NCBI GenBank assembly: GCA_963700145.1
Contig: OY969474.1
Location: 4,960,001 to 5,024,000, forward strand
Direction of reading: 5' to 3'
Length of the DNA stretch: 64,000 nt
Source of the DNA: an uncultured Acidobacteriota bacterium
GTDB taxonomy: Bacteria; Acidobacteriota; Thermoanaerobaculia; Multivoradales; UBA5704
The translations under genes were made by a program, and so were the position numbers. Shown in pieces: positions 1 to 64,000 of this stretch. Every line of letters starts with the position of its first letter. Within the stretch, counting starts at the first letter, position 1. Under the pieces are notes generated by a model. The model searched no databases and had not been told where the DNA came from. It saw nothing but the letters and a program-made list of their open reading frames with translations.

Positions 1-134
1 CCTTCAGCGGAGCGGGCCACGGCGCCGAAGGCCGTCGCCGCCCGGGGCGGGGCGATCAGGTTGGTCATCTGTTCGACGCCGAGCAGGGACATGGCCCACG
101 AGAAGCTCGCCAGGGATTCAGCCAACTCACGCAT
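1..134 (-). CDS. Partial gene running off the window edge; N-terminal SWAMS-domain protein
   Basis: Not in the ORF track. Manual translation from ATG 134 gives MRELAESLASFSWAMSLLGVEQMTNLIAPPRAATAFGAVARSAE, matching the N-termini of 6116-7870 and 10579-10995. GAGGAG lies upstream. Confidence 0.85.
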   Translation of the reverse strand, partial: MRELAESLASFSWAMSLLGVEQMTNLIAPPRAATAFGAVARSAE

Positions 135-150
135 CGACGTCGCTCCTCTG

Positions 151-1377
151 CTAGAACTGTTCCGGAACCTCGGTCTCGAGGGTCTCGACGCCGGGGATGA
201 TGCAGCCCTCCTGATAACAGTCGTGTAAGGAGGCGTCGCTGAACCCCTTGTAGATGAGCTCTTCGAGGTGTGTGGGGTCGAGGTTCAACATGCCCAACGC
301 GCCGCCTCCGAGCTCTTCCCGGGGATGGAAGCGGTGGATGGTCACCGGGCGGTAACTGGTGAGTGACTTCAATCCGCCCAGCGCGAGGACGGCTCCCTTC
401 CCCAGCCGCTCCAGCTCCAGCTCGGGCAGCGCCTCGCCGCGCCGCAGGCGATCGAAGGCCTCGAGCCCGCGGTTGATTCGGCGCGCCCGGTAGATCTCGC
501 GATTGACCAGCGCCGCCCACGCAATGGTCTGCAGGCGATAGGACGTGGCAACCGTGCTGTCCAGGGTGCTGAGCGGGATGGAGGCGACGTCCGGATCGAG
601 GTAGACGACGTAGATAACGTCGGCCTCGTTGAGCGCCGGGCGGAGCGGAGTATTGATCAGGACGCTGCCGTCCACGAAGGGCTCGGCGCCGACGAAGATC
701 GGGGGCAGGACGCCGGGGACGGCGCTCGACGCCTGGATCGCCAGGGGGCCGAGGTTGTCCGACATGTCCCGGTTGCCGAAGCTCCTCACCCGTCCCGTCG
801 TCCAGTTCGTAGCGAAAATCCGCAGCTTTCGCGTCGCTTCGGTGCGGCGAATGTTCGGGAAGTTGATGGTCTGCCGGATCGTCTCGCTCCACGGCGCGGT
901 CGAGACGAAGACCGTGAAGTCGAACAGGTTGGCGACCCTCTCCCTCAGGCCCTCTTGCTCTCCGGTGGCGAGGTAGACCGCTCTCTGGATTCCCTCCCAG
1001 GTGAGATACGCGCTGTCGCGGCCCAGCTCGAGCAGCGGGCGCAGAGGGTTCGGCACGTAGGCCGTGGGATCCAGGAAGAGGCCAGGATCGCCGCGGAAGC
1101 GGTAGATGCCGTTGCGCGCAGGGTCGCCGGCCAGGGTGCCGAGCCACACGCGCTCGAGATTGGCGACCGCCGCCGGGCCGAACTCATCCCATTGCGAGAC
1201 CAGAAAGGCGGCGTTGTAGGAGCCGATCGACGTGCCGAAGAAGTGTCCCGGTTCGATCAGCCCGAGACCCTTGCACTTGCCGCTGAACAGCGCCTTGAGG
1301 ACGCCGACCTCGTAAGCTCCATTGGCGCCCCCGCCGGAGAGAACGATCGCCTGCCGCGGTGCGCTTGGGCCGTTCAC
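151..1377 (-). CDS. Patatin-like phospholipase
   Basis: LSGGGANG Gly-rich loop, GTSIG nucleophile elbow, ASSAVPG and the DGS catalytic Asp motif. Confidence 0.92.
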   Translation of the reverse strand: MNGPSAPRQAIVLSGGGANGAYEVGVLKALFSGKCKGLGLIEPGHFFGTSIGSYNAAFLVSQWDEFGPAAVANLERVWLGTLAGDPARNGIYRFRGDPGLFLDPTAYVPNPLRPLLELGRDSAYLTWEGIQRAVYLATGEQEGLRERVANLFDFTVFVSTAPWSETIRQTINFPNIRRTEATRKLRIFATNWTTGRVRSFGNRDMSDNLGPLAIQASSAVPGVLPPIFVGAEPFVDGSVLINTPLRPALNEADVIYVVYLDPDVASIPLSTLDSTVATSYRLQTIAWAALVNREIYRARRINRGLEAFDRLRRGEALPELELERLGKGAVLALGGLKSLTSYRPVTIHRFHPREELGGGALGMLNLDPTHLEELIYKGFSDASLHDCYQEGCIIPGVETLETEVPEQF

Positions 1378-1435
1378 CTCAACCCCCCGTCACGGCCGGA
1401 GAAGCTTCCATGGACGTGTCTCGTCCTCCTGCAGC

Positions 1436-2323
1436 TCAACGCCGGGGCCGGCTGCCGGTCGGCGCGGTGCCCTTGCCAGGCGCCGGGGCCTTGCCAGGGG
1501 CGGCTGTCTCGCCAGACGTCTGGGAGGCGCCGGCTCCGCCGCCGAAGTATGCTCCCACGCTGTGGACCAGCAGGTAGTCCGCCGATCGATAGTGCGGGTA
1601 CTCCCTAGCGATCCGGCCGATCGCCTCCTGCGCCGTTTTCGATGACTCGACCGCGGCGATGAAGAAGCAGATATAGGTCCGCAGCTCGTCGAAGATCGAG
1701 GTATCGACCGGGAACTCTCCGTGCCCCCCGAAAACGCTCCGGATCGACCGCCCTGTCGGTATCTCTTCGAGGTGACGGAGCCACATGCCGGGCTGCTTCC
1801 CCGTCAGGAACAGGTGGACACGGTTGTAGACCAGGTCGCCGGCGACGAGCGTTCTGGCGCGCGGGATGTAGAAAGCTGTCTGGTGGCTCGCTTCTCCTCC
1901 CGCGTACTGCAGGAGCTGGACCTCCTCCCTGTCGATCCTCAGGCTCGAATCCTGGCAGCTCTCGGGCACGACCAACTCTTCACAGGCCAGCGGTCCATAC
2001 TTTTGCTTCACCAGATCGAGCATGAAAGCGCCCTGCGCCGCGATCGTCGCCGCCACCTCCGGCGCCGCGAGGATCGGGGTGTGCCGAAATTCGTCCCGCA
2101 GGACCTGAAGCCCCCCGAAGTGATCGGGGTGAGGATGGGAGATGTAGATCTGCTTGAGCCGCCAGCCACCCTTCTTGATCAGGGCCGCAAGTTTCTGCGC
2201 CGCCGGCCTTATCACGTGTGCATCGACCAGCATGGCCTCCCGATCGCCCGCGATCAGGACTGCGTTCTCCAGGACGCCCGACTTCCCGTCCAGGTGGTGG
2301 ATCACGTTCAGTGTGAATGGCAT
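1436..2323 (-). CDS. Metallo-beta-lactamase-fold hydrolase
   Basis: SHPHPDH, VAGD and GHG motifs; GGAGG before ATG 2323 (the ORF extends to 2335). Confidence 0.88.
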   Translation of the reverse strand: MPFTLNVIHHLDGKSGVLENAVLIAGDREAMLVDAHVIRPAAQKLAALIKKGGWRLKQIYISHPHPDHFGGLQVLRDEFRHTPILAAPEVAATIAAQGAFMLDLVKQKYGPLACEELVVPESCQDSSLRIDREEVQLLQYAGGEASHQTAFYIPRARTLVAGDLVYNRVHLFLTGKQPGMWLRHLEEIPTGRSIRSVFGGHGEFPVDTSIFDELRTYICFFIAAVESSKTAQEAIGRIAREYPHYRSADYLLVHSVGAYFGGGAGASQTSGETAAPGKAPAPGKGTAPTGSRPRR

Positions 2324-2363
2324 GTCTACCTCCATCCATCGGTTCTGGCTGCAGCGGTCCCCA

Positions 2364-3653
2364 TCACAATCCTCTTCCCGAGAGGACCCAGGCCGGCAGC
2401 TCAGGGCTGAGCCAATCCGGTACCTGCCGCCAGGTCATGAGCGAGCCGGTGATCAGCGTGTAATGTTGCATGAAGTGTTGGACCAGCATGTCTTTTTCTA
2501 GCTGCGCTCTCGAGATGCAGAGATCCTCGGCCGCGCGGCCCCCGGTGAGGGCGTTGACGAGATCGACGTAGCCGAAGAGCGGATCGAAGCCGGGCGCCGC
2601 GCGCGAGGTCTGTTGGAGCAGGGCATAAAAGGGGGCAAACACGCGCGAGGTGAGCCCGAGCGACACAAGGTTGGCGAGCTGAGCGCCCCAGGTGAAAGGA
2701 TCCAGGGGGACGTCGAGGATCTGCTGCGGCCGGTTGATGACGAACGTGAGGCAGACGCGGATCTCGCCACTGTCACGGATCTTGAAATCGATGAGCTGGA
2801 AACCGGGGCCGAAGCGGCCTGGGCCGTAGACGAGCGGGCCGCGGGCCAGGGGGTTGCGGAGCACCGCGTAGCCGAACCCGTACTCCGCGAGCAGCCCCGG
2901 CCCCGGGTCGTCGACGGCGCGGATGAACGGTTTCGCCAGGACGATCGGGGTCTCCTCGCTAAGCGGTATCGTGAGGTACGGCTGCTCACCACCGAACGGC
3001 CGGAAGGTCAAGGTGAAGTCGAAGATGCGGACGCTCGCGACGATCCATTCGTAGATCGGGCCGATCTCGCGCAAGTCCACGATGGCGCCTTGCTGCGCGG
3101 GCGGAAATTTGCCGACGCGCCCCGAGCGGCGCAGCTTGTAGAAGAGCTGCCGGTAGCCGAATCCCTGGCGGGTTTCCTCCGGCCGTGGGCACCAGCTCAG
3201 GCCTGGGATGTGGAGCCCCCGCCCCTCCCGGTTCTCGTCGACGAAGGCCTCCGGGGCGCGGTAGTCGCTGACGCGCATGAAGTAGCGCAGCACGAACGCA
3301 CGGAGCTGGTCGCGATAGACCATGGCCTCTGCCGCCTTCGGGCGGTCGTAGGACAGGTCCTGGAAGCATCCCATGACCGGCAGCTCCCGATCGCCGGGCA
3401 GCGTCGCCACGTCGAAGAAGCCGAAGCTCGTGTCGGCGGGGTTGAAGGTCCGCATGATCTGGAACTTGTCGCTGTATGCCCCGGCGCGGTCGACTGCCTC
3501 CCACCAGTGCTGCAGCGCCACGGCCTCGGCCACGGCCTGCTCGACACCGCCGAGCAGCGCCGAGTCGTCCTCCGTCAGCAGCCCGCCGGGCTGATCGAAT
3601 CCCGACGTCTGGTCGGTGGGAGGACCGATCGAAACCTGAGGCTCGCTCAACAC
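2364..3653 (-). CDS. Hypothetical protein, 429 aa
   Basis: Coding-like aromatic-rich composition, overlaps the upstream gene's stop and shares cluster orientation; no motif recognised. Confidence 0.8.
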   Translation of the reverse strand: MLSEPQVSIGPPTDQTSGFDQPGGLLTEDDSALLGGVEQAVAEAVALQHWWEAVDRAGAYSDKFQIMRTFNPADTSFGFFDVATLPGDRELPVMGCFQDLSYDRPKAAEAMVYRDQLRAFVLRYFMRVSDYRAPEAFVDENREGRGLHIPGLSWCPRPEETRQGFGYRQLFYKLRRSGRVGKFPPAQQGAIVDLREIGPIYEWIVASVRIFDFTLTFRPFGGEQPYLTIPLSEETPIVLAKPFIRAVDDPGPGLLAEYGFGYAVLRNPLARGPLVYGPGRFGPGFQLIDFKIRDSGEIRVCLTFVINRPQQILDVPLDPFTWGAQLANLVSLGLTSRVFAPFYALLQQTSRAAPGFDPLFGYVDLVNALTGGRAAEDLCISRAQLEKDMLVQHFMQHYTLITGSLMTWRQVPDWLSPELPAWVLSGRGL

Positions 3654-6073
3654 CAGGCGCTCGCTAGAGCGTCCCCGAACCGGCCGTCGGGATCGGAGAC
3701 GCGCAACACGTACAGGTTCGAAAGCGTCCGCGGAAAGACGCTGATGGCAGCGTTGAGAGACATCATGCCGACGGCGCCGCTGAACTGGCCGGTGCCCGAA
3801 ATGAAAGGCCCGAAGCCGCCGAAGCGGAACACCGGCATCGGCGCGCCGGGGAGCTGGGCCGGGAAGGCGCGGCCTTCGACGATGTCGGCGGTTAGCGTAC
3901 CGATGGTCCCGCCATGGCCGTCGAAGAACTGGAACACGCCGTTGCGCGTCTGGAAGGGGATGGGCGGTTGCAGCCCCGGCGCGAATGGGTTGAAGAGGAG
4001 CTGGCCGTCGAGCCTGCCGACGAGAGTCCCGACGCTCGTCTTGGCAAGCGGCGCCCGGCGGCCTGTGGCCGCCGAGTCGAGGTGGACCAGACGCAGAAGC
4101 TCGTGTACCGAAGCCCCTTGCATCTGGCCGCCCGGGCCGGAGATCGTGGTAGTGGGCTCATCGTCGTTCTCCTCGCCGAGGAAGGTGAGGAACGTCGTGC
4201 CCGGATCGGGGTCCGGGATCGGCACGAGCGCAGGCAGATCCGAGGTGGTGAGCAGATCGCCCGAGGGGTCGAGGACGCGCAGCATGATGTTGAGAGCGAG
4301 GCCGCTGGGGGGCGTGATGTAGCCGTTGACCACCACCGTCCCCTGGTGGTTCTTGAGCTTGCCATAGCCCTCGAGGATGTCGATGACCGCGCCGATGCGG
4401 AGCTGTGGCTGGCCATTGATGCGCATCGGGAAGGTGCGACCGGTCCCGAAGCCGTGAAAACCGCTGTGGCTGGCGTCGTCGAACCTGAACTCGCCGTCGA
4501 GAAAGGTGAAGCGCTGCGAGCGGGTCGGATCGAGGGGTGTCGGCGGCGGATCGCCGTTCGGATTCGCCACGTAGTCGTCGGGGATGGGTCGCCAGATGAT
4601 GTGTACCTTGGCCGCCGGCAGCCCGACGACATTCGCGGCCCGCAGCCCGCGCTCGGCGGTCGGCCGGGCCATCCGCACGTCGAAGCGGTGCAGGTTCTCG
4701 TGGACGTGGACCCCGATCATCTGGCCGTTGGCGATGATCGGCACGTTCGGCTCGGCGCTGTTGGGCATGGAGAAGAACGAGAAGTACGCGGCCCGCCGGA
4801 GCAGGTGCTGCACCACCTGCAGCTTGTAGCTCTCGGGATTGACCCCCGGCGGGAACGTAGGTGGCAGAGGCGGCATTCCGGGCGGCGGGCCCGGCGGCAT
4901 CCCGGCCGCTGCCGCCGCCGCGGGCGGGCCGGCGGGCGCACTGGCGACGGTCGGCGGAGAAGGAGCGCCGCCCGGGCTGCTCGGGCCGCCGGCGGCCGCC
5001 GCAGGGGGACCCTGGGGGATCGGCGCCTGGTTCTGCTTGCGGACGACCCGGAAGACGTCGAAGGTCTTGGCCGGGAACACGGTGTTCGGACCGAAGGGCG
5101 CGCCCGGGGCGAGCTGACCGGAACCGACGGCGCTCTTGACTCCGGAGGCTCCTTCGTACCTGCCCGTGCCGCCGGTGATGATCCCCATGGCGGTGGTCAT
5201 GAAGATCATCGAGCCGTCCGCGAGCGGCGCCAGGAACGCCTGGCTGGCACCGATGGCTGTGATCGAGTCCTCGTCGTTGAACTTCCACGTGGACTTGTAG
5301 TAGCCGCCGATTGGCAGCTGGGGGATCCCTCCGGGCTGGTCGATGGGCATCGACGGCATCGGGGGCTTCGTCATTAGCTGCTGCGGCGTCGCTGCGCCGA
5401 CCGCTGCCTGGATGCCCTCGTAGGAGCCTCCCGGCTGGCCGTCGGGTGTGAAGGTATCGATGCGCAGGATGATGTAGCGGGGATCCTCCAGGATGTAGCC
5501 GTTGCCGGCGCCGTAGCGGATGAGCACCTCTTCGCCCTGGACCCCGGGGTCGGTGACCGCCGGCGAGACCACCCGTCCGCCACCGGTCCGTGGCGACCGC
5601 CCGAAGGTCTCCGGTAGGACGCCGAGCTGCTGCAGCACGTACGCCCGGTCCCAGCCGATCCACGACTCCGCGCGCTTGCCGTTCTCCAGGAACCGGTTGA
5701 AGGCGAGCCCGTGGTACACGAAGGGCAAGTCCGTCGGCGGCAGGCCCATGAATCCGTTGGTCCGCGTGCCCTGGCTGGTGAAGCGCACCACGGTGAAGTT
5801 GTCCTTGGCGATCGCTTGGTCCACCGTGAAGCGGATGTCGGAAAAAGCCTTGAAGAACCCCTCCAGCGCCGCCTGGGCGTTCTCGGCGCCTTCGATTTTG
5901 CCGCCGGGCAAGGTATCGGTGAACCACTGGTAGTCGGGGGTCACCCCGGCGACGAAACCGCTGGCGTCGTGAGCGTTGAAGTTGACCCACCCCTTCAGCG
6001 TCGCCTGCAGATTGCGCTCTTCTGCCTCCTGCCGCCGCTGTTCGCTCGTCATGATCGCCTGTTCGCTCGTCAT
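3647..6073 (-). CDS. SnoaL/ester-cyclase domain + AOC/dirigent-like barrel + Pro/Ala linker + two further barrel-like repeats
   Basis: N-terminal AFSDIRFTVD...VVRFTSQGT...FMGLPPT (SnoaL-like); barrel signatures ITGGTGRYEGASG, ILEGYGKLKNHQG and FISGTGQFSGAVG. Confidence 0.75.
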   Translation of the reverse strand: MTSEQAIMTSEQRRQEAEERNLQATLKGWVNFNAHDASGFVAGVTPDYQWFTDTLPGGKIEGAENAQAALEGFFKAFSDIRFTVDQAIAKDNFTVVRFTSQGTRTNGFMGLPPTDLPFVYHGLAFNRFLENGKRAESWIGWDRAYVLQQLGVLPETFGRSPRTGGGRVVSPAVTDPGVQGEEVLIRYGAGNGYILEDPRYIILRIDTFTPDGQPGGSYEGIQAAVGAATPQQLMTKPPMPSMPIDQPGGIPQLPIGGYYKSTWKFNDEDSITAIGASQAFLAPLADGSMIFMTTAMGIITGGTGRYEGASGVKSAVGSGQLAPGAPFGPNTVFPAKTFDVFRVVRKQNQAPIPQGPPAAAAGGPSSPGGAPSPPTVASAPAGPPAAAAAAGMPPGPPPGMPPLPPTFPPGVNPESYKLQVVQHLLRRAAYFSFFSMPNSAEPNVPIIANGQMIGVHVHENLHRFDVRMARPTAERGLRAANVVGLPAAKVHIIWRPIPDDYVANPNGDPPPTPLDPTRSQRFTFLDGEFRFDDASHSGFHGFGTGRTFPMRINGQPQLRIGAVIDILEGYGKLKNHQGTVVVNGYITPPSGLALNIMLRVLDPSGDLLTTSDLPALVPIPDPDPGTTFLTFLGEENDDEPTTTISGPGGQMQGASVHELLRLVHLDSAATGRRAPLAKTSVGTLVGRLDGQLLFNPFAPGLQPPIPFQTRNGVFQFFDGHGGTIGTLTADIVEGRAFPAQLPGAPMPVFRFGGFGPFISGTGQFSGAVGMMSLNAAISVFPRTLSNLYVLRVSDPDGRFGDALASAWC

Positions 6074-6115
6074 GATCGTCTCCTTGATCGAGGTCTCGAG
6101 GACGCTCTCCCCGCT

Positions 6116-7870
6116 TCAGCGGGCCGGCGAGCCGGTCCGTACCGCCGGAAGGTTGCGATACCACTCCGCCATTGCCGTGCCAACGAGGTACGGATTCGTC
6201 TCATGCGGGTAGTGCAGGCCGGGCCCAACGTTGACGGAGACCAGATTCTTCAGGTTCTGCTGCAGCCAGCGGACGCTGTCGGAGGTGATGATCATCCCCG
6301 GCACGACATAGATGAGGAGCTTCGGCAGGTCGGTCCCGACGAGCCAGGGAATGTACCCGTCGACGATCCGGGCCACGGCAGCGGGCTGACCTTCGATCGG
6401 GATCTCGTTGACCCAGCGCCAGATGACCTCGCGGTTGACCTTCTCGCGGTACGGCAGGCGCGTCCATTCCATCTCTTCCTGGGTGACCGCCCGCCCCATG
6501 ATGCTGGGAGTCAGCACCTCAATGAAGATGTTCTGGTCGACGATCGCCTTGTAGCCGAAGCTGTCCTTGCTTGGATACCCCTCGCGGAAGAGGCGGAAGT
6601 TCTCGCGCACGAACTGGGGCGCGTCCGGCTCGGGGAACGTGCTCCACTGCGGATAGCTCTTGTACACCGCTTCCATGAAGATGAGGCCACGCACGTTGTC
6701 GGGATGACGGCTGGCGTAGTCGAAGCCGATGGCCGACCCCCAGTCGTGCATGACGAGAGTGATGTTGCGCAGTCCCTTCCGCGAGATGAAGCTCTCGATG
6801 AACTGGATGTGATCCTGGAAGCCGAAGCTGGCGTCCTCGGGTTTGGAGCCCGGTCCCATGCCGATCAAGTCCGGCGAATAGCAGCAGCCGAGCCCGACGA
6901 GGTGGGGAAAGATGTTGCGCCAGGTGTAGGACCAGTTCGGGTTGCCGTGGAGGAACACGAAGGGCTCTCCGGACCCGGCTTCGACGTAGCTCATCTCGAA
7001 GCCCTTGCCGCCGGGGCCTTGCACGTCGATGGTCTGGAGCTGGTAATTCCAGGCGGCCGAGGGGAACTCGACGTCGGCTTGCCGGACGAGCCGGAACGTC
7101 GCGACGGCGTCGCATCGCAGCTCCGCGCCCGGAGCGAACGGCGCGCCGCTGGGGAGGATGCCCCGCCCCAGGAAGGTGGCGCCGCCGAGCAGGCCGCTGT
7201 AGCGGCCGGAGCCGCCCGCGACATTGCCGGCTACCGAGAGGAGGAAGACGCTGGGGCCCTCCTGGTAGCGGGCGAGATTGAGGAGAGCCGGCCCGGAGAA
7301 GCCGACGGAGCCGCCGTCGGAGCTGCCCCAGGTCGCCGCGGCCTGAGCCCGGACCGTCGTGGGGCTCGTCGTGTGGTTGGATGCCCAGGCGTCGTGAAAA
7401 GGCTGCGCCGGCAGGTCGTACCAGGAGTACCACCGGTTGGCGTTCTCCGGCTCGTTCAGGTACGAGACGTCGAACACCACTCGGAGGTCACCGCCGGACT
7501 TCGACTCGAAAACGATCCTGCCGTCCTGGCCGAACTGCAGTGTGCCCTCGCCGGAGAAGGCGAGCGCCGAGTCACCCCCGTCGTCCAGTCCGTGCACCCC
7601 GCTCGCGGCGGCACCGCCCGGCGCGGCCCACAGCCGTGGATCGAAGACCCCGAACATGGTGTCCACCAAGCGCCTTTGCAGCTCGTCGCCGGCATGGAAC
7701 GCATCCGCGAAGAGCCCCTCGAGCTGAGCCTTGGCGGCCCGCGTCACCGCGTCGAGCGATGCCCCGCCGCCGCCGAGGTTTCGCGGGTCCACCAACGAAG
7801 CGAGCTGCCGGGCACCGAAGAGCGACATGGCCCACGAATAGCTGAGCAAAGACTTCGTCAGGTCACGCAT
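6116..7870 (-). CDS. Fusion: SWAMS domain + AOC/dirigent-like barrel + haloalkane dehalogenase (DhaA-like alpha/beta hydrolase)
   Basis: FLHGNPNWSYTWRN, HDWGSAIG, FMEA and GLHY motifs; VAGGSGRYSG barrel motif; N-terminus MRDLTKSLLSYSWAMSLFG. Confidence 0.85.
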   Translation of the reverse strand: MRDLTKSLLSYSWAMSLFGARQLASLVDPRNLGGGGASLDAVTRAAKAQLEGLFADAFHAGDELQRRLVDTMFGVFDPRLWAAPGGAAASGVHGLDDGGDSALAFSGEGTLQFGQDGRIVFESKSGGDLRVVFDVSYLNEPENANRWYSWYDLPAQPFHDAWASNHTTSPTTVRAQAAATWGSSDGGSVGFSGPALLNLARYQEGPSVFLLSVAGNVAGGSGRYSGLLGGATFLGRGILPSGAPFAPGAELRCDAVATFRLVRQADVEFPSAAWNYQLQTIDVQGPGGKGFEMSYVEAGSGEPFVFLHGNPNWSYTWRNIFPHLVGLGCCYSPDLIGMGPGSKPEDASFGFQDHIQFIESFISRKGLRNITLVMHDWGSAIGFDYASRHPDNVRGLIFMEAVYKSYPQWSTFPEPDAPQFVRENFRLFREGYPSKDSFGYKAIVDQNIFIEVLTPSIMGRAVTQEEMEWTRLPYREKVNREVIWRWVNEIPIEGQPAAVARIVDGYIPWLVGTDLPKLLIYVVPGMIITSDSVRWLQQNLKNLVSVNVGPGLHYPHETNPYLVGTAMAEWYRNLPAVRTGSPAR

Positions 7871-8023
7871 GGCAGAAACCCCTCTTCGCCGGCCTGTGCC
7901 AGCCCAGCGCCTCGCACCCCCGTGCCTCCAGTGGGCGACACAGCGGTCCTGTACGCCGCGAAGCGCGTCCCGGCCCGGGGCCTGGCGCCTCGCGGCGCAT
8001 CCGGCCTTCCGGAAGACGGCGGC

Positions 8024-8656
8024 TTAGGTCGCCGCTGCGCCGGCCTCGCCACCGCCGCGCCGGCCTCGTCCTCCTCCACCGGTCGTCTCGGCGCTCTCGC
8101 CGCCTTCGCGCCCCTTCTCCAAGCAGACGCAGTCCGCGATCCGCTCGAGGGCCGCGAGCTGCCGCGACTCGAAATGCAGGTCCTGCTTGGCCCAACGGTC
8201 CAGGACGTTGTAGTAGACCCGGATGTACATGGCGTCACCAAGCGGGACGGCGTCGCAGCCGTACTTGCGCACGATCCAAGCGGTGAATCCATCCGGCGTG
8301 AGATTGTCCGTGACGAGGTCTTCGCCCTGCGTGAAAACCTGCTCGCCGTCGCGCTTGACGCTGACGAGGCTCCACTGGACGAGCTTCACCATGTCGTCGC
8401 TCAGGTTCCTGTCTCCCATCTTCCTTTCCTCCTTGCGTGTAGAAAGACTGCTCGGTTCCAACCGACGGTTTCCTTCTGCTTCGACAAAGCCTTCACCCGG
8501 CGTCGTGCCGGGATAAGGATCGATCGAGTTCCGCATCCCGCTCATGGTCAGCTCGGCCTGCCGCTCCATGTTCTGCACCGCCCGTGCGATCGCCTCGAGT
8601 CCGTTGGCGAACATCATGAACGGCATCAGCAACAGACGACCGAAGAGCTCCAGCAT
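8024..8656 (-). CDS. Hypothetical protein with a probable internal in-frame second start at 8419
   Basis: Coding-like ORF with GGGGAG upstream; AAGGAGG lies 8 nt before the internal ATG (MGDRNLSDDMVKLV). Confidence 0.8.
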   Translation of the reverse strand: MLELFGRLLLMPFMMFANGLEAIARAVQNMERQAELTMSGMRNSIDPYPGTTPGEGFVEAEGNRRLEPSSLSTRKEERKMGDRNLSDDMVKLVQWSLVSVKRDGEQVFTQGEDLVTDNLTPDGFTAWIVRKYGCDAVPLGDAMYIRVYYNVLDRWAKQDLHFESRQLAALERIADCVCLEKGREGGESAETTGGGGRGRRGGGEAGAAAT

Positions 8657-8657
8657 C

Positions 8658-8723
8658 TCAACCGCTCCCCAGGCGTCTGCCCGCCCAAGGAGCCTTCGTC
8701 ACCTGCCGGAAGAGCTCGAACAT
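8658..8723 (-). CDS. Putative 21-aa micro-ORF MFELFRQVTKAPWAGRRLGSG
   Basis: ATG overlaps the upstream stop (TGATG); its stop is 1 nt before the next ATG; resembles that gene's N-terminus MLELFGRLLLMPF. Confidence 0.4.
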   Translation of the reverse strand: MFELFRQVTKAPWAGRRLGSG

Positions 8724-10393
8724 CACCCATCTCCGCGAGCGCTCCGGCGGCGCCCGCTCCCTAATCTCCATAGCAACAACCCGCCGAATAGCAGGGCGAC
8801 CGCCGCCCCGGCCGGCTGAGCCCAGGCGAGCCCCGCGCCCGCGAGCTGCCGCACGAGGAGCGTCAGCGCCGCGACCGCGGCGACGAACGCCGCGACCAGC
8901 AAGGTCGCGCCTCGCTCGTCGCCGCGCTCGGGACGGCCGACGTAGCTTGCCGGCTGCCGCGTGCCGTCCGCGGCGCGGGTGAGCGCTTCGTCGAGGTGCC
9001 GTGGGAGCTCGGCCATCAGCACCGCGTAGCGCTCCAAGCTCTCGCGCATCTCGGTCAGCGTCATCATGTCGCGGAGCTGCCCGGCGGTGGTCAGCAGCCG
9101 CACCTCCTGCAGGGCTTCGGCCAGCGCGTCCTGCTCCGGCGCCAGCCGGCGGGCCGCCGCGGCGACCGCGAACAGGCCGCGGTAGAAGGCGACCAGGTGG
9201 GCGCGCGGCCGGTAGCCGCACGCGCGCGCCAGACGCCAGTGCACGAAGAGGTGCTCGGCGAGGCTGTCGCCGCTCGCGCTCCAGGCGCCGTCGCGGAAAG
9301 GGACCACTTGGCGCAGGCGGAGGCGGACCTGCTTCTCGCCGGCGGCCGTGGCGCCGGTCATCTCCCGCAACAGGTAGGTGCACGCCCGGTCGGGATCGCG
9401 CTCCGAGGCCGCGATCAGGTAGCCCCAGAGGTGGCTCTGGGAGAGCGCGGTAGGCGCCGCGAACGGCCCGCCGGTGAAGGCGATGCGGCCTTCCGCGAGC
9501 ACCACGAGCCCGGCGATCGGCTCGACCGGGAACGAAGGGCCCCGCAACGCCCGGTAAAGCCAGGCGATCGCCACCCGCCGTGCCATGCTCAAGCGGTCCT
9601 GGCGCTCGAGGAGAGCGGAGCCCGGCTTCGCGTAGCCGGGCTGCAGCGCTTCGTCCAGAGGCACTCCCCCGACCCACTCGAGGGTGATCGCCTTGGGGCG
9701 CGCGAGCTCCCGCACGACCCGCGGGGTCGAGATCAGGTCCAAGCGGCCCGCATCGGTGGCCAGGGCGTCCAGCGCCGCCGCCTGCGCCGCGAGGTCGAGC
9801 ATGTCGGGCAGAGCCTGGCGGAAGTCGTCCACGGCCACCGCCAGCGGGCGATCGAGCGCCTCGCCGGGGCCCGGGACGTCGGCGAGCAGGTCGAGCAGCT
9901 CCAGGTCCGGCTCGAGCCACGCCTCCAGCCCCGGCCGCACCACCCGCACCAGGACCGGCTCGCCGTTGCGCAGCGTCGCGCGGTGCGCCTGGACGAGGAG
10001 GCGCGACTCGAACGGCGCCTCGTCGAGCTCGGCGTAGAGGTCGCGCGGTTCACGCCCCAGCTCGGCCGCGAGGCGCTCGAGGACGGCGCCGGCCGGCGCC
10101 GGCTGCGCGCGGTCTGGCAGCGCCGCCAGCTCGACGCAGTCGGCGACCGGCAGCAGGTCGGGGCGCGAGCCGAGATAGACCGCGAAGGACGAGAAGACCG
10201 GCCCCAGCCGCTCGAGCGCTCCGCGCAGGCGGCGGCCGAAGCCTCCGTCCTGCGCCGCCGCCGTCGCGGGCCGGGGATCCAGGCCGCGCGGCCCGCCGAA
10301 CAGCTCGCACTCGGCGAAGCAGCGCTGGACCTCCTGCCGGCGCCGCTGCCGCTCGCCGAGCGGCGGCCGCACGCGATCCGCTCGGCTCCTCAT
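8723..10393 (-). CDS. ABC1/UbiB/AarF-family pseudokinase
   Basis: ABC1 scaffold (LERLGPVF...RPDLL, LPDRA, VVRPG) with degenerate catalytic motifs and two C-terminal TM helices; start uncertain (10393 or about 10555). Confidence 0.78.
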   Translation of the reverse strand: MRSRADRVRPPLGERQRRRQEVQRCFAECELFGGPRGLDPRPATAAAQDGGFGRRLRGALERLGPVFSSFAVYLGSRPDLLPVADCVELAALPDRAQPAPAGAVLERLAAELGREPRDLYAELDEAPFESRLLVQAHRATLRNGEPVLVRVVRPGLEAWLEPDLELLDLLADVPGPGEALDRPLAVAVDDFRQALPDMLDLAAQAAALDALATDAGRLDLISTPRVVRELARPKAITLEWVGGVPLDEALQPGYAKPGSALLERQDRLSMARRVAIAWLYRALRGPSFPVEPIAGLVVLAEGRIAFTGGPFAAPTALSQSHLWGYLIAASERDPDRACTYLLREMTGATAAGEKQVRLRLRQVVPFRDGAWSASGDSLAEHLFVHWRLARACGYRPRAHLVAFYRGLFAVAAAARRLAPEQDALAEALQEVRLLTTAGQLRDMMTLTEMRESLERYAVLMAELPRHLDEALTRAADGTRQPASYVGRPERGDERGATLLVAAFVAAVAALTLLVRQLAGAGLAWAQPAGAAVALLFGGLLLWRLGSGRRRSARGDG

Positions 10394-10578
10394 CGCGCCG
10401 CTCGCCGCCGCGCTGCCCGCGCCGGCAGCGGCTGGTACTCGAACACCGAGCCCAGCCTGTTCTCGCGCTTGAGCATGGGATACCAGACCTCGATCGCCAG
10501 CGTCGCCGTCGACGCCCTCCAGCTCGGCAGCGTGTTGTCGCAAGAACGTTACCATGATCCAGGGCTGCCGCAGCTCCG

Positions 10579-10995
10579 CTATGCACCGGGCGCGGGGATC
10601 GGCCCCCAGCCCGACTGCGGCTGCGGCGCGGAGGGCACGGCCTGGGTGGAGCGCTGCATCAGGTCGACGCCGGCCTGCGCGGTCTGGCAGATTGCGTCGG
10701 CGCCGGTGCGCATCGCGCCGGTGGCGCCGGGGGCCCAGGCGGCTGGGTTCCAGGTGCCGCCGGAGCCGATCATCCCGAACATCATGTCGACCATCCCCTT
10801 CTGCATGCTGTCGCCAGCCCGGTACAGCGACCGCAGCGTCTGCCCGAGTTGCCCCTCGGTTGTGCTGGACACCCCGTTCAACGAAGAGGCGGCCTGGCCC
10901 CAGGTCTGCGGCATCAGCAGGTTGGCCGCCTGCTTCAAGCCGAACAGTGACATCGCCCACGAGAAGCTCATCATCGACTTCGTCAGTTCGCGCAA
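10579..10995 (-). CDS. Stand-alone SWAMS-domain protein, 138 aa, Met-rich and helical
   Basis: TTG start with AAGGAG RBS; MRELTKSMMSFSWAMSLFG...AGDSMQKGMVDMMFG. Confidence 0.85.
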   Translation of the reverse strand: MRELTKSMMSFSWAMSLFGLKQAANLLMPQTWGQAASSLNGVSSTTEGQLGQTLRSLYRAGDSMQKGMVDMMFGMIGSGGTWNPAAWAPGATGAMRTGADAICQTAQAGVDLMQRSTQAVPSAPQPQSGWGPIPAPGA

Positions 10996-11031
10996 GGGAC
11001 AGCTCCTTTCTTCCGGGCTCGCCCGGCTTGG

Positions 11032-12699
11032 TCAGGCGAGCCTGAGCATGATTCGGAACAGCATCGCCAGAGCGGCGCCGGCCAGCACGGCCTCCGCCGT
11101 GAACAGGTTGATCCCGGGCTCGGCGGGTCCCCCCGCCACCAGCATCAGCAGCGACAGTGCGCAGGCCGTGACGGCGAGCTGGAGCGCCCGCTGGCGCGAC
11201 TCTCGATGGGACGCCGGGGCGGACCGCGGTACTTCGGCCGCGCCGGGCGGCCCGTCGGCGGCGAACTGCTCCAGGGCTTTCGCCGCCCGAAACGCTCCGT
11301 CGCGGAGCAACCGGGCGCTGGCGCCGGTCCAGTCGATGAGCCGGTCCTCGGCCACCAGCCGCTGCCACCCCTCCCGCCGCAGGTTGCGCTCGCAGACCTC
11401 GGCGAGGTAGGCGCCGACGTCGAACCCGGGCGCGAAGCGGGTGATGAGGCCGTCGATGGCGATGGCCGAGCGGATGTACTTGATGACGTCCCGCTCCGGC
11501 CAGATGCCGGTGGTGCGCGACAGCCGCAGCATGTCGAGCATCACCAGGGTGAAGTTCTTGCGCAGCTTGCGCTGCTTGCCGCGCTGCTCGTACCAGGCCT
11601 CGGCGAAGCGGTCGAGACCGGCGCGGAAGGCGGCGACGTCCGCGCCGGTGTCGAGAGTGGAGACCTTGAGGAAGGCGGTGCACATCCCGTCGAGGTCGCC
11701 GCGCGTGTAGGCCAGGGTCATGGTGATCAGATGACCGCGGGAGTATTGGCTGAGCACGCCGGTGATGCCGAAGTCGACGTAGCCGACGACGTTGCCGGGC
11801 TGGATCAGCAGGTTCGCCGGATGCAGGTCGGCGTGGAAGATGCCGTGGCGGAAGGCGTCGCCCAGGAAGTTGTCGATCATGTGGCGGCCGAACCGGTCGG
11901 GCTCGAAGCCGGCGGCGGCGAGCCGCCGCGGCAGCAGCTCCTCGCCGCTCTCCAGCGCCCGCAGGTAGTCGAGCACGGTGACGCCTTCGAGGAACTCGAC
12001 CGTCAACACCCGCGGCGTGGTGAGCTCGACGACCAGCTCCGGCACCCGCTCGTGGGGGTTGTCCTGCGCGTTGACCCGCAGCCGCTCCATGTAGCGGGCC
12101 TCGTTGCGGTAGTCGAGCTCCTCCAGAGTCCAGGCCACGAACTCGCTCATCGGCTCGATCACCCACTCGAGCCGGCGGATGCGGAAGCGGCGGATCGCCC
12201 CGACCATCGCGCTCATCAGCCGGATGTCGCCGGCGAAGTCGGTGACGACGATCGGCCGCTGCACCTTGACGGCGAGCTTGCGGCCGCCGCGCCAGGCGAC
12301 GTGCACCTGGCCGATCGATGCGGTAGCCAGGGGCTGCCGCTCGAAGACGTCGAAGAGCTCGTCGGGGCCGCGCCCCAGGTCGGCGCGCACCACCGCCTCG
12401 ACCTCCGCGTACGGGAACGGCGCCACCCGGTCGAGCAGGTCGAAGAGGGCGTTGCAGTACTCCAGCGACAGGATGTCGGGCTGCAGCGCCAGCATCTGGC
12501 CGAACTTGATGAAGGTGCCGCCGAGGTCCTCCAGCAGAGCGGCGAAGCGCCGCGGGCCGGGGAGGTCCCCCGGCGGCAGCCGCCGGGCGAGCGCCGGCCA
12601 GCGCGCCAGCCGCGGGCCGAGCGCGTGCGCCACGCCGTGCGCCGCGAGCACGCGCAGGATGTTCCCGAGCCGGCGGAGGTTGGCGGCGGCGGTCCTCAC
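11032..12699 (-). CDS. ABC1/UbiB/AarF atypical kinase/ATPase
   Basis: LGGTFIKFGQ (KxGQ), ATASIGQVH, AVKVQRP, HADLHPAN and DFG; GTG overlaps the upstream stop; C-terminal TM helices. Confidence 0.93.
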   Translation of the reverse strand: MRTAAANLRRLGNILRVLAAHGVAHALGPRLARWPALARRLPPGDLPGPRRFAALLEDLGGTFIKFGQMLALQPDILSLEYCNALFDLLDRVAPFPYAEVEAVVRADLGRGPDELFDVFERQPLATASIGQVHVAWRGGRKLAVKVQRPIVVTDFAGDIRLMSAMVGAIRRFRIRRLEWVIEPMSEFVAWTLEELDYRNEARYMERLRVNAQDNPHERVPELVVELTTPRVLTVEFLEGVTVLDYLRALESGEELLPRRLAAAGFEPDRFGRHMIDNFLGDAFRHGIFHADLHPANLLIQPGNVVGYVDFGITGVLSQYSRGHLITMTLAYTRGDLDGMCTAFLKVSTLDTGADVAAFRAGLDRFAEAWYEQRGKQRKLRKNFTLVMLDMLRLSRTTGIWPERDVIKYIRSAIAIDGLITRFAPGFDVGAYLAEVCERNLRREGWQRLVAEDRLIDWTGASARLLRDGAFRAAKALEQFAADGPPGAAEVPRSAPASHRESRQRALQLAVTACALSLLMLVAGGPAEPGINLFTAEAVLAGAALAMLFRIMLRLA

Positions 12700-14357
12700 G
12701 GCCGCGCTCCTCCCGGCGCCGAAGCGGGCTCGGCGACCGGTCCATCTTCGGCGTCGAAGATGGAGCCCCAGAAGAGGTGCTTGCGCCGCCGCAGCATGTC
12801 GGCGATCGCTTCCTCCAGCCGGCCGCGCACTTCCTGGCTGATCGCCTGGACGATCGCCGGATCGTCCGCCGCCTCGGGCGGGTAGCGGCCGGCGACGTGC
12901 AGCGGCTCGAGGAAGCGAGTGTGCCACTTCGAGGGCAGCGGCAGGCCGGGGAGCGGGAAGTTGGGGCCGAGCGGGAAGTACGGCCACTCGAGGAAGCGGT
13001 GCACCCAGCCGGCGTTGAGGCGCGCGAAGATCGGGTAGATCTCGGCGCTGCCGACGGTGACGAAGGGGACGATCGGCGCGCCGTGCCGCAACGCCATCTT
13101 CACGTACTCGTCGCGCCCGAACTTGCCGAGCAGGTAGGCGCGGCGGTAGGGCGTGAAGGCGCCGTGGATCCCCTCCGGGAACATCCCCAGCAGCTCGCCG
13201 CGCTCGAGCACCCAGTCGCCGTTCTCCTGGCAGGCCGGGATGCCGCCGAGCTTGGTCATGTAGTTGGCCAGGAACGGCTGCTTGACCAGGCAGGGGTGGA
13301 TGAGGAAGCGGATGATCCGCCCGGTCCCCCGCGCCACGGTGTGCAGCGCCATCACTCCGTCCCAGGGCATGAAGCCGCGGTGCACGCCGGTCAGCACGGC
13401 CGCGCCGCGCCGGGGCACGTGCTCGAGGCCGCGCACCTCGATGCGCCAGTAGGCGCGGTGGAGGAAGCGGAAGAGGGTGCGGCCGTAGGCCGCGATGTAC
13501 CGCTCGTCCATGCCGTAGTCGTCGAAGTCGGGGGCGCCGGCCGGGTCGCGCCCGCCGGCGGCGAGGAGCGCCTCGGCGCTCGAGCGCTGCGGCGCCCAGC
13601 CGAGGGCGCGCAGCCGGCGGTCGCCGACCGTCCAGGGGTGGCGCAGGTAGGCCAGCTCGGCGGCGTTGGCCCGCCCAAAGAGGCGGAGCAGCGGCCCGGG
13701 GAGCGGCAGGGCGCTGGCGCCGGCCAGGCGGAGGGCGTCGCGCACCGGCACGACGCCGCGCGGCGCGACGTGGAAGACGCCGTCCGCGTCGCGGTCGACG
13801 ACGCAGCCGACCGCGGCGGCGAGGTCCTCGGGCGCCAGGAGCTGGAGCGAAGGGCCCCAGCCGGCCAGCGGGAAGGCGCGGCGCCGCAGCAGGAAGCGGG
13901 CGAGGGGGTCGCCGCCGTCGCGCGCCACCACCGTCGCCGGCCGCAGCACCGCCAGCCGCCCGCCCCAGCCGGCGGCGGCCGCCGCGGCCATCGCCTCGAG
14001 CTCCAGCCAGCGGCGGGCGATCGGGTTGCGGCCGCGCGGGCGCGTCTCCTCGCCGACGTGGCCGGCGTGCTCGTGCACGGGGTCGTGGACCTGTGCGCTC
14101 GACAGCAGCACCAGCCGCCGCGGCCGGACCGCGCCGAGGGCGTCGAAAAAGCGCGCCGCCGCGTCCAGGTCGGGCCCGCGGCCGGGGAGCGCCCGCGGCC
14201 GGAAGACCACGGTCTCGGTCCCGGCGTCGAGCCGCGCTGCCGCCGCCGGCTCGTCGCCGAGGAGAGCCAGTGCGTCCGCGGCGTCGCCGCCGCGCAGCCG
14301 TTCGGCGATCGCGGCGCTGACGCCGTCCCGCGGCCCGACGAAGGCGACTCTGGCCAT
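12696..14357 (-). CDS. Degenerate extended-SDR/epimerase domain fused to a lysophospholipid acyltransferase
   Basis: N-terminal LVLLSSAQV, LRPATVV and QLLAPEDLA; C-terminal VHRGFMPWDG, FPEG and PLPSKW; AAGGAG RBS. Confidence 0.85.
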   Translation of the reverse strand: MARVAFVGPRDGVSAAIAERLRGGDAADALALLGDEPAAAARLDAGTETVVFRPRALPGRGPDLDAAARFFDALGAVRPRRLVLLSSAQVHDPVHEHAGHVGEETRPRGRNPIARRWLELEAMAAAAAAGWGGRLAVLRPATVVARDGGDPLARFLLRRRAFPLAGWGPSLQLLAPEDLAAAVGCVVDRDADGVFHVAPRGVVPVRDALRLAGASALPLPGPLLRLFGRANAAELAYLRHPWTVGDRRLRALGWAPQRSSAEALLAAGGRDPAGAPDFDDYGMDERYIAAYGRTLFRFLHRAYWRIEVRGLEHVPRRGAAVLTGVHRGFMPWDGVMALHTVARGTGRIIRFLIHPCLVKQPFLANYMTKLGGIPACQENGDWVLERGELLGMFPEGIHGAFTPYRRAYLLGKFGRDEYVKMALRHGAPIVPFVTVGSAEIYPIFARLNAGWVHRFLEWPYFPLGPNFPLPGLPLPSKWHTRFLEPLHVAGRYPPEAADDPAIVQAISQEVRGRLEEAIADMLRRRKHLFWGSIFDAEDGPVAEPASAPGGARP

Positions 14358-14374
14358 GCTCCTTCGGCTCCTCG

Positions 14375-15958
14375 CTATCCCGCCCGCGCCCACCCCGCCG
14401 GGCCGGCGCGGCTCGGCACCAGGGACGGCTCCAGCGCCGTCCCGAACGGCTCGTCGAGCGCGGCGTCGCGCCCGTCCAGGATGCGGCGGGCCACCTGCTG
14501 CGCCGAGACGATCACCGGCGTGATCCCGCCCCCCGGCTGCACCCAGTGGCCGACGAGGTGGAGGTTGCGCACCGGGCTCTCGGTCCCCGGCCGGTCCGGG
14601 CCGAGCTGGTCGGGCGACATCTCCCAGCCCAGCATCGCCCCCTGATGGTTGAGGGTGAAGCGCCACGAGGTCTGCGCCGTGGCGCTGCTGCTGACCACGA
14701 TGTGCTCGCCGATCCCGGGGAGCACCCTCTCGAGGTTGCCGAAGACGTACTCCTCGAGCCGCCGCTTGTGCGCCGGCCAGTCGGTGATCCCGTCGTAGTC
14801 GATGTCGAGCACCTTCTGGACGATCAGGACCTTCCCCCCCTCCGGCGCCATCGCCGGCTCGTAGAGGGTGGGCGAGAAGAGCTTGAAGCGCAGCGCGTTG
14901 CGCCCCATCCCCCGCGGGTCCCAGTCGTCCCAGTAGTAGCCCTGCGCCGCGTTCAGCACTTCGTCGGGCACGTCGCGCAGGCCGAGGTGGGTAAGCCAGC
15001 AAGGGAAGGTGCAGCGCAGCTCGCGCAGCGCCGCGAGGTGGCCGTCGGGCAGGTGCTCCTCCCCGACCAGCTCCTCGTAGGTGAGCAGGAGGTCGGCGTT
15101 CGAGACCACGACGTCGCTGCGCACCGCGGCGGGCCCCCGCCACGGGCCGCGCAGCGTCTCGAGCTCCACCCCGCGCGCCGTGCCGTCCTCGATCAGGATG
15201 CGCCGCGCCGCCGTGCTCATCAGCACGTGGCCGCCCTGCTCCTCGAGGCGCAGCGCCAGCTCGTCGGCGAAGGCCTGCGAGCCTCCCTTCGGGTAGTAAT
15301 TGCCGAGGAAGTAGGAGAGCCGCAGCATCGAGTCGAAGACGAAGGAGGTGCGGTCGGGGGGCGAGCCCCAGTGCGGCGCGTCGGCGGTCAGCAGGAGCTT
15401 GAGCTTGGGGTCGCGGAACCACTCGTCGAGCGCGTCCATCACCGTGACTTCGCGCAGCGGCTGGAGCTTCTCGACGCGCGCCGCCGGCAGGCCGCGGAAG
15501 TAGTGCAGGAGGCCGGCGAAGTAGGCCTTCCGCACCGTGCCGAAGAAGCCGTCGAGGGCCGCTTCCTCGTGCGGGAACTCGGCCTTGAGGGCGTCGAGGT
15601 AGGTCTCGAAGTCGGCGGCGACGGCGAAGCGCGTGCCGTCGGGGAAGTGGAAGACGTCGACCGGGTCCATCTTGACCCAGCCCGTCGTGACGCCGAGCTC
15701 GGCGAGGATGCGCCCCGGCAGCGTCTCGGGGTTGCCGAGCAGCGGGTAGAAATGAGTGGCGGCGTCGAAGGTGTAGCCGCCGCGGCGGAAGGTGCTGCAG
15801 AAGCCCCCGGCCATGTAGTGCTGCTCGACGAGCAGTACCTTCATGCCGCCGCGCGCCAGCAGGTTGGCCGCGATCAAGCCGCCGATGCCGGAGCCGATGA
15901 TCACCGCGTCGTAGCGCGGGTCGGGCGGCCGGCGCAGGCCGCGGAAGGGTCGCTTCAT
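14375..15958 (-). CDS. Phytoene desaturase/CrtI-like FAD-dependent oxidoreductase
   Basis: DAVIIGSGIGG, GGFCSTFRRGGYTFD, YPKGGSQ and NLHLVGHWVQPGGG. Confidence 0.9.
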   Translation of the reverse strand: MKRPFRGLRRPPDPRYDAVIIGSGIGGLIAANLLARGGMKVLLVEQHYMAGGFCSTFRRGGYTFDAATHFYPLLGNPETLPGRILAELGVTTGWVKMDPVDVFHFPDGTRFAVAADFETYLDALKAEFPHEEAALDGFFGTVRKAYFAGLLHYFRGLPAARVEKLQPLREVTVMDALDEWFRDPKLKLLLTADAPHWGSPPDRTSFVFDSMLRLSYFLGNYYPKGGSQAFADELALRLEEQGGHVLMSTAARRILIEDGTARGVELETLRGPWRGPAAVRSDVVVSNADLLLTYEELVGEEHLPDGHLAALRELRCTFPCWLTHLGLRDVPDEVLNAAQGYYWDDWDPRGMGRNALRFKLFSPTLYEPAMAPEGGKVLIVQKVLDIDYDGITDWPAHKRRLEEYVFGNLERVLPGIGEHIVVSSSATAQTSWRFTLNHQGAMLGWEMSPDQLGPDRPGTESPVRNLHLVGHWVQPGGGITPVIVSAQQVARRILDGRDAALDEPFGTALEPSLVPSRAGPAGWARAG

Positions 15959-15995
15959 TGGAGAGAACCGCCTCCGCGGGGGAGGGAGCGCCGCA

Positions 15996-17219
15996 TCACG
16001 GCTGGTCTCCTTGCGGGCGGTTCCGCCCATAGGTCTCGTGCGCGTTCACGAACTCCCCCGACGCCAGGGCCGCCCCCATCGACAGCTCGCCGGCGAGCAG
16101 CGTCGCGGCGGCGACCTCCGCCAGCTTCCGCGCCCCGCCGGCGCCGGCACAGCCCAGCAGCTCCAGGCACTCCTGCGCCGTCCCCAGAGCGGTGCCGCCC
16201 CCCACCGTCGCCACGGTGAGCGACGGCAGGGTGACGCTGGCGTAGAGGTCGCCTCCCGCGAGCTCCTCGAACTGTGTCATGCCGACGGCCGAGTTGGCCA
16301 GGTTCGCCACGTCCTGGCCGCAGGCGATGAAGAGCGCCGCCAGGCCGTTGGCGTAGTGGCCGCTGTAGCCGATCGCGCCCGCCTGGATCTTGCCCGTCAC
16401 GGTATGTCGCCAGAGCTCCGCCAGCTCGCCGGCCGAGACGTGCAGGTAGGTCTGCAACAGCCGCGCCGGCAGGCGCGCGCCGGCCACCACGCGCTTCCCC
16501 TTGCCGCCGGCCAGGAGGCCGCCCCCGGCCTGCTTCTCGCCGTCGAGGCCGCTGAAGATCGAGTAGCCGCGGGCGCGGCCGTGGGCGACGATCCAGCGGC
16601 AGGCGGCGTCGGTGGCGCGCACGATCATGTTCATGCCGTGCGCGTCGCCGGTCGAGTAGCAGAAGTTGACCATCACCTCCCGCCCCACCGCCCGCGGCTC
16701 CAGCCGCAGCAGCCGGCCGTGGCGGGTGGTGGCCTCGGCGGCGGCGCGGATCTCGGCGAAGTCGGCCGCCAGCTCGTCGACGAAGCGGCAGGCCTCCTCG
16801 ACGCTGTCGAGGAAGAAGGCGGGGGCGACGCGGTTCTCGTCCTGGTAGAGGTGGACGGCGGCGCCGCCGGCGCGCGTCAGCGTGACCATGCCGCGCTCGT
16901 AGGAGCGCACCAGCGCCCCCTCGTTGGTCGCCAGCGGCACGTAGAAGAGCCCCCGGGCGTGCTCGCCGTGGACGAGCAGCGGCCCGGCCAGGCCGAGCGG
17001 CACTTGCGCCACGCCGATCGGGTTCTCCACCTTGCCGCGCATCGCCAGGGTGGGAAGCGGCTCAGAGCCGACGTGCCGCAGCGCCACGCCCGCGCGCTCT
17101 TCGATCCAGCGCCGCCGCGCCGCGACCTGCGCGTCGCCGTACCCCTGCTCCTCGAAGCGCGGCACCAGGTCGGCCGCGCGCATCGCCGACGGGAAGGCGG
17201 TGACGGTCGTGCGCGCCAC
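15996..17219 (-). CDS. HMG-CoA reductase-like (class I) protein, copy 2
   Basis: ENPIG, TNEGALV, DAHGMNM, GQD, TVGGGT, GELS and a C-terminal His; GGAGG RBS. Confidence 0.9.
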   Translation of the reverse strand: MARTTVTAFPSAMRAADLVPRFEEQGYGDAQVAARRRWIEERAGVALRHVGSEPLPTLAMRGKVENPIGVAQVPLGLAGPLLVHGEHARGLFYVPLATNEGALVRSYERGMVTLTRAGGAAVHLYQDENRVAPAFFLDSVEEACRFVDELAADFAEIRAAAEATTRHGRLLRLEPRAVGREVMVNFCYSTGDAHGMNMIVRATDAACRWIVAHGRARGYSIFSGLDGEKQAGGGLLAGGKGKRVVAGARLPARLLQTYLHVSAGELAELWRHTVTGKIQAGAIGYSGHYANGLAALFIACGQDVANLANSAVGMTQFEELAGGDLYASVTLPSLTVATVGGGTALGTAQECLELLGCAGAGGARKLAEVAAATLLAGELSMGAALASGEFVNAHETYGRNRPQGDQP

Positions 17220-17221
17220 GC

Positions 17222-17266
17222 TCAGACCTCCGCCCCGTCCCCCGCGAGGGCCACGCGCCCTTTCAT
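17222..17266 (-). pseudogene. 14-codon relic of a ketosynthase N-terminus
   Basis: MKGRVALAGDGAEV compared with KS MKRRIVVTGLGAVT; same ATGA overlap with an ACP stop. Confidence 0.5.
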
Positions 17267-17541
17267 CCCTCCACCGCCTGGGCCTTCCGCGCCAGCTCGC
17301 CCAGCCGCCCCTGGACGAGGGCGACCATCGCCGGCAGGTTGTCGATCTCCTTGTAGCGGTCGTCCGCCAGCCCGAGCTGGAAGTTGTAATCGACGTCGAC
17401 GCCGATCTCGAGCAGCGACAGGGAGTCGAGGTTGAGATCGTCGCGGAGCGTCGCCTCGTCGGGGATGCGCGCCGGGTCGAGGCCGGCGACGTGGGCGATG
17501 ATCTCCTTCAGGCGGGTGCGGATCGCGTCGGTGTCGTTCAT
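17263..17541 (-). CDS. Acyl carrier protein, copy 2
   Basis: DLNLDSLSLLEI phosphopantetheine Ser motif; paralog of 24981-25268. Confidence 0.93.
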   Translation of the reverse strand: MNDTDAIRTRLKEIIAHVAGLDPARIPDEATLRDDLNLDSLSLLEIGVDVDYNFQLGLADDRYKEIDNLPAMVALVQGRLGELARKAQAVEG

Positions 17542-17754
17542 GCGCCCTCACTGACCGCACGCCGCCACCGGCCGCCGGCGGCGGAGAGCAGTCGAAGTCC
17601 GTGGTGAGCCTGCCGGGCGGCAGGCAAAGGGGCGGCAGCTCGGCGGACGCCGAGCCGCGCATTCGAGTCGACGGTTGAGCGGACGCAAGCGGCAATCCCT
17701 CCGGGCCCTCCGGCCGACTTGCGTCCCGTCAGCCGCGATGGCCGCATTGCCCGT

Positions 17755-17780
17755 CTTTCAAATGAATTTATAACATAAGG
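17755..17780 (-). promoter_or_regulatory. AT-rich patch, possible promoter for the ACP2 unit
   Basis: CCTTATGTTATAAATTCATTTGAAAG on the minus strand, in the approximately 300-bp gap upstream of ACP2. Confidence 0.4.
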
Positions 17781-17838
17781 CCCACGATGCTACCAGGAGT
17801 CTGCGAGGGAAAATCGGGAGCGCCGGCTCCCATAATCT

Positions 17839-19296
17839 CTATGGATGCGGCGCGAACACGGCATGGAAGCCGGGGGTGATCGGGGCGGCCAGCGGCAGGA
17901 CGGCGCGCGGTCCGGCGGCGAGGTCGAAGGCGTCGAAGACCAGCCAGGAGCTGGCGCGGCGCTCGGCATCGAAGAGGTGGCAGACGGCAACGCCGCGCAG
18001 CGAGCCGTCGTGCTCGGTTTCCGGTGCGAGTACCACGACCGGCTCGCTCGCCAGGTACCGTCCCGGCGGCGGCTGCCAGACGTCCTGGGTCTCCGGGTCC
18101 GCCCACGAGAGGCGCACGAGCTGGTCGAAGAACTTGCGCCCCGGCCGGCCGGTGGCGGCGATGCCGAGGAGCCAGAGGTCGTCGCACGGTCGCTCCGCCA
18201 GGCGGAGGTCGATCGACGGGAAGTCCGGCGCGTTGCCGTAGGGCAGCTCGCGCCGCTCGACGAGGGCGCCGGCCTCCAGGTCCACCACCAGCCGCACCGG
18301 CCACCCCTCCGCCACGTCGCGGAAGAGCTCGGGGACCGGCGCGTACTGGTCGTAGACCGGCCGCTCCAGCTCGAGCAGGTCGACGACCAGCCGCCCGCGC
18401 GCGTCCTCGAAGGCGTTTGCCGTGTGCAGGCAGTAGCGGCCGCCGAGCGGCAGCTCGGCCACCGCCTCCAGCGTGTCGCGCGCCACGACGAGCAGCCGGC
18501 TGCCGAGCTCCGGCCGCCAGTCGAGCGCCTCCAGCAGCGGCGCGCCGCCGGCGAGGGCGGCCATGTCGAGCAGGTAGGGCGAGAGGTAGAAGACGGCGTA
18601 TCGCGGCGCCAGGGCGAAGTCGTGGAGCGAGCACGGGTACGGCAGCGGCAGCCGCTTGCGCGCCGCCAGCTTGCCGCCGGCGGTGCAGCGGTAGACGTTG
18701 AGCGCCGGCTCGGCGCCGGCGAAGGAGACGCCGAAGTTCCACAGCTCGCCGGTCGCCGGGTCGAGCTTGGGGTGCGCCGAGAAGGGAGCGATCGGGCCGA
18801 GGCCACCGCCGAAGGTGTAGGGGCCGCGGGTCGCCAGCGTCTCCGGGTCGATCTCCCAGGGTAGCCCCTGCTCGCCGCAGGCGAGGAGCGTGCCGGCGTA
18901 GGGCAGCACGCTGACGTTGACCGGCGACTCCAGGGCGATGCCGCGCAGCAGCCGGTCGCCGGGGAAGGCGGTACCGAAGGCGCGAAAGAGCGCCCGCCCC
19001 GCCTCCTCCTCTGCCGTCCACTTGACGCTGCGCACGAAGCGGCAGGTGAAGCGGACGCCGTCCTCTCCGAAGCGTAGGGCCTCGACCAGCCCGTCGCCGT
19101 CGAGCCAGTGGCGGTAGCGCAGGCCGCCGCGCTCGAACCGCCCGGGGCCGTTGACGTAGAGCGTGCCGCGCAGCCAGTCGGGCAGCTCGCCGGCGACCGC
19201 GACCGCCTCGCTCCGCTCCTCGGGCAGGAAGTCGAAGGCGCGCTCGAGGTGGGGCGCGTAGTCCGCGTCCCCGGGCGCCCGCGCCGGCTCGCTCAT
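17839..19296 (-). CDS. Carotenoid oxygenase (RPE65/CCD/LSD family)
   Basis: GTLYVNGPG, HWLDGDG, four iron-ligand His (SAHPK, LHDF, LHTAN, GFHA), DFP and SEP. Confidence 0.93.
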   Translation of the reverse strand: MSEPARAPGDADYAPHLERAFDFLPEERSEAVAVAGELPDWLRGTLYVNGPGRFERGGLRYRHWLDGDGLVEALRFGEDGVRFTCRFVRSVKWTAEEEAGRALFRAFGTAFPGDRLLRGIALESPVNVSVLPYAGTLLACGEQGLPWEIDPETLATRGPYTFGGGLGPIAPFSAHPKLDPATGELWNFGVSFAGAEPALNVYRCTAGGKLAARKRLPLPYPCSLHDFALAPRYAVFYLSPYLLDMAALAGGAPLLEALDWRPELGSRLLVVARDTLEAVAELPLGGRYCLHTANAFEDARGRLVVDLLELERPVYDQYAPVPELFRDVAEGWPVRLVVDLEAGALVERRELPYGNAPDFPSIDLRLAERPCDDLWLLGIAATGRPGRKFFDQLVRLSWADPETQDVWQPPPGRYLASEPVVVLAPETEHDGSLRGVAVCHLFDAERRASSWLVFDAFDLAAGPRAVLPLAAPITPGFHAVFAPHP

Positions 19297-21101
19297 CGCG
19301 CCGCCGCCGCGGCCTCCATCGTCTCCTCCGGCTCGACCTCCACGTCCTCGCCGGCGGGCCGCCGGAAGCGCGCCATGCAAGCGGGCTCGATCTGCCAGGG
19401 GGAATCGCCCGCCGGCAGGTCCTTGCAGGCCTGCCAGCGCGCTGCCATCGCCTCCGGGTCGAAGACCAGGTTCGCGACGTCGATGCCGCGCACGTACTCG
19501 GCGTGGTGGACCAGCCGCGGCTCGTCCAGCACGACGGCGGCGACGTGCGCGGCGACGAAGCGCGCCAGCTCCTCCAGGTTGCCGGTCTGCTCGTCGAGCA
19601 CGCGGAACGCTTCGTTGAAGTCGGCGCCCTGCCGGTAGAAGCAGTCGGCCGCGGCGCGGAGCTGCCAGGCCTCGGTGAACTCGAAGTAGACGGGCCCTTG
19701 CGGCGGCAGCATCCGCCGCTCCTTCTTCCAGTTGTAGAAGCCGACCAGCAGCGTGAGGACCCCGAGGTTGAGCGGCCCGAGGTGGCCGAAGCGCCGCAGG
19801 AAGCCGGGGAGGAACCGCTTGTCGGTGAAGAGGTCGTTGATGAAGGGGAAGACGAAGAAGGCGAAGTAGATCGTCAGCTCCCAGACGTAGCGCAGGGTGT
19901 AGCACTCCTGGTCCCCGAGCAGGTCCTGCGACACCGCGAAGCTCGGCACGTAGGCCTGGTAGACCGCGCGCGCCAGCCCCTCGTAGAGCGGGACCTTCTC
20001 CTCCAGCTCCTTGCGGTCCGCGGTCAGGATGGCGTCCGAGACGATCGTGTTGTAGATCGAGATCAGGTCGCCGCCGGGGCTGTAGAGGGGGTCGGTGAAG
20101 CGGCAGGCCTCGCCGGTCATCGACCAGCCGGCCGCCGAGAGCGTCTCCGCGCAGTCGTGGGCGAAGTCGGCGAAGCCCGAGTGGTAGATGACCTTCCGCT
20201 GTGGCAGGTCGCGGGCGAACATCGGGATGTTGCGGCACACCCAGTCGATCAGCTTGTCGGCGGTGTTGACCTCTTTCCACGGCACGCGCTCGGTGTCGAA
20301 GACCAGCCCCAGGCTGGTCTTGCCGTGCAGCGGGATCTCCCAGAACCAGTAGCCCTCGCCGCAGAAGTGGTTGGTGGCGAGGAACGTCGGGACGTGCCCC
20401 AGATTGTGGCGGTCCTTGCGCTTGCGGATGCCGGCCGCGTCGAGGTCGGTCAGCTTCTCGGGGTCGAGCAGCCCCTCCACCCAGAGGAACGAAGAGCCGT
20501 GGCGGATCGGGCTCTTGCGCATCAGCCCCCTGCGCTTGGCGAGCAGGCGGCCGCGGCCGCTGTTGTCGGCCACCCAGCGCGCGCGGCCGGCGATCGGGCC
20601 GTCGGGGGTCTGGACGCGGAAGGGGTGCGGGCCCTGCTCCTCCTGCAGCTCCAGCTCGATGTTCGTCGCCTCGGTCACCAGCCGGAAGCTCGGGTGCTCC
20701 TGGTTGACGCGCAGCACCTCGGCCTCGAAGGCGTTGCGGTCGAGCTGGTAGGTGACGATGTTCGACAGGTGCCGGATGTAGGACTGGCTCTGCTCCTCCC
20801 AGCGCGTGGCGCCGCCCGGCGGCTGCCAGTAGAAGCGCAGGTTGTACTTCATGTAGTGGTGGCGGAGGAGGTGCTCCTCGAGCTCCAGCACGCGCGCGTA
20901 GTAGTAGCCGGAGACCTGCACCGTGGCCTCCCCCACCTTCTGCTCCAGCGGCGGCACGACCGCCCGCCGGTCGAGCATCAGGATGCGCATCTCGGGGCGC
21001 TTCAAGAGGAGCTGGCGCGCCAGCGTCAGGCCGGCCAGGCCGGCGCCGATCACCAGCACGTCGTAGTCCTCGACCCGGGTTTGCTGCCGCGTCTCATCCA
21101 T
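19293..21101 (-). CDS. Flavin-dependent halogenase-like enzyme
   Basis: GAGLAG, KVGEAT, HYMKYNLRF (candidate catalytic Lys), WFWEIP (WxWxIP) and FTDPLYSPG. Confidence 0.82.
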   Translation of the reverse strand: MDETRQQTRVEDYDVLVIGAGLAGLTLARQLLLKRPEMRILMLDRRAVVPPLEQKVGEATVQVSGYYYARVLELEEHLLRHHYMKYNLRFYWQPPGGATRWEEQSQSYIRHLSNIVTYQLDRNAFEAEVLRVNQEHPSFRLVTEATNIELELQEEQGPHPFRVQTPDGPIAGRARWVADNSGRGRLLAKRRGLMRKSPIRHGSSFLWVEGLLDPEKLTDLDAAGIRKRKDRHNLGHVPTFLATNHFCGEGYWFWEIPLHGKTSLGLVFDTERVPWKEVNTADKLIDWVCRNIPMFARDLPQRKVIYHSGFADFAHDCAETLSAAGWSMTGEACRFTDPLYSPGGDLISIYNTIVSDAILTADRKELEEKVPLYEGLARAVYQAYVPSFAVSQDLLGDQECYTLRYVWELTIYFAFFVFPFINDLFTDKRFLPGFLRRFGHLGPLNLGVLTLLVGFYNWKKERRMLPPQGPVYFEFTEAWQLRAAADCFYRQGADFNEAFRVLDEQTGNLEELARFVAAHVAAVVLDEPRLVHHAEYVRGIDVANLVFDPEAMAARWQACKDLPAGDSPWQIEPACMARFRRPAGEDVEVEPEETMEAAAAAR

Positions 21102-22332
21102 CGCTGCCTCCCTCCGGCCGGTTGCGGCCGTACTCCTCGTGCGCGCCCACGAACTCCCCGGAGGCGAGCGCCGCGGCGAGCGACAGCTCGCCGGCCAGCA
21201 GGGTCGCGGCGACGATCTCGGCCAGCTTGCACGCGCCACCGGCACCGGCGCAGCCCAGCAGCTCCAGGCACTCGCGGGCCGTGCCCTCGCCGGTGCCGCC
21301 GCCGACGGTGCCGACGGTGAGCGCCGGCAGCACCACGCTGGCGTAGAGGTCTCCGGCCTCCGTCAGCTCGAGCTGGGTCGTGCCGACCGCGGCGTTGGCG
21401 AGGTTCGCCACGTCCTGGCCGCAGGCGATGAAGATCGCGGCCAGACCGTTGGCGAAGTGACCGTTGTAGCCGACCACGCCCGCCTGCAGGTTGCCGACCA
21501 GCGTCGTGCGCCAGAGCTGCACCAGCCGCCGCGGCTCGCTGTTGAGGTAGGCGCGCACCAGCCGGCCCGGCAGGTGCGCCCCCGCCATCACCGTCTTCCC
21601 CTTGCCGCCGGCGAGGAGCGAGGCGCCGGCGTGCTTCTCCGACTCCATGCCGCTGAACAGCAGGTAGTCGCGCGCCAGCCCCTTGGCGACGATCCAGCGG
21701 CAGGCGCGGTCGGCGGCCTTCGCGATCATGTTCATGCCGTGCGCGTCGCCGGTCGAGAAGCAGAAGTGCACCATCACCTCGCGCCCCACGGCCCGCGGCT
21801 CGAGGCGCAGCAGGCGGCCGTGGCGGGTCGTCGCCTCGGCCTCGGCGCGGATCTCGGGCAGCAGCTCCTGGAGCCGGAGGCAGAGGTCGGCGGCCTGCCC
21901 GACGTCGTCGAGGAAGAAGACGGGCGAGATGCGGTTCTCGTCGCGGGTGACGCGGGCGGCGACGCCGCCGGCGCGGCTGAGCAGCACCATGCCGCGCTCG
22001 TAGGAGCGGACCAGCGCGCCTTCGGTCGTGGCGAAGGGGACGTAGAAGACGCCGCGGGCGTGGTCGCCGTTGACCAGCAACGGCCCGGCCAGGCCGAGCG
22101 GCACCTGCGCGGCGCCGATCGGGTTCTCGACGTTGCCGCGCATCGCGCGGCCGTCGATCGAGTGCGCGCCGACGTGCGCCAGGGGGACGCCGCACCGCTC
22201 CTCGATCCAGCGGCGGCGCGCGGCGATCTGCTCCGGCTCGTACCCCTGCTCCGCGAAGCGCGGCACCAGGTCGGCGCGAGCGGCGTCCGGCTCCAGCGGA
22301 ACGGCGTGCGGGCGCGGCGACGGCGGCGCCAT
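21094..22332 (-). CDS. HMG-CoA reductase-like (class I) protein, copy 1
   Basis: GNVENPIG, TTEGALV, DAHGMNM, GQD, GTVGGGT, GELS and AHEEYGR. Confidence 0.9.
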   Translation of the reverse strand: MAPPSPRPHAVPLEPDAARADLVPRFAEQGYEPEQIAARRRWIEERCGVPLAHVGAHSIDGRAMRGNVENPIGAAQVPLGLAGPLLVNGDHARGVFYVPFATTEGALVRSYERGMVLLSRAGGVAARVTRDENRISPVFFLDDVGQAADLCLRLQELLPEIRAEAEATTRHGRLLRLEPRAVGREVMVHFCFSTGDAHGMNMIAKAADRACRWIVAKGLARDYLLFSGMESEKHAGASLLAGGKGKTVMAGAHLPGRLVRAYLNSEPRRLVQLWRTTLVGNLQAGVVGYNGHFANGLAAIFIACGQDVANLANAAVGTTQLELTEAGDLYASVVLPALTVGTVGGGTGEGTARECLELLGCAGAGGACKLAEIVAATLLAGELSLAAALASGEFVGAHEEYGRNRPEGGSDG

Positions 22333-23552
22333 CAGGCCGGCCCCGCGAAGACGACGGCGCAGCAGTGGCCGTCCCAGCCGACACCGCTGGCGAGCGCGCG
22401 GCGGGCCGCGACCGGGCGGGCGGCGGCGGCGAGGCCGCCGAGCGCGCAGCCGTCCTCGGTCGCTTCGAGCCCGGCGACGCCGGGCAGCTCACCGGTGCGG
22501 AAGGTCTCGAGCAGCGCCACCGCCTGGAAGCCGCCCGAGGCGCCGAGCGCCTCGCCGAGCGCGCCCTTGACCGCGGTCACCGGCACCGCCGCGGCCGCGC
22601 GGCCGAGCGCCGCCGCCAGCCCCGCCGCCTCGGCGCGGTCGCCCTCCGGGCTGCCGTTGGCCGCCGCGGAGACGCAGTCGATCTCCTCCGCCGCGAGGCC
22701 GGCCTGCCCGAGCGCCAGGCCGACGGCGCGCGCCACCGCGCCGGCGCGGGCGGCGGGAGAGGGGGCGAAGGCCTGGCCGTGCGCCACCACCTCGGCCAGC
22801 ACGGTCGCGCCGCGCGCCGCCGCCGACTCGGCGTCCTCCAGCATCAGCAGGGCCGCGCCCTCGGAGAGGGCGAAGCCGTTGCGCCGCCGGTCGAAGGGGA
22901 CCGGCCGCTCGGCGCCGTCGGGCCGCGGTCCGCAGAGGCGCCCGGCGCGGAAGCAGCCGAGGAACGACTCGAAGCACAGCTCCTCGGCGCCGCCGGCCAG
23001 CAGCGCGTCGGCGCGGCCGCCGGCGATCAGGTCGGCGGCGTGGGCGATCGCCATGAGCCCCGAGGCCTCGCCGCCGGAGAGCGTCGAGTTGACGCCGCGC
23101 AAGCGGTGCCAGATCGCGGCCTGCCCGGCGGCGGCGTTGATGACGCTGTTGGCGAAGTCCATCGGGCTGGCGTACCCCGGCCCCAGCTGCTGCCCGCGCC
23201 GGTCGAACTCCGCGATCGTCCGCACACTGCAGAAGGTGGTGCCCAGGACCAGCCCCACCTCGCGCTCGTCCAGCCGCTCGGGCGTCCAGCCGGCCGACGC
23301 CAGCGCCTGCCCGGCCGCCACGAGCAGCAGCCGCGAGGTGCGGTCGACGGGCCGCAGGTTCCGGTCGCCGAGGTAGGCGCGGGCGTCGAACGGGCGGATC
23401 TCCCCGGCCCGCACGGCCCCCAGGCCGTTGGTCGGAAAGAGCTCCACCGGCTTGAGCGCGCTCTCCCCGGCGCACAGCGCCGCGTGCAGGGCGGAAGGAG
23501 AATCGCCGAGTGGGGAAATAACCCCGGCGCCCGTGACCACGACCCTCCTCAC
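22332..23552 (-). CDS. Non-catalytic ketosynthase homolog (chain-length-factor-like)
   Basis: KS fold (VVVTGAG, PFDRRRNGFALSEGA) with GGEASG at the Cys position, SAAANGS for AHGTGT and LGEALG for LGH. Confidence 0.85.
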   Translation of the reverse strand: MRRVVVTGAGVISPLGDSPSALHAALCAGESALKPVELFPTNGLGAVRAGEIRPFDARAYLGDRNLRPVDRTSRLLLVAAGQALASAGWTPERLDEREVGLVLGTTFCSVRTIAEFDRRGQQLGPGYASPMDFANSVINAAAGQAAIWHRLRGVNSTLSGGEASGLMAIAHAADLIAGGRADALLAGGAEELCFESFLGCFRAGRLCGPRPDGAERPVPFDRRRNGFALSEGAALLMLEDAESAAARGATVLAEVVAHGQAFAPSPAARAGAVARAVGLALGQAGLAAEEIDCVSAAANGSPEGDRAEAAGLAAALGRAAAAVPVTAVKGALGEALGASGGFQAVALLETFRTGELPGVAGLEATEDGCALGGLAAAARPVAARRALASGVGWDGHCCAVVFAGPA

Positions 23553-23569
23553 AGGTCAACCCCCTGCAT

Positions 23570-23747
23570 TGTCATCCTGAGCGAGAGCGAACCCGAATTC
23601 CGGTCAGTGCCTGCTCCGGCAGGCGACCGCTCGGGTAGCGGAGCCCATGAGTGGGCTCCGCAAGGATCTGGGCGGGGGGCGGCGCACAGACGCAGCGATC
23701 TCGCGCCACCCTGCCCCCCAGATCCCTCGCTCTCGCTCGGGATGACA
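23570..23747. repeat. Palindromic MITE/REP-like element between KS and CLF
   Basis: 21-bp terminal inverted repeats TGTCATCC(T/C)GAGCGAGAGCGA with one mismatch; internal hairpin GCGGAGCCCA-TGAG-TGGGCTCCGC. Confidence 0.85.
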
Positions 23748-23766
23748 GGCAGTCGCGTATCGCCGT

Positions 23767-24984
23767 TCACAGCTCGCAGCTCCGGAAGATCACCGACGCA
23801 TTATTCCCCCCGAAGGCGTAGGCGTTGTTCATCGTCACCCGCACGTCCAGCTTTCGCGCCGCGTTCGGCACCACGTCCAGATCGCACTCCGGGTCCGGCT
23901 CCTCGTAGTTCATCGTCGGCGGCACCCGGCCCGTCGCGATCGCCAACGCGCACACTACCGACTCGATCGCCGACGCCGCCCCCATCGTGTGGCCCAGCAT
24001 CGACTTCACCGAGCTCATCGGCGGCACCCCACCCTCACCAAACACCCGCTGCACCGCGATCGTCTCCAACCGATCGTTCGTCGGCGTCCCCGTGCCGTGC
24101 GCGCTGATGTAGCTCACCTCGTCCGGCGCCACCCCCGCGTCCGCCAGCGCCCGCTCCATCGCCCGCGCCGCTCCGTCACCCTCCGGGTGCGCCGCCGTCA
24201 TGTGGTGCGCGTCGCACGACAGGCCATACCCCGCCACCTCGGCGTAGATCCGCGCTCCCCGCCCGACCGCCCGCTCCAAGGGCTCCAGCACCAGGACCGC
24301 CGCTCCTTCCCCAGGGATCATCCCCTTCCGGTTCTTGTCGAACGGCCGGCAGAGGTCCGGGGCGATCGCCCCGAGACGGAAAAAGCCCGTGTAGGTGATC
24401 CGCGAGAAGGCGTCCGCGCCGCCGGCCAGCATCAGGTCCGCGCGCCCGGCCCGCAGCACGTCCAAGGCGTGCGCCACCGCGTAGTTGCCCGCCGCGCAGG
24501 CCGCCGGGATCATCGTGTTGACCCCGCCGAACCCCAGCTCCTGGCCGACGTGCGCCGCGATCATGTGGCAGGGGTAGAGGCCCATGAACTCCGGACCCAC
24601 TTGGTCCAGCTCGCCGGCGAGATAGCGGTCGTCGAAGCGCTCGACCTCCACCGGCTCGCCCGAGGTCGTCCCCATCGAGACCCCGGCGCGCTCGGGCTCC
24701 ACCGCCTCGGCCTCCAGACCGGCGTCGGCCAGCGCCATTCGCGCCGCCGCCACCGCGAATTGCGAGGCCCGTCCCAGCGCCGCGGGGTCGAGCGTGCGCA
24801 CCCACGCCGCCGGCTCGAAGCCGCGCACCTCGGCGCCGAGGTGGACGTTGAACCGCCCGGTGTCGAAGGACTCGACCGGCGTGAAGCCGCTGCGCCCCGC
24901 CAGCAGCCCCGACCACAGCTCGTCCGCCCCCGTGCCGACCGGCGTCACCGCCCCGAGGCCGGTGACGACGATCCGCCGCTTCAT
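23767..24984 (-). CDS. Beta-ketoacyl-ACP synthase (FabF/type II KS-like)
   Basis: AACAAG, AHGTGT and KSMLGH triad; AFGGNN; ATGA overlap with the ACP gene. Confidence 0.95.
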   Translation of the reverse strand: MKRRIVVTGLGAVTPVGTGADELWSGLLAGRSGFTPVESFDTGRFNVHLGAEVRGFEPAAWVRTLDPAALGRASQFAVAAARMALADAGLEAEAVEPERAGVSMGTTSGEPVEVERFDDRYLAGELDQVGPEFMGLYPCHMIAAHVGQELGFGGVNTMIPAACAAGNYAVAHALDVLRAGRADLMLAGGADAFSRITYTGFFRLGAIAPDLCRPFDKNRKGMIPGEGAAVLVLEPLERAVGRGARIYAEVAGYGLSCDAHHMTAAHPEGDGAARAMERALADAGVAPDEVSYISAHGTGTPTNDRLETIAVQRVFGEGGVPPMSSVKSMLGHTMGAASAIESVVCALAIATGRVPPTMNYEEPDPECDLDVVPNAARKLDVRVTMNNAYAFGGNNASVIFRSCEL

Positions 24985-25268
24985 GCCGAGGCCGCCTGCG
25001 CTCCCACGGCCAGCTCCTCGAGGCGCTCGCTGACGAGGGCGACCATGTCGGGGATGCTGCGGACCTCCTTGAAGCGCTCGTCGGGGAGACCGAGCTGGAA
25101 GGCGTAGTCGACGTCGACCCCGATCTCGAGCAGCGACAGCGAGTCGAGGTGCAGGTCCTCCCGCAGGGACGCCTCGTCGCCGATCCGTTCGACGTCGAGC
25201 CCGGCCACGTGTGCGATGACGTCCTTGATGCGGTCCCGGATGGCCGCTTCGTCCGTGCGATGGTCCAT
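24981..25268 (-). CDS. Acyl carrier protein, copy 1
   Basis: DLHLDSLSLLEI; AGGAGG RBS before ATG 25268. Confidence 0.93.
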   Translation of the reverse strand: MDHRTDEAAIRDRIKDVIAHVAGLDVERIGDEASLREDLHLDSLSLLEIGVDVDYAFQLGLPDERFKEVRSIPDMVALVSERLEELAVGAQAASA

Positions 25269-25321
25269 GCCCGTCCTCCTGGGATGTGTGAGCCGCGCTC
25301 TCGAAATCAAAAGAGGCGGCG

Positions 25322-25350
25322 ATGTTAACCCGGCCCGTCGCGGGCCTCAA
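25322..25350 (-). promoter_or_regulatory. Sigma70-like promoter candidate for the ACP-KS operon
   Basis: TTGAGG-N17-TAACAT, about 54 nt upstream of the ACP1 ATG. Confidence 0.45.
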
Positions 25351-25487
25351 GCCGGCGCGTGCGGCAGTCCGCCGCAAACCGGTGCCTGCTTTGGCGTTGC
25401 GGGCGCCAATGCGTTACAGGCCGCGGCGCGGCAACGTGGCGCGGCAGCGCAAGAGAAAACCTTAACAATCGGAAGGACAGAATGCTC

Positions 25488-26201
25488 TTAAGGGCGCAAC
25501 TTGCGCGCGAGCGCGGCCGGCGCGGCGGCCAGCCAGACGAGTCCGGCGGCGAGCGCGCCCGCGGCCTCGACCGCCAGCGCCGCGAGCCAGAGGAGCGCCG
25601 CGGCGAGCCCCCAGAGCACCAGCCACGGCACGGCGAGGAGGCGCCCGCCGGCGGGGAGCGCCGCGGCGAGACTGGCGAGGACGCCGGGGCCGCTCGTCTC
25701 GACCGGCCCGCACCCCTCCTCGCCGCCGCATTCGTAGCGGCTCTCCGGCGCGCCGGCGACGGCATACGCCGCCTCTTCCATCGGATGGCCGCGGTAGCGG
25801 AAGCGGCACGCCGCGGCGTGCGCCAGGTAGAGGGGGATGAACGGCCGCAGGAGGCCCGGGCCGCGCCCGCTCTCCTGCATCTGCAGGGCGTGGAAGGCCT
25901 CGTGCAGCAGGAGGCTCCTGCCGCCGTGCGACTCTGGGTCCCAGGCGCGCGGGTGGACGTAGATGCGGGCGCGGCGCAGCGACAGCGTCGCCGGCAGCGT
26001 GATGCCGCTGTGCCGCAGGCCCCGCAGCAGGTGCGGGAAGCCGCGGTGGAAGGTGACGGCCGAGAGGTCGAGCGTCGGGTAGACGCGGGCGAGCAGGGCC
26101 AGCAGCTCCGGCGGCGGCTCCGCCCGCTCGGGGAAGAACCAGCGCCAGACCGTAGCGCCCGGCCTACGTGCCGGGCGTTCCCCGGACGGAGGCGCGCTCA
26201 C
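25488..26201 (-). CDS. DUF4157-like HExxH zincin-type protein with C-terminal hydrophobic segment
   Basis: LDLSAVTFH, GITL, LLLHEAFHALQ and HPMEEAAY; GTGA overlap with the upstream gene. Confidence 0.72.
   Translation of the reverse strand: MSAPPSGERPARRPGATVWRWFFPERAEPPPELLALLARVYPTLDLSAVTFHRGFPHLLRGLRHSGITLPATLSLRRARIYVHPRAWDPESHGGRSLLLHEAFHALQMQESGRGPGLLRPFIPLYLAHAAACRFRYRGHPMEEAAYAVAGAPESRYECGGEEGCGPVETSGPGVLASLAAALPAGGRLLAVPWLVLWGLAAALLWLAALAVEAAGALAAGLVWLAAAPAALARKLRP
26152..26178 (+). repeat. GTAG-family REP, copy 1
   Basis: GTAGCGCCCGGCCTACGTGCCGGGCGT; three more copies in the window. Confidence 0.85.
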
Positions 26202-28372
26202 CGCGGCGCGGCGTAGGTGACGCGGTAGACCGCCCCGGCGCCGTCGTCGGAGACCAGGAGCGACCCGTCCGGCATCTCCTGCACGTCCGCCGGCCGCCCC
26301 CACTCGTCGCCGCCCTGCAGCCACCCCTCGACGAACGGCTCGTACTCGACGGCGCGGTCGCCGTCGAGCTTGACGCGCGTGACGCGGTAGCCGATCGGCG
26401 TCGAGCGGTTCCAGGAGCCGTGCTCGGCGATCAGGATCTGGCCGCGGTACTCGGCGGGGAACATGGCGCCGCGGTAGAAGCGCATGCCGATCGAGGCCAC
26501 GTGCGGGCCGAGCTCGCGGGCCGGGGGCGTGAGCTCGGAGCAGGGGCGCTTGTGGCCGAACTCGGGGTCGGAGATGTCGCGGCCGTGGCAGTACGGGTAG
26601 CCGAAGTGGAGACCGGGGCGCGGCGCGCGGTTGAGCTCGTCGGGCGGCACGTCGTCGCCCAGCAGGTCGCGTCCGTTCTCGGTGAACCAGAGCTCTTTGG
26701 TCTGGGGGTGCCAGTCGAAGCCGACGGTGTTGCGGATGCCGTGGGCGAAGATCTCCCGCTTGCTGCCGTCGGGGCTCATGCGGGTGATGGTGGCGTGGAT
26801 CGGGTCCTCGGACTCGCAGATGTTGCACGGCATCCCGACCGGCACGTAGAGCCAGCCGTCGGGGCCGAAGGCGATGAACTTCCAGCCGTGGTGGCGGCCA
26901 CGCGGGTAGTCGTCGCGCAGGACGACCGGCGCGGGCGGGCTCTGGAGGCGGGCGTCGATGCCGTCGTAGCGCAGGACGCGGTAGACCTCGGCGACGTAGA
27001 GGGCGCCGTCGCGCCAGGCGACGCCGTTGGGCATGCGCAGGCCGCGGGCGATGGTGTGGACGCGCTCGGCGCGGTGGTCGCCGTCGCGGTCGACGGCGGC
27101 GTAGACGACGTCGTCGCGGGTGCCGACGTAGAGGACGCCGTTGGGGGACAGGGCCATGGAGCGGGCGCCGGGGAGCTGGTCGCTCCAGACTTCGATCTTG
27201 AAGCCTGGCGGGAGGCGGAGGGTGTGGAGGGGGAGGTTGGTCGCCGGGGGTGCGGCGGGAACGGCGGTGTCGGCGGCGGGCGCTGCGGCCGGCGCGGCGG
27301 CGGCGGGTGGCGCGGTGCTCTCGCGCGGCGGGGCGGCGGCGCCGTTGCCGGGGGCGCAGGCGGCGAGGAGGATCAAGGCGACGCCGGCGGCCATGGCGAG
27401 GACGGCACCGAAGGCGCGCCAGCCGGAGCGCTCGCCGAAGAGGGTGCGGCCGAGGATCAAGGCCATGACGTTGCCGATGCCGCGCTTGAGGGTTTCCACG
27501 ATTCCCACCCAGAGGCCCTGGAAGGCTAGGAGCTGCAGGGCGAGGGCGAGGGTACTCGAAATGACGGCGAAGGCGAAGACGGCGGGGACGCGGGTGATGG
27601 CGGTTAGCTCTCGGGCGCGGCCTCGGGCGATGAGGATGAGGAGGACGATGAGGGCTACGCCGGCGGTGAGGATGAAAGCGTGGAAGGGGGTGCTGGAGCG
27701 GTCGAGAGCTAGCTTGTCGAGGGGGGGCGTGATCGACCAGGCGAGGGCTGTGAAAGCCATCCAGGCGGCGCCGATTGCGTGGGGCCGGTGGGGGGCGGTC
27801 CCCCCGGGGACCGGCGCGCGCTCTGTGTGGACTGCTGGATCTGAGGCGCGCGCCTGCGCTTCGCTGCGCGCGGGATCGGCGGTGGGCTGCGGCGGGGGTT
27901 GCCGGCGCTTGCTCAGAGCTCCCCGGGGGGACCGCCCCCCACCGGCCTTGGGACCGAGGTCGCTACCCAGAAAAACAGCGCCCAGGACGACGAGGACGAT
28001 GCCGAAGAGTTGGGGTGTCGAGGGGCGCTCGTTGAGGAGGGGGATGGCTACTAGGGTGGTGAAGACCGGGGTGAGGGAGAGGAGCGGCACAGCCAGGGAG
28101 AGGGGGGCGAGGCGCATGCCGCGGAGAAGGGCCAGGTTGGCGGCTACGTTGAGGGCTACGGAGATGGCGGCGGGGAGGAGGTAGCCGGGGCGTGGGGGAG
28201 TGGCTTGGGTGGGGTCTATGGCTAGCCAGGCGGCGAAGGGGAGGGCGGCGCCGCCGGCCAGGAGGACGAGGAGGGCGAGGGGGCGGATCTGGGCGACGAG
28301 GAGCTTGCGGCTCGCGTCGTGGGCGGACCAGGCGATGCCGCAGGCGACGGCTAGGAGGAGGGGGAGGCCCAC
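26198..28372 (-). CDS. EamA/DMT transporter in frame with a glucose/sorbosone dehydrogenase (GSDH beta-propeller)
   Basis: Multiple TM helices (LSLTPVFTTL, ILGRTLFGE), then the lipobox LILLAAC, LRLPPGF, PNGVAW, HHGWKFIAFGPDG, GIRN, HGSWNRS and GRPADV. Confidence 0.8.
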   Translation of the reverse strand: MGLPLLLAVACGIAWSAHDASRKLLVAQIRPLALLVLLAGGAALPFAAWLAIDPTQATPPRPGYLLPAAISVALNVAANLALLRGMRLAPLSLAVPLLSLTPVFTTLVAIPLLNERPSTPQLFGIVLVVLGAVFLGSDLGPKAGGGRSPRGALSKRRQPPPQPTADPARSEAQARASDPAVHTERAPVPGGTAPHRPHAIGAAWMAFTALAWSITPPLDKLALDRSSTPFHAFILTAGVALIVLLILIARGRARELTAITRVPAVFAFAVISSTLALALQLLAFQGLWVGIVETLKRGIGNVMALILGRTLFGERSGWRAFGAVLAMAAGVALILLAACAPGNGAAAPPRESTAPPAAAAPAAAPAADTAVPAAPPATNLPLHTLRLPPGFKIEVWSDQLPGARSMALSPNGVLYVGTRDDVVYAAVDRDGDHRAERVHTIARGLRMPNGVAWRDGALYVAEVYRVLRYDGIDARLQSPPAPVVLRDDYPRGRHHGWKFIAFGPDGWLYVPVGMPCNICESEDPIHATITRMSPDGSKREIFAHGIRNTVGFDWHPQTKELWFTENGRDLLGDDVPPDELNRAPRPGLHFGYPYCHGRDISDPEFGHKRPCSELTPPARELGPHVASIGMRFYRGAMFPAEYRGQILIAEHGSWNRSTPIGYRVTRVKLDGDRAVEYEPFVEGWLQGGDEWGRPADVQEMPDGSLLVSDDGAGAVYRVTYAAPR
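27783..27947. repeat. 165-bp element with perfect 28-bp terminal inverted repeats, inside the EamA coding frame
   Basis: GGCCGGTGGGGGGCGGTCCCCCCGGGGA at 27783-27810 and its exact reverse complement at 27920-27947. Confidence 0.88.
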
Positions 28373-28402
28373 GCGGGCGCTACGCTACACTGCGCGCAGG
28401 CA

Positions 28403-30166
28403 ATGAACCTCACCCCGGAGCAGGTGGCCGAGATCCTGGTGCGGCAGGGGCGGATCACCCCCGAGCAGGGGGAGATCGTCGAGAACGAGGCGAAGCTCGT
28501 GCCGCGGCGGACGCGGTCGCACAGCGCCTACGACCAGCGGGCGGTGGCTTATGAGCTGGTCACCCGGCTGCGGCTGCCCGATCTCAAGGGCACGGGCGGC
28601 ACCCTCGGCGAGCTGGAGATCGCGCAGGCCATCGCCGACGAGGCGAAGCTGCCGCACGTGCGCATCGACACGCTGTCGCTCAACGCCGACCTGATCGAGG
28701 CCAAGGTCTCGCGTCCCTTCGCCAAGCGCCATCGCATGATCCCGCTGGAGATGTCGAACGGCCGCCTGCGGGTGGCCTGCGCCAACCCCTTCGACATCGA
28801 GGGCATCGACTCCTTCCGCCGCATCGCCGGGCGCGAGCTCGAGCTGGTGGTGGCGTCGGAGCCCGACATCCTCAAGGCGATCACCGAGTTCTACGGCCTG
28901 CGCCACTCGGTCAAGCGCGCCGAGCGCGACCTGACGACCGGCATCGACTTGGGCAACCTCGAGCAGCTGGTGCGCATGAAGAGCGAGTCGGAGATCGAGT
29001 CCTCCGACCAGCACGTCGTCAACGCCGTCGAGTTCATGCTCCAGCACGCCTACGACAGCCGCGCCTCCGACATCCACATCGAGCCCAAGCGCGGCGAGAG
29101 CCTGATCCGCTTCCGCATCGACGGCGTGCTCCACGACATCCAGAAGATGCCCAAGATCGTGCACGCGGCGGTGACCTCGCGGATCAAGACCATGTCGCGG
29201 CTCGACATCGCCGAGCGGCGGCGGCCGCAGGACGGGCGGGTGAAGACGACGCGCGCCGGGCGCGACGTCGAGCTGCGCGTCTCGACCCTGCCCGTCGCCT
29301 TTGGCGAGAAGCTGGTGATGCGGATCTTCGACCCCGAGGTCCTGATGCAGGACCTCTCGGGCCTCGGCTTCTACCCCGAAGAGCTGCAGCTCTTCAACGA
29401 CTTCATCACCCGCCCGCACGGCATCATCCTGGTCACCGGCCCGACCGGCTCGGGCAAGACGACCACCCTCTACTCGGCGCTCAAGGTCATCGCCACCCGC
29501 GACGTCAACGTGACCACGATCGAGGACCCGATCGAGATGGTCTACGACGAGTTCAACCAGACGGCGGTGCAGACCAAGGTCGGGATCACCTTCGCCGGCG
29601 CCCTGCGCCACATCCTGCGCCAGGATCCCGACGTCATCATGGTGGGCGAGATCCGCGACGCCGAGACGGCGCAGTACGCCATCCAGGCGGCGCTCACCGG
29701 CCACCTCGTCTTCTCGACGCTCCACACCAACGACGCGCCGTCGTCGGTCTCGCGCCTGGTGGACCTGGGCGTCGAGCGCTTCCTGATCAGCTCGACCCTG
29801 GTCGGCGCGATGGCGCAGCGGCTGGTGCGGAAGATCTGCCCGCACTGCGTCACCGAGCGGTCGCTCTCCGCCGACGAGGTGGCGACCCTGCGCCTGGCGG
29901 TGCCGCCGGGCAAGCGGGTGAAGGTCCACGAAGGCGCCGGCTGCTTCGAGTGCCGCGGCACCGGCTACTTCGGCCGCAGCGGCATCTTCGAGATCCTCCC
30001 CATCGACGACGCCGCCAAGCACCTCATCGTCCGCGGCGCCGACGCCCCCGAGATCAAGCGCGAAGCCATCAAGAACGGCATGCGCACGCTGCGGCAGTCG
30101 GCCCTGCGCAAGCTGGCCGAGGGGGTGACGACGTTCGAGGAAGTGGTGCGGGTGACCGGGATCTAG
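28403..30166 (+). CDS. GspE/PilB-family ATPase
   Basis: ASDIHIEP, RPQDGR, GPTGSGKTT, TIEDPIE, LRQDPDVIMVGEIRD, STLHTN and two CxxC motifs. Confidence 0.96.
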   Translation: MNLTPEQVAEILVRQGRITPEQGEIVENEAKLVPRRTRSHSAYDQRAVAYELVTRLRLPDLKGTGGTLGELEIAQAIADEAKLPHVRIDTLSLNADLIEAKVSRPFAKRHRMIPLEMSNGRLRVACANPFDIEGIDSFRRIAGRELELVVASEPDILKAITEFYGLRHSVKRAERDLTTGIDLGNLEQLVRMKSESEIESSDQHVVNAVEFMLQHAYDSRASDIHIEPKRGESLIRFRIDGVLHDIQKMPKIVHAAVTSRIKTMSRLDIAERRRPQDGRVKTTRAGRDVELRVSTLPVAFGEKLVMRIFDPEVLMQDLSGLGFYPEELQLFNDFITRPHGIILVTGPTGSGKTTTLYSALKVIATRDVNVTTIEDPIEMVYDEFNQTAVQTKVGITFAGALRHILRQDPDVIMVGEIRDAETAQYAIQAALTGHLVFSTLHTNDAPSSVSRLVDLGVERFLISSTLVGAMAQRLVRKICPHCVTERSLSADEVATLRLAVPPGKRVKVHEGAGCFECRGTGYFGRSGIFEILPIDDAAKHLIVRGADAPEIKREAIKNGMRTLRQSALRKLAEGVTTFEEVVRVTGI

Positions 30167-30381
30167 GCGGGTTTCCGCAGAGGCGAAGAAGTTCCCCGGC
30201 GGAAAATCACCGCCGGCAGGCAAGAGAAGCGGCCTTGCGGCGGTAACAAATCTCCTTCGCGCCGAACAAGCCGGTGCGCGGGTGCCCGTCTCATGGTGAT
30301 TTTTTACCTCTTCTCGTAAATGCCGCACGCACAGACACTTAGATTGAAATGCCGCGAGCTTGGAGCGTATGCTGACAAACG

Positions 30382-30792
30382 ATGCGCAAGAGCGTGCCTG
30401 CCGAAGTTCTCGGCCCCGAGGACTACGCCGCCGCCATCAAGGAGCTGCGGGGCACGCGCAAGCAGAAAGAGGTCGCGGATCGCGCCGGCATCACGCCGAA
30501 CCACTGGAACCGGCTGGAGAGCAGCAGGTCCCGCCTCACCCCGAAGACCCAGGCGAAGGTGGCGCGCGGGCTCGGCGTGGAGTTCGAGCGGTTCGCCCAG
30601 GTCGTGCTCGAGAACGCGTAGCGCCGGCTGCAGCGGCGGCCGGGCGCCGACGGCTCCGCGGTCGCCGAGCCCCCCGCCTCGTACGGGCCCGACGACACCC
30701 GGCTGCGCCAGGTGGAGGCGCACGTCCGGGCCAGCGCCGAGAGCTTGATCCAGGCCTTCCGCCTCTTCCACGAGCTGTCCTCCGCACGCTGA
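30382..30792 (+). pseudogene. XRE-family HTH regulator interrupted by an in-frame TAG at 30619-30621
   Basis: KQKEVADRAGITPNHWNRLE HTH; the frame continues after the stop as RRLQ...VAEPPASYG...FHELSSAR to TGA 30792. Confidence 0.6.
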
Positions 30793-30856
30793 ACCCGCTG
30801 CCATAGCGAGCTGCCGCGGCGCCGCCGCTGGCAGAGAAGTTGCTCCGGCCGGGGGC

Positions 30857-31925
30857 GTGGCCACCGCCGAAAAGAAGGTCGCCGAGCGCCTCGAGAAGCG
30901 CGAGGACGTGCAGTTCGCGCTCGAGCAGGCCGGCGGCGCCGACGAGCAGGCGGCCCCGAAGGCGCAGGTGTCACGGCGCGACCGCTCCTGGATCGCCGTC
31001 TGGGGGGTCGTCCTCGCCGTCCTCGCCGCCGCCTACCTCTGCTTCCGGCCGCGCTGGCTCCCCTTCTCGCCGCCGGCGCGCGAGATGGGGCTGCGCGTCG
31101 TGCGGGGGCTCGCGATGGTGGTGGGGGATCCTCGCCGCCGAGCGCGTCCTCTCGCTGCTGCTGATCGCGCGGCTGCGCGACCCGGTGTCGCGCTACAACC
31201 TCCACCGCGTCGCCGACCTGGTGGCGGTCCTCGCGGCGGCCTTCGTCGGCATCTCGGTCCTCTTCCGCAACTGGTACGCGGCGATCGTCTCGCTGGGGGT
31301 GATCTCGCTCATCCTGGGCTTCGCCCTGCAGACGCCGATCACCAGCCTACTGGCCTGGATCTACATCCTCATCCGCCGCCCTTACCGCGTCGGCGACCGC
31401 ATCCGCATCGGCGAGGCGACCGGCGACGTCATCGACGTCAGCTACCTCGACACCACCCTCTGGGAGTTCGGCGGCGAGTACCTCTCGACCGACCACCCGA
31501 GTGGCCGGCTGATCAAGTTCCCCAACTCCAACGTCCTGACGACGCCGGTCTACAACTACTCCTGGCCGCTCTTCCCCTACATCTGGAACGAGATCAAGTT
31601 CCACATCGCCTACGACAGCGATCTGGAGTGGGTGGCGGAGGTGATGAAGGAGGTGGCCGAGCAGGAGGTGGGCGAGCAGATGATGCGCCGCGTCCTCACC
31701 TACCGCGAGCTGCTCGCCAAGACCCCCGTCGACCACCTCGAGGTCCGCGAGCACCCGGCGGTGCTCTTCCGCGTCAGCGACAACACCTGGCTCGAGGTCA
31801 TCCTCCGCTACCTCGTCGACCCCAAGCAGGCCGGCCGCGTCAAGACCCGCCTCATCCAGGAGCTCCTCGCCCGCCTCAAGGCCGAGCCGGAGCGGGTGAT
31901 GTTTCCGAAGAGCAACCTGCGGTAG
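30857..31925 (+). pseudogene. mscS: MscS mechanosensitive channel with a +1 frameshift
   Basis: The N-terminal frame (30857) and the MscS core frame (LGFALQ, RPYRVGDRI, PNS) join if one G is removed from the G5 run at 31123-31127. Confidence 0.82.
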
Positions 31926-31930
31926 GGCGG

Positions 31931-32176
31931 CTAGCCTTCGAACAGCAGGCGAATCAGTCGATCGCGTTCCAGCCCACCATGCTGCGCGACGTCGGCGAGG
32001 ATGGATGACAGAGTGCCGACTCGCAGCGGCCGGTGTCGCGGCACCGTGACATGGTGTTCGCCGCCTTCGATGGTCGTGAGTCGCAGATGGCTGCCCGTCT
32101 GGCGCGTCACCTCGTACCCCAGACGGCGGAGTGCGGCGGCCAGCTCGTCGCCCGAGAGGTCGCGCGGCAGCCTCAC
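31931..32176 (-). CDS. hicA: HicA-family toxin
   Basis: LRRLGYEVTRQTGSH, VTVPRH and GTLSSIL. Confidence 0.9.
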   Translation of the reverse strand: MRLPRDLSGDELAAALRRLGYEVTRQTGSHLRLTTIEGGEHHVTVPRHRPLRVGTLSSILADVAQHGGLERDRLIRLLFEG

Positions 32177-32379
32177 GCCACGATGACTTCTTCTCGCACG
32201 AAGTGGAGGCGGATGAGCCTGGGGCGCTCGTCCTCAGCGAAATGGCAGTTGACCGCGTCGCGCACTTGCTCGTGAAGGGACGAGAGGTCGTCGGCCTCGG
32301 TGAAGATCGCCTCACCGAGAGCGCGCGCGATAAACCCCCCTTCGGGTGCTTCCTCGACCAGGAAGATGATTTCGGACAT
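32173..32379 (-). CDS. hicB: Short HicB-like antitoxin
   Basis: VEEAPEGGFIARALGEAIFTEAD...VRDAV; GTGA-coupled to hicA. Confidence 0.82.
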   Translation of the reverse strand: MSEIIFLVEEAPEGGFIARALGEAIFTEADDLSSLHEQVRDAVNCHFAEDERPRLIRLHFVREEVIVA

Positions 32380-32393
32380 CGTGGCTCAGCAGA

Positions 32394-32696
32394 TCAGCTG
32401 TCGCGCGCAGTATAGATACCGCACGCGTTCGGCTGGAGCCGCCGGTAGGCAGCACGCAACCGCGCCCAAGTCTCACGCACTTGTTCGTTCTCACGGGCTG
32501 TTACTTCGTCTTCAGGCAAGGGCCAGCCGTGGAGGCGACCGGCGAAGGCGACGAGGGCGAGGGCGGTGCGCACCGACCACTCGCGGTCCACGCCGCGCTC
32601 GCGCCGCTCAAGCCGCTCGCGCTCCTCGGCCGCGCGCCGCGCTTCTACCCACCGCAGCAGGTCTTGGGGCTCCACGGTGCGAGTATAAGGTTCCAC
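32394..32696 (-). CDS. Small hypothetical helical protein
   Basis: Coding-like ORF upstream of hicBA; start uncertain. Confidence 0.55.
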   Translation of the reverse strand: MEPYTRTVEPQDLLRWVEARRAAEERERLERRERGVDREWSVRTALALVAFAGRLHGWPLPEDEVTARENEQVRETWARLRAAYRRLQPNACGIYTARDS

Positions 32697-32716
32697 CCGC
32701 GGTAGTCTTTAGGCCC

Positions 32717-33088
32717 ATGCCCCGCGACGATCTCGGCCAAGCGCTCAAGCTGCTGCGGTACGTCCGCGGTTGGGAGCAGCGGCAGCTGGCGCGGGCGGCG
32801 AAGGTGCGGGGGCACTGGGTGGGCGAGTACGAGAGCGGCGACCGGCGGCCCGAGCCCGAAGAGCTGCGGCGGCTGGTGGCGGCGATGGGCTTCGCGCCGG
32901 ACGCCGTGGAGCGAACCCATCGGTTCCTCGCCGGCCTGCGCGAGACCGGCCCATCCGAGGCGCCGGAGGAGCGCGCCGAGGCGGCCGCCTCGCTGGCCAG
33001 CGAGCTGGAGCAGTTCGAGGCGGAGATGGCCGCCGCCGTCTCCCGTCTGAGCCGGACGATCCGCCAGCTCGCGCGCCGGGACGTCTAG
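32717..33088 (+). CDS. XRE-family HTH regulator with C-terminal helical extension
   Basis: LGQALKLLRYVRGWEQRQLA...YESGDRRP. Confidence 0.85.
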   Translation: MPRDDLGQALKLLRYVRGWEQRQLARAAKVRGHWVGEYESGDRRPEPEELRRLVAAMGFAPDAVERTHRFLAGLRETGPSEAPEERAEAAASLASELEQFEAEMAAAVSRLSRTIRQLARRDV

Positions 33089-33120
33089 GCCGCGGACGCG
33101 CCACGACCCCCGCGGGCGCT

Positions 33121-33273
33121 CCGGGACGGAAACGGGCGCTCGCCAACCGAAACGGGCGCTCGCCAACCGAAACGGGCGCTCCCGCACCGAAACAGGCGCC
33201 CCCCAGCCGAAACGGGCGCTCCCGCACCGAAACGGGCGCCCCCCAGCCGAAACGGGCGCTCCGGGACCGAAAG
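33121..33273. repeat. Tandem array of about eight 20-bp units
   Basis: Core CCGAAACGGGCGC(T/C) plus a variable 6-mer (CCGGGA, CGCCAA, CCCGCA, CCCCAG). Confidence 0.93.
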
Positions 33274-33436
33274 CGGCCTTCTGGGAGCGTCCGGCAGCTT
33301 CCAGCTCCTTCGTCGGAGCTCGAGAACGCTCTCCGCACAGCCATCCTCTTGGCCACGCTTCCGTTCCCGCCGCGGAAGCTCCCCGATCGTTGCTTTCGGG
33401 CTATCTTGCTCAGGGGTGACCAGGGAGGCCTTCCGT

Positions 33437-33682
33437 ATGGCAGAAGCGATCCTTGACCTCGACGACGCCACGGCTCGCCTGTCGCAGCTCGTCGAGCGCG
33501 CCGCGCGGGGAGAGGAGATCATCATCGCCAAGGCCGGCAAGCCGCTGGCGAAGCTGGTGCCCCTGGCGACTCGCCGCGAGCCTCGGAAGCCCGGCGGTTG
33601 GGAAGGAAAGGTGCGCATCGCCGAGGACTTCGATGCGCCCCTTCCGGACGAGCTCCAGGCGGACTTCGAAGGCCGCGAATGA
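33437..33682 (+). CDS. Phd/YefM-family antitoxin (orphan)
   Basis: LSQLVERAARGEEIIIAKAGKPLAKLVP and DFDAPLP; GGAGG RBS. Confidence 0.9.
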   Translation: MAEAILDLDDATARLSQLVERAARGEEIIIAKAGKPLAKLVPLATRREPRKPGGWEGKVRIAEDFDAPLPDELQADFEGRE

Positions 33683-33705
33683 GAGCTCCCACCTACCTCG
33701 CCACC

Positions 33706-33777
33706 GCGAGGTCAGCGCTGGATCGCGCCAGACGGCGCCAGCCTCTGTCTTGCTGAACTTGACGCCCGCGGTCGTCG
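33706..33777 (-). repeat. Degenerate 72-bp copy of an internal tyrS segment
   Basis: 63/72 ungapped identity (manual count) to 36447-36518; GVKFSKTEAGAVWRDPALTS compared with GVKFGKTEAGAVWLDPALTS. Confidence 0.88.
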
Positions 33778-33786
33778 CCGCTCGCC

Positions 33787-34158
33787 TCAGTCGACGAGCA
33801 GCCGCTCGAGGACGGCCGCGAGGGTGCGCTCGCCGAGGCCTTCGAACTCTACGAACTCGAGGCCCATGCCGCGCGGTTTCCGCCACCGGCGGCTCCAACG
33901 GACGACGGCCTTGGCGCGGATGGGGGGCTCCGCGGTGTCCGGCTCGCCTGCGCGTGGCCGGGGCTGGAACTCGAGCCAGACGAGGCTCCCCGGAGGGAAC
34001 GGGCTGCGCGTCGCCACGTACATGCCGCCGAGGCTCAGGTCCTCGGCGACGCCCTCGAGGTAGTCGCGCTCGCGGCGCTCCAGGGGGGTGCCGCGGTAGA
34101 CGACGTGCACGCCCGCCGCGACGCGGCGGTACCGCCTCCTGTCCTCGGGCCGGCTCAT
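33787..34158 (-). CDS. PilZ-domain protein
   Basis: DRRRYRR (RxxxR), DLSLGG (DxSxGG) and GMGLEF. Confidence 0.9.
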   Translation of the reverse strand: MSRPEDRRRYRRVAAGVHVVYRGTPLERRERDYLEGVAEDLSLGGMYVATRSPFPPGSLVWLEFQPRPRAGEPDTAEPPIRAKAVVRWSRRWRKPRGMGLEFVEFEGLGERTLAAVLERLLVD

Positions 34159-34168
34159 CGCTTCTACA

Positions 34169-35896
34169 CTACTCCGCCGCCACCCGGAGCCAGGTCCACC
34201 TGCCCCTGCCGTACCAGCGGCCAGCGCGGTGCAGCTGGGCGAAGGTCGGGTCCTGGCCCGCGGCGGCGGTCCGGGTGAGGGAAACCGAGCCGCGCAGGCG
34301 CCGGGGCTCGCGGCCCGGGTCCGCCAGGACGGCGGTGAAGACGCTGTCCGTCCTCGGAACGCGGACGTAGCCGAGGAACCGCGTTCGGGAACCGTCGACC
34401 GGCAGCGTCGCCAGGCCGAAGCCGCGCAGCCGGCGGCCTCTGTCGAGCAGCACGAGGCAGGTTTCGCCGCCCGGCCGGCCCCACAGCCACCCGGAGACGC
34501 GGGCGACGCCCGGGCCGAGCGCGTCGATCCTTTCGAGGCGGCCGCCGCCGCGGCGGTCCGGCAGCGGGAAGGGACGCCCGTTCCACTCGCCGTCGCCGCC
34601 GCAAGGCAGGGTCGGGGGCGCGAACGGCTCGAGCCGCTGGGCGCGCAGGACCGGCAGGGCCCGCCGCCACGCCGCGGGGTCCACCGTGATCGCCGCGCGG
34701 ATCAGCTCTTCGTCCTCGATCCCCAGCTTGGCGCTCAGCTCGACGAGCGGCTGCAGCGCGGCGCGCTGGAGGAGCTGGGGCGCGTACAGGGCGCCGGTCC
34801 TGGCCATCGCCAGGATCATGGCGAGGCCGGCGGCGGCCCACGCGAGGCGCAGGGCCCGCCGTCTCTCTTCCTGCCGCGGCGGGTAGGCGATGAACCCGAG
34901 CTGCAGGACGGACAGCCAGAAGAGGCCGGCCACGAGCGCGTAGCGTGACGAGACCGCCCCGCGCGGACCGCCGCCGTCCCGGGCGACGGCGGCCAGCAGC
35001 GCGTTGCCGAGGGCGAACAGGGCGAGGAGCACCCACAGCCACGGCGCGCGATCGGCCGGCGCCGAGCGCAGCCGCCACGCGAAGCGCCCGGCGAGGAGCA
35101 GGCCCGCGAACGCGATCAGGCACGCCAGCTCCAGGCTGAAGGTGAAGACGCCGCCGAGGAAGCTCCCGACGTAGACCGGGACCGCCCGCAGGTCGCCGAG
35201 CGCGCCGGCCGCGGCGGGCATGCCGGCGCGATAGGCGGCCGCCAGCGCGAGGACCCCGGCGGCGTAGCCGGCAGCCACCCAGCGGGGGGCGTGCCGCGTG
35301 ACCGCGACGAGCGCCGCGGGCCACAGCGCCAGCGCCGAGCCGAAGGTCAGCGTCGCGGCGAGCCCGGCGGCGACGTGCGCGGCCAGGTCGAGCGCTCCGC
35401 CCCGCTCCAGGTAGCAGAGGAGGGCAAGGAGCGACACCACCGCGAGGAGGTTGGCCCAGCACCAGTGGACGCCGCTGAAGCCCACGATCCACACCTGGGC
35501 CGCCGCCGGCGTGAAGCAGAAGGCCGCGACGGCGGCGGCGCGCCAGAAGCCCGGGTCCTCCCCGGTGCGCGCGAGATGTCGGCAGAGCAGCGCGTACTGC
35601 GCCAGGGCGGCCAGCCAGGCGAGGAGGCCGAGGCCGACGTTGGAGCCGCGGGTCGCCAGGATGTTGAAGGCATAGAGCAGATAGCTTCCCGTCAACAGGT
35701 GTTCATTGCTGCGCGAGAGCCAGCTGGCGAGGTCGGGAGCGAAGCCGGTCGGGCCGAAGAAGCGCGGGAAGAGCCACCAATAGTCGAGGTTCGGGATCTG
35801 GCCCGAGCGCAGGACGAGGAAGAGCGCCGCGCCCGCGGCGGGCAGGGCGGCCGCCGTCCAGAGGAGAAGCCTCCGCGCCCCCGCGGGCGGCCTCAT
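34169..35896 (-). CDS. Polytopic membrane protein, possibly GT-C-like
   Basis: Many TM helices, NEH and SSRY motifs, C-terminal soluble domain. Confidence 0.7.
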   Translation of the reverse strand: MRPPAGARRLLLWTAAALPAAGAALFLVLRSGQIPNLDYWWLFPRFFGPTGFAPDLASWLSRSNEHLLTGSYLLYAFNILATRGSNVGLGLLAWLAALAQYALLCRHLARTGEDPGFWRAAAVAAFCFTPAAAQVWIVGFSGVHWCWANLLAVVSLLALLCYLERGGALDLAAHVAAGLAATLTFGSALALWPAALVAVTRHAPRWVAAGYAAGVLALAAAYRAGMPAAAGALGDLRAVPVYVGSFLGGVFTFSLELACLIAFAGLLLAGRFAWRLRSAPADRAPWLWVLLALFALGNALLAAVARDGGGPRGAVSSRYALVAGLFWLSVLQLGFIAYPPRQEERRRALRLAWAAAGLAMILAMARTGALYAPQLLQRAALQPLVELSAKLGIEDEELIRAAITVDPAAWRRALPVLRAQRLEPFAPPTLPCGGDGEWNGRPFPLPDRRGGGRLERIDALGPGVARVSGWLWGRPGGETCLVLLDRGRRLRGFGLATLPVDGSRTRFLGYVRVPRTDSVFTAVLADPGREPRRLRGSVSLTRTAAAGQDPTFAQLHRAGRWYGRGRWTWLRVAAE

Positions 35897-35910
35897 CGCG
35901 TGCTCGAGGA

Positions 35911-37185
35911 CTACCCCGCCACCCGCACGAGGTGGTAGTCGCGCTTGCCCTTGCGCAGCACCAGCAGCTCGCCGCCGAGCGTGTCGTCGAGGGTGACGGC
36001 CTTGCGCTCGTCGGCGACGCGGCGGTTGTTGAGGTAGACGCCGCCCTGCTGGAGGGCGCGCCGCGCCTCGCCTTTCGAGGCCGCCAGGCCGGCGCTGACC
36101 AGCAGGTCCACGAGCGGCACGCCGGCGCCCGCGAGCTGCGCCTTCCCGACCGCGCTCGACGGCACGTCGGCGAAGACCTCCAGCACGTCGCGCGGCTCGA
36201 GCTCCGCCACCTCCTCGCCGAACAGCACCCGCGTCGCCCGCTCGGCGCGCGCGAGGTCGCTCTCGCCGTGGAGCATGCGCGTCACCTCGGCCGCCAGCCG
36301 GCGCTGCGCCTCGCGCTTCTCGGGGGCGGTCCGCGCCTGCTCCTCCAGCGCCGCGATCTCCTCCCGCCCCAGCCAGGTGAAGAACTTGAGATACGGCACG
36401 ACGTCCCGGTCGTCGGTCTGCACCCAGAACTGGTAGAAGCGGAAGGGCGAGGTCAGCGCCGGGTCGAGCCAGACGGCGCCGGCCTCGGTCTTGCCGAACT
36501 TGACCCCCGAGGCCGTCGTCACCAGCGGGAAGACCACGCCGTGCGCCGCCTCCCGCCGCTGCCGCCGGATCAGGTCGATGCCGGCGACGATGTTGCCCCA
36601 CTGGTCGCTCCCCCCCATCTGCAGGCGGCAGCCGTAGCGGTCGTGGAGGGTGAGGAAGTCGTAGGCCTGGAGCAGCATGTAGCTGAATTCGGTGAAGGAG
36701 ATCCCCTCCTCGCCGTCGAGCCGCCGCCGGACCGACTCCTTGCCGAGCATGGCGCCGACCCCGAAGTGCTTGCCGACGTCGCGCAGGAAGTCCATCAGCG
36801 ACAGCTCGCACAGCCAGTCGGCGTTGTCGACGATGCGCGCCGGGTTGCCGCGGGCCTCGAAGTCGAGGACGCGCTCGAGCTGGCCGCGGATCCCGGCCAG
36901 GTTCTCCCGCACCTTCTCGCGCGTCAGGAGCTGCCGCTCCGCGGTCTTGCCGCTGGGGTCGCCGATCAGCCCGGTGCCGCCGCCGACGACGGCGATCGGC
37001 GAGTGGCCGAAGCGCTGCAGGCGCGCCAGGCCCATCGCCGGCAGCAGCGACCCGACGTGCAGGGAGGCCGCCGTCGGGTCGAAGCCGATGTAGCCGGTCA
37101 GCGTCTCCTCCGCGAGCGCCCGCTCCGCGTCCTCGGTGGCGCCGTGGACCAGGCCGCGCCAGGCCAGCTCGTCGTAGAGGCTCAT
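35911..37185 (-). CDS. tyrS: Tyrosine-tRNA ligase
   Basis: YIGFDPTAASLHVG, DPSGK, GGSDQWGN, KFGKT and an S4 domain. Confidence 0.98.
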   Translation of the reverse strand: MSLYDELAWRGLVHGATEDAERALAEETLTGYIGFDPTAASLHVGSLLPAMGLARLQRFGHSPIAVVGGGTGLIGDPSGKTAERQLLTREKVRENLAGIRGQLERVLDFEARGNPARIVDNADWLCELSLMDFLRDVGKHFGVGAMLGKESVRRRLDGEEGISFTEFSYMLLQAYDFLTLHDRYGCRLQMGGSDQWGNIVAGIDLIRRQRREAAHGVVFPLVTTASGVKFGKTEAGAVWLDPALTSPFRFYQFWVQTDDRDVVPYLKFFTWLGREEIAALEEQARTAPEKREAQRRLAAEVTRMLHGESDLARAERATRVLFGEEVAELEPRDVLEVFADVPSSAVGKAQLAGAGVPLVDLLVSAGLAASKGEARRALQQGGVYLNNRRVADERKAVTLDDTLGGELLVLRKGKRDYHLVRVAG

Positions 37186-37973
37186 CCCCCCTCCCCGGTG
37201 TAGAACGCCTCCACCAGCTCCCGCGCCCGCGCCGCGTCCTCGCCCGGGTCGTCGATCCGCCCGAAGAGGGTGCGCCGGGTCAGCCGCAGGGTCTCGAGGT
37301 CGCGCTCCTGGAGAAGCTTGGCGATCTCGGCGATGGCACGCCCGCCGGGCCCCTCGTGCGGGTGCCGCTCGTGCTCGCGCTCGAGGAGCACCATCGCCAG
37401 GATCAGCGACTCGGGGAACTCCTCGCCTCCGATCCCGGCGCCCGCGCCGGCGTCTTCAGGGCGCTCCTCTTCGGGCGCCGTTCCCGCCGCCGCCGGCAGC
37501 TCAGCCGCCGGCTCCGCCCGCGCCTCGCTCCCGAACGGCAGCGAGCGCACCTGGTGGGCGAAGCGGGAGAAGAAGCCGAAGAGCTCGCGCTCGGAGGAGA
37601 AGTTGCCGACCAGCCGGGCGCCGCGCCCCACCTCCAGGCGCTGGGTCTCCTGCAGGACGACGTTGGCGCGCGCCCCGTCCTCGAGCTGCAGCGAGCGGGC
37701 GACGACCTTCCAGGCGGTCAGCGTCCCCTCGACGTAGCAGGTCTCGGCGCAGCGCACCGTCACTGCCTCGACCTGCACGCCGCGCTCGACGCGCACCGAG
37801 CCGTGCAGTGATTCCAGCGTGCCGTAGCGGCCGGAGTTCTGGAGCACCAGGTTGCCGGGGCTCTGGATGCAGAGCTGGCCTTCGGGATCGACGCCGATGC
37901 GCGCCCCCGCCGGCACGATCATCGTCGGCGCGCTGTCGCGCTCCCGGCGGTCGCGGCGCCTGCCGAAGGGCAT
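37182..37973 (-). CDS. Hypothetical protein, bactofilin-like beta-helix N-terminus
   Basis: Repeating V/L/G pattern (GSVRVERGVQVEA, LEVGRGARLVGNF); coupled to tyrS. Confidence 0.6.
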   Translation of the reverse strand: MPFGRRRDRRERDSAPTMIVPAGARIGVDPEGQLCIQSPGNLVLQNSGRYGTLESLHGSVRVERGVQVEAVTVRCAETCYVEGTLTAWKVVARSLQLEDGARANVVLQETQRLEVGRGARLVGNFSSERELFGFFSRFAHQVRSLPFGSEARAEPAAELPAAAGTAPEEERPEDAGAGAGIGGEEFPESLILAMVLLEREHERHPHEGPGGRAIAEIAKLLQERDLETLRLTRRTLFGRIDDPGEDAARARELVEAFYTGEGG

Positions 37974-37985
37974 CCGCAGGGCTCT

Positions 37986-39056
37986 CTACCTGCGGAAAGC
38001 GGCCGGCAGCGCCGGCAGCTCGGCGCCGCCGGGCGGCCGGCCGGCGCGCACGACGAGCCGCTCGTCGTCGCGCCAGCGGTGGTCGAGCATGAAGAGGCGG
38101 GGGTCGAGCGGCTGCGGGTCGCCGCTGGCGTCGCGGCGCCGCACCTCGTAGTGCAGGTGGGGGCTGGTGCTCCAGCCGGTGTTGCCGACGGTGGCGAGGA
38201 CCTCGCCGCGCCGCACCTTCTGGCCGCGCCGCACCATGATCTCCTGGCAGTGGCCGTAGAGGGTGAGGAAGCGCTCGCCGTGGCGGACGGCCACCAGCTC
38301 GCCGAGCCGCCACCAGTGGATGCCGGACATGGGATACCGGCCGGCGAAGACGACCGTGCCGTCGGCCGGGGCCACGATCGGGCTCCCCGGCGGCGCCGCC
38401 AGGTCCACCCCGGTGTGGAACTGCAGCTCGTCGGTGTACGTGTTGCGCCGCCGGCCGAAGGGCGAGAGCAGCACGAAGTCGACGCCGCGCAGCGGGCAGA
38501 GCGCCGGGGTGGCCGGCGCCGCGCCGGCGTCGGCCCGCTCGTGCGCCGCGACCCGGCCGACCAGCGCGCCGGTCGCCGCCAGCTCGCCGCGCACCCGCCG
38601 CGCCAGCCGCCGCCCGTGCTGGATGGTGCCCGCGTAGATCGACTCCGGTGCCGGCACGATCACCGCGGCCGGCGGCGGCGCGGCGCCCTCCGGCACGCCG
38701 TAGGCGAGGCCCACCTTCTGCACCTGGAGGCGCAGGTCGCCGGCGCGCCCGCGCGCCTCCTCCATCTGTCCGACCAGGGCCTGCAGCCGCTCCCCCTGCC
38801 GCGCCCGCTCGGCGAGGAGCCGCTGCACGTCGTGGGCGCCCAGGAAGGCGCCGACGACGCGCGGCGCGACGCCGAGGCCGAGGGCCAGGACGGCGACGCA
38901 GGCGAGCGCCGCCAGGCACCAGGCGGTCAGGTGGGCGCGCGACAGGAAGTAGTAGCGGACGCGCCGGCGGATGTCGCCGGGGTGGACCTGGACCTCCAGG
39001 CGCCAGGGGCCGGGCGGCGCCGGCGCGCCCTCGCGCGCCGCGCGGGCGGCCCTCAT
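37986..39056 (-). CDS. M23-family metallopeptidase
   Basis: HTGVD, TLYGH and GNTGWSTSPHLHYEV; N-terminal TM helix and coiled coil. Confidence 0.92.
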   Translation of the reverse strand: MRAARAAREGAPAPPGPWRLEVQVHPGDIRRRVRYYFLSRAHLTAWCLAALACVAVLALGLGVAPRVVGAFLGAHDVQRLLAERARQGERLQALVGQMEEARGRAGDLRLQVQKVGLAYGVPEGAAPPPAAVIVPAPESIYAGTIQHGRRLARRVRGELAATGALVGRVAAHERADAGAAPATPALCPLRGVDFVLLSPFGRRRNTYTDELQFHTGVDLAAPPGSPIVAPADGTVVFAGRYPMSGIHWWRLGELVAVRHGERFLTLYGHCQEIMVRRGQKVRRGEVLATVGNTGWSTSPHLHYEVRRRDASGDPQPLDPRLFMLDHRWRDDERLVVRAGRPPGGAELPALPAAFRR

Positions 39057-39901
39057 CGCGCGCCGGCCCCGGCGGCGGCGGGGACCGGCCGCGGATCGGC
39101 CGCTTCGACCGCCGCCTCGCTGGTGCAGCGCCCGACCGCGGCGAGGAGCGCCGCCTGCGTTCCCCGCCCGCCGGCGACGACGTTGCCGCCCTCGAAGTAG
39201 CGGTCGCCGCCGTCGAGGTCGGTGGCGGCGCCGCCGGCCTCGCGCACCAAGAGCACGCCGGCGGCGATGTCCCAGGGGGAGAGCCGGAACTCGAAGAAGC
39301 CATCGTAGACACCGGCCGCGGTATAGGCCAGGTCGAGCGCCGCCGAACCGCAGCGGCGGATCGCCCGCGCCTCCAGGAAGACTTCGCGGAAGAGCCCCAG
39401 GTAGAGGTCGAGCGTGCGGTGGGCGCGGAAGGGGAAGCCGGTGGCGAGGAAGGCGCCGCTGAGGCCGGGCCGGGCGGAGGCCCGCATCGGCCGGCCGTTC
39501 CAGCGCGCGCCGCCGCCGCGTACGGCGGTGAAGAGGTTGTCGCCGGGCGGGTCGTAGACCGCGGCGGCCAGGAGGTCCCCGCCGCGCCGGCAGGCGATCG
39601 AGATGCACCAGATCGGCAGGCCCTGGAGGAAGTTGGTGGTGCCGTCGAGCGGGTCGATCAGCCACTCGCAGTCGCTGGTGCCGGTGCCGGCGCCGCCCCC
39701 CTCCTCGGCCAGGATGCGGTGCTGCGGGAAGCGCCGCCGCACCTCGGCGACGATCGCCGCCTCGCTCTCGCGGTCGGCGCGGGTGACGAAGTCGTTCTCG
39801 CCCTTCTGCCCGATCTCCAGCCCGGCGTCGCGGAAGTAGCGGCGCAGCACCTCCGCCCCCACGCGGCAGCCGGCCGTCGCGGCGTCGAGCAACTCGTCCA
39901 T
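39053..39901 (-). CDS. suhB: Inositol monophosphatase
   Basis: VTRAD, LAEE, WLIDPLDGTTNF, GSAALD and WDIAAG. Confidence 0.93.
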   Translation of the reverse strand: MDELLDAATAGCRVGAEVLRRYFRDAGLEIGQKGENDFVTRADRESEAAIVAEVRRRFPQHRILAEEGGGAGTGTSDCEWLIDPLDGTTNFLQGLPIWCISIACRRGGDLLAAAVYDPPGDNLFTAVRGGGARWNGRPMRASARPGLSGAFLATGFPFRAHRTLDLYLGLFREVFLEARAIRRCGSAALDLAYTAAGVYDGFFEFRLSPWDIAAGVLLVREAGGAATDLDGGDRYFEGGNVVAGGRGTQAALLAAVGRCTSEAAVEAADPRPVPAAAGAGAR

Positions 39902-39936
39902 GGGCGGAAGTATGGCAGGACGCCCGGCACACCAGG

Positions 39937-39963
39937 ACGCCCGGCACGTAGGCCGGGCGCTAC
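39937..39963 (-). repeat. GTAG-family REP, copy 2
   Basis: Exact reverse complement of copy 1; its TAG is the stop codon of the BON gene. Confidence 0.85.
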
Positions 39964-40472
39964 GAGGCTTGCCCAACCACCTGGATGAGGTTCACGACCT
40001 CGCGCACCCCCGGGGTGCGCCGCGCCAGGTCCTCGGCCTCCTCGCGCTGGTGGGCGGTCTCGACCTTGCCGTTGAGGGTCACCCGCCCGTCGACGGTGTC
40101 GACGTCGATGTGCAGGGCGTTGACGTCGGGATCGGCGGCAAGGCGCGCCTTGACCCGGACGGAGATCTCGGCGTCGTCGAGGATGTCGCGGGCGATCGGC
40201 TCGATCTCCCGCGCCGCCTTGTCGAGGCTCTTCTCGATGTTCTCGGCGCCGCGCTCGAGGCCCTCCTCCAGGCGCGCGCCGGCCTCGTCGGCGCGGTCGC
40301 CCAGCTCGCGCGCCTGCTCTTCGGCTTTCGCGTCCGCCGCTTCCAGCTCGGCGTCCGCCCGCTCCACCTGGCGCTCGGTGCAGGCGAGCTGCGCCGCGGC
40401 GCCGGCGGCGAGGAGCGCCGCCAGGACCCAACGGAGACACGGGGAGCCATGGATGGCTCGTCGATCACTCAT
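39960..40472 (-). CDS. BON-domain lipoprotein
   Basis: Signal ending QLAC; DDAEISVRVKARL...IDVDTVDGRVTLNG...GVREVVN. Confidence 0.88.
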   Translation of the reverse strand: MSDRRAIHGSPCLRWVLAALLAAGAAAQLACTERQVERADAELEAADAKAEEQARELGDRADEAGARLEEGLERGAENIEKSLDKAAREIEPIARDILDDAEISVRVKARLAADPDVNALHIDVDTVDGRVTLNGKVETAHQREEAEDLARRTPGVREVVNLIQVVGQAS

Positions 40473-40500
40473 CGTTTTCACGCTCATCCCGCTCGCAGGA

Positions 40501-40516
40501 TGCACCTCATGTGCCA
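40501..40516 (-). promoter_or_regulatory. Sigma54 -24/-12 promoter candidate for the BON gene
   Basis: TGGCACATGAGGTGCA, GG-N10-GC spacing. Confidence 0.55.
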
Positions 40517-40527
40517 CCGCGGCGCCC

Positions 40528-41379
40528 TCAGACGGGGAGCGGCGCCACCCGCTCGGGGGCGCTGTAGACGTTGAAGCGGTCGCCGCGCAGGAAGCCGACC
40601 AGGGTGACGCCGAAGCTCTGCGCCAGCTCGACCGCCAGGCTGCTCGGCGCCGAAACGGCGCACACCACCGGCACGCCGGCGGCCAGGGTCTTCTGCAGGA
40701 TCTCGAAGCTCGCCCGGCCGCTGACCAGGACGATCCCGGCGGCGAGCGGCAGCCGGCCGGCGAGGAGGGCCCAGCCGACCAGCTTGTCGAGGGCGTTGTG
40801 GCGGCCGACGTCCTCGCGCAAGGCCTGCAGCTCGCCGGCGGCGTCGAAGAGGGCCGCGGCGTGGAGGCCGCCGGTGGCGGCGAAGACCCCCTGCGCGGCG
40901 GCGAGCGCCCGCGGCAGGGCGAGGAGGGTCGCCGGCGCCACGCGCGGCCCCGGCGGCAGCGGCGCCGCGCGCACCCGCAGCGCCTCCAACCCGGCGCGGC
41001 CGCAGACGCCGCAGGCGCTGGTGGCGAAGAAGTGGCGCTCGAGCCCGCCGAGGTCGGGGAGCGGGCGGTCGCCCAGGTCCACCGTCACCACGTTGCCGCG
41101 CGCCCGCGGGTCCTGCGCCTCGGGGTCGCCGGCGGCGATGCCGCGGACCTCCTCGCGGTCGCGGACGATCCCCTCGCCGAAGAGGAAGCCGGCGGCCAGC
41201 TCGGCGTCGGCCCCCGGGGTGCGCATGGTGAGCGCGACGGTGCGCCGCGCGCCGCCGCCGGCAAGCCGGATCTCCAGCGGCTCCTCGGTCGCCAGCTCGT
41301 CGCCGCGGTTCTCGGCGCTCCCCGCGGCGTAGCGGAGGAGCCGGGTCGGCGTCTGGCTGGTCGTGGCTCGTCCCGGCAT
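40528..41379 (-). CDS. fdhD: Formate dehydrogenase accessory sulfurtransferase
   Basis: EEPLEI, MRTPG, SACGVCG, TGGLHAA and EDVGRHNALDK. Confidence 0.96.
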   Translation of the reverse strand: MPGRATTSQTPTRLLRYAAGSAENRGDELATEEPLEIRLAGGGARRTVALTMRTPGADAELAAGFLFGEGIVRDREEVRGIAAGDPEAQDPRARGNVVTVDLGDRPLPDLGGLERHFFATSACGVCGRAGLEALRVRAAPLPPGPRVAPATLLALPRALAAAQGVFAATGGLHAAALFDAAGELQALREDVGRHNALDKLVGWALLAGRLPLAAGIVLVSGRASFEILQKTLAAGVPVVCAVSAPSSLAVELAQSFGVTLVGFLRGDRFNVYSAPERVAPLPV

Positions 41380-41423
41380 GGCTCGCGGCTAACTCCTTGG
41401 CCTCGCCGGCCAAGCCTCTCACA

Positions 41424-41439
41424 GGGCACGCATCTTGCT
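41424..41439 (+). promoter_or_regulatory. Sigma54 -24/-12 promoter candidate for ku-ligD
   Basis: GGGCACGCATCTTGCT, close to the TGGCACGN4TTGCW consensus, 36 nt upstream of the ATG. Confidence 0.6.
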
Positions 41440-41475
41440 CCCTCGGCCCTATGGAGGGTAAAAGGGGGCGAACCC

Positions 41476-42390
41476 ATGGCACGCGCGATCTGGAAGGGCA
41501 GCATCAGCTTCGGTCTGGTCAACATCCCGGTGGGCCTCTACCCGGCGGAGAAGCGCCAGGAGCTCAGCTTCGACCTGCTGGAGAAGAAGAGCAAGTCGCG
41601 CATCCGCTACAAGCGGGTGGCCGAGAAGAGCGGCCGCGAGGTGCCCTGGGAGCAGATCGTCCGCGGCTACGAGTACGAGGACGGCCAATACGTCGTGCTC
41701 TCCGACGAGGACCTGAAGCGCGCCAACCCCGAGGCCACGCAGACGGTGGACATCCTCGACTTCGTCGAGCTGGCGGAGATCGGCACCGTCTACTTCGACA
41801 AGCCCTACTACCTGGGGCCGCAGAAGAAGGGGCAGAAGCCCTACGCCCTGCTGCGCGAGGTGCTGCGGCGCAGCGGCAAGGTGGGGATCGCCAGGGTGGT
41901 CATCCGCACCAAGCAGCACCTGGCGGCGGTGGTGCCGCAGGACGACGTGCTGGTGCTGGAGCTGCTGCGCTTCGCCCACGAGCTGCGCGCCACCGACGAG
42001 CTGGACCTGCCGGGCAAGAACCTCAAGACGCTGGGGATCACCGAGCGCGAGATCGAGATGGGCGAAAAGCTCGTGGCCGGTATGGCCGCCGACTGGGACC
42101 CCGAGCGCTACAAGGACGACTACCGCCGAGACCTCCTGAAGCTGATCGAGAAGCGGGTCGAGGCCGGCGAGCTCGAAGGCGTCGAGGAGCCGGCGCCGCG
42201 ACCGGCGCCGGCGGCCGGGGGCGCCAAGGTCGTCGACCTCATGACGCTGCTCAAGCAGAGCGTCGAGGAGGGCGGCAAGGGCAAGCGGGCCGCCGCCCCG
42301 CGCGGCCGCGCCGCGGCGAGGAAGCGGATGCCGGCGCGCAAGGCCGCGCGCCGCACCGCCAGCCGACGCTCGGCCAAGAAGAGCGCCTGA
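41476..42390 (+). CDS. ku: NHEJ Ku protein
   Basis: MARAIWKGSISFGLVNIPV, YFDKPYYL, VVDLM and a basic tail. Confidence 0.97.
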   Translation: MARAIWKGSISFGLVNIPVGLYPAEKRQELSFDLLEKKSKSRIRYKRVAEKSGREVPWEQIVRGYEYEDGQYVVLSDEDLKRANPEATQTVDILDFVELAEIGTVYFDKPYYLGPQKKGQKPYALLREVLRRSGKVGIARVVIRTKQHLAAVVPQDDVLVLELLRFAHELRATDELDLPGKNLKTLGITEREIEMGEKLVAGMAADWDPERYKDDYRRDLLKLIEKRVEAGELEGVEEPAPRPAPAAGGAKVVDLMTLLKQSVEEGGKGKRAAAPRGRAAARKRMPARKAARRTASRRSAKKSA

Positions 42391-42414
42391 TCCGGGCCGG
42401 CCGACCGAGACCCC

Positions 42415-45183
42415 ATGCCCCTCGACGAGTACCGCCGCAAGCGGGACTTCGCGGTCACCCCCGAGCCCGCGGGCAAGCGTAAACCCGCCCGCGGCGGCGC
42501 CGCCTCCAAGAAACGCAAGAAGAAGCCCAAGGGGCTCTCCTTCGTCATCCAGAAGCACGCCGCGACCCGCCTGCACTACGACTTCCGCCTCGAGATGGAA
42601 GGGGTGCTGCGGAGCTGGGCGGTGCCCAAGGGGCCGAGCCTCGACCCGGCCGAGAAGCGCCTGGCGGTCCACGTCGAGGACCATCCGCTCGACTACGGCG
42701 ACTTCGAAGGGGTGATCCCCAAGGGGCAGTACGGCGGCGGCACGGTGCTGCTCTGGGACCGCGGCACCTGGGAGGCCCTCGAGGGCGATCCGGTCGAGGC
42801 CTACCGCAAGGGGCGGCTCAAGTTCCGGCTCGACGGCGAGAAGCTCCAGGGCGGCTGGATGCTGGTGCGCACCGGCGGCCGCGCCGGCAGCGAGTACGGC
42901 AAGGAGAACTGGCTGCTGATCAAGGAGCGCGACGAGGCGGCGCGGCCGGGGAGCGGCGACGCCATCGTGCGCGAGCGACCGGAGAGCGTGACGACGGGGC
43001 AGACCCTGGAAGAGATCGCCGCCGATCCGCAGCGGGTGTGGCAGTCGAACCGGGAAGAGAAGGAGGGTAAGGATACGGTCAAGGCGCGGCTGCGCGCGGC
43101 GGCCGCCCGCGGCAAGGAGGCCGCCCGGGGCAAGGAGAAAACCGGCAAGGTGGCCGCGAAGAGCGCGCCCGCGGCGCAGCGCGCCAAGCCCGCGAAGAGC
43201 CCTTCCCTACCCGATCTTTCTTCGATTCCCGGCGTCAAGAAAGGCCCGCTGCCCGGCGAGATCGAGCCGCAGCTCGCCACCCTGGTCGACGAGCCGCCGC
43301 GCGGCGAGGGCTGGCTGCACGAGATCAAGTACGACGGCTACCGCCTCCTCGGCGAGGTCGCCAAGGGGAAGGCGCGCCTCCTCACCCGCCACGCCAAGGA
43401 CTGGACCGACAGCTTCCCGCCGGTGGCGCGCGCCGCCGCCGAGCTGCCGGTCCGCCAGGCGCTCCTCGACGGCGAGGTCGTGGTGCTCCAGCCGGACGGC
43501 AGGACCAGCTTCCAGGCGCTGCAGAACGCGATCAAGGACCGGCGCGGCGAGCTGGTCTTCTTCGCCTTCGACCTCCTCCACCTCGACGGCTGGGACCTGC
43601 GCGGCGCGCCGCTGGTCGAGCGCAAGCGGGTGCTCGAGGAGCTGCTGGGGGCCGCCGAGGACGGCGGGGCGCTCCGCTTCTCCGGCCACGTCGAGGGGCG
43701 CGGCGAGGAGTTCTACCGCAGCGCCTGCGGCCACAAGCTCGAAGGGATCGTCGCCAAGCGCGCCGACCGGCCCTACCGCTCCGGCCGCGGGCGCGACTGG
43801 CTCAAGGTCAAGTGCCTGTCGCGGCAGGAGTTCGTGATCGTCGGCTACACCGACCCCGAGGGCTCGCGGACGGGCTTCGGGGCGCTGCTGCTCGCCGTGC
43901 GCGAGCCGGCGCGGCAGGAGGATGGCGGCCTGGTCTTCGCCGGCAAGGCCGGCACCGGTTTCGACGAGAAGACGCTGCGCGAGCTGCACAAGCGGCTGCG
44001 CAAGCTGGAGCGCAAGACCCCCGCCTTCGCCAACCCGCCGCGCGGCGCCGAGGCCCGCCGCTCGCACTGGGTGGAACCGAAGCTGGTAGCCGAGGTGGCC
44101 TTCACCGAGTGGACCGACGAGGGGCTGCTGCGCCACCCCGCGTTCCTCGGCCTGCGCGAGGACAAGAAGCCGGAGGAGATCGTGCGCGAGCGTCCGGTCG
44201 ATCAAAAGGCGGCGGAGCCGCCGGCGGAGCGGTCGCGTGCCGCGACCGCTCCTTCACCCTCCGGCAAGCCGAAGAAAGAGAAGGTCGAGATCGCCGGCGT
44301 CACACTCAGCAACCCGGACAAGGTCCTCTACCCGGAGTCGGGGACCACCAAGCGCGACCTGGCGCTCTTCTACGAAGGGATCGGCGACTGGCTCCTGCCC
44401 CACCTCAAGGGCCGGCCGCTCACCATGCTGCGCTGCCCGGAGGGGCGTACCAAGGAGTGCTTCTACCAAAAGCACATCAACGACCAGTTCCCCGACTCGA
44501 TCGAGCGGGTGTACGTCGACGGGCCGAAGGAGCAGCCCTACGGCGCCGTGCGCACCCTGCACGGCGTCGTCTGGCTGGTGCAGCTCGGCGTCCTCGAGCT
44601 GCACGTCTGGGGGGCGCACAGCGACCAGTTCGAGAAGCCGGACATGATGGTCTTCGACCTCGACCCGGACGAGGGGCTGCCCTGGGAACGGGTGGCGGAG
44701 GCGGCGCTACGGATGCGCGCGCGGCTCGACGAGCTGGGGCTGCGCAGCTTCCTCAAGACCACCGGCGGCAAGGGGCTGCACGTCGTCGTGCCGGTCGCCC
44801 GCCGCACCGGCTGGGACGACTTCAAGGCCTTCTCGAAGGCGGTGGCCGAGTCGATCGTCGCCGAGGAGCCCAAGCGCTACACCGCGATGATCCCCAAGGC
44901 CCACCGCAAGGGGAAAGTGCTGCTCGACTACCTGCGCAACGGCCGCGGCGCCACCGCCGTCGTCGCCTACTCGACCCGCGCGCGCCCCGGCGCGACCGTC
45001 TCCACCCCGCTCTTCTGGGAGGAGCTGGTCGACCCCGAGCTGCGCGGCTCAAACTTCACCGTCGCCACCGTTCCCGCCCGGCTCGACAAGCTCAAGTCGG
45101 ACCCCTGGGAGGAGTTCTTCTCGGTACGCCAATCCATCACCGCCGACATGCGGAAAGCCGTCGGCCTCAGGAGCCCGTCATGA
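42415..45183 (+). CDS. ligD: DNA ligase D (phosphoesterase-ligase-polymerase)
   Basis: QKHAATRLHYDFRLE, EIKYDGYR, EGIVAK, FDLDPD and KTTGGKGLHV. Confidence 0.97.
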   Translation: MPLDEYRRKRDFAVTPEPAGKRKPARGGAASKKRKKKPKGLSFVIQKHAATRLHYDFRLEMEGVLRSWAVPKGPSLDPAEKRLAVHVEDHPLDYGDFEGVIPKGQYGGGTVLLWDRGTWEALEGDPVEAYRKGRLKFRLDGEKLQGGWMLVRTGGRAGSEYGKENWLLIKERDEAARPGSGDAIVRERPESVTTGQTLEEIAADPQRVWQSNREEKEGKDTVKARLRAAAARGKEAARGKEKTGKVAAKSAPAAQRAKPAKSPSLPDLSSIPGVKKGPLPGEIEPQLATLVDEPPRGEGWLHEIKYDGYRLLGEVAKGKARLLTRHAKDWTDSFPPVARAAAELPVRQALLDGEVVVLQPDGRTSFQALQNAIKDRRGELVFFAFDLLHLDGWDLRGAPLVERKRVLEELLGAAEDGGALRFSGHVEGRGEEFYRSACGHKLEGIVAKRADRPYRSGRGRDWLKVKCLSRQEFVIVGYTDPEGSRTGFGALLLAVREPARQEDGGLVFAGKAGTGFDEKTLRELHKRLRKLERKTPAFANPPRGAEARRSHWVEPKLVAEVAFTEWTDEGLLRHPAFLGLREDKKPEEIVRERPVDQKAAEPPAERSRAATAPSPSGKPKKEKVEIAGVTLSNPDKVLYPESGTTKRDLALFYEGIGDWLLPHLKGRPLTMLRCPEGRTKECFYQKHINDQFPDSIERVYVDGPKEQPYGAVRTLHGVVWLVQLGVLELHVWGAHSDQFEKPDMMVFDLDPDEGLPWERVAEAALRMRARLDELGLRSFLKTTGGKGLHVVVPVARRTGWDDFKAFSKAVAESIVAEEPKRYTAMIPKAHRKGKVLLDYLRNGRGATAVVAYSTRARPGATVSTPLFWEELVDPELRGSNFTVATVPARLDKLKSDPWEEFFSVRQSITADMRKAVGLRSPS

Positions 45184-46979
45184 AACTGCGCATCGCCCTG
45201 CTGTTCGTCCTCTGCGCCGCCTGCGCCCGCGGCGGCGAAGGGGAAGCCACGCTCCCCGCCACCGTCGGCGAGCTCGTCCGCGCCACCCTCGAAGCGCCGG
45301 TGCCGGCGGAGATCAAGGGGGAGGAGGAGCGCCGCCACGTCTGGGCCGACATGCGCCGCTTCTACCGCAAGCGGCTCTGGCACCCCGCCTGGTTCGACGC
45401 CAGCGGCCCCCTGCCGGCGACGCAGAGCCTCCTCGAAGCCATCCCGATCGTGGCGCGCGAGGGGATCGAGCCCGCGCACTACCGGCGCGAGGAGCTGGCG
45501 GCCTACCTCGCGGCGCTGCAGGACCCCGCCACCTTCGAGGACCCGCAGGTGCAGCGCCGGCTGGTCGCCGCCGACCTGCGCTTCACCTACGCCTTCATGA
45601 CGCTGGCCCACCACCTCGCCGTCGGGCGGTTCAAGCCCGGCTCGATCAAGGCCGAGTGGTACACCAAGCCGCGCGACCCCAACCTCGGCGAGCTGCTGAC
45701 GGCGATGATCGAGAAGCCGGAGGCGCTGGGCTCGGGGCTCGAGGCCCTGGCGCCGCCGCACGAGGCCTACGGGCGCCTGCGCACCGCGCTCCGCACCTAC
45801 CGCGACATCGCCGCCGCCGGCGGCTGGCCGGTGGTGCCGCCGGGGCCGACCCTCAAGAAGGGGGCGACCGGCGAGCGCGTGGCGGCGCTGCGCCAGCGCC
45901 TCGCCGCGAGCGGCGACCTGCCCGGGGAGGGTGGCGCCGTCGCGGCCGCGCCGGCCGACGAAGGCGAGGAGAGCGGGGCGACCGAGAAGCGCGGCTGGCT
46001 CGCCAAGCGGCGCGCCCGCGCCGAGGCGAAGGCCGAGGCCAAAGCCGAGGCCAAGGCCGCCGCGGAGGCCGCCGCCGCCGCGGCGCAGGCCCCGCCGGCC
46101 GTCTACGACGAGGCGCTGGAAGCGGCGGTGCGCCGCTTCCAGGTCCGCCACGGCCTCGAGGAGACCGGCACCGTCGGCAAGGACACCCTCGCCGCCCTCA
46201 ACGTGCCGGTCGCCGAGCGGGTGCGGCAGATCGAGCTCAACCTGGAGCGCTGGCGCTGGATGCCCGGCGACCTCGGCGAAAACCACATCTTCGTCAACGT
46301 CCCGGCCTACGGCCTGCGCGTCGTCGAGGGGAAGGAGACGCCGCTGGCGATGAAGGTGATCGTCGGCAAGGACCAGAGCCGCACCCCGGCCTTCAGCGAC
46401 CAGATGACCTACCTCGAGCTCAACCCCTGGTGGAACATCCCGCCGTCGATCGAGAAGAACGAGATCATGCCCAAGGTGGCTTCCGACCCGGGGTACCTGG
46501 CGCGCAACGACATGGAGATCGTCAGCGACGGCGGCGAGAGCCGCATCCGCCAACGGCCGGGGCCGGCGAACCCGCTGGGGCAGATCAAGTTCATGTTCCC
46601 CAACCAGTTCAACATCTACCTCCACGACACGCCCGCCGACCACCTCTTCGACGTCGCCGAGCGCGGCTTCAGCCACGGCTGCATCCGCATCGAGAAGCCG
46701 ATGGAGCTCGCCGAGTACCTGCTGCGCGGCGACCCCAAGTGGAGCCGCGCGGCGATCCAGGCGGCGATCGACACCGGCGAGAACCGCTCGATCAAGCTGC
46801 CGCAGCCGATCGCGGTGCACATCCTCTACTGGACCGCCTGGATGGAGCCGGACGGGACGGTGCAGTTCCGCGACGACCTCTACGGCCACGACGCGGACTT
46901 GAAGAAGGCGCTGGCCCAGGAGCCGCCGGTCGACCTCGACCTGCGCGGTCTCGAGGAGGCGGTGCGAGCGTCGCGGTAA
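45180..46979 (+). CDS. L,D-transpeptidase (YcbB/LdtD-like)
   Basis: Signal ending CAAC, PG-binding domain, NLERWRW, IYLHDTP and SHGCIR. Confidence 0.93.
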   Translation: MKLRIALLFVLCAACARGGEGEATLPATVGELVRATLEAPVPAEIKGEEERRHVWADMRRFYRKRLWHPAWFDASGPLPATQSLLEAIPIVAREGIEPAHYRREELAAYLAALQDPATFEDPQVQRRLVAADLRFTYAFMTLAHHLAVGRFKPGSIKAEWYTKPRDPNLGELLTAMIEKPEALGSGLEALAPPHEAYGRLRTALRTYRDIAAAGGWPVVPPGPTLKKGATGERVAALRQRLAASGDLPGEGGAVAAAPADEGEESGATEKRGWLAKRRARAEAKAEAKAEAKAAAEAAAAAAQAPPAVYDEALEAAVRRFQVRHGLEETGTVGKDTLAALNVPVAERVRQIELNLERWRWMPGDLGENHIFVNVPAYGLRVVEGKETPLAMKVIVGKDQSRTPAFSDQMTYLELNPWWNIPPSIEKNEIMPKVASDPGYLARNDMEIVSDGGESRIRQRPGPANPLGQIKFMFPNQFNIYLHDTPADHLFDVAERGFSHGCIRIEKPMELAEYLLRGDPKWSRAAIQAAIDTGENRSIKLPQPIAVHILYWTAWMEPDGTVQFRDDLYGHDADLKKALAQEPPVDLDLRGLEEAVRASR

Positions 46980-47003
46980 ACGCAAGGTCCGGCGAGTGAG
47001 CGT

Positions 47004-47969
47004 ATGAGGTCGCTTTCATTTTGCACGGTGATGGGCCGCAACTACCTCACGCGCGGACTCGCGCTCTACGAATCCCTGCGCCGGCACAGCCCGAGCTTCG
47101 ACCTCTTCGTCCTCTGCAGGGATGGGACGACGTTCGCAACACTGCAGCACCTGGCTCTGGAAGGCTTGAGGCCTGTCCCGTTCGACGACGTCGCGGACGA
47201 AGCCTTGCTGGAGGCCGCCGAGGGGCGCACGGAGAAGGAGCTCAGCGTCACCTGCAAATCGTTCTTCACGCTGTGGCTGCTGCGCCGGCATCCGGAAATC
47301 GAATGCCTCAGCTTTCTGGACGGCGATCTCTTCTTCTTCTCGAATCCGGGGGCATTGCTCGATCAGATGGGAGACGCGTCGGTCGCGATGACCGAGCACC
47401 GCTTCCCCGCTCGTCTCGAGCCGGAGACATCGCGCGATCACGGCGTTTTCAACGGCGGCTGGCTCTGTTTCCGCCGCGACGCGCGCGGCCTCGCCTGCCT
47501 GCAAGACTGGAGCGAGCGCTGCCTCGAGTGGTGCTTCGAGCGCGTGGAGGACGGCAAGTACGGCGACCAGAAATACCTGGAGGACTGGCCGCGCCGCTTC
47601 GACGGCGTCGTCGTCCTGAAGCACAAGGGAGCGAACCTCGCGCCGTGGAACGTGGAGGATTACGGCGTCAGCCGGCGAAACGGACAGGTCTTCGTCGACG
47701 GCGCGCCCGTCATCTTTTATCACTTCAGCGGCCTGCGTCAGGTCCGGCCGTGGCTGTATCAATCCGGATTGATGCTCCCGGCGAAAGGCGCGCTGCGCCG
47801 CTGGGTATACCGTCCGTATTTGCGCACGCTCGCGCGCTGGGAGAAGCAGGTCGGCCGCCATCTCGAGCCGGATTGCGGATTTCAGACCGCGGCCGGCGGG
47901 TACTCCGAGATCGCCAGGCACTGGTGGAGCGGCCGCATGATGTGGAAGGTGCCCGTGCACCTGTGGTAG
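47004..47969 (+). CDS. GT-A-fold glycosyltransferase-like protein
   Basis: FLDGDLFF (DxD), GVFNGG, DQKYL, NLAPWN and FYHFSG. Confidence 0.82.
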   Translation: MRSLSFCTVMGRNYLTRGLALYESLRRHSPSFDLFVLCRDGTTFATLQHLALEGLRPVPFDDVADEALLEAAEGRTEKELSVTCKSFFTLWLLRRHPEIECLSFLDGDLFFFSNPGALLDQMGDASVAMTEHRFPARLEPETSRDHGVFNGGWLCFRRDARGLACLQDWSERCLEWCFERVEDGKYGDQKYLEDWPRRFDGVVVLKHKGANLAPWNVEDYGVSRRNGQVFVDGAPVIFYHFSGLRQVRPWLYQSGLMLPAKGALRRWVYRPYLRTLARWEKQVGRHLEPDCGFQTAAGGYSEIARHWWSGRMMWKVPVHLW

Positions 47970-47991
47970 CGCGGTAGATTCTCACGCTCCG

Positions 47992-49974
47992 ATGCCTGCT
48001 CCTCCGCTGCAGCTCGCCATCGTCGGCTGCGGCGCGATCACGGAGCGCGTGCACCTGCCGGCGACCGTCCGGCTCGACGGCGTGCGGGTCGCCGCCCTGG
48101 TGGACGCGCGGCCAGAGCGCGCCGAGGCCCTCGCCGAGAAGTGGGGCGTGCCGCGGGCGGTGGCCGCGCTCTCCGAGCTGCACACGCTCCCCGACGCCGC
48201 CATCGTCGCCCTCCCCCACTGCCTGCACGCGCCGGTGAGCCTCGAGCTGCTGCGCCAGGGCGTGCACGTCCTGGTCGAGAAGCCGATGGCGCTCACTGCC
48301 GCAGAGTGCGACGCGATGATCCGCGCCGCCGAGGAGGCCGGCGTGCGGCTCGCCGTCGGGCTGGTCCGCCGCTTCCATCCCGTCACCCGCCGTGTCGCGG
48401 AGGTCCTCGCCGGCGGCGTCCTCGGCCGCTTGGTGAGCTTCGACGTGCGCGAGGGGCGGATCTTCGACTGGCCGGCGACCTCCGACACCCTCCTCCGCCG
48501 CGCCACCGCCGGGGGCGGGGTGCTCGTCGACACCGGTGTCCACGTCCTCGACCTCCTCCTCCACTGGCTCGGCGAGCTGGAGGTCCTGGAGTGCCGCGAG
48601 GACGGCCGGGGGGGCGTGGAGGCCGAGGCCGAGGTGCACCTGGCGACGGCGGGAGGTGCGCGCGGCGTGGTCGAGCTGAGCCGCACCCGCACGCTGCGCA
48701 ACACGATCCGGATCCAGGGCGCGCAGGGCACCCTGGAGGCCAGCTTCGTCACCAACGAGGTGACGGTCCGCATCGGCGCCGCCGCCGCGCGGCGTGAGAC
48801 GTGCGAAAGCGGCGACGTCTTCGGCGCCCAGCTCGCCGACTGGGTGGCGTCCATCCGGGAAGGTCGTCCGCCCGCCGTCCCCGGCACCGAGGGGCGGCGC
48901 TCGGTCGCGCTGATCGAGGCCTGCGCCGCCCGCAGCCGGCCGTTCCTCCATCCCTGGGATTCGCCCGACCCGTCTCTCTCGGCCACGGACGGCGAGAGCG
49001 GCCTGCGCGGCCGCACGGTCCTGGTCACCGGCGGCACCGGCTTCCTCGGCGGCCGGGTGGTCGAGAAGCTGGCCCTCGAGCACAGGGCGCGGGTGCGCGT
49101 CCTGGTGCGCGACTTCGCGCGCGCCTGCCGCGCGGCGCGGCTCGACGTCGAGCTCGCGGCCGGCAGCGTCACCGACGCGGCGGCGGTGGCCCGCGCCGCG
49201 CGCGGCTGCGAGGCGATCGTCCACTGCGCCTACGGCAACCGCGGCACGCCCGAGGAGCAACGCGCGGTCAACGTCGAAGGCACGGCGGCGGTGGTCCGCG
49301 CCGCGTTGGAGGCCGGCGTCTCGCGCCTCGTGCACGTCAGCACGATCGTCGTCTACGGCCGGACCGTCGAAGGCGACCTCGACGAGACCACCGCCTACGG
49401 GCCGCCGGGGGACCTCTACGCCGAGACCAAGGCCGAGGCGGAGCGCCTCGTCCTCGACGCCCACCGACGCCACGGGCTCCCCGCCGTCGTCGTGCAGCCG
49501 ACCGTCGTGTACGGTCCCTGGGGGCCGGTCTTCACGATCGACCCCCTAGAGCAGCTCGCCACCTGCGGAGTGGTGCTGGTGGACGGCGGCGAGGGGCTGT
49601 GCAACGCCGTCTACGTCGACGACGCCGCCGACGCGCTCGTCCTCGCCGCCACGCGCGATTCCGCCGTGGGCGAGGTCTTCGTCCTCTCCGGCGCGGAGCC
49701 CGTGACTTGGAAGGAATTCTACGCCGCCTACGAGCGGATGCTCGGCGTCTCGGCCACCATCCCGATGGGCGCCGCGGAGCTGCACGCCCTCGCCCGCGAC
49801 GGCGCGGCGGCGCCGTTCCGCGTCCCCGGCCCGCGCTCGATCGACTTCTTCGCCGCCCGCACGCGCGTGCGCAGCGACAAGGCGGAGCGGCTCCTCGGCT
49901 ACCGGCCGCGCTTCGATCTGCCGCGCGGCATGGCGATCACCGAGGCCTGGGCGCGCTGGGCGGGGCTGGTCTAG
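47992..49974 (+). CDS. Gfo/Idh/MocA oxidoreductase fused to an NAD-dependent epimerase/dehydratase
   Basis: VGCGAI, EKP and DTGVH; then TGGTGFLG, YAETK and VVYGP. Confidence 0.9.
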   Translation: MPAPPLQLAIVGCGAITERVHLPATVRLDGVRVAALVDARPERAEALAEKWGVPRAVAALSELHTLPDAAIVALPHCLHAPVSLELLRQGVHVLVEKPMALTAAECDAMIRAAEEAGVRLAVGLVRRFHPVTRRVAEVLAGGVLGRLVSFDVREGRIFDWPATSDTLLRRATAGGGVLVDTGVHVLDLLLHWLGELEVLECREDGRGGVEAEAEVHLATAGGARGVVELSRTRTLRNTIRIQGAQGTLEASFVTNEVTVRIGAAAARRETCESGDVFGAQLADWVASIREGRPPAVPGTEGRRSVALIEACAARSRPFLHPWDSPDPSLSATDGESGLRGRTVLVTGGTGFLGGRVVEKLALEHRARVRVLVRDFARACRAARLDVELAAGSVTDAAAVARAARGCEAIVHCAYGNRGTPEEQRAVNVEGTAAVVRAALEAGVSRLVHVSTIVVYGRTVEGDLDETTAYGPPGDLYAETKAEAERLVLDAHRRHGLPAVVVQPTVVYGPWGPVFTIDPLEQLATCGVVLVDGGEGLCNAVYVDDAADALVLAATRDSAVGEVFVLSGAEPVTWKEFYAAYERMLGVSATIPMGAAELHALARDGAAAPFRVPGPRSIDFFAARTRVRSDKAERLLGYRPRFDLPRGMAITEAWARWAGLV

Positions 49975-49979
49975 GCGCG

Positions 49980-51335
49980 ATGCGGGCCGTCGGCCTGTTC
50001 AGCGACCTCGCCTACTTCCCGGCGCTGGTCGCGGCCATCAACAGCATCCTCCACTTCCGGGTGCAGGCGCGGATCAAGGTCTACGACTTCAAGGGGCTGC
50101 CTCATCTCCTGCGCGGCGGGCTGGCGCGCCACGCCGAGGTGCTCAGCCCGCCGCCGACGATCTTCGGCGACCACTACCTGGAGATGGTGCACTACCGGCC
50201 GCGCTTCCTCGCCGCCGCCGGGATCGACCCCTACGAGCTGCTCCTCGACGCCGACACCGTCGTCCTGAGCGACCTCGAGGAGGCGTTCCGCGCCATCGAG
50301 GCGGGCAACCTCGTCGGCGTGCGCGAGTGGGAATACGTCCACGCCGAGACGGGGCACGAGTACCCGGAGCTGCCGTCCGGCAGCGTCTTCCACCGCCTCC
50401 TCGCCCATCCCGAGATCTACCGCGAGGGACCGCTGCCGATCTACAACTTCGGCCTCCTCGGCGTGAACCGCGCGGCGCACGCGTGGTTCATCGACCTCCT
50501 GGAGGAGGTCAGCCACCACCACGACCAGCTCGCCGGCACCTTCTTCGACGTCGACCAGAACGGGATGGCGCTGGTCCTCGCCTCGCTCCGCCGCGAAGGC
50601 AAGATCGTCCTCCACGAGCTGCCGCCGGAGCTCTGGATGCGCACCTGGGCCGGGCACCGCGAGCCGCGCAAGCTCCTCGCCTTCGAGGACGGCAGCCCGG
50701 TGCTCTACAACGGCGACCGCTCGCGGCGGATGCGCTTCTACCACTACACGGGCGGCATCGTGCCGCCGCCGGAGCTCATCGGCCGCGACGCGCCGATCCC
50801 GGTGCGCTTCGGGCACCTGGTGAGCGACCTGGCGCTGCCGCCGGGGGTCACGCAACGGCAGATGATCGAGTCCTGGCACTACGTCTGGCGCGTGCGGCAC
50901 GAGACGCCGGCCGGCGAGCTGCCGAAGTTCTTCTACGACCTCGGGCCGCTGCGCGCGCCCCGCTGCATCGATCCCGGCTGGCGGGAGCGGCTCGGCCGCC
51001 TGCTCGCCGGCTTCGGGATCGGTACGCAGATCGGCACGCCGCCGGACAAAGACTCACGGGAGGTCTGGGCGCTCGCCTTCGCCTACGACTACGTCGACCA
51101 CCTCGGCTACCGGGCGGGCGAGATCGGCTGGCTCGGACCACCGCTGAATGCCCTGCTCGGCGCCGAGCGCCTGACGATCGGCGAGAGGACGATCGCCTGG
51201 GAGCGCGACGCCGACGTGGTCCTGGGCTTCCGCTCGCGCTACCGCGAGCCGCGGGAGTGGACCGGCGGCGAGCACGCCGCCGCCGCCGCGGGCTACGCCG
51301 AGCACCACCGCGGGGTCTTCCTGGACATCGCATGA
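49980..51335 (+). CDS. GT8-like glycosyltransferase/hypothetical protein
   Basis: YFPALVAAINS, LDADTVV, YNFG, DQ and HYTG. Confidence 0.7.
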   Translation: MRAVGLFSDLAYFPALVAAINSILHFRVQARIKVYDFKGLPHLLRGGLARHAEVLSPPPTIFGDHYLEMVHYRPRFLAAAGIDPYELLLDADTVVLSDLEEAFRAIEAGNLVGVREWEYVHAETGHEYPELPSGSVFHRLLAHPEIYREGPLPIYNFGLLGVNRAAHAWFIDLLEEVSHHHDQLAGTFFDVDQNGMALVLASLRREGKIVLHELPPELWMRTWAGHREPRKLLAFEDGSPVLYNGDRSRRMRFYHYTGGIVPPPELIGRDAPIPVRFGHLVSDLALPPGVTQRQMIESWHYVWRVRHETPAGELPKFFYDLGPLRAPRCIDPGWRERLGRLLAGFGIGTQIGTPPDKDSREVWALAFAYDYVDHLGYRAGEIGWLGPPLNALLGAERLTIGERTIAWERDADVVLGFRSRYREPREWTGGEHAAAAAGYAEHHRGVFLDIA

Positions 51336-51364
51336 AGATCGTCCTCGGCCGGCGCCGTCCGGCC

Positions 51365-52021
51365 TCACCGTCGCAGCAGGAAGACGTACTGGGCGGCCCA
51401 GCGCAAAGGCACCAGATGCCGCCCGCCGAGGAGTCGCCGCCAGCGGCGCCAGGGCCACTCGTCGCGCTCGATCCGCTCGATCGCCAGGCTGCTGCCGCCG
51501 AGCACCCGCCGCCACTCCTCGAAGGTGGCGGCCCGCTCGTGGCTGTCCGGATCGTGCCGCCGCAGCAGGTCGGCGTCGATCCGCCAGCGGAGCGACCGGG
51601 CGTTGGGCACCATGATGCAGGCGCGCCCGCCCCCGGTGAGCACGCGGCGGATCTCCGAGAGAGCGCGGTCGGTCGCGAGGAAGTGCTCGAGAGTGCCGAT
51701 GCAGGTGGCATGCTGGAAGCTGCCCGCGCGGAAAGGTAGCGCCTCGGCGTTGCAGCGGACGAGGCGGGCGGCCGGCGCGTGCCGGCGCGCCATGGCGAGG
51801 GCGGTCAGGGAGAGATCGGCGCCGTGGGCGCGCGCGCCGCGGCGCAGCGCCTCGCCCAACAGCAGCCCCGGGCCGCAGCCGAGGTCGAGCAGCCGCTCGC
51901 CGGGATGGACGTTCAGGTACTCCAGGAAGACGGCGTAGAACTCGGCCGGGCGGAGGTAGGCGAAGCCCAGCTCGGCGTAGGTGCGATCGAACCAGCGCTG
52001 GACGGCGGTCTGGGTAGGCAC
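51365..52021 (-). CDS. Class I SAM-dependent methyltransferase
   Basis: LLDLGCGPG, AEALPF, LEHF and RVLTGGG. Confidence 0.9.
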   Translation of the reverse strand: MPTQTAVQRWFDRTYAELGFAYLRPAEFYAVFLEYLNVHPGERLLDLGCGPGLLLGEALRRGARAHGADLSLTALAMARRHAPAARLVRCNAEALPFRAGSFQHATCIGTLEHFLATDRALSEIRRVLTGGGRACIMVPNARSLRWRIDADLLRRHDPDSHERAATFEEWRRVLGGSSLAIERIERDEWPWRRWRRLLGGRHLVPLRWAAQYVFLLRR

Positions 52022-52038
52022 TGAATCCGCTGCGTAAA

Positions 52039-52065
52039 ACGCCCGGCACGGAGGCCGGGCGCTAC
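52039..52065 (-). repeat. GTAG-family REP, copy 3
   Basis: One loop mismatch to copy 1; supplies the TAG stop of the PTPS gene. Confidence 0.83.
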
Positions 52066-52448
52066 GAAGATCCGACCGGGGCCTCGTAGGCGGCCCAGGC
52101 CACCGGGCTCTCGCGCAGCGTCACCCGCAGCACGCCGGAGAACTTGCCGGCCACCCGCTCGGCGATCTTCTCATGCAGGTAGCGACAGAGGTACTCGGTC
52201 GTGGTGTTGACGCCCGCGAACTCCGGCAGGTCGTCGAGGTTCTTGAACTCCATCGGCGCCAGCACCGACTGCAGCGACTGCTGCGCCGCCCCGAAGTCCA
52301 CGATCAGGCTGTACTCGTCCAGCGTCTCGGTCAGGTAGGTGACGTCCACCTCGAAGGTGATGACGTGGACGAGCTGCGCCGGGCCGAAGATGTCCCCCTT
52401 GAGGGAGTGGGCACACTTCCAATAGTCGCGGAAGGTCAGCGAGTACAT
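52062..52448 (-). CDS. 6-pyruvoyl/6-carboxy-tetrahydropterin synthase family (COG0720) protein
   Basis: AHSL...FGPAQLVH, NLDDLPEF, NTTTE and VTLRES; AGGAG RBS. Confidence 0.87.
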   Translation of the reverse strand: MYSLTFRDYWKCAHSLKGDIFGPAQLVHVITFEVDVTYLTETLDEYSLIVDFGAAQQSLQSVLAPMEFKNLDDLPEFAGVNTTTEYLCRYLHEKIAERVAGKFSGVLRVTLRESPVAWAAYEAPVGSS

Positions 52449-52493
52449 CGGCGTCTCCTGACTGAAAGGAGGGCCGAAGACTATCATCCCGGC

Positions 52494-53258
52494 GTGGCGC
52501 AGAGCCCGGTGCAGAGCCGCCGCCTCACCACCCGGCCGGCGCACGACCACGCCGACGTCGCCGCCTTCTTCGACGCCTGCGCCCCCGCCTACGCCGACCG
52601 CCACGGCGACCCCGGACGGCTGCTGCGCGACCGCCTGGCGCTGCTGCGCGAAGCGGCGGAGCCGAAGCCCGGGGACACGGTGCTCGAGATCGGCTGCGGC
52701 ACCGGGCTCCACCTGCTCGCGCTGGCCGACGAGTACGGGCGCGGGCTCGGCGTCGACCTCTCGCCGGCGATGGTGGAGGCCGCCCGCGCGCGGCTCGGCC
52801 CGAACGCCGGCAAGGTGAGCTTCGCGGTGGACGCGGCCGAGCGGCTGGCGACCGTGGCCGACGCATCGGTCGACGTGGTGCTGGCGGTCGGCGCCCTCGA
52901 GCACATGCTCGACCAGGCCGCCGTCTGCGCGAGCGCCTTCCGCGTGCTCCGCCCCGGCGGCCGCTTCGCCTGCCTGACCCCCGATGGCGGCGGCCTCTGG
53001 TACCGCCGGCTCGCCCCCGCCCTCGGCATCGACACCCGCCAGCTCGCGACCGACCGCTACCTCACGCGGCGCGAGCTGGAGGCGCTGCTGCGCGACGCCG
53101 GCTTCGCCGAGGTGCGGCTCGACGCCTGGACCTTCGTCCAGCGCGGCGACCTGCCGCGGGCGGCCGCGGCGCTGATGGCGGGGCTGGATCGGGCCGGGAA
53201 GTGGCTCGGGATCGACGCGCTGCGCGGCGGCCTGCGGGCGCGCGCCGTCAAGCGCTGA
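52494..53258 (+). CDS. Class I SAM-dependent methyltransferase
   Basis: VLEIGCGTG, GVDLS and RVLRPGG; start approximate. Confidence 0.88.
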   Translation: MAQSPVQSRRLTTRPAHDHADVAAFFDACAPAYADRHGDPGRLLRDRLALLREAAEPKPGDTVLEIGCGTGLHLLALADEYGRGLGVDLSPAMVEAARARLGPNAGKVSFAVDAAERLATVADASVDVVLAVGALEHMLDQAAVCASAFRVLRPGGRFACLTPDGGGLWYRRLAPALGIDTRQLATDRYLTRRELEALLRDAGFAEVRLDAWTFVQRGDLPRAAAALMAGLDRAGKWLGIDALRGGLRARAVKR

Positions 53259-53263
53259 CCACC

Positions 53264-54364
53264 GTGCGCATCGGCCTGCTCATCTACGGCAGCCTCGACC
53301 GCCTCACCGGCGGCTTCTTCTACGACCGCATGCTGGTCGAGCACCTGCGCCGCCGCGGCCACGAGGTCGAGGTCGTGGCGCTGCCGATGCGTTCGTACCC
53401 GCGGGCGCTGCTCGACAACCTTTCGCAGAGCCTGTTGGCCCGGCTCACCGAGCCCGGCTTCGACCTCCTCCTCCAGGACGAGCTGACCCACCCGTCGTGC
53501 TTCCGGCTCAACCGCCGGCTGCGGCGGACTGCCGGGGCACCGCCGATCGTCGCCATCATCCACCTGCTACGGGTGAGTCAGCCGCTCCCCGCCTGGCAGC
53601 GGCCGCTGGTGCGGCGAGTCGAGGGGCGGTACCTGGCGTCGGTGGACGGCCTGATCCTGGTCAACCCGCAGCTCCGCGCGCGCAGCGCGCGGCTCGCCGG
53701 CGTGGAGCGCCCGGCGGTGGTCGCGCCGCCCGCCGGCGACCACGCCGCCGCGACCACTTCGCTCGAGCGGATCGCCGCGCGCGCCCGTGAAGCGGGCGAC
53801 CTCGAGATCGTCTTCCTCGGCAACCTGACACCGATGAAGAACCTCCACCTGGTGCTAGACGCCCTCGCCCGGCTCGGTGCCGGCGGCTGGCGGCTCGCCG
53901 TCCTCGGCAGCCTGGAGGCCGACCCCGCCTACACCCGCCGCCTGCGCCGCCGGATCGCCCGCGCCGGGCTGGACGGGCGGGTGGCGCTGCTGGGCGAGCG
54001 GCCGCGCGCCGAGGTCGAGGAGCGCCTCGCCGCGAGCCACGTCCTGGCGCTGCCGTCGGCGCCCGAGAGCTTCGGCATCGCCTACCTGGAGGCGATGCGC
54101 CACGGCCTCCCGGTCGTCGCCAGCAGCGCCAGCGACACGGCGGCCAACTTCCGCCACGGCGAGACCGCCTTCCTGGTCGCGCCGGGCGACGCGGACGCTC
54201 TCGCCGGGCACCTGCGCCGGCTGATGGAGGACCGCGAGCTCCTGGCGCGGATGGGAGTCGCGGCGCGGCGCTGGTACGAGTCCCACCCCACCTGGGAGGA
54301 GTCGCTGGAGCGGGTCCACCAGTTCCTGCTCCAGCTCCATGCCGCCAAAACGGAGAGCCCGTAG
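53264..54364 (+). CDS. GT4 glycosyltransferase
   Basis: TGGFFYD, GNLTPMKN and ESFGIAYLEAM. Confidence 0.92.
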   Translation: MRIGLLIYGSLDRLTGGFFYDRMLVEHLRRRGHEVEVVALPMRSYPRALLDNLSQSLLARLTEPGFDLLLQDELTHPSCFRLNRRLRRTAGAPPIVAIIHLLRVSQPLPAWQRPLVRRVEGRYLASVDGLILVNPQLRARSARLAGVERPAVVAPPAGDHAAATTSLERIAARAREAGDLEIVFLGNLTPMKNLHLVLDALARLGAGGWRLAVLGSLEADPAYTRRLRRRIARAGLDGRVALLGERPRAEVEERLAASHVLALPSAPESFGIAYLEAMRHGLPVVASSASDTAANFRHGETAFLVAPGDADALAGHLRRLMEDRELLARMGVAARRWYESHPTWEESLERVHQFLLQLHAAKTESP

Positions 54365-54387
54365 CGCCCGGCCTACGTGCCGGGCGT
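54361..54387 (+). repeat. GTAG-family REP, copy 4
   Basis: Identical to copy 1; supplies the TAG stop of the GT4 gene and is followed by a T run. Confidence 0.85.
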
Positions 54388-54390
54388 TTT

Positions 54391-55266
54391 TCACCCTGCC
54401 CGCTCGGCGACGATCAGCCGGTAGCTCACCAGGCCGCGGCGGTAGAGCCGCTCGAAGGCGACCCCCCCGAGGTAGGCGGCCAGCACCCGGCGCGCCGCGG
54501 GGAAGGGGAGCAGGGCGTGCGCCCGGCGGTAGCGGGCCTCGGCCGCCGCCAGCTCCGCGAGTGGGCGCGTGGGGACGAGGGCCGAAAGGTCCTCGTCGTG
54601 GAGCGTGCGCAGGCCGTCGCCGGCGAGCGCCCGGGCGTAGGTGGAGGTCGTCGGCACCCTGCCGAGCGCCCAGCGCTCGCGGACGATGGCGAAGTCCGGG
54701 TCGTCCACCGCCTCGTCGTGCAACACGTCCTCGACCAGCACCAGCTTGCCGCCGGGACGGAGGGCGCCGGCCAGGTTGGCGAGGGTACGCTCGCCGCAGG
54801 GGCTGTGGATGAGGGACTCGATCGCGACCACGGCGTCGTAGTCGCCCTCGATCGGCGCGTCGTAGCTGCGGAGGTGGAAGCGGCACGCCGCGGCGAGCCC
54901 GCGGCGGACCGCCTCGCGCCGCGCCACCCGCCACTGCACCCTGCTCACCGTGAGACCGTCGTACGTGCCGCCGATCCGCTCCTGCCAGCGGAAGACGGTG
55001 CCGCCGAAGCCGCAGCCGGCGTCGAGCACCCGCGGCGCCGGCGGCAGCGTCACGGCGGCCAGCGCCCGGTCCACGACGTAGAGCCGCCGCTCGCTCTTGC
55101 CGTAGGCATTCGCCTGCTCCGCCGGGATGCGTAGCGCCTTGTGCAGCGTCAGGTCGGCGCGCGGATGGCCGAAGCGCACCAGGTTGGCCAGCAGGTTGAA
55201 GCGCGACAGCGCGTCGTAGAGGGCGATAAGCTGCCGGCTGGAAGCAGACACCTCAGCCCGCGTCAT
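54391..55266 (-). CDS. SAM-dependent methyltransferase (sterol/tocopherol MT-like)
   Basis: VLDAGCGFGG, GLTVSRVQ, AIESLIH and LRPGG. Confidence 0.87.
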   Translation of the reverse strand: MTRAEVSASSRQLIALYDALSRFNLLANLVRFGHPRADLTLHKALRIPAEQANAYGKSERRLYVVDRALAAVTLPPAPRVLDAGCGFGGTVFRWQERIGGTYDGLTVSRVQWRVARREAVRRGLAAACRFHLRSYDAPIEGDYDAVVAIESLIHSPCGERTLANLAGALRPGGKLVLVEDVLHDEAVDDPDFAIVRERWALGRVPTTSTYARALAGDGLRTLHDEDLSALVPTRPLAELAAAEARYRRAHALLPFPAARRVLAAYLGGVAFERLYRRGLVSYRLIVAERAG

Positions 55267-56146
55267 GAAGCTGCTCCGCGACCGCTCGATCGCAGCGCCG
55301 TTGGGGCTGTTCCTCCTCCAGTTCGGGCGGCCATTCCTCAACTACTTCCCTCTCTACCTCCACTCGGTGGGAAGGAACCCCCTCCTCAACCTGATCATCA
55401 TCACCGATCAGGAGGTCCCGCTCGCCCAACTGCCGCCCAACGTCATCCTCCACCACATGGCCGAGGAGGAGCTGCGCGCGCGGTTGCGCGCCTTTCTCGG
55501 CGACGCCTTCGCGATGACGGCGGACCCGCTGCCCGGATCGATGTACAAGCTCTGCGATTACCGCCCATTCTTCAGCGCCCTCTTCGCGGACGCGCTCGCC
55601 GGGCGGGGCTTCACCCACGTCGGCTGGTGCGACTCGGACGTCATCCTCGGAGACCTCTCCTCGTTCCTCCCCGACCCGAGCGCCTACGACCTCATCGGCC
55701 GCCTGGGGCACTTCACCGCGTTCCGGCGCACGGCGTTCTTCGAGCAGGTCCCGCTGCGGGTGTCGGCCATCCGGCGTCACATCGCCGACACGACGAGGCA
55801 TTGGCAGTTCGACGAGGTCGCTTTCTCCGAGCACCTGTTGCGCTACTACGTGCGCGGCGGGAAGCTCGAGTACTTCGCCTTCTACGACGAGCGCTTCGCC
55901 GACGTCCTTCCCGATCCGAGCGACCGCTTCCTGCTCTGGACCGACGCTTCGCTGCCCGACCAGCACCTCCGCTACGAGGACGGCACCCTCGTGCGGGCCG
56001 GAGGGGGCCGGCGGATCGCGACGATCTACGCCCACTTTCAGAAGCGGCCGATGGAGGTCCGCATGCGGCTGGACTTTCGACCGGCCGATCCTCTCCACTT
56101 CGTCATCCGGCCGAATTACTTCGCGACCCCTGCGAGCGATAGGTGA
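55265..56146 (+). CDS. DUF6625-like, glycosyltransferase-like protein
   Basis: QFG..NYFPLYLHS, IITD, YKLCDYRP, WCDSDVILGDL and YAHFQKR. Confidence 0.75.
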   Translation: MKLLRDRSIAAPLGLFLLQFGRPFLNYFPLYLHSVGRNPLLNLIIITDQEVPLAQLPPNVILHHMAEEELRARLRAFLGDAFAMTADPLPGSMYKLCDYRPFFSALFADALAGRGFTHVGWCDSDVILGDLSSFLPDPSAYDLIGRLGHFTAFRRTAFFEQVPLRVSAIRRHIADTTRHWQFDEVAFSEHLLRYYVRGGKLEYFAFYDERFADVLPDPSDRFLLWTDASLPDQHLRYEDGTLVRAGGGRRIATIYAHFQKRPMEVRMRLDFRPADPLHFVIRPNYFATPASDR

Positions 56147-57131
56147 GCACGACCTGGACGGCCTCTTCGGGGCGGCGGTCGAGCAGCTCGTAGGCCGCCG
56201 GCGCCTCGGCGAAGGGGAAGCGGTGGGTCACCAGGCCGTCGAGCGGGAGCTCGGCCAGCAGCCGCCAGGCGGCCTCCAGGCGGCGGGCCTTGCTCCAGCG
56301 CGCCGAGAAGCGCGGTGCGATGGTGCTGACCTGGCTGCTCACCAGCTGGATGCGGCTGCGGTGGAAGGCGCCTCCCAGGTCGAGCGCGACGGGCTGATCG
56401 CCGTACCAGGAGCCGATGACCACCCGGCCGCCGAACCCGGTCGCCGCGATCGCCTGCGCGAGCGCCGCCGGGCTGCCGGACAGCTCGTAGGTCAGGTCGG
56501 CGGACGACCGCAGGGGGTCGAGCGCGCCGGGGGCGTCGGCATCCAGGGCGGCGTGCGCGCCGAGGTCGAGGGAGCGCTGCCGCCGCAGGGGGTGCCGGTC
56601 CACGGTCACCAGGTGGGCGAGGGGGACCCGCGCCAGGAGCGCGGTCGTGAGGAGGCCCACGACCCCCTGGCCGAAGACCACCACCCGCTCGCCGACGATC
56701 GGCTGGCCGTCCATCAGGAAGTTGACCGCCGTCTCGGCGTTGGGGAGGAGGGCCGCCGCCTCGGGCGCCAGCCCTGCCGGGACGGGGAGGAGCTCGTCCG
56801 GCGCGGCGAGGAAGTGGCTCGCGTGCGGCTGGAACCCGAAGACCAGCCGGTCCCGCCACTCGGGCGCGACCCCGTCACCCAGCTCGACCACCCGACCGAC
56901 CGCCGCATAGCCGTAGGCGAGCGGAAACGCGAAGCCGCCGGCCAGGGAGGGGATGGCGGCGTCGACCGGCATTCCCCCCGGCACCCGCCCGCGGTAGACC
57001 AGCATCTCGGTCCCCGGGCTGATGGCGGAGACCCGGGTCTCGACAAGCACCTGCCCGGCGGCGGGCGAGCCCAGCGGCTCCTCCCGCACCGCCACGCGGT
57101 ACGGGGCCTCGAAGGAGAGCGCCAGCCTCAC
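56103..57131 (-). CDS. Zn-ADH/MDR-family dehydrogenase
   Basis: SAISPGTE, GYAAVG, FGQGVVG, GSWYG and SSQVS; GTGA-coupled. Confidence 0.9.
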   Translation of the reverse strand: MRLALSFEAPYRVAVREEPLGSPAAGQVLVETRVSAISPGTEMLVYRGRVPGGMPVDAAIPSLAGGFAFPLAYGYAAVGRVVELGDGVAPEWRDRLVFGFQPHASHFLAAPDELLPVPAGLAPEAAALLPNAETAVNFLMDGQPIVGERVVVFGQGVVGLLTTALLARVPLAHLVTVDRHPLRRQRSLDLGAHAALDADAPGALDPLRSSADLTYELSGSPAALAQAIAATGFGGRVVIGSWYGDQPVALDLGGAFHRSRIQLVSSQVSTIAPRFSARWSKARRLEAAWRLLAELPLDGLVTHRFPFAEAPAAYELLDRRPEEAVQVVLTYRSQGSRSNSAG

Positions 57132-58117
57132 GCCACGCGGCCGACGAACAGGATGCCGTCGCCGACGGGCCGGTAGAGATGGGTGGCGAAGCGCACCGAC
57201 TCCGCCACCGCGGTGATCTCCGGCCGGACGAAGGAGGGGATGCCGGTGCCGAGGATCAGCGGCGAGATGTGGAGCTGCAGGACGTCGATCGTGCCGTCGG
57301 CGAGGAAGGCCGAGGTGGTGGCCGAGCCCCCTTCGACGTAGACCGAGAGGACGCCGCGCCGGTAGAGCGCTTCGAGGATCGCCGCGGTGGCGATCCGCCC
57401 GTTCCGCCGCGGCAGCGCCAGGCGCTCGACCTGCGGCGACGCCGGCGCCTCGCCGTCGCCGACCAGCAGGATGGGCCCCGGCCCGGCCGCCAGCAGACAG
57501 TCGACGTCGCCGTTGCCCGCGGCGCCGACGACGATGCGCACCGGGCTCCCCCCTTCGGCGTGGCGCACGGTCAGCGCCGGGCGGTCGGCGCGCAGCGTGC
57601 GCGCGCCGATGAGGACGCCGTCGCAGAGAGCGCGCATGCGGTGGGCGTGGAGGAGGTTCTCGGCGCAGCCGATCCACTTCGAGTCGCCGCCGCAAGTGGC
57701 GATGCGGCCGTCGAGCGACTGTGCGAAGTGGCTGACGGCGAAGGCGCGGCCGGCGCGCCGGGCGTGCTCCGCCGCCAGCGCATACGGCGCGTAGGTCTCG
57801 AGCAGCGCCGCGGCGGCGGGCGGCAGGTCGCCGCGCGCGAGCGGGCGGAGCGCGATGAGGTCTTCGACCAGGTAGCGGCTCTCTCCGGGGACGGGCGGGA
57901 AGTCGCCGGTGGCGGCCGGGTCGAGGAGCAGCAGGACGCGCCAGCCGGGGCCGGCTGGCGGGGGCTCGTCGTCGAGGCGAACCTCGGGGGCTTCGCCGAT
58001 CCGCAGCCAGCAAGCGCGGACCGGCTCGCCGCCGGCGCGGACCCGTTCGGCCAGCAGGCAGAGGACCCGCCAGCAGGCTGCCGCCGCCGGGTCGGCCTGG
58101 GCCCCGCCGGCGTCCAT
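57128..58117 (-). CDS. RibD C-terminal reductase-domain protein
   Basis: AQSLDGRIA, SKWI, HRMRA, IGART and VEGG; no deaminase motif. Confidence 0.88.
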   Translation of the reverse strand: MDAGGAQADPAAAACWRVLCLLAERVRAGGEPVRACWLRIGEAPEVRLDDEPPPAGPGWRVLLLLDPAATGDFPPVPGESRYLVEDLIALRPLARGDLPPAAAALLETYAPYALAAEHARRAGRAFAVSHFAQSLDGRIATCGGDSKWIGCAENLLHAHRMRALCDGVLIGARTLRADRPALTVRHAEGGSPVRIVVGAAGNGDVDCLLAAGPGPILLVGDGEAPASPQVERLALPRRNGRIATAAILEALYRRGVLSVYVEGGSATTSAFLADGTIDVLQLHISPLILGTGIPSFVRPEITAVAESVRFATHLYRPVGDGILFVGRVA

Positions 58118-58119
58118 CC

Positions 58120-58758
58120 TCACGCCTTGACGTCGGCGAGGAGGTGCCCCATGCGCAGCCGCTTGGTCTCCAGGTAGCCGCGGTTGTGGTCGGTCGGCGG
58201 GGACACCAGCGGCACCCTGCCGAGGAGGCGGATGCGCGACCGCTCGAGCGCCGCGATCTTGAAGGGGTTGTTGGTCAGCAGGCGGACCGCGGCGACTTCG
58301 AGGTCCTCGAGGATGGCGATCGCCGCCGCGTAATCGCGCAGGTCGGCGCCGAAGCCGAGGTGCAAGTTGGCGTCCACGGTGTCGAGGCCGCGGTCCTGCA
58401 TCGAGTAGGCGTGGAGCTTGTTGAGCAGGCCGATCCCCCGCCCCTCCTGGCGTAGGTAGATCAACACGCCCGCCCCCTCCTCGGCGATGGCCTGCATCGC
58501 CACCGCGAGCTGCGGGCCGCAGTCGCAGCGCTGGGAGGTGAAGACCTCTCCGGTCAGGCACTCGGAGTGGATACGCACCAGCGGGTCGGGCGCGCGCTCG
58601 ACCTCCCCCTTGACCAGGGCGAGGTGCGGGCAGGTCGACCCGTTCTCGGTGTAGGCGAGGAGCCGGAACTCCCCGAACTCGGTCGGCAATCGGGTCGCTG
58701 CGGCTCTGGTCAACGTCACTGGCTGCTCCCGCTGCGGAGGCGGCTGGCGCCGGACCAC
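58120..58758 (-). CDS. ribA: GTP cyclohydrolase II
   Basis: VRIHSECLTG, RCDCGPQL, QEGRGIG, LTNNP and YLETK. Confidence 0.95.
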   Translation of the reverse strand: MVRRQPPPQREQPVTLTRAAATRLPTEFGEFRLLAYTENGSTCPHLALVKGEVERAPDPLVRIHSECLTGEVFTSQRCDCGPQLAVAMQAIAEEGAGVLIYLRQEGRGIGLLNKLHAYSMQDRGLDTVDANLHLGFGADLRDYAAAIAILEDLEVAAVRLLTNNPFKIAALERSRIRLLGRVPLVSPPTDHNRGYLETKRLRMGHLLADVKA

Positions 58759-58794
58759 CCGGCGCCCCGCCGCCTCGACTTCAGAAACCTTGGA

Positions 58795-61407
58795 TCAGTG
58801 GCCGTGCGATCCCGCGTCCGGACACGTGTTGTTCGCGGGGCAGGACGGCAAGACCCCCGGCGCCGAGACCGCGCAGTTGTCCGCCCCGCCGCTCGGTTGG
58901 GGCGTGCCGTAGCCGCTCCCGGGTTTGCAGACCGTCTGCACGTTCCACATCATGCCTCGATCCTCGTGGCCGAGGATATGACAGTGGAAGACGTAGCCGC
59001 CCGTGTAGTCCTCGAAGCGGTGGCGGATGAGCACCTCACTCCCCTGCTGGGTGCAGCCGCAAACCGACATCTGGTTGGGGATGGTCGTGGTCCACTGGCC
59101 GTTCCAGGTGGAGTGGTCGGCGTCGCAGGCCCGCTGGCACTTCGCCTTGGCGTCCGCGTTGTCCCAGATCGGGCCCGCCGGGCGGTCGGTCGTCGTCTGC
59201 GTCGGCAGGGCGATGGTGTCCGACCAGATGAAGGGCGGGTCGAACTTGCGGTCGGCGTTGGCGACGATCTGGAAGGGGTTGACGTGGATGTGGAAGGGAT
59301 GGGCGAGCATGCTGCTGTTGTTCGTCCCCAGCTTGTTGGCGACCACCCACTCCTGCGTCGCGCCGAGGGCCGTGGTGATGGGCGCGCAGCTCGGACAGTA
59401 CTGCGAGTCGTTGATCCAGAAGCTGTTGGGCTGCCTCGCGTTGTTGCCGTCGATCTTGAAGACCACCCGCTGATCGGGCGGCCGGCCGGTGGCGGGGAGG
59501 TCGCGCAGGAAGTAGGGCGTGGCCGGCCAGCACTGCGGCGGCGGCGAGCTCCCCTTGCACTCGTCCTTGACGGGGACGTCGGGGTCGCACGCCTCGCCCG
59601 CGATCCCCTGGGTCCAGGGGAAGTTGCCGCTGCCGGCGGCGGTGGCGCCGTTGGTGCCGTTGGTGCCGTTGGTGCCGGCGCTTTCGGCGACGACTCTGAT
59701 GGTGAAGAGCAGGGGGTTGCCCCCGTTGTCGACCGGCGGTACCCCCGCGGTGAGCTGGGTCGGCGGCACCCGCTCGAGGACCGTGGCGTCCAGGTTGAAC
59801 TGCTCCTCGGCATCCTCGGAGAGGTTCTGCGCGGTCACGCGCCGGGTGACGGTGTAGATGCCCGGAGTGGGGGGGGCCTGGACCAGGAAGTCGGCGCGGT
59901 TGCCGGGGCCCAGCTTGAAGTTGTTGAAGGTCCCCTCGTCGTCGCGCAGCGGCTGGCGGCAGTAGTTCTGCCACGCGAACTGGATGCCGTCCTGCGAGAT
60001 CTGGACGACCTTCTGGATGCGTGTGTCGAAGCCGATTTCGAGCGAGGCCGCGAGCTGCGTCGTCCCGCCCACGAACCGCCAGCGCTGGACCTCCCCAGCG
60101 CGCATGGTGATCTGAGGGGTGGCGTAACCGTTGAGCAGCGCCTGCGGCGGGATGAACGGCTGGGCGGGGAAGGGGTTGAAGAACTTCTGGCTGCCGGGAA
60201 CGACCTGGCCCGCGATCTCCTGCACCGCCAGCACCCGGTCCACCAGCTTGCCGCCGTAGAACCGCTGCAGCCAGTCGTCGAACGCCCCTTCGATGATCAG
60301 TCCCCCGGCCATGCCGTTCTGGACCTGAGGCGTGGTCGAGCCGTGCTTGTGCGGATGGTACCAGTGCGTCCCCGGCGCCTGGTTCCAGGCGAGCGGGTTG
60401 ACGTCGACCTGGTAGAAGCCCGTGGCGAAATTCGGCGGGCCGGGGATCGGGCCCGGCGAGTCGTAGGGGAAGAGGTTGAGCAGCACGAAGTCCTGGGGCG
60501 GCTGCGGCGAGACGTGGGTGCCGTGAAGGTGGAGGTTGGTGACGCTGTTGCCGTGGTAGCAGTTGGGGGCCGTCTGGTCCACGTTTTTGGTGACGCAGGT
60601 GCCGGCGCCCGTGCAGTCGGCGTCCGTCGTGCAGGGCCTGGGCAGGCAGGCGTTGCCCGGCGGACACTGCGACGGATCGCTACAGGGTGCGCCCTCCTGG
60701 AAACTGCTGTTGAGGCAGAAGTTGGTGGCGCTGCAGGACTTGTAGCTGGCGGGGTTGCACTTCTTGGCGTCTTCGGCGCTCTGCGGCGTCAGGTAGTTGA
60801 ACAGCCCGATCTTGATCCGGCTCCCCGGGGTCACCACCGGATTCGACGGGCCCGGCGGCTGGGCGGGGTCTTTGAGCGTCGCCGCCCGGGCGCGGAAGAT
60901 GGGGCCGGGGTAGCCCCAGCGGATATTGGGGTCGTTCGGGTTCTTCGGCGGGTTGTTCGGATCGATCGGGCGATTGCCGATCGGGTTGCCGTAGCTGCGC
61001 AGGGTCTGCGCCAGCCAGCCCCAGGTCTTCACGCACTCGGCGTCCGTGCCGCAGTCGGTGTTACTGCTGCAGGTCTTGCCGGTGTCGGAGCACTTCTGGG
61101 CGTTGATGCAGCTCCCGCCTGCTCCGCAGTCGGCGTTGCTGGCGCAGGCCCGGAACCCGTTGTTCGCGCAGGTCGTCGACGTCCAGACCGGGACCCAGGA
61201 GTTCTGCCTCTCGCGCATCACCAGGCTGGAGTCGATCACCCCGTTCACGGCGGCGATCGTCGGCGGGAAGTTGGGATCCAGCTCGCACCCCCACGGCTGG
61301 CCGGTGCCGGGAGGCCCGCACTTGGGGTCCTGGGCCGAGGCGACTCCGGCGGCCAGCGTCAGAGTGACGAGCAACAGCAGAGGTCGGCCGAGACACTTGG
61401 CTCTCAT
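58795..61407 (-). CDS. Secreted multicopper oxidase with Cys-rich modules and an MVL-type lectin insert
   Basis: Signal peptide; NLHLHG, WYHPH, HPFHIH and HCHILGHEDRGMM; GAGGAGG RBS. Confidence 0.9.
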   Translation of the reverse strand: MRAKCLGRPLLLLVTLTLAAGVASAQDPKCGPPGTGQPWGCELDPNFPPTIAAVNGVIDSSLVMRERQNSWVPVWTSTTCANNGFRACASNADCGAGGSCINAQKCSDTGKTCSSNTDCGTDAECVKTWGWLAQTLRSYGNPIGNRPIDPNNPPKNPNDPNIRWGYPGPIFRARAATLKDPAQPPGPSNPVVTPGSRIKIGLFNYLTPQSAEDAKKCNPASYKSCSATNFCLNSSFQEGAPCSDPSQCPPGNACLPRPCTTDADCTGAGTCVTKNVDQTAPNCYHGNSVTNLHLHGTHVSPQPPQDFVLLNLFPYDSPGPIPGPPNFATGFYQVDVNPLAWNQAPGTHWYHPHKHGSTTPQVQNGMAGGLIIEGAFDDWLQRFYGGKLVDRVLAVQEIAGQVVPGSQKFFNPFPAQPFIPPQALLNGYATPQITMRAGEVQRWRFVGGTTQLAASLEIGFDTRIQKVVQISQDGIQFAWQNYCRQPLRDDEGTFNNFKLGPGNRADFLVQAPPTPGIYTVTRRVTAQNLSEDAEEQFNLDATVLERVPPTQLTAGVPPVDNGGNPLLFTIRVVAESAGTNGTNGTNGATAAGSGNFPWTQGIAGEACDPDVPVKDECKGSSPPPQCWPATPYFLRDLPATGRPPDQRVVFKIDGNNARQPNSFWINDSQYCPSCAPITTALGATQEWVVANKLGTNNSSMLAHPFHIHVNPFQIVANADRKFDPPFIWSDTIALPTQTTTDRPAGPIWDNADAKAKCQRACDADHSTWNGQWTTTIPNQMSVCGCTQQGSEVLIRHRFEDYTGGYVFHCHILGHEDRGMMWNVQTVCKPGSGYGTPQPSGGADNCAVSAPGVLPSCPANNTCPDAGSHGH

Positions 61408-61525
61408 CGATCCCTCCTCGAATAGGCGGTTGCGACAGAGATGATCTGCCCCCCGCCACGATCTCTCTGGATTGCGCGCGATCCTGTCCCGGCTGGCGCA
61501 GCGTGTCAACAAGGAGATGCGCACT

Positions 61526-62392
61526 TCAGACTGGACGCGGTCGCGCGTCCAGCCAGGTCTTCGTCGCCGTCGCCGCGAGGATCAGGACGCCGCCGGCGAG
61601 CGACCAGCCCCCCGGCCGCTCGCCGTGCGCGAGCCAGGCCCAGATCGGGTTGAGCACCGGCTCGAGCAGCAGCAGGAGCGAAGCCTCGAAGGCGGGGACG
61701 CGGGTCAGCGCGCGAGTGAGGAAGAAGTAGGCCAGCCCGACCTGCACGACGCCGAGGAAGGCGACGCCCGCCCAGTCGCCGCCGTCCGCTCCCGCCAGCG
61801 GCAGCGCCAGCGGCAGGCAGGCGAAGGCGGTCAGCGCGTTGCCCGCCAGCGCCGCTCCCGCCGCCGCGCCGCTGCCGCCCTCCCGCCCCAGCGCCCGCAG
61901 CCCCATCACCGTCAGCGCCCAGGTCAGGCCAGCCGCCGCGGCGAGGACGTTGCCGAGCAGCGGCCGCGGGGCGGTGGCGGAGGCGCGGTCGAGGCCGAGG
62001 AAGAAGAAGGCCATCCCCACCGCCAGCGCCGCCATCAGCCCGAGGTCGGAGCGGCGGACGCGCTCGCGCAGCAGCCAGGGGGCGAGGAGGAGGACGTAGA
62101 GCGGCGCCGTCGACTGCAGGAAGATGGCGCTCGCCGCGGTGGTCAGCTTGTTGGCCTGGACGAAGAGGACGAGCGTCGCGGCGTAGGCGACGCCCACGGC
62201 GGCGGCGTGCCGCGAGAGGCCGCGACGGCTCTCCGGCATCAGGAGGAGGACGGTGAGCGCGGCGAGGCCGGAGCGCAGCGACGCCACCTGCCACCCCGTG
62301 AGGTCGATCGCCTTGATGACCGCCCCGCCGGTCGAGAAGAGGGCCGCCGCCGCCAGCACGCCGAGCCGTCCCGAGGCGGCGGTCGCACGCAT
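61526..62392 (-). CDS. EamA/DMT transporter
   Basis: About ten TM helices; STAPLYV, LLRER, LEPVLNPIW and GERP. Confidence 0.9.
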   Translation of the reverse strand: MRATAASGRLGVLAAAALFSTGGAVIKAIDLTGWQVASLRSGLAALTVLLLMPESRRGLSRHAAAVGVAYAATLVLFVQANKLTTAASAIFLQSTAPLYVLLLAPWLLRERVRRSDLGLMAALAVGMAFFFLGLDRASATAPRPLLGNVLAAAAGLTWALTVMGLRALGREGGSGAAAGAALAGNALTAFACLPLALPLAGADGGDWAGVAFLGVVQVGLAYFFLTRALTRVPAFEASLLLLLEPVLNPIWAWLAHGERPGGWSLAGGVLILAATATKTWLDARPRPV

Positions 62393-62472
62393 CGGGGGGA
62401 GAATATCCCCCCGTGCTACGATTCCACGATCCGTCGGAACGTCGCCGCGCCGGCCCCCAACCCATTGCAACG

Positions 62473-63345
62473 ATGAGGAGTCCCATCCCGGTCTGCTGCG
62501 CGCTGCTCGCGCTCACCGCCCTTCCCGGCGCCGCCCAGACCGCCTACTCCGTCAAGTCCGACGTCGACGACAACCTCTACTCCGTCGAGCTGCTCAGCGG
62601 CCGCACGCGGCGGATCGGCGCCACCGGCTTCGGCGACGTCGAGTCGCTGGCCTTCAACCGCGGTTGCGCGACGCTCTACGGCATCGACGACGTCAAGGAC
62701 GTCCTGGTGCGCTGCAACGTCACGACCGGCGGCTGCACCCAGGTCGGCGCGCTGCGGGTGGACGTCACCGACACCGGCCTCGCCTTCGCCGCCGACGGCA
62801 AGCTCTACATGTCCACCGACGCCCCCAACCCCCCGCGGCTCTACCAGATCGACGTGCCGAGCGGCCGCGCCGACCTGCTCGGCGAGCAGGGGACCCCCGT
62901 CACCGGCCTCGCCGGCGGCTTTCCCCGCACCGGCTGTCCTTCCGGTCTCTACGGGCTCGGGGGCGACACCGATCCCGCCGCCGGCAAGCCCGGGCGGCTC
63001 TACTGCCTCGACACCTCCCGCGGCGGCGCCACCGCCATCGGGCCGCTGGGGACCGTCGACCCGGTTGACGGCGGCCTCGACGCCGCGGGGTCGGGGACCC
63101 TGTGGGGGCTCGACGACCAGGGGACGATCTTCTCGGTCGACCGCACCAGCGGCCGCGCCACGGTGGTCCAGCGCGCCGACGCGGCGCGCCGCGGCTTCGA
63201 GGGGCTGGCCATCGCCGACGGCGTCTGCGCCGCCGAGGCGCCGGCCGAGATCCCGGCCGCCGGCCCCACGGCCCTGGCCGCCCTCGCCGCCGCCCTCGCC
63301 ACGCTCGGCGCCCTCCTCCTGCAGCGCCGCCGCGCCGCCGGCTGA
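62473..63345 (+). CDS. Secreted beta-propeller-like protein with an IPTL-CTERM-like sorting tail
   Basis: Signal peptide, SLAF/GLAF repeats and C-terminal EIPAAG-TM-RRR. Confidence 0.75.
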   Translation: MRSPIPVCCALLALTALPGAAQTAYSVKSDVDDNLYSVELLSGRTRRIGATGFGDVESLAFNRGCATLYGIDDVKDVLVRCNVTTGGCTQVGALRVDVTDTGLAFAADGKLYMSTDAPNPPRLYQIDVPSGRADLLGEQGTPVTGLAGGFPRTGCPSGLYGLGGDTDPAAGKPGRLYCLDTSRGGATAIGPLGTVDPVDGGLDAAGSGTLWGLDDQGTIFSVDRTSGRATVVQRADAARRGFEGLAIADGVCAAEAPAEIPAAGPTALAALAAALATLGALLLQRRRAAG

Positions 63346-63364
63346 AGCTCCGAAAAGCCCCAGC

Positions 63365-63394
63365 CGTGGTGGTCGGCGGAAAGCCCGACCACTA
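63365..63394. terminator. Hairpin after the secreted-protein gene (terminator or REP-like)
   Basis: GTGGTGGTCGG-N8-CCGACCACTAC; no U tract; reads GTAG plus palindrome on the minus strand. Confidence 0.35.
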
Positions 63395-63489
63395 CCCCTA
63401 GCTTGCCGTAAACCCCGATCCGCGCTAACATTTTTCCGGTTCGAGCCCCCAACTCAGTGAGCGTCAGCCAGGAGGCGATCCGGCCCGCG

Positions 63490-64000
63490 ATGCCCCAGCC
63501 CGACAGACAGAAGAAGGTCTTCGTCCTCGACACGTCGGTCATCCTCTACGACTTCAACGCCCTCCAGAGCTTCCATGAGCACGACGTCGCCATCCCCATC
63601 ACCGTCCTCGAAGAGCTCGACCAGTTCAAGAAAGGCAACGCGGTCGTCAACCTGCAGGCGCGGGAGTTCATCCGCCAGCTCGATGCCCTCTCCGGCAAGA
63701 GCCTGCTCGGCACCTGGATCCCGCTCGACGGCCCTACCCGCGGCCGCTTCCGGGTGATCACCGAGGACGAGGGCGGGGCCGACGCCGGCGCCGTCTTCGG
63801 CACTCGCAAGGCCGACCACCGCATCCTCAACGCCGCCCTCGCCCTCTCCCGCGCCGAGACCAAGCGGCGCGTCATCCTGGTCAGCAAGGACATCAACCTG
63901 CGCCTGAAGGCGCGGGCGCTGAACCTGCCGGCCGAGGACTACGAGAGCGTCAAGATCAAGGACGTCGACCACCTCTACAAGGGGAAGGCCGAGCTGGAGG
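63490..64000 (+). CDS. PIN-domain protein, probably PIN-PhoH (partial)
   Basis: Manual translation: KVFVLDTSVILYD, IPITVLEELDQFKKG, ADHRIL, VSKDINLRLKA and AEDY. Confidence 0.88.
   Translation, partial: MPQPDRQKKVFVLDTSVILYDFNALQSFHEHDVAIPITVLEELDQFKKGNAVVNLQAREFIRQLDALSGKSLLGTWIPLDGPTRGRFRVITEDEGGADAGAVFGTRKADHRILNAALALSRAETKRRVILVSKDINLRLKARALNLPAEDYESVKIKDVDHLYKGKAELE

Follow-up and report, generated by a model that had tools for sequence, protein, structure and literature searches.

Gene clusters for aryl polyenes, flexirubins and xanthomonadins combine a ketosynthase (KS) and CLF pair, an acyl carrier protein (ACP), an LPLAT-type acyltransferase and a halogenase. The closest likeness of the KS/CLF pair of the locus described here is 9s5h, very probably the fatty-acid-type amxFabF heterodimer of anammox bacteria. 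A further described system is FcrA, a reductase that turns fatty acyl-CoA into the alcohol and leaves HMG-CoA unreduced (PMC11948995). The initial annotation knew of no characterised cluster with the gene combination of our locus, and our literature search likewise found neither such a cluster nor a characterised full-length match.

A codon-usage gene call of the window, the whole stretch of 64,000 nucleotides, indicated 19 consecutive minus-strand genes at 151-25268, in agreement with the number first proposed, and 21 co-oriented minus-strand genes when the run was extended up to 28372. The gene-call coordinates revealed seven stop/start codon overlaps, of 4 nt (ACP1/KS, halogenase/RPE65, acyltransferase/ABC1a and EamA-GSDH/unk237), 1 nt (CLF/HMGR1), 8 nt (HMGR1/halogenase) and 7 nt (SnoaL808/unk429). 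The run continues past the left edge, as had been supposed, with a tagged small gene that starts at about window position 134 and leaves the window; beyond it lie a 411-aa gene, a single divergent CN-hydrolase gene and the five genes of an FG-GAP/ASPIC-TPR module. All families named initially were confirmed with Pfam and NCBIfam, namely two ACPs, a KS and a KS-like partner, two HMG-CoA_red proteins, an FAD enzyme, RPE65, a CrtI-like amine oxidase, an LPLAT/DAGAT acyltransferase, two ABC1 kinases, an alpha/beta hydrolase, a SnoaL fusion, a metallo-beta-lactamase (MBL) and a patatin. The features, from right to left, are:

25488-28372, minus strand: two co-oriented upstream genes, for a 237-aa membrane protein and for a fusion of an EamA transporter with a GSDH-like propeller (Pfam)
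24981-25268, minus strand: ACP1, dedicated acyl carrier protein (PF00550, E=6.7e-10)
23767-24984, minus strand: KS, active-type ketosynthase, FabF/amxFabF2-like (PF00109/PF02801)
22332-23552, minus strand: CLF-like inactive KS partner (PF00109/PF02801)
21094-22332, minus strand: HMGR1, putative thioester reductase derived from HMGR (FcrA-like radiation), the copy paired with the halogenase and the oxygenase (PF00368, E=1.4e-103)
19293-21101, minus strand: flavin-dependent halogenase (best PDB matches CndH, PltA, Bmp2 and CtcP)
17839-19296, minus strand: RPE65/carotenoid-cleavage-oxygenase family enzyme (PF03055, E=1.6e-94)
17263-17541, minus strand: ACP2, carrier protein of the duplicate unit (PF00550, E=2e-07)
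15996-17219, minus strand: HMGR2, second putative HMGR-derived reductase (PF00368, E=2.1e-100)
14375-15958, minus strand: CrtI-like FAD oxidoreductase, phytoene-dehydrogenase homolog (PF01593)
12696-14357, minus strand: degenerate extended-SDR/epimerase-fold domain (about residues 1-270) fused to a PlsC/DAGAT-type acyltransferase
11032-12699, minus strand: ABC1/UbiB-family atypical kinase a (PF03109, E=3.7e-53)
10579-10995, minus strand: 138-aa protein with N-terminal tag (in 10/40 full-flank loci)
8723-10372, minus strand: ABC1-family kinase b (PF03109, E=1.3e-22)
8024-8656, minus strand: 210-aa protein with a loosely tag-like N-terminus (in 5/40 full-flank loci)
6116-7870, minus strand: lineage-specific tagged fusion whose C-terminal domain is a haloalkane dehalogenase (NF002938)
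3647-6073, minus strand: 808-aa protein with N-terminal SnoaL domain (PF07366, E=1.3e-17)
151-3653, minus strand: unk429, a metallo-beta-lactamase-fold protein and a patatin-like lipase, co-oriented and not conserved with the system (Pfam)
1-134, minus strand: 5' portion of a third small gene with the tag, leaving the window at the left edge (tag match E=8.9e-6, 50% identity)

Comparison of 40 related loci whose 10-kb flanks are complete revealed a conserved core of ACP, KS and catalytically dead CLF, HMGR-like reductase, CrtI-like flavoenzyme, SDR-like::PlsC-type acyltransferase, flavin-dependent halogenase and RPE65-family oxygenase, often accompanied by ABC1 kinases. The CrtI-like gene adjoined the HMGR-like gene in 35/40 of these loci, while KS/CLF/ACP were present in 34/40, the acyltransferase in 24/40, RPE65 in 17/40, the halogenase and the ABC1a kinase in 15/40 each and the ABC1b kinase in 12/40. 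A genome of the same family carries a compact eight-gene form, ACP-KS-CLF-HMGR-CrtI-acyltransferase-halogenase-oxygenase. Among 401 Acidobacteriota genomes the HMGR-like gene occurred in 13, the halogenase in 13 at E<=1e-160 (with a further match at 32% identity) and the oxygenase in 14; all three were found in the same 12 genomes, at times on separate contigs, and few genomes had just one or two of them. Because of this synteny and genome-level co-occurrence, the arrangement is far beyond chance; the view that the genes form a genuine conserved system thus held, including in the co-occurrence that had been set as its refuting test.

The front end ACP-(KS-CLF)-HMGR is duplicated in this genome. 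Unit A comprises ACP1-KS-CLF-HMGR1-halogenase-oxygenase and unit B comprises ACP2-HMGR2-CrtI-acyltransferase-ABC1, its own KS/CLF having been lost; KS2-CLF2 are present in the relative L005 and both are missing between ACP2 and HMGR2 here. The duplicate nature of this second ACP-HMGR unit had been overlooked. The assignment of the KS/CLF/ACP set was upheld, with Cys-His-His motifs kept in 57/57 KS orthologs, the CLF triad lost (Cys to Glu, His to Ala, His to Glu) and the DSL serine motif of ACP1 kept in each variant listed for 21 orthologs. The best PDB matches of the KS were 9s5h_B (490.7 bits) and then the ishigamide KS 6kxd (383 bits), the latter also being the top Foldseek match (47% identity), and the best match of the CLF was 9s5h_C (241 bits).

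Both cluster HMGR-like proteins (71% identical to each other) scored 310-325 bits, below the NCBIfam HMGR cutoff of 441.8 bits. They retain the catalytic Glu/Lys/Asp/His and their HMG-binding residues are altered; HMGR1 shows Lys735 to Thr, Lys692 to His and Leu862 to Phe, and all three positions are changed in the cluster copies. Orthologs elsewhere mostly had the HMGR2 copy as best match. Since most single-copy orthologs carry Arg at the Lys692 position and His or Arg at the Lys735 position, an acidic or polar group on the substrate may still be considered. A midpoint-rooted tree, which covers FcrA-like sequences other than the experimentally characterised FcrA, placed the cluster copies outside the canonical HMGR clade and among FcrA-like sequences, among the sequences listed; the FcrA signature Ser684 to Glu is absent from them. 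A canonical HMGR4 lies elsewhere in the genome in the operon polyprenyl synthase-IDI2-HMGR-kinase-MVD-SQS/PSY. Because of the changed residues, the position outside the canonical clade and the presence of HMGR4 in a mevalonate operon, the cluster proteins are more plausibly thioester reductases of the FcrA-like (fatty-acyl reductase) radiation than mevalonate enzymes, which agrees with the first proposal.

The halogenase resembles solved halogenases only weakly (E about 1e-7); its identification was sustained by all three motifs tested, GxGxxG in all 21 orthologs bar one gapped row, and the Lys aligned to the CndH Lys (residue 76 by our own count) and WxWxIP (WFWEIP) in 21/21 each. The RPE65-family oxygenase, likewise sustained and the sole RPE65 gene of the genome, keeps all four iron-binding His in 24/24 orthologs. 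The CrtI-like enzyme scored 145.9 bits against TIGR02734, under the 238.1 cutoff, and its PDB matches were CrtD-like 4rep (84 bits) and CrtI 4dgk (76 bits); ABC1 kinase a scored 228 bits against TIGR01982, under the cutoff of 487.55. PF01553 and PF03982 were found in 17/17 acyltransferase orthologs and PF01370 in 5/17. The SDR-like domain of this protein, overlooked previously, showed Atlas features of 0.94-0.96 to epimerase families and Foldseek epimerase matches at E about 1e-11 (AF2 model of the fusion, pLDDT 75.6).

Besides the duplicated front end, a haloalkane dehalogenase fusion and an N-terminal tag common to three proteins are peculiar to this genome. The 138-aa tagged protein had no Pfam or NCBIfam match, its Atlas matches being Acidobacteriota hypothetical clusters only; the 210-aa protein, 17% identical to the tag region, had no Pfam/NCBIfam family match. 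The call of an alpha/beta hydrolase at 6116-7870 stood at the Pfam level, while its identity as a haloalkane dehalogenase had been missed: the domain scored 294.6 bits against NF002938 (cutoff 241), matched AncHLD5 (285 bits) and DhaA (about 250 bits) in the PDB and keeps the HGNP, HDWGS, FMEA and GLH motifs. This added enzyme suggests that halogen may be removed again; no orthologs of the fusion were found in the five other positive genomes searched. The 808-aa SnoaL protein (1/40 full-flank loci) has one segment common to the dehalogenase fusion, and in blastp its C-terminal half shares 43% identity with the 411-aa gene beyond the left edge. The leftmost genes, from the alpha/beta hydrolase to the patatin (151-7870), had been included in the system and lack conservation with it in all seven wide-flank relatives; unk429 occurred in 2/40 and the patatin in 1/40 full-flank loci, patatin and MBL had no match in the seven wide-flank relatives, and weak unk429-like matches (24-25% identity) lie upstream of the HMGR-like gene in 2/7. 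At the other end, the 237-aa membrane protein (HExxH motif, by eye) and the EamA-GSDH fusion, each in 6/40 full-flank loci, are a possible exporter whose membership of the system is uncertain.

The association of the exported FG-GAP/ASPIC-TPR module just left of the window had also been overlooked. Its orthologs accompany the system: an FG590 ortholog at 55% identity or higher was found in 12/12 genomes with the reductase-halogenase-oxygenase triad (391 genomes searched), and also in three genomes that lack the full triad. Modules of this kind are frequent in other settings too, and this one is placed with the system by co-occurrence only.

From the observed gene identities, motifs, synteny and co-occurrence we infer the chemical steps, their order and the product. 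Most likely, a fatty chain is built on its own carrier protein, released as an alcohol and then halogenated, cut and esterified into a lipid. The dedicated ACP and the KS/dead CLF pair would build or extend the acyl chain, with ketoreduction and dehydration borrowed from housekeeping fatty-acid synthesis, and the FcrA-like enzyme would carry out a four-electron reduction of the thioester to the primary alcohol. The CrtI-like flavoenzyme would desaturate or oxidise the chain and the SDR-like::PlsC-type acyltransferase would esterify it, while on the same chain the halogenase may act at an activated position and the oxygenase may cleave a C=C bond. In the membrane or envelope, the ABC1 kinases, the small tagged proteins and the exported module would work with the product. 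In favour of this route, the combination of reductase, ABC1 kinase and PlsC acyltransferase recurs at the FcrA-type paralog of the genome. Against it count the absence of KR, DH and ER genes from the cluster and the genomes that carry HMGR-CrtI-acyltransferase-ABC1 without adjacent KS/CLF, as well as the ortholog residues at Lys692 and Lys735, the missing FcrA signature, the weak halogenase similarity, the lack of the dehalogenase in the five other positive genomes searched and the co-occurrence-only link to the exported module. The order of steps and the cyclisation claimed initially were not borne out.

An ordinary bulk ether-lipid or wax-ester pathway, in which the HMGR-like enzyme would supply saturated fatty alcohol, the SDR-like::acyltransferase would form alkyl-/acyl-glycerolipids or wax esters and the halogenase and oxygenase would act elsewhere, is unlikely. 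FcrA provides the alcohols of wax esters and, by proposal, those of ether lipids (PMC11948995); the fusion recalls the FAR-like and GNPAT-like fusion of Myxococcus (PMC9131029), and the FcrA-type paralog of the genome likewise has ABC1 kinase and PlsC acyltransferase genes nearby. However, neither AGPS nor WS/DGAT is encoded in the locus, Gly-rich and YxxxK motifs are missing from the SDR-like domain (by eye), a core membrane lipid would be expected in more than 13/401 genomes, and halogenase and oxygenase are present in 12 of the 13 carrier genomes, usually adjacent.

A pigment of the aryl-polyene, flexirubin or xanthomonadin kind, a phenol-capped polyene from KS/CLF with its ring halogenated, attached to lipid by the acyltransferase and cleaved by a lignostilbene-dioxygenase-like oxygenase, is quite improbable. 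The gene mix matches such clusters, the polyene-forming ishigamide KS is the second-best KS relative and the oxygenase scores as well with lignostilbene dioxygenase models (161.7 bits) as with apocarotenoid oxygenase, but the nearest KS/CLF is very probably the anammox pair, and the window contains no thioesterase, aryl-starter (ammonia lyase, chorismate-derived, CoA ligase) or LolA/MMPL export genes. It also contains no KR, DH, crtB or mevalonate genes at the Pfam level, as noted initially, in a scan that covered all but four small ORFs in 32173-34110. With no KR or DH and with the KS/CLF likeness to the anammox pair, the polyene chain first suggested was not sustained. Aryl-polyene pathways retain the carboxyl group and are not known to use an alcohol-forming reductase.

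We give a similarly low probability to a reverse flow, or one that begins with an existing polyene, in which the oxygenase would cleave a carotenoid or conjugated lipid to an aldehyde, the HMGR-like enzyme would oxidise it onto ACP or CoA, KS/CLF would extend it and the acyltransferase would install it in lipid. Some bacteria run the HMGR reaction in both directions, the mevalonate operon with its SQS/PSY gene and another SQS/PSY gene of the genome would allow an isoprenoid polyene, the apocarotenoid oxygenase of Synechocystis (ACO, 162 bits) is the closest solved relative of the oxygenase and a CrtI-like enzyme is present; against this, the oxygenase and CrtI-like proteins are merely distant kin of carotenoid enzymes, the cluster has no carotenoid gene and the operon order ACP-KS-CLF-HMGR suits build-then-release. 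That HMGR1 and HMGR2 are true HMG-CoA reductases of an isoprenoid/carotenoid cluster is very improbable and largely refuted by their sub-cutoff scores, changed residues, tree position and the separate HMGR4, together with a window lacking HMGS, kinase, decarboxylase and crtB genes, despite the strong PF00368 match, the adjoining CrtI-like and RPE65-family genes and the name hydroxymethylglutaryl-CoA reductase given to homologs in every public source.

The build-release-and-tailor route is the reading that we favour, with moderate confidence: the window would carry the greater part of a conserved pathway by which Acidobacteria make a specialised lipid, encoded by a real gene system common to a small, scattered set of Acidobacteria.

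Because the G+C content of the window was approximately 72%, genes were called by codon usage. These calls revealed 19 consecutive minus-strand genes over positions 151-25268, with overlapping stop and start codons at seven junctions, and two further ones up to 28372, in agreement with the initial annotation, which had described a co-oriented run with such overlaps. The families named in that annotation were all confirmed by Pfam and NCBIfam searches, and its statement that KR, DH, crtB and mevalonate genes are absent from the window was upheld by Pfam for the window genes scanned. One terminator-like hairpin was identified 3' of the stop codon of the RPE65-family oxygenase gene at 17832-17815; promoter- and terminator-type sites were not above shuffled sequence (3 found, 4.0 expected), and the operon boundaries are therefore putative. 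The rest of the window carried unrelated genes coding for a T2SS/T4P ATPase, TyrRS, Ku/LigD, an L,D-transpeptidase, a glycan-type methyltransferase/GT set, riboflavin genes and a multicopper oxidase. The Ku gene adjoins that of LigD, whose three domains are phosphoesterase, ligase and primase-polymerase (41476-45183), and the two make up a full NHEJ pair of the bacterial type. At 47992-49974 a GFO/IDH/MocA oxidoreductase is fused to a NAD-dependent epimerase/dehydratase in one 660-aa protein, encoded among methyltransferase, glycosyltransferase and DUF6625 genes, a locus probably devoted to glycan modification, and the multicopper oxidase (58795-61374, 859 aa) has an MVL mannan-binding lectin domain. 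At 26198-28372 an EamA-type transporter is fused to a GSDH/DUF7133-like beta-propeller in one 724-aa protein; its gene lies on the upstream side of the cluster in 6 of the 40 related loci.

Comparison of the ketosynthase (KS) with the PDB indicated chain B of 9s5h as the best match (490.7 bits), followed by the ishigamide KS 6kxd (383 bits); the best match of its partner CLF was chain C of 9s5h (241 bits). In chain C the Cys position is occupied by Val and the second His is replaced by Glu, and the same residue changes are described for amxFabFmut of anammox bacteria in the accessible part of a preprint (bioRxiv 10.64898/2026.05.19.726425). Since these residues match, 9s5h/9s5i is very probably the anammox amxFabF heterodimer; that part of the preprint prints no PDB code, and our literature search found neither code cited in any relevant paper. 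The triad positions of the window CLF are Glu, Ala and Glu, and in its orthologs Glu replaces the second His and, for the most part, also the Cys. The Cys-His-His motifs of the KS were intact in 57 of 57 orthologs. One wrong-frame ORF (locus L012) was excluded from the KS alignment. Judged by these residues, the active-type KS (Cys-His-His) and the triad-less homolog encoded beside it are predicted to form a KS/CLF heterodimer.

One of the closest known systems is the anammox Cluster I, which the accessible parts of two sources describe as amxACP, amxFabZ, amxFabF2/amxFabFmut, a phytoene-dehydrogenase homolog and a B12-radical-SAM (10.64898/2026.05.19.726425; PMC2649909). Both have a dedicated ACP, an active KS with a triad-less KS partner and a phytoene-dehydrogenase homolog (PDH), and the KS and CLF found here have chains B and C of 9s5h/9s5i as best PDB matches. 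Unlike in Cluster I, the FabZ and radical-SAM families were absent among the window genes scanned and an HMGR-like reductase, an acyltransferase, a halogenase, an oxygenase and ABC1 kinases were found in their place. A ladderane Cluster I was rejected because neither amxFabZ nor B12-radical-SAM accompanies ACP, KS, CLF and PDH; moreover, as the host is an acidobacterium and not an anammox bacterium, ladderanes are not expected. The KS/CLF pairs of highly reducing type II PKSs, such as Iga11/Iga12 of ishigamide (6kxd), are alike in heterodimer architecture, and the KS of 6kxd is 47% identical and the top structural match; but in the present cluster no KR/DH is encoded, the CLF carries Glu in place of the Cys and the predicted downstream chemistry is different. 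An aromatic type II PKS, with Gln at the Cys position of the CLF and a cyclase/aromatase, was rejected since the CLF has Glu and the sole SnoaL domain lies in a non-conserved 808-aa protein. An aryl-polyene BGC is unlikely, since the window genes scanned included no KR, DH or thioesterase, none for activating an aryl starter and none for LolA/MMPL export.

Four PF00368 genes were identified in the genome from which the window derives: HMGR1 (21094-22332) and HMGR2 (15996-17219), both on the minus strand of the cluster, and the paralogs HMGR3 and HMGR4 elsewhere. HMGR1 and HMGR2 share 71% identity; their identity is 42-43% with HMGR3 and 38-40% with HMGR4. HMGR4 keeps the canonical HMG-binding motifs and lies in an operon with the order polyprenyl synthase - FMN_dh (type-2 IDI-like) - HMGR - GHMP kinase - MVD - SQS/PSY (G000:C1:1614001-1634000, L096); the HMG-CoA synthase N-domain had no match in this genome. 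HMGR3 has 512 aa, an N-terminal extension of about 110 residues, Glu at 684 and Trp at 862, and only a small number of genes separate its gene from those of an ABC1 kinase and a PlsC-type acyltransferase (G000:C1:5428001-5442000, L097), so that a triad of reductase, ABC1 and acyltransferase occurs twice in this genome.

Residue numbers are those of the human enzyme after the paper PMC11948995 and were partly mapped from known motif positions; Ser684, Lys692, Lys735 and Leu862 we take to be HMG-binding. The 'Lys795' printed in PMC11948995 was taken as Lys735. HMGR1 and HMGR2 retain Glu559, Lys691, Asp767 and His866, and these catalytic residues were present in essentially all 80 extracted orthologs (one row gapped at His866, zero substitutions). 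Both copies are changed at Lys735 (Thr/His), Lys692 (His/Gln) and Leu862 (Phe), their cis-loop is shorter by one residue, and 684 reads as Ser or as Phe according to the placement of a one-residue gap. Most single-copy orthologs have Arg at 692 and His/Arg at 735, and a polar substrate is thus possible. With TIGR00533 the cluster copies scored 310-325 bits against a cutoff of 441.8. A canonical class-I HMG-CoA reductase was rejected on account of the changed HMG-binding residues, the score below the curated cutoff and the lack of mevalonate-pathway genes in the window (Pfam, window genes scanned), the mevalonate operon being held by HMGR4. A FastTree phylogeny of 155 sequences (representatives, the four paralogs and the syntenic orthologs; rows with fewer than 330 aligned residues dropped), midpoint-rooted and containing no characterised FcrA, placed the syntenic acidobacterial proteins, among the branches listed, in a single clade; this lies outside the canonical one, and its sister group is a large clade whose members have N-terminal extensions. 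In public sources all of these homologs carry the name HMG-CoA reductase.

The accessible part of Grossi et al. 2025 (ISME J, PMC11948995) describes FcrA as a class-I-HMGR-derived fatty acyl-CoA reductase whose signature is Glu in place of Ser684, a small residue in place of the conserved HMG-binding Lys and a bulky residue (Trp) in place of Leu862; with its Glu and Trp, the paralog HMGR3 is of the FcrA type. The cluster copies have in common with FcrA the HMGR fold, the catalytic Glu/Lys/Asp/His, the loss of the HMG-binding Lys in both window copies, a bulky aromatic residue in place of Leu862 and a location beside acyltransferase genes and outside mevalonate operons; the reaction predicted from these features would likewise be a four-electron reduction of a thioester to an alcohol. 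Unlike FcrA, they are without the N-terminal Lad domain, have Ser/Phe and not Glu at 684, Phe and not Trp at 862 and a cis-loop one residue shorter, keep basic residues at 692/735 in most orthologs, and form a clade of their own encoded directly after ACP-KS-CLF. This gene position suggests that the substrate is ACP-bound. The literature search found the work on FcrA and on the anammox KS/CLF but no paper on the present gene combination; the supplement of PMC11948995 (tree, taxa) may list the clade.

The candidate flavin-dependent halogenase is a 602-aa FAD protein with weak matches to CndH (E=8e-8) and also to PltA, Bmp2 and CtcP. Alignment revealed GxGxxG, WFWEIP (WxWxIP) and a Lys aligned to the CndH Lys (counted as residue 76), which we take to be the catalytic Lys; Lys and WxWxIP were found in 21 of 21 orthologs, and GxGxxG in all of them but one gapped row. 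With the carrier-dependent flavin halogenases CndH, PltA and Bmp2 the motifs are alike and the similarity is distant (E about 1e-7). The oxygenase matched PF03055 at 318 bits, and its four iron-ligand His were conserved in 24 of 24 orthologs. This four-His iron site is shared with the ACO and NOV/LSD cleavage oxygenases; the window protein, at about 160 bits, is far below any equivalog cutoff and about equally far from apocarotenoid and lignostilbene oxygenases. The halogenase and oxygenase genes overlap and form a conserved pair, and a comparable pair was not found in the literature.

The CrtI-like protein was distantly related to CrtI and CrtD. The acyltransferase is a fusion: its N-terminal part has an extended-SDR/epimerase fold, judged by eye to be without the Gly-rich motif and YxxxK, and its PlsC/DAGAT-type domain contains FPEG and an unusual H-x6-D motif. 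In the accessible part of the report on the Myxococcus ether-lipid genes (ElbD; MXAN_1675, a FAR-like and GNPAT-like fusion; PMC9131029), a reductase function and a PlsC-type acyltransferase are likewise present, with an SDR-type domain fused to the acyltransferase. Unlike in Myxococcus, the window reductase is HMGR-derived and a separate protein, the SDR-like domain looks non-catalytic, and neither AGPS nor an ElbD-type multidomain protein is encoded at the locus. A myxobacterial elb cluster was rejected on its different architecture (multidomain ElbD). An AGPS-type ether-lipid cassette, in which an alkyl-DHAP synthase (AGPS) adjoins the reductase and the acyltransferase, is unlikely, since the FAD-oxidase/AGPS family was not found at the locus.

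Searches with HMGR1 as query yielded 76 loci, nearly all from Acidobacteriota MAGs of several classes, the closest public loci being from the class Thermoanaerobaculia. The cluster proteins were then all used in tblastn, and matches were counted on the 40 loci having full 10-kb flanks.

Proteins encoded in the minus-strand run and their matches at the 40 full-flank loci
CrtI-like protein: 35 of 40
KS, CLF and ACP: 34 of 40 each
Acyltransferase: 24 of 40
RPE65-family oxygenase: 17 of 40
Halogenase: 15 of 40
ABC1a: 15 of 40
ABC1b: 12 of 40
unk138, 138-aa protein: 10 of 40
unk210, 210-aa protein: 5 of 40
Patatin: 1 of 40
SnoaL808, 808-aa protein (3647-6073): 1 of 40

Gene arrangements were compared on wide flanks of seven relatives. 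One of them, a genome of the same family, carried a compact ACP-KS-CLF-HMGR-CrtI-AT-halogenase-oxygenase cluster (AT, acyltransferase), a second carried ACP-KS-CLF-HMGR-halogenase-oxygenase, and a third family showed HMGR-(FabG-like SDR)-CrtI-TetR-AT-ABC1...halogenase without adjacent KS/CLF. The leftmost genes of the window were found in none of the seven. In the variant locus of genome G353, which has no KS/CLF, ABC1 and halogenase are separated by two genes for ArsA/Get3-like ATPases and a 474-aa gene of unassigned family (L094:8596-10475), and a FabG-like SDR and a TetR regulator are likewise inserted. Four loci (L042, L044, L045 and L054) had no cluster genes within 10 kb of an HMGR-like paralog that is close to the window copies (62-64% identity) and their sister in the tree.

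Co-occurrence at the genome level was analysed in an even sample of 401 Acidobacteriota genomes; the numbers are raw genome counts, and related genomes are not independent. The cluster-type HMGR was present in 13 genomes, the window's own included, the halogenase in 13 at E<=1e-160 (plus one match of 32% identity) and the oxygenase in 14. All three were found in the same 12 genomes, in several of which they were on separate contigs or spaced by hundreds of kilobases. Deviating from this pattern were a 75%-complete genome with HMGR alone, a genome with halogenase and oxygenase and a genome with oxygenase alone. A CLF-like gene of at least 38% identity was found in 12 of the 13 HMGR-positive genomes (391 genomes searched), the boundary to FabF matches of 30-37% being soft. 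The system is patchy, in about 3% of the sample, which fits a specialised rather than a core metabolism.

Left of the window lie a 411-aa gene (G000:C1:4958499-4959734), a divergent CN-hydrolase gene and then five minus-strand genes.

Exported module left of the window (five genes, all minus strand)
FG-GAP/ASPIC protein, 819 aa
FG-GAP/ASPIC protein, 596 aa
TPR protein, 238 aa
FG-GAP/ASPIC protein, 590 aa (FG590)
TPR+FG-GAP/ASPIC protein, 1114 aa

Inspection by eye indicated signal-peptide- or anchor-like N-termini in all five proteins. In a second locus of G353 the oxygenase is separated from ACP-KS-CLF by the five module families, in unchanged order and of comparable size. At many loci, module orthologs of 50-70% identity stand immediately upstream of ACP-KS-CLF-HMGR or separate CrtI from the acyltransferase. 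One or more module genes were found in 26 of the 76 loci and 17 of the 40 full-flank loci, and at least three in 10 of these 40. Orthologs of FG590 with at least 55% identity occurred in 15 of 391 genomes, namely all 12 triple-positive genomes, the halogenase-oxygenase genome, the oxygenase-only genome and one other. As CRTAC1-like/TPR sets are common in other contexts, the link between module and system rests on orthology and co-occurrence and not on family membership. The 411-aa protein (unk411) matches the C-terminal half of SnoaL808 at 43% identity. The reading that the genes to the left have no tie to the system was overturned by the G353 module, the orthologs at the other loci, this likeness and the co-occurrence of FG590.

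Several features were specific to this genome. The closest relative, locus L005 (about 94% DNA identity), has ACP2-KS2-CLF2-HMGR2 and locus L006 has ACP2-KS2-HMGR2, while in the window ACP2 is followed by HMGR2, and about 13 bp take the place of the 2.5 kb in L005 (window 17237-17263, L005:15176-17732). Relative to L005 the KS2-CLF2 loss is a clean 2.5-kb deletion, which makes the second unit of the window a duplicate that lost its KS/CLF; L006 lost CLF2 only. The three loci look like stages in the decay of a duplicated module.

The gene at 6116-7870 on the minus strand codes for an alpha/beta hydrolase, a predicted haloalkane dehalogenase domain fused to an N-terminal region of about 280 residues. 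This domain matched NF002938 at 294.6 bits (cutoff 241) and keeps HGNP, HDWGS, FMEA and GLH in the alignment with AncHLD5, motifs that we assign to the HLD-II pentad (Asp nucleophile, His, Glu, halide-binding Asn, Trp); with a score above the curated cutoff and intact pentad motifs, it is predicted to be an HLD-II dehalogenase. An ortholog was found in none of the five other positive genomes, which gave partial matches of 31-37% only. The first 45 or so residues of the fusion form a tag that recurs on unk138 and on a small gene crossing the left edge, and these three places were the only ones in the 5.46-Mb genome at E<1e-5; the N-terminus of unk210 was loosely similar. A search for longer tag-bearing proteins recovered the window's own protein and two weak matches only, Atlas matches were limited to hypothetical acidobacterial clusters, and NCBIfam gave no match for the FG-GAP/ASPIC proteins, unk411, unk138 and unk210. 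Residues 261-348 of SnoaL808 resemble residues 179-266 of the dehalogenase fusion (33% identity), a further module that proteins of otherwise unassigned family have in common.

From the observed identities, motifs, synteny and co-occurrence we infer all of the chemistry of the system. A carrier-bound chain would be built by KS-CLF and reductively released, in a four-electron step, by the HMGR-derived enzyme; flavin-dependent desaturation and then acyl transfer would follow, the chain would be halogenated and its C=C bonds oxidatively cleaved, and the product may have a membrane- or envelope-associated fate. One speculative and rather unlikely reading is that the system makes a transiently or permanently halogenated, unsaturated lipid derived from a fatty alcohol, that the oxygenase cuts it to an aldehyde or alcohol fragment acting beyond the cytoplasm together with the exported FG-GAP/ASPIC-TPR (CRTAC1-like) proteins that are inherited with the system, and that the N-terminal tag recruits tailoring enzymes to a lipid site organised by ABC1 kinases.

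Acidobacteria are among the most abundant bacteria of soil and, to our knowledge, very few of their metabolites and lipids have been linked to genes. The system joins three enzyme concepts of recent date, namely reductases that derive from HMGR and form alcohols, KS/CLF heterodimers of the fatty-acid type and a halogenation that may be cryptic, and adds to them a C=C-cleaving oxygenase and an exported protein module. Given the tight co-occurrence and the compact eight-gene version, the question of the product is directly testable by heterologous expression. If the speculative reading is true, its product would define a new class of halolipids or of lipid-derived envelope factors in bacteria, and the system would give a first functional handle on bacterial CRTAC1-like propellers. 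Knowledge of the product would give functions to several large mis-annotated families, including thousands of proteins labelled "HMG-CoA reductase".

Follow-up and report, generated by a model that had tools for sequence, protein, structure and literature searches.

Encapsulation peptides and encapsulin cargo tags are about 10–20 residues long, are poorly conserved, and need shell genes. PE, LXG, and similar domains are N-terminal helical domains of secreted proteins, and PKS/NRPS docking domains, located at the very N-terminus, bind a short C-terminal partner peptide. Repeats of 11 residues mark proteins of the phasin, perilipin, and apolipoprotein types, and in Escherichia coli a small helper gene adjoins ubiB. 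One source proposes that UbiB draws lipid intermediates out of the membrane for use by a soluble complex, with UbiJ and UbiK as small accessory factors (10.64898/2026.03.05.709815), and another describes cyanobacterial lipid droplets in which three ABC1 kinases occur together with a DGAT2-like acyltransferase and carotenoid enzymes (PMC12223511).

The locus analysed here lies in a 64,000-nucleotide stretch (the window) of the genome of an uncultured Acidobacteriota bacterium (GCA_963700145.1 OY969474.1:4960001-5024000). Several of its proteins begin with a real protein domain of ~75–80 residues, previously unnamed and unannotated, which is referred to as SWAMS. The features related to this domain are as follows:

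10579..10995, minus strand: SW138, a stand-alone SWAMS protein of 138 aa with a TTG start (open reading frame, ribosome-binding site, and homologs)
10765..10995, minus strand: SWAMS N-domain of SW138, residues 1–77 (profile match to positions 1–77 and conservation map)
10639..10704, minus strand: pair of 11-residue amphipathic repeats within the SW138 tail, residues 98–119 (read from the sequence)
10594..10611, minus strand: C-terminal GWGPIP motif of SW138, residues 129–134 (family comparison)
6116..7870, minus strand: SW-DHL, 584 aa, consisting of SWAMS, a beta-rich domain, and a haloalkane-dehalogenase-type hydrolase
7634..7870, minus strand: SWAMS N-domain of SW-DHL, residues 1–79 (sequence and profile match)
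6149..7006, minus strand: HLD-II type alpha/beta-hydrolase domain of SW-DHL, residues 289–574 (NF002938 and PDB 6y9g)
1..134, minus strand: first 44 codons of SW130, the third SWAMS copy (complete at L002:1480-1872)

The initial annotation had claimed a shared start for three proteins. All three N-termini are present and each fits the first SWAMS pattern, namely MRELTKSMMSFSWAMSLFGLKQAANL in SW138, MRDLTKSLLSYSWAMSLFGARQLASL in SW-DHL, and MRELAESLASFSWAMSLLGVEQMTNL in SW130, which starts at position 134. When the whole 5.46-Mb genome was searched with the 138-aa SW138, the other two copies were recovered at E values of 1.7e-18 and 1.7e-17, whereas the sole further match had an E value of 0.14; chance is thus excluded, and the genome contains exactly three copies and no fourth. 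SW130 is cut by the window edge, as had been noted, but is complete in the genome, where it is a stand-alone protein of 130 aa, encoded on the minus strand and ending in ...GWGPVQPPRTSRQQ. It is followed after 8 bp by the gene of a 411-aa protein paralogous to the C-terminal half of the 808-aa protein encoded at 3647-6073. The second motif proposed for the two other copies is correct as to its residues (V, QL, [AS]GD, Q, VD, and F-G), all of which also occur in the completed SW130, but the gap from QL to AGD is 9 residues, not 6. The TTG start of SW138 has a ribosome-binding site (AAAGGAG) 8 nt upstream, and 62 homologs of this protein, 98–206 aa in length, were found. The hydrolase domain of SW-DHL scored 294.6 bits against NF002938 (cut-off, 241) and aligned with a solved ancestral HLD (PDB 6y9g) at an E value of 2e-84, including HGNP, HDWGS, FMEA, and GLH, which we take to be the catalytic pentad motifs of HLDs. 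By score and motifs, this C-terminal domain is predicted to be a haloalkane dehalogenase of the HLD-II type. The same architecture recurs in four other proteins (P0066, P0296, P0300, and P0305).

A profile search yielded 988 cluster representatives of the SWAMS family at E ≤ 1e-3 and 706 at ≤ 1e-10, almost only from Acidobacteriota, and 10 of 401 sampled genomes were positive. SWAMS matches nothing in Pfam, NCBIfam, or PDB sequences, and hence no known catalytic or signal family there. Among the matches listed, it begins at residue 1–13 in 149 of 150. It occurs in two forms, either stand-alone with a tail or fused to a few partners from the same cluster type, i.e. X370 (a ~370-aa domain without known family), a DhaA-type hydrolase, in some cases together with a beta-rich domain, and Y450 (a ~450-aa domain weakly resembling GDSL lipases). 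The 120 listed SWAMS proteins longer than 140 aa comprise 59 with domain and tail, 55 SW-X370, 2 SW-Y450, 3 SW-beta-rich-DHL, and 1 SW-beta-rich, with no further fusion partner; a fusion to UbiB was found neither among these 120 nor among the 150. Other loci carry the X370, Y450, and DHL families without SWAMS or with a degenerate SWAMS. The tails of stand-alone forms are rich in Gly, Ala, Pro, and Ser and often end in GWGPMP, and a motif of this type lies near the C-terminal end in 139 of 214 stand-alone family members. We suggest that GWGPMP may have a binding role.

SWAMS is thus a modular unit that either stands alone or heads various proteins. It is invariably located at the extreme N-terminus, and the fused proteins belong only to families encoded in the same cluster type. 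A targeting or assembly tag would be expected to behave in this way, so that the tag idea put forward in the initial annotation gains support. The main SWAMS copies are confined to the cluster; extra SW-X370 copies lie outside it in three genomes (L029, L031, and L037). SWAMS resembles encapsulation peptides and encapsulin cargo tags in that different enzymes of one cluster share a short helical tag, but it is 75–80 residues long, highly conserved, and also found alone. A microcompartment or encapsulin cargo tag was rejected, as no shell-protein family (BMC-H/P or encapsulin) was matched by Pfam among the 36 window proteins and one neighbour. PE/LXG-type domains resemble SWAMS in being N-terminal and helical and in either standing alone, with Gly-rich tails, or heading lipases and variable C-terminal domains; unlike these and the PKS/NRPS docking domains, however, the SWAMS cluster lacks secretion-system genes, and there is no sequence relation.

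A conserved N-terminal unit that is followed in stand-alone forms by a variable tail, and that is always N-terminal, could also be a leader or export signal, either a RiPP-type leader or a secretion or sorting signal. This reading is highly improbable, because SWAMS is fused to proteins of 370–1,100 aa, the C-terminal end of the tail (GWGPMP) is itself conserved, and no NHLP/Nif11 or other leader family was matched. A RiPP leader was rejected on the grounds that SW138 has no match at E ≤ 0.01 in NCBIfam, which includes NHLP/Nif11 leader models, and that no maturase, peptidase, transporter, or secretion genes were found among the cluster genes scanned. A Sec/Tat signal peptide was likewise rejected by a crude hydropathy test, the best 19-residue Kyte–Doolittle window of SW138 (0.81) being too low for a Sec h-region and a twin-arginine motif being absent.

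Residues conserved in at least 90% of SWAMS sequences are M1, R2, K6, S7, S10, W13, G19, Q22, P29, G61, D62, Q65, and D70, and conservation is nearly unbroken over residues 1–7 and 10–19, polar residues included. The most conserved part, helix 1, has a low hydrophobic moment (0.08–0.36), and residues ~46–72 have a moment of about 0.6. The amphipathic helices expected from the initial annotation are therefore clear in residues ~46–72 and in the tail repeats, but not in helix 1. Weak covariation (z about 3) connects helix 1 with residues 51–57 (L17-L54, F18-L57, L20-G51, and K21-S56). From sequence patterns and this covariation, we infer a small helical unit, in which helix 1 would span approximately residues 2–27 and display a ridge of small residues (S7, S10, S12, S16, and G19) plus W13, followed by a variable loop past P29 and then by helices at about 36–50 and 52–75. 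In the SW138 tail, the repeats follow the pattern G[AV]D..Q..[AT]QA. Across the family, tail self-identity is raised at lags of 7, 11, and 18, and successive repeat motifs lie 11 residues apart in 20 of 25 pairs; at least two motifs are present in only 20 of 163 tails. The strong conservation of buried polar and aromatic residues, together with fusion partners that are enzymes and beta-rich domains from the same pathway, would fit a small ligand-binding or carrier domain that passes a hydrophobic intermediate (polyene, isoprenoid, or lipid) to fused or neighbouring enzymes. We consider such a function improbable, since a helical unit of 80 residues is small for a pocket and matches no known lipid-binding family, and the strict N-terminal position would be left unexplained.

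The strongest association of SWAMS, which was not named in the initial annotation, is with a UbiB/ABC1 gene pair flanking the stand-alone gene:

11032..12987, minus strand: ABC1a, UbiB/ABC1 family (PF03109), motifs intact, two C-terminal hydrophobic helices; the actual start probably lies close to 12705
8723..10372, minus strand: ABC1b, degenerate UbiB paralog (partial PF03109), one C-terminal hydrophobic helix

The intact UbiB/ABC1 gene is followed by the stand-alone SWAMS gene and then by the degenerate, conserved UbiB paralog. In 18 of 20 testable loci, ABC1a is directly followed by the stand-alone SWAMS gene, with a 4-bp overlap in two loci, and three loci (L022, L023, and L024) consist of ABC1a-SW-ABC1b and nothing else. 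In 7 of 7 further SWAMS-positive genomes, which include the deep subfamily M[DQ]KFLVSMMRFSTAMTLFG, one copy adjoins ABC1a and/or ABC1b. The invariant core is therefore three genes in a row, namely ABC1a, stand-alone SWAMS, and ABC1b. ABC1a matches PF03109 at an E value of 5.4e-53 and scores 227 bits against TIGR01982 (UbiB equivalog), below the cut-off of 487; all 17 orthologs retain KxGQ, the A-rich loop, and the catalytic Lys, and 16 of the 17 retain HxDxHPxN, which assigns ABC1a, by sequence, to the UbiB/ABC1 family. ABC1b matches PF03109 only partially (E value of 1.3e-22, profile positions 2–158 only) and has lost the A-rich loop; KxGQ has disappeared from 21 of 21 members and the catalytic-loop Asp from 20 of 20, and 6 of 20 retain the Lys. 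Judged by these motifs, it is a homologous but degenerate member without the catalytic set. The catalytic-loop Asp (motif VIIb) is described as required for plant ABC1K1 function in PMC11613423. Kyte–Doolittle windows of membrane-helix type were found only in the two ABC1 proteins, and SWAMS has no transmembrane segment.

Gene adjacency alone fits a regulator or substrate of a UbiB-type enzyme equally well. Stand-alone SWAMS would then activate ABC1a, for instance as a UbiJ/UbiK-like accessory factor, or be its substrate, with the fused enzymes under the same control, and in one variant the Ser/Thr ridge T5, S7, S10, S12, and S16 would be a putative phospho-switch. The SWAMS gene is tightly linked to ABC1a even in a deep subfamily, the three-gene loci lack other genes, Ser and Thr residues in helix 1 are near-invariant, and 10.64898/2026.03.05.709815 identifies UbiJ and UbiK as accessory factors in ubiquinone synthesis that depends on UbiB. 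We nevertheless regard this alternative as quite unlikely, because a pure regulator would need no fusion to four kinds of partner. SWAMS has no match of any kind in Pfam or NCBIfam, which excludes UbiJ/UbiK membership only if those libraries model these families; both include models for UbiJ (SCP2 domain) and UbiK (coiled-coil). PMC11613423 describes direct evidence of protein phosphorylation by ABC1Ks as lacking. The ubiquinone system, as described in 10.64898/2026.03.05.709815, and the SWAMS cluster are alike in having a UbiB-family ATPase, small non-enzymatic helpers, and enzymes that act on membrane-derived hydrophobic intermediates. They differ in that the present locus has two UbiB paralogs, of which one is degenerate, that the helper domain is also fused to enzymes, that ABC1a falls below the equivalog cut-off, and that the cluster showed no ubiquinone genes.

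The remaining genes of the cluster are the following:

8024..8656, minus strand: h210, conserved protein without family, with an N-terminal hydrophobic helix
3647..6073, minus strand: 808-aa protein with a SnoaL-like domain (PF07366, E value of 1e-17), a beta-rich domain, and a C411 domain (C411 paralogs)
2364..3653, minus strand: unk429, conserved cluster protein without family
151..1377, minus strand: patatin-like phospholipase (PF01734, E value of 2e-25)
12696..25310, minus strand: upstream enzyme genes in the same run (Pfam/NCBIfam matches), including an acyltransferase (PF01553, weak DAGAT), a CrtI-family oxidase, two HMG-CoA-reductase-like genes, two ACPs, a CCD/lignostilbene-type dioxygenase, an FAD oxidoreductase, a FabF-like KS, and a second KS

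Neither h210 nor unk429 has a Pfam or NCBIfam family, and C411 likewise lacks a Pfam match. As h210 was found in 2 of 401 sampled genomes, compared with 10 of 401 for SWAMS, it cannot be a universal SWAMS receptor and was rejected in that role. The upstream enzyme genes are in part common to related loci.

Direct attachment to a lipid surface is equally compatible with the acyltransferase, patatin, hydrolases, and amphipathic repeats of the tails. As proposed in the initial annotation, stand-alone SWAMS might coat a putative neutral-lipid or pigment droplet in the manner of phasins, perilipins, or fibrillins, and the fused copies would bind the same monolayer and place lipases and hydrolases there. 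The cluster indeed encodes a PlsC/DAGAT-like acyltransferase, a patatin lipase, alpha/beta and GDSL-like hydrolases, CrtI-family and CCD-type enzymes, and two ABC1 proteins, which resembles the content of the cyanobacterial droplets described in PMC12223511, and both the moment of residues 46–72 and the 11-residue periodicity of the tails point in the same direction. However, helix 1 is conserved on nearly all faces and has a low moment, unlike generic lipid-binding helices, few tails carry repeated motifs, and both ABC1 proteins have hydrophobic helices of the membrane-spanning type. In hmmscan at E ≤ 1 with 29 full-length members, Phasin_2 was matched by 1 of 29, at an E value of 0.78, and SW138 had no family match. 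We therefore consider a droplet coat unlikely. Proteins of the phasin, perilipin, and apolipoprotein 11-mer type are likewise small and helical, and SW138 and a subset of tails have 11-residue repeats, but in SWAMS these are confined to the tail, outside the conserved domain, and are absent from most members. Plastoglobules and cyanoglobules (ABC1K1/K3, fibrillins, and PG18) also contain several ABC1 proteins, an acyltransferase, carotenoid-type oxidases, and small structural proteins, and their proteins are targeted by amphipathic helices, according to PMC12223511, whereas the best-conserved SWAMS helix is not amphipathic. SWAMS further differs in having no sequence relation to a known family and in its host, a non-photosynthetic Acidobacteriota lineage. 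The plastoglobule link drawn in the initial annotation, for which cyanobacterial lipid droplets are the one published parallel, remains an analogy.

We tentatively prefer the possibility, suggested by the sequence patterns and gene order, that SWAMS is a protein-docking or localization module centred on the membrane-anchored UbiB pair. A specific protein contact is proposed because nearly every face is conserved, and its partner would more likely be this UbiB pair or other SWAMS copies than bare lipid. The stand-alone form, which adds a Gly/Ala/Pro/Ser-rich and presumably disordered tail, amphipathic 11-residue repeats in a subset, and the terminal GWGPMP, may be an adaptor or accessory subunit. 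On this reading, the most favoured one, the SWAMS domain would gather its carrier proteins at one cellular place; X370, the DhaA-type hydrolase, the GDSL-like Y450, and the beta-rich domains would be brought to one site, at which the lipid or polyene-like pathway of the cluster may handle hydrophobic intermediates.

As the initial annotation had claimed, three minus-strand genes within the first 11 kb of the window encode proteins that begin with the same N-terminal domain of 75–80 residues, here called SWAMS:

10579-10995, minus strand, SW138: N-terminus MRELTKSMMSFSWAMSLFG...
6116-7870, minus strand, SW-DHL, in which the domain is joined to a DhaA/haloalkane-dehalogenase-type hydrolase (DHL): N-terminus MRDLTKSLLSYSWAMSLFG...
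start at 134, minus strand, the third copy, SW130: N-terminus MRELAESLASFSWAMSLLG...

A search of the whole single-contig genome (5.46 Mb) with SW138 recovered the other two copies at E-values of 1.7e-18 and 1.7e-17 and no significant fourth copy, the next match having an E-value of 0.14. The third copy, which had been described as cut off, is interrupted by the window edge but is complete in the genome, where it is a stand-alone protein of 130 aa; the gene located 8 bp after it encodes a 411-aa protein paralogous to the C-terminal half of the protein of 808 aa encoded at 3647-6073. In the second motif reported for the complete copies the residues are correct, but the gap between QL and AGD is nine residues rather than six. 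SW138 has TTG as its start codon, preceded by a strong ribosome-binding site, and third-position G+C is high in all three genes, as in the real genes of this genome. The G+C content of window positions 1-8000 is 0.66–0.69, compared with 0.70–0.77 for most of the remaining window, and the cluster's distal half, from patatin to SW-DHL, may differ in its history.

SWAMS is a new, modular N-terminal domain family. It has no match in Pfam or NCBIfam or among the sequences of proteins with a solved structure, and the 62 relatives (98–206 aa) found by a word-seeded search are all unnamed or annotated as 'hypothetical'. The profile search suggested in the initial annotation did reveal a large family, from which fusion partners and neighbourhoods were tabulated: a profile built from 47 N-domains matched 988 of 1.84 billion cluster representatives at E<=1e-3 and 706 at E<=1e-10. 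Among the best 150 of the 988 matches, the domain begins at residue 1–13 in 149; only P0181 departs from this, being an open frame that lacks a start Met and has MRDFTKS at residue 88. Sequence searches of the PDB with SWAMS and with two of its fusion partners (X370 and Y450) gave nothing meaningful, and ESM Atlas searches with the homologues P0043 and P0178 returned unnamed acidobacterial clusters only, with no structure.

Thirteen positions are conserved in at least 90% of 207 members (M1, R2, K6, S7, S10, W13, G19, Q22, P29, G61, D62, Q65 and D70); conservation is nearly unbroken over residues 1–7 and 10–19, and the stretch past P29 is a hot spot for insertions and deletions. Helices were assigned from sequence patterns. 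The amphipathic helices proposed earlier fit residues 46–72, which are strongly amphipathic (hydrophobic moment about 0.6), but not the first segment, which is moderately hydrophobic and not amphipathic (0.08–0.36). A transmembrane anchor was considered and dropped, as the best 19-residue hydropathy window (0.81) is far under the membrane-helix level. Residues 17–25 covary with residues 51–57 in an antiparallel sense; this signal is weak (z about 3) and at most hints at a small helical bundle. That such a domain would serve as a ligand carrier seems very unlikely. Because conservation spans nearly all faces of the putative first helix and includes many polar residues, a specific protein contact is the reading we tentatively prefer. 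The initial annotation instead viewed the stand-alone protein as a coat or scaffold subunit and the fused copies as recruiting cargo enzymes; the amphipathic second half of the domain together with the tail, the enzyme set of the cluster and, in the available portion of the source, a cyanobacterial droplet proteome (PMC12223511) speak for a coat, but this model agrees less well with the pattern of conservation and is somewhat unlikely.

The tails of stand-alone members are rich in Gly, Ala, Pro and Ser. The motif GW[GS][PAS][MVILT] is present in 139 of 214 members of 120–299 aa, and in stand-alone members the related GWG[PAS] pattern has a median distance of nine residues to the C-terminal end. 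Self-identity of the tails is elevated at lags of 7, 11 and 18 residues, and successive copies of a tail motif of the G[AV]D..Q type are 11 residues apart in 20 of 25 pairs, at least two copies being found in just 20 of 163 tails. SW138 carries two 11-residue repeats (residues 98–119) and ends in GWGPIPAPGA. A natural bivalent form also exists: in P0067 (180 aa), a tandem pair of SWAMS domains precedes an EEWGPV motif. One might picture a protein-lipid body or condensate as yet unseen in Acidobacteriota, in which the stand-alone protein would polymerise or condense via its N-domain, a disordered Gly/Ala/Pro/Ser-rich linker and a C-terminal GWGPMP 'sticker'. An active and a dead membrane protein of the UbiB family would seed the body, and enzymes bearing the N-domain would be its clients, so that a lipid or polyene pathway would have a compartment of its own; we consider this rather improbable.

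Fused forms were classified as follows.

Architectures of 120 inspected SWAMS proteins longer than 140 aa
Domain plus tail: 59 of 120
SWAMS-X370: 55 of 120
SWAMS-beta-rich-DHL (the architecture in the window): 3 of 120
SWAMS-Y450: 2 of 120
SWAMS-beta-rich only: 1 of 120

A further form, P0179, combines SWAMS with a hydrolase and an ABM domain. X370, the commonest partner, is an all-new domain of ~370 aa, and its gene usually lies immediately after the stand-alone SWAMS gene (examples are L006:10548-11843, L010:10617-11921, P0178 and P0200). DUF1702, suggested for X370 by the ESM Atlas (score 0.75, 12% of members), was rejected, as a Pfam search at E<=1 gave no match to it for any of seven X370 proteins. 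Y450 (~450 aa) gave a single weak GDSL-lipase match (E 0.0012), under the cut-off. The genome containing the window has no X370 at all and one distant relative of Y450, located elsewhere and lacking SWAMS. Fusions seldom carry the GWG-type motif: it occurs in 2 of 55 proteins of the SWAMS-X370 size class and in 2 of 7 fusions to a hydrolase; in both of these hydrolase fusions it lies in the linker, as though an entire stand-alone gene had been fused. On a tree of 47 domains the partner label takes 13 changes, compared with a minimum of 5 and a shuffled mean of 22.8, and DHL, X370 and stand-alone copies from a single lineage fall together in one clade (support 94/96). Built on 79 columns, this tree lacks the power to tell repeated shuffling from concerted change. 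All partner families are encoded within the same cluster type, and the partners of SWAMS are confined to one system; in other loci X370, Y450 and DHL occur without SWAMS or with a degenerate SWAMS only.

Synteny was compared across 22 loci; their genomes are species representatives, and all carry an Acidobacteriota label (11 Thermoanaerobaculia, 3 Holophagales, 1 Pyrinomonadaceae and 7 unclassified). The recurring order is acyltransferase, ABC1a, SWAMS, (SWAMS-X370), ABC1b, h210, C411 or beta-rich paralogs, unk429 and patatin, where ABC1a (11032-12987, minus strand) and ABC1b (8723-10372, minus strand) are an intact and a degenerate UbiB/ABC1-family protein, respectively, and h210, C411 and unk429 lack Pfam matches. 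The core of the system is this UbiB pair, flanking the stand-alone SWAMS gene, which directly follows ABC1a in 18 of 20 testable loci and overlaps it by 4 bp in two; L022, L023 and L024 contain ABC1a-SWAMS-ABC1b alone. At L022:8458-9633 the ABC1a ortholog is broken into several frames (frameshifts or assembly errors), with intact SWAMS and ABC1b neighbours. SWAMS was detected at E<=1e-5 in 10 of 401 genomes evenly sampling the phylum, and h210 in just 2 of the same 401. Regions were obtained from seven of the nine other positive genomes, and each of the seven has a SWAMS copy adjacent to ABC1a and/or ABC1b, including a deep subfamily that lacks the Trp (M[DQ]KFLVSMMRFSTAMTLFG). Three more regions contain lone SWAMS-X370 genes, and one homolog (P0038) bears the source label Candidatus Entotheonellia.

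In the window, genes for a CrtI-family oxidase, two HMG-CoA-reductase-like proteins, two ACPs, a CCD/lignostilbene-type dioxygenase, an FAD oxidoreductase and two ketosynthases lie upstream on the same strand; downstream are a SnoaL-like fusion, an MBL-fold protein and patatin, and the gene for the 411-aa protein, just past the window edge, is the last of the cluster. Between 15996 and 25310 (minus strand), the two HMG-CoA reductase paralogs are class-I-like and each adjoins an ACP gene, and they are accompanied by the FabF-like and the second ketosynthase, the CCD/lignostilbene-type dioxygenase and the CrtI-family oxidase; no known pathway could be named for this unusual enzyme set. OleBCD-type hydrocarbon synthesis was considered and dropped, since presumably the HLD-like hydrolase alone fits. 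C411 and beta-rich middle domains form two to four tandem paralogs per cluster (3647-6073, minus strand; positions 237-1472, minus strand, of L002, the region past the window edge; L006; L014) and have no Pfam match; their G-[GT]-G-x-[FY]-x-G-[AV]-x-G motifs appear to resemble those of allene-oxide-cyclase or dirigent barrels. The h210 protein (8024-8656, minus strand) has a conserved helix at its extreme N-terminus (M..LFGQMM.LP...F), a conserved C-terminal domain of ~100 aa (DKKYLRVY motif) and a Gly-rich tail, and matches no family. As a hidden SWAMS relative it was rejected: columns 1–28 are in register, but the hhalign result (probability 1.6%, E 0.031) is not significant.

ABC1a belongs to the UbiB/ABC1 family (PF03109, E 5e-53). 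Its 17 orthologs all retain KxGQ, the A-rich loop and Lys, and 16 of the 17 retain the HxDxHPxN loop. In the homologous ABC1b proteins, KxGQ is missing in 21 of 21, the loop Asp is missing in 20 of 20, and Lys persists in 6 of 20. This catalytic-loop Asp is required for the function of plant ABC1K1, according to the accessible part of one study (PMC11613423). ABC1b and its orthologs (L005–L026) have also lost the A-rich loop, retain a C-terminal hydrophobic helix and are always accompanied by an intact ABC1a; such an active/dead pair may be of interest by itself. Among ten cluster proteins checked, hydrophobic stretches of membrane-helix strength occur in ABC1a (two windows) and ABC1b (one), the sole other window being in the FAD-binding fold of the oxidase. 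A complex prediction with ABC1a residues 95–651 (17-row alignment), the first 95 residues of SW-DHL and, as the partner, the SWAMS domain (47-row alignment) scored 0.38, 0.37 and 0.38; controls scored 0.00 and 0.00 with the partner replaced and 0.30 with ABC1a replaced. Under the rule of the method, these scores speak neither for nor against binding. That SWAMS acts as a regulator or substrate of ABC1a appears doubtful.

SWAMS was not found to belong to the phasins, compartment cargo tags, signal peptides, RiPP leaders or UbiJ/UbiK, and a role as a leader or export signal is highly improbable. Functionally, it most resembles a docking or targeting tag shared by several proteins; devices of this kind are already known. 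As far as our searches show, the family is new; neither the domain nor its cluster was found described, and the tie to UbiB proteins is new in the literature searched, where the motif is not searchable as text. The specific contact that we tentatively prefer would gather SWAMS-tagged enzymes and the stand-alone protein, acting as an adaptor, at the membrane-anchored UbiB pair. The UbiB pair is the suggested site because its gene link with SWAMS is older and tighter than that of SWAMS with any other cluster gene, and because UbiB proteins are thought to pass membrane lipids to soluble enzyme complexes, a hand-over proposed, in the part of the report available, to be helped by small accessory proteins (10.64898/2026.03.05.709815).

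SWAMS defines an unannotated family of roughly a thousand sequence clusters and draws attention to a 27-kb gene cluster whose families are mostly unknown (SWAMS, h210, X370, Y450, unk429 and C411). If SWAMS is a portable localisation tag, it could serve for enzyme co-localisation. The roles and partners of UbiB/ABC1/COQ8 proteins have long been uncertain; in the present system, two UbiB proteins, one of them intact and the other degenerate, are genetically linked to a dedicated small protein whose N-domain marks defined client enzymes, providing a compact bacterial system for direct tests of UbiB partners, localisation and ATPase control.

Follow-up and report, generated by a model that had tools for sequence, protein, structure and literature searches.

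The closest described relative of the enzymes studied here is FcrA, an HMG-CoA reductase (HMGR)-derived protein that, according to the available part of its report (ISME J 2025, PMC11948995), reduces fatty acyl-CoA to the alcohol with NADPH. As far as that text goes, FcrA acts on acyl-CoA of C14 or longer, does not use HMG-CoA and is not inhibited by simvastatin; its product is the alcohol and free aldehyde is not taken up, which fits a bound hemithioacetal. The same text mentions ACP-fused HMGR-derived forms, and the characterised FcrA proteins that it describes come from Natronomonas pharaonis and Ca. Promineifilum breve. In the literature as available to us, no acyl-ACP assay of the HMGR fold is in print, and the only assayed relatives (FcrA) use acyl-CoA.

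Other described systems bear on the gene neighbourhood. The anammox 'Cluster I', in the accessible part of a preprint (bioRxiv 10.64898/2026.05.19.726425), contains a KS/CLF-like heterodimer, amxFabF2/amxFabFmut, together with amxACP and a phytoene-dehydrogenase homologue. In ElbD-type ether-lipid enzymes (FAAL-ACP-reductase-PlsC, Myxococcus) and in CAR/NRPS R domains, the common logic is the conversion of a carrier-bound thioester to an alcohol beside a PlsC-type acyltransferase. The highly reducing type II PKS Iga11-Iga12 (ishigamide) releases its chain by amide formation.

We analysed a window of 64,000 nucleotides from an uncultured Acidobacteriota bacterium (GCA_963700145.1, contig OY969474.1, positions 4,960,001-5,024,000; window coordinates are used throughout), in which two HMGR-fold genes, HMGR1 and HMGR2, lie among ACP, KS and CLF-like genes.

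Table. Features of the operon, in window coordinates.
Feature	Coordinates	Strand	Evidence
ACP_a, carrier protein heading module 1	24981..25310, likely start 25268	-	LHLDSLSLLEI in translation
Ketosynthase (KS), active by residues (Cys-His-His present)	23767..24984	-	PF00109 + PF02801
Chain-length-factor (CLF)-like inactive KS partner	22332..23552	-	PF00109 + PF02801, scores weaker than KS
HMGR2 (P0002), HMG-CoA-reductase-fold thioester reductase (predicted)	21094..22332	-	412 aa; PF00368 347.2 bits
Flavin-dependent halogenase-like FAD enzyme	19293..21104	-	PF04820 25.6 bits + DAO; WFWEIP motif
RPE65/carotenoid-oxygenase family dioxygenase	17839..19296	-	PF03055 317.7 bits
ACP_b, carrier protein directly upstream of HMGR1	17263..17541	-	PF00550 31.6 bits
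HMGR1 (P0001), HMG-CoA-reductase-fold thioester reductase (predicted)	15996..17219	-	407 aa; PF00368 336.7 bits
CrtI-family (phytoene-desaturase-like) flavoenzyme	14375..16030, start uncertain	-	PF01593
Degenerate extended-SDR domain + PlsC-type acyltransferase fusion	12696..14357	-	PF01553 at residues 319-447
ABC1/UbiB-family atypical kinase	11032..12987, start probably nearer 12700	-	PF03109 180.1 bits
Small conserved protein without family, between the two ABC1 genes	10579..10974	-	Positional conservation
Second, more diverged ABC1/UbiB-like protein	8723..10420	-	PF03109 80.5 bits; syntenic in relatives' loci

Both HMGR-like genes are intact, with full-length PF00368 matches that each span profile positions 2-368 of 368; PF00368 is their sole Pfam domain and the N-terminal Lad domain is absent. 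The best PDB match is 6hr7 (294 bits). Their TIGR00533 scores, 310.4 for HMGR1 and 324.9 for HMGR2, fall below the cut-off of 441.8, so that neither is an HMGR equivalog. A sequence-only reading of this DNA had noted that the catalytic Glu, Lys, Asp and C-terminal His are retained, and both translations bear this out, containing ATNEG/ATTEG, ACGQD and NAHETYGRN/GAHEEYGRN. The corresponding residues are E100, K229, D303 and H394 in HMGR1 (with F222, H272 and F390 as further key positions) and E104, K233, D307 and H398 in HMGR2 (with F226, T276 and F394). Across 48 orthologues, E100, E228, K229, N291, D303 and R109 (HMGR1 numbering; R109 aligns with human R568) are invariant and H394 is nearly so.

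The replacement of the canonical DKK by GEKQ/SEKH, and of DAMGMN by DAHGMN in both copies, is likewise present, although the register needed correction. Gap placement around the cis-loop varies among HMMER pairwise alignments. When the copies are aligned without gaps to further members of the non-canonical group, the 'SG' of FSGM does not coincide with the canonical S684-G685: Phe replaces S684, and in the same register E-K-[HQ] of the window copies corresponds to D690-K691-K692. Further changes relative to canonical class I HMGR are K735 to H/T, L862 to F and R590 to V/I, while S684, K735, L862 and R590 are present in 8/8 canonical representatives. The spacing between catalytic residues also differs, being 74 (Lys to Asp) and 91 (Asp to His) in the window copies and the non-canonical group versus 75 and 96 in canonical enzymes. 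Not all of these changes are constant: the clade consensus has Arg at the K692 position, and one relative, P0124, carries Lys in the K735 column, unlike the window copies. Judged by its residues, the acyl pocket of HMGR1 and HMGR2 is remodelled, while the NADPH motifs are kept and catalysis by Glu, Lys, Asp and His is predicted to persist.

We found that the canonical HMGR clade separates from all others with a support of 1.0 in a tree of 144 sequences, which does not include the characterised FcrA sequences themselves; the separate clade that the sequence-only reading had proposed to look for is recovered. HMGR1 and HMGR2 group with P0124 (support 1.0), nested in a 39-tip group (support 0.955), and the genome's own Lad-type FcrA-like paralogue lies on a different major branch. 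The window genes are members of a large non-canonical HMGR superclade that includes FcrA. Consequently, a non-mevalonate, thioester-reducing role for the HMGR fold is already in print, and the suggestion that such a role was undescribed does not hold, since FcrA, in the available text of PMC11948995, makes alcohol from fatty acyl-CoA.

Like FcrA, the window enzymes have the same fold and catalytic tetrad, lie outside canonical HMGR with the common spacing signature, lack the K735 salt-bridge Lys, carry a bulky aromatic residue four positions ahead of the catalytic His, and are associated with PlsC-like acyltransferases. They differ in having Phe rather than Glu at the S684 position, Phe rather than Trp at the L862 position and DAHGMN rather than DAxGQN, in lacking the Lad domain, and in their embedding with ACP/KS/CLF, by which their substrate may be acyl-ACP. 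Compared to canonical class I HMGR (human 1dq8, archaeal 6hr7 and the genome's own copy), the tetrad, the N755 equivalent and GGGT are kept, but the HMG pocket is altered, the score is sub-equivalog and a mevalonate-pathway neighbourhood is missing.

Each copy lies downstream of an ACP gene, as originally described: ACP_b ends 43 nt before HMGR1, and ACP_a opens the run ACP-KS-CLF-HMGR2, in which the CLF stop and the HMGR2 start overlap at 22332. The PDB matches of ACP_a are ACPs (best AcpM 1klp, 41 bits) and its DSL Ser is invariant in 48 orthologues; ACP_b has the LDSL serine, with D39-S40-L41 invariant. The KS contains ACAAGN, HGTGT and GHTMGA, while a by-eye comparison of the CLF-like protein with it shows Glu at the Cys position and the loss of both His. 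The best solved homologues of this pair are chains B and C of 9s5h (490.7 and 241 bits), which, from its molecule names and the accessible part of the preprint, we infer to be the anammox amxFabF2/amxFabFmut heterodimer. The window thus resembles Cluster I, as far as described there, in that a single cluster combines an active KS and its inactive partner with a CrtI-family gene and a dedicated ACP, but it has no amxFabZ or radical SAM gene, it has two HMGR-like genes where none is described for Cluster I, and ACP_a matches the anammox ACP 7auf weakly (26.8 bits). The KS also scores higher against Iga11 (6kxd, 383.2 bits) than against FabF structures, none of which exceeds 337 bits, and, as in Iga11-Iga12, pairs with a CLF-like partner; unlike that system, the window cluster has no KR or DH, and its proposed release is reductive.

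The remaining neighbours are oxidoreductases, an acyltransferase and ABC1/UbiB-like proteins. The halogenase-like enzyme has Atlas neighbour clusters (score 0.99) with PF04820 in 97-100% of members. Scores below the NCBIfam cut-offs were obtained for the dioxygenase (nearest, lignostilbene dioxygenase NOV2, 161.7 versus 650), the CrtI-like protein (TIGR02734, 145.6 versus 238.1; PDB matches 4rep and 4dgk) and the first ABC1/UbiB protein (TIGR01982, 227.2 versus 487.55). The small protein between the ABC1 genes has no Pfam or NCBIfam match, and tblastn finds it at the equivalent position in many loci. The acyltransferase fusion was modelled with AlphaFold at pLDDT 81.4, and its N-domain matches extended SDR epimerases/reductases (e.g. 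6kv9, E 1.9e-12). The Atlas neighbours of the fusion are weak (0.85, no more than a lead) and comprise NAD_binding_4 + Acyltransferase proteins of Myxococcota. This SDR-fold domain recalls the ElbD-type reductases, but the window reductase has the HMGR fold where theirs has the SDR fold, and the Gly-rich motif of the N-domain is not conserved across 31 orthologues; the SDR domain is probably inactive. Pfam and NCBIfam scans found no KR, DH, ER, malonyl transferase, thioesterase or CoA ligase encoded in the operon.

The arrangement recurs in relatives. A KS-family gene adjoins the reductase in 49 of the 63 loci whose upstream sequence extends for 3.2 kb or more, and an ACP lies within 3.2 kb in 46; a CrtI-like gene is found at most 1.7 kb downstream in 56 of the 68 loci with at least 3.3 kb downstream. 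The 14 of 63 loci without an adjacent KS gene count against a universal ACP/KS/CLF module. Four of five further genomic regions hold HMGR-like, CrtI-like, acyltransferase and ABC1 genes only; in one of these, L088, a scan of 9 ORFs turned up neither ACP nor KS, and an SDR separates HMGR from CrtI.

We consider it reasonably likely that HMGR1 and HMGR2 are non-mevalonate, FcrA-related enzymes that reduce an acyl thioester, probably straight from ACP, to an alcohol. By contrast, it is highly improbable that they are diverged true HMG-CoA reductases making mevalonate for an isoprenoid modified by the CrtI-like and carotenoid-oxygenase-like neighbours. The Pfam family, the complete catalytic residues and the carotenoid-type neighbours would suit that role, and pathway bookkeeping is incomplete, as HMG-CoA synthase (TIGR01835, PF01154) has no match across the whole genome (completeness 95.43%). 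However, the scores are under the equivalog cut-off, the S684, K735 and L862 equivalents are altered, the operon has no prenyl or terpene synthase, and a canonical HMGR lies at 1.62 Mb, 3.3 Mb from the window genes, beside mevalonate kinase, decarboxylase, polyprenyl synthase, SQS_PSY and an amino-acid-kinase-family protein that may be isopentenyl phosphate kinase. The window itself lacks HMG-CoA synthase and mevalonate kinase, as first observed, with mevalonate-kinase-like matches confined to 1.62 and 4.34 Mb, outside it. Finding the complete mevalonate pathway in another part of the genome had been named as grounds for rejecting the ACP role; a nearly complete one exists at 1.62 Mb, but it does not discriminate because it has its own canonical HMGR. 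In five related genomes whose sole HMGR-family gene is of the window type, decarboxylase matches are 0/5 and GHMP-kinase matches are sub-cut-off (at most 89 bits). Given the separate clade, altered pocket, canonical HMGR elsewhere, relatives from genomes with no decarboxylase match and conserved synteny, HMGR1 and HMGR2 are not the genome's mevalonate enzyme. Also very unlikely, if less so, is a two-electron reduction freeing aldehyde for later steps, or an oxidative loading of alcohol or aldehyde on the carrier thiol as a starter. Possible aldehyde- or alkene-using oxidoreductases (CrtI-like, dioxygenase) do adjoin, and some HMGRs are catabolic, such as the class II Pseudomonas enzyme; but the window enzymes are class-I-like with a full tetrad, and the downstream acyltransferase needs a hydroxyl acceptor or donor. 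FcrA, in the available part of PMC11948995, yields alcohol and ignores free aldehyde.

By analogy with FcrA, an acyl thioester would be the substrate class; ACP rather than CoA, and alcohol rather than aldehyde, we propose more tentatively. Strict FcrA-type acyl-CoA reduction, with a chain that is made on ACP, leaves it and is re-activated as CoA, or with use of the cellular acyl-CoA pool, and with ACP/KS/CLF as pathway rather than direct partners, is possible, though we think it unlikely. It would agree with the use of acyl-CoA by FcrA in the accessible text of PMC11948995, with the invariant R109, with deeper relatives that retain HMGR-like, CrtI-like, acyltransferase and ABC1 genes without ACP/KS/CLF, and with the Lad-type paralogue, which has an ABC1 kinase and an acyltransferase nearby but no ACP. 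Yet the conserved core has no thioesterase, CoA ligase or acyl-ACP:CoA transferase, ACP-reductase adjacency persists where the KS-CLF pair is missing (this window and L012), and three of nine long superclade representatives scanned have an AMP-binding, PP-binding, HMG-CoA_red architecture. The HMGR-ACP complex prediction suggested earlier also speaks for direct contact: an HMGR1 dimer with ACP_b scored 0.72 versus 0.00 for the best control, a measure of the model's confidence and not of binding. That score is reached by 58/80 solved complexes and 2/110 mismatched pairs, a calibration that holds only roughly because our own alignments were the input. Contacts are at least 76% consistent across the three runs (partner pLDDT at least 84), and ACP_b residues 37-49, around Ser40, are modelled against HMGR1 105-112, which align with human 564-571, a stretch that we take to have a role in CoA binding. 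Synteny, carrier-domain fusions and complex prediction thus lend acyl-ACP indirect support as the direct substrate. Of the reductive chain release first put forward, a non-mevalonate thioester reductase in an ACP/KS pathway is well supported, and direct use of acyl-ACP indirectly so.

What is new is a domain-less subclade in a conserved acidobacterial operon, probably for lipid building, of ACP, KS, CLF, HMGR-like, CrtI-like, pseudo-SDR/PlsC acyltransferase and ABC1 kinase genes. In the pathway that we propose, the dedicated ACP and the active-KS/inactive-KS (CLF-like) heterodimer would build or extend a carrier-bound fatty or polyketide chain, whose reductive steps housekeeping fatty acid synthesis would have to supply. 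Taking this acyl chain most probably straight from ACP, through the HMGR tunnel that binds the CoA pantetheine, the HMGR-like enzyme would carry out a four-electron reduction of the thioester and yield a primary alcohol. The CrtI-like flavoenzyme would further handle the alcohol, with ABC1/UbiB-like proteins, the halogenase-like flavoenzyme and the carotenoid-oxygenase-like dioxygenase as accessories, and the alcohol would be esterified by the pseudo-SDR/PlsC acyltransferase or enter an ether lipid.

The two HMG-CoA-reductase-fold proteins of the window, HMGR1 (407 aa) and HMGR2 (412 aa), are encoded in an operon whose genes all lie tightly packed on the minus strand and were resolved by GC3 frame analysis and family scans (table). 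Overlaps of a few bases occur between several neighbouring genes, such as CLF and HMGR2 at position 22332. The window has a G+C content of ~72% and occupies positions 4,960,001-5,024,000 of a single 5.46 Mb contig; its close relatives carry the label Thermoanaerobaculia (Acidobacteriota). By GC3, the ORFs at 17768-19021, 23549-23770 and most of 25488-26828 are in the wrong frame or only partly coding, and they have no family matches.

Features of the operon, its flanks and the related loci compared with it
Feature	Coordinates	Strand	Remark
EamA-type transporter fused to beta-propeller-like domain	26198-28372	-	upstream of operon
Small HEAFH-motif protein	25488-26198		next to EamA-type fusion
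ACP_a (carrier protein)	24981-25310	-	first in transcription order
Active KS (ketosynthase)	23767-24984	-	second in transcription order
CLF-like inactive KS	22332-23552	-	third
HMGR2	21094-22332	-	fourth
Halogenase-like flavoenzyme	19293-21104	-	fifth
RPE65-family dioxygenase	17839-19296	-	sixth
ACP_b (carrier protein)	17263-17541	-	seventh
HMGR1	15996-17219	-	eighth
CrtI-family flavoenzyme	14375-16030	-	ninth
SDR-fold domain fused to PlsC acyltransferase	12696-14357	-	tenth
ABC1/UbiB kinase, small family-less protein, second ABC1-like protein	8723-12987	-	end of operon
Dehalogenase-like protein	6116-8023		just downstream of operon
Second module, window	15996-17541		
Second module, related loci	L010:14886-18964; L011:6536-9325; L012:18407-19931		
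Mevalonate cluster	G000:C1 ~1,618,900-1,626,500 (L009)		3.3 Mb from window
Lad-type paralogue neighbourhood	G000:C1 5,429,300-5,436,200 (L008:3317-10200)		
Deeper cluster variant	L088:7528-8856 (G336)		

The flavin-dependent halogenase-like protein carries a WFWEIP motif and is translationally coupled to the dioxygenase, which is lignostilbene/carotenoid-dioxygenase-like. The propeller-like domain of the EamA-type fusion has PVC-type haem-binding and ScyE-like matches below the cut-off, and the neighbouring small protein ends in a hydrophobic tail; both genes are seen again 5' of the operon in many related loci. Just beyond the other end of this operon with its halogenase-like gene lies a protein of 635 aa; at 294.4 bits, its C-terminal half exceeds the equivalog cut-off of 241 for haloalkane dehalogenase.

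HMGR1 and HMGR2 are both full-length members of PF00368, matching profile positions 2-368 of 368 at 336.7 and 347.2 bits, respectively, and every motif listed by the sequence-only reading was found in the two translations. The equivalents of human Glu559, Lys691, Asp767 and His866 are E100, K229, D303 and H394 in HMGR1 and E104, K233, D307 and H398 in HMGR2, and the equivalents of N755, D767 and H866 are retained. All 48 orthologues compared share E100, E228, K229, N291 and D303, and they show almost no variation at F222, F390 and H394. The scores against TIGR00533, the NCBI HMGR equivalog, are 310.4 and 324.9 bits and do not reach its cut-off of 441.8. At the positions of S684, K735, L862, R590 and K692, the window copies have F, H or T, F, V or I, and Q or H, respectively, and all 8 canonical representatives have S, K, L, R and K. 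The register of the cis-loop required care because the gap position varies between HMMER pairwise alignments; in the MAFFT alignment of 144 family members, which is ungapped there, D690 is replaced by E, K691 is kept and K692 is replaced by Q or H. Since Phe takes the place of the canonical S684, the 'SG' of FSGM does not correspond to the Ser-Gly of canonical enzymes. At the K692 position, the 48 orthologues have Arg as their consensus; therefore, H/Q is local to this genome, and the loss of K692 is ruled out as a trait of the clade.

A reductase of this fold with a different substrate has been published. According to the article text, the HMGR-derived enzyme FcrA uses NADPH to convert fatty acyl-CoA of C14 or longer to the alcohol, reduces neither HMG-CoA nor free aldehyde and is not inhibited by simvastatin (PMC11948995, ISME J 2025). 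The same text names S684, 'Lys795' (K735 by context) and L862 as discriminating residues, describes a lipid-binding Lad domain at the N-terminus of 'certain' FcrA only, mentions forms fused to ACP and suggests a connection with PlsC-like proteins and with ether lipids. Consequently, the general repurposing of the HMGR fold was already known, and the earlier claim that no such role had been described is outdated. At these three positions, the window copies have F, H/T and F, each different from HMGR; of the rules given there (S684 to Glu, K735 to a small residue, L862 to Trp or another bulky residue), they follow as written only the bulky residue at 862. A family scan found no N-terminal Lad domain in HMGR1 or HMGR2.

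The genome contains four PF00368 genes. The copy at 5.43 Mb has an N-terminal PF25653 domain, which we infer to be the Lad domain of the FcrA paper, together with Glu at 684, a small residue (V) at 735 and, four positions ahead of the catalytic His, a Trp; these residues agree exactly with those in the published text (PMC11948995). An ABC1 kinase and a PlsC acyltransferase are encoded a few genes away from this Lad-type, FcrA-like paralogue, a neighbourhood that resembles the reductase/acyltransferase/ABC1 core of the operon in the window.

The copy at 1.62 Mb has the canonical motifs DAMGMN, LSGNYCTDKKP and RKNLLGS and is flanked by a polyprenyl synthase on one side and a mevalonate kinase (148 bits) on the other. 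Its cluster also holds a diphosphomevalonate-decarboxylase-like protein (210 bits, above the cut-off), an SQS_PSY protein, a member of the amino-acid-kinase family, possibly an isopentenyl phosphate kinase, and one more ORF that on visual inspection resembles a type 2 IPP isomerase. The search for a mevalonate pathway, proposed as a check on the window copies, thus located a cluster with its own canonical HMGR elsewhere in the genome; the pathway is not complete as found, as two models gave no genome-wide match to HMG-CoA synthase (completeness 95.43%). The cluster may represent an alternative mevalonate route. We also searched an even sample of 401 Acidobacteriota genomes with a clade profile of the window reductases and found scores in three separate bands. 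The highest, at 590-710 bits, comprises 13 of the 401 genomes, this one among them; the Lad-type paralogue falls in the middle band (380-422 bits) and the canonical copy in the lowest (285-325 bits). None of the five genomes whose only match (E <= 1e-30) is a clade member gave a decarboxylase match, and GHMP-kinase matches there are weak (at most 89 bits vs a cut-off of 163), although these are few independent cases because all five belong to one family. The window copies are predicted to be non-mevalonate thioester reductases recruited to a carrier-protein pathway, and in this core the sequence-only interpretation was right.

The phylogeny proposed as a check sets the window copies apart from canonical HMGR. 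Among 1.84 billion representatives, 3420 match at E <= 0.001; a FastTree tree was built from 140 of the best 150 matches, leaving out 10 shorter than 330 aa, and the 4 genome paralogues, the assayed FcrA sequences being absent from these 144. The 8 canonical sequences split from the rest with a support of 1.0, and the window copies fall outside them. P0193 (416 aa, DAMGMN) branches between the 8 canonical and the other 135 sequences and, because it lies outside the 8, is included in the tallies of non-canonical residues. An 88-tip 'DAxGQN' group (support 0.94) contains the Lad-type paralogue, and a 39-tip group (support 0.955) contains the window pair with P0124 (support 1.0); the node uniting the two groups has a support of only 0.36. 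The window pair is therefore on a different major branch from the paralogue that has FcrA's published residues.

Domain scans reveal the fusion partners of the superclade. Of nine long members scanned, three combine AMP-binding, PP-binding and HMG-CoA_red domains and four combine AMP-binding and HMG-CoA_red; two of the nine carry a C-terminal kinase-like domain. As Rosetta-stone evidence, the carrier-domain fusions would indicate that the HMGR fold can act on carrier-bound thioesters. The CAR-like AMP-binding/PP-binding/HMG-CoA_red fusions are P0146, P0188 and P0203; the C-terminal domain of P0188 and P0203 is EcKL/APH kinase-like, and P0175 has the architecture DUF3419, HMGR, APH. Ten members of the window's group were scanned, yielding six with PilZ, one with a receiver, two with a hotdog domain and one with nothing. 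Across the window's major branch, an N-terminal PilZ domain occurs in 7 of 11 scanned, a receiver in 1 and a hotdog domain in 2 (carriers P0126, P0127, P0128, P0129, P0131, P0133, P0136, P0138, P0141 and P0213). These domains hint at possible c-di-GMP or phosphorelay control of an acyl-thioester reductase.

Relatives are encoded in 202 stretches of a species-level genome collection. We fetched the best 80 of them (76 loci) and identified 80 reductase genes by tblastn with the window proteins, covering Thermoanaerobaculia, Pyrinomonadaceae, Blastocatellia, Ca. Angelobacter, Ca. Solibacter, Holophagales, Vicinamibacteria and Terriglobia. Within these best 80 of 202 stretches, a KS-family gene is immediately upstream of the reductase in 49 of the 63 cases with enough upstream sequence, an ACP lies at most 3.2 kb away in 46 of 63, and a CrtI-like gene follows in 56 of the 68 with enough downstream sequence. 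The usual order is then acyltransferase, ABC1, small protein, ABC1. The halogenase-like/dioxygenase pair is frequent and movable in position, its genes travelling as one unit among related loci.

Two complete modules are present in L010, the nearest relative (93%), in the order ACP-KS-CLF-HMGR2-FAD-CCD-ACP-KS-CLF-HMGR1-CrtI, where CCD is a carotenoid-oxygenase-like dioxygenase. The second module reads ACP-KS-CLF-HMGR1 in L010 and ACP-KS-HMGR1 in L011; in L012 and the window, the ACP is followed directly by HMGR1. Judged by gene order, its KS-CLF pair has been lost stepwise, and the series therefore shows the ACP-reductase pair outlasting the loss of its own KS-CLF. Evidence against a strict dependence on ACP comes from additional fetched regions (three from one family): four of five contain only HMGR-like, CrtI-like, acyltransferase and ABC1 genes; in L088, the one of these four that was scanned, none of 9 ORFs is an ACP or KS. 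Consequently, the deepest conserved core comprises the reductase, the CrtI-like protein, the acyltransferase and ABC1, to which ACP/KS/CLF has been added as a module in the window's branch. Stand-alone reductase copies at 7 loci have no common context, save in three related genomes. The deeper cluster variant (L088-L090, L092) reads HMGR-like, SDR, CrtI-like, TetR, acyltransferase, ABC1, with no ACP/KS/CLF in the fetched stretch; the SDR of L088, between the HMGR-like and CrtI-like genes, scores 206 bits for adh_short.

Contact between reductase and carrier protein was assessed by one complex prediction, combining the HMGR1 dimer with ACP_b on 48-row alignments of our own. The prediction passed its controls, with a score of 0.72 vs 0.00 for the best control. 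Solved complexes attain that mark in 58 of 80 cases and mismatched pairs in 2 of 110, a calibration that is only rough for the own-alignment set-up. Runs share at least 76% of contacts, with a partner pLDDT of at least 84. In the model, ACP_b touches HMGR1 through residues 37-49, which surround the pantetheine Ser40. On the HMGR1 side, the contacts lie in an N-terminal segment conserved in the clade (14-25) and in residues 105-112, which align with human 564-571 (offset E100 = E559), a stretch we take to be part of the CoA site; R105, R109 and residues 18-25 of HMGR1 and helix II of the ACP are among the contact positions. No solved HMGR-ACP complex is known to us, and the model is thus unlikely to have passed by reproducing a structure it had already seen. 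The model supports a predicted binding of ACP_b by HMGR1.

The chain-building proteins comprise a KS with Cys-His-His, a CLF partner with Glu at the Cys position and both His lost, and an ACP with a DSL serine. Their best solved homologues are chains B (KS, 490.7 bits) and C (CLF, 241 bits) of 9s5h; next for the KS, at 383 bits and above every FabF structure, is Iga11 of the ishigamide polyene synthase. From its molecule names and the available text of a 2026 preprint (bioRxiv 10.64898/2026.05.19.726425), we infer that 9s5h is the anammox amxFabF2/amxFabFmut heterodimer; a search of the searchable literature text for the accession returned no relevant paper. According to that preprint text, the closest structural homologue of amxFabF2 is Iga11, and the anammox cluster contains a phytoene-dehydrogenase homologue. 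The ketoreductase and dehydratase of the highly reducing subtype were found neither among the scanned operon proteins nor among the gap genes of two related loci, L017 and L062; gap genes of related loci instead encode FG-GAP/ASPIC proteins, a sigma-like regulator and a two-component system. To judge by sequence, the conserved small protein (130 aa) is not a hotdog dehydratase.

The structural model of the acyltransferase (pLDDT 81.4, pTM 0.80) has an N-terminal extended-SDR fold that best matches 6kv9 (E 1.9e-12, target TM 0.66); no glycine motif is conserved in this domain among 31 orthologues, and a Tyr/Lys pair is not obvious. The PlsC part has an invariant H-x6-D (HRGFMPWD), the spacing in the PlsC family being H-x4-D. 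The fusion resembles the reductase-acyltransferase half of ElbD-type ether-lipid enzymes (Atlas lead, 0.85), and this likeness suggests that the reductase role may have passed from the SDR domain to the HMGR-like enzyme. A WS/DGAT search gave just two 24-25-bit matches inside giant ORFs; therefore, a wax ester synthase was not found. Our best guess for the operon product is an alcohol-derived ester or ether lipid with a modified, possibly unsaturated chain. A more specific proposal, which we advance tentatively and regard as rather doubtful in its entirety, is that the HMGR fold would serve as a dedicated chain-release reductase on the acyl-ACP of a KS/CLF system related to anammox Cluster I, yielding a new acidobacterial class of ether or ester lipids derived from alcohols (perhaps desaturated or polyene, and halogenated in some cases) that ABC1 kinases and a small amphipathic protein would handle in a plastoglobule-like manner.

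The article text on FcrA, supplements excepted, contains no Acidobacteri-, ketoacyl, polyketide or acyl-ACP and does not mention a domain-less subclade linked to KS/CLF/ACP (PMC11948995). Literature searches on HMGR reductive release in type II PKS and on Acidobacteria HMGR with ketosynthase and ACP returned nothing relevant, one on highly reducing type II polyene/alcohol systems returned nothing on HMGR-like release, and one joining HMGR-like enzymes with polyketide and ACP returned no papers. The point that would be new is acyl-ACP as the putative substrate of the predicted reductases.

The majority of bacterial genes annotated 'HMG-CoA reductase' probably do not encode mevalonate enzymes. 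Every name assigned to the best 120 homologues is HMGR, which leaves isoprenoid-pathway predictions for Acidobacteriota prone to error. The chain-building enzymes of the window pathway resemble those of the unsolved anammox ladderane cluster. If acyl-ACP is used, the HMGR fold would be a second, unrelated solution to reductive release beside SDR-type R domains, and the operon would provide a handle on an uncharacterised lipid pathway that was detected in 13 of the 401 Acidobacteriota genomes sampled and in 202 stretches from the species-level collection.
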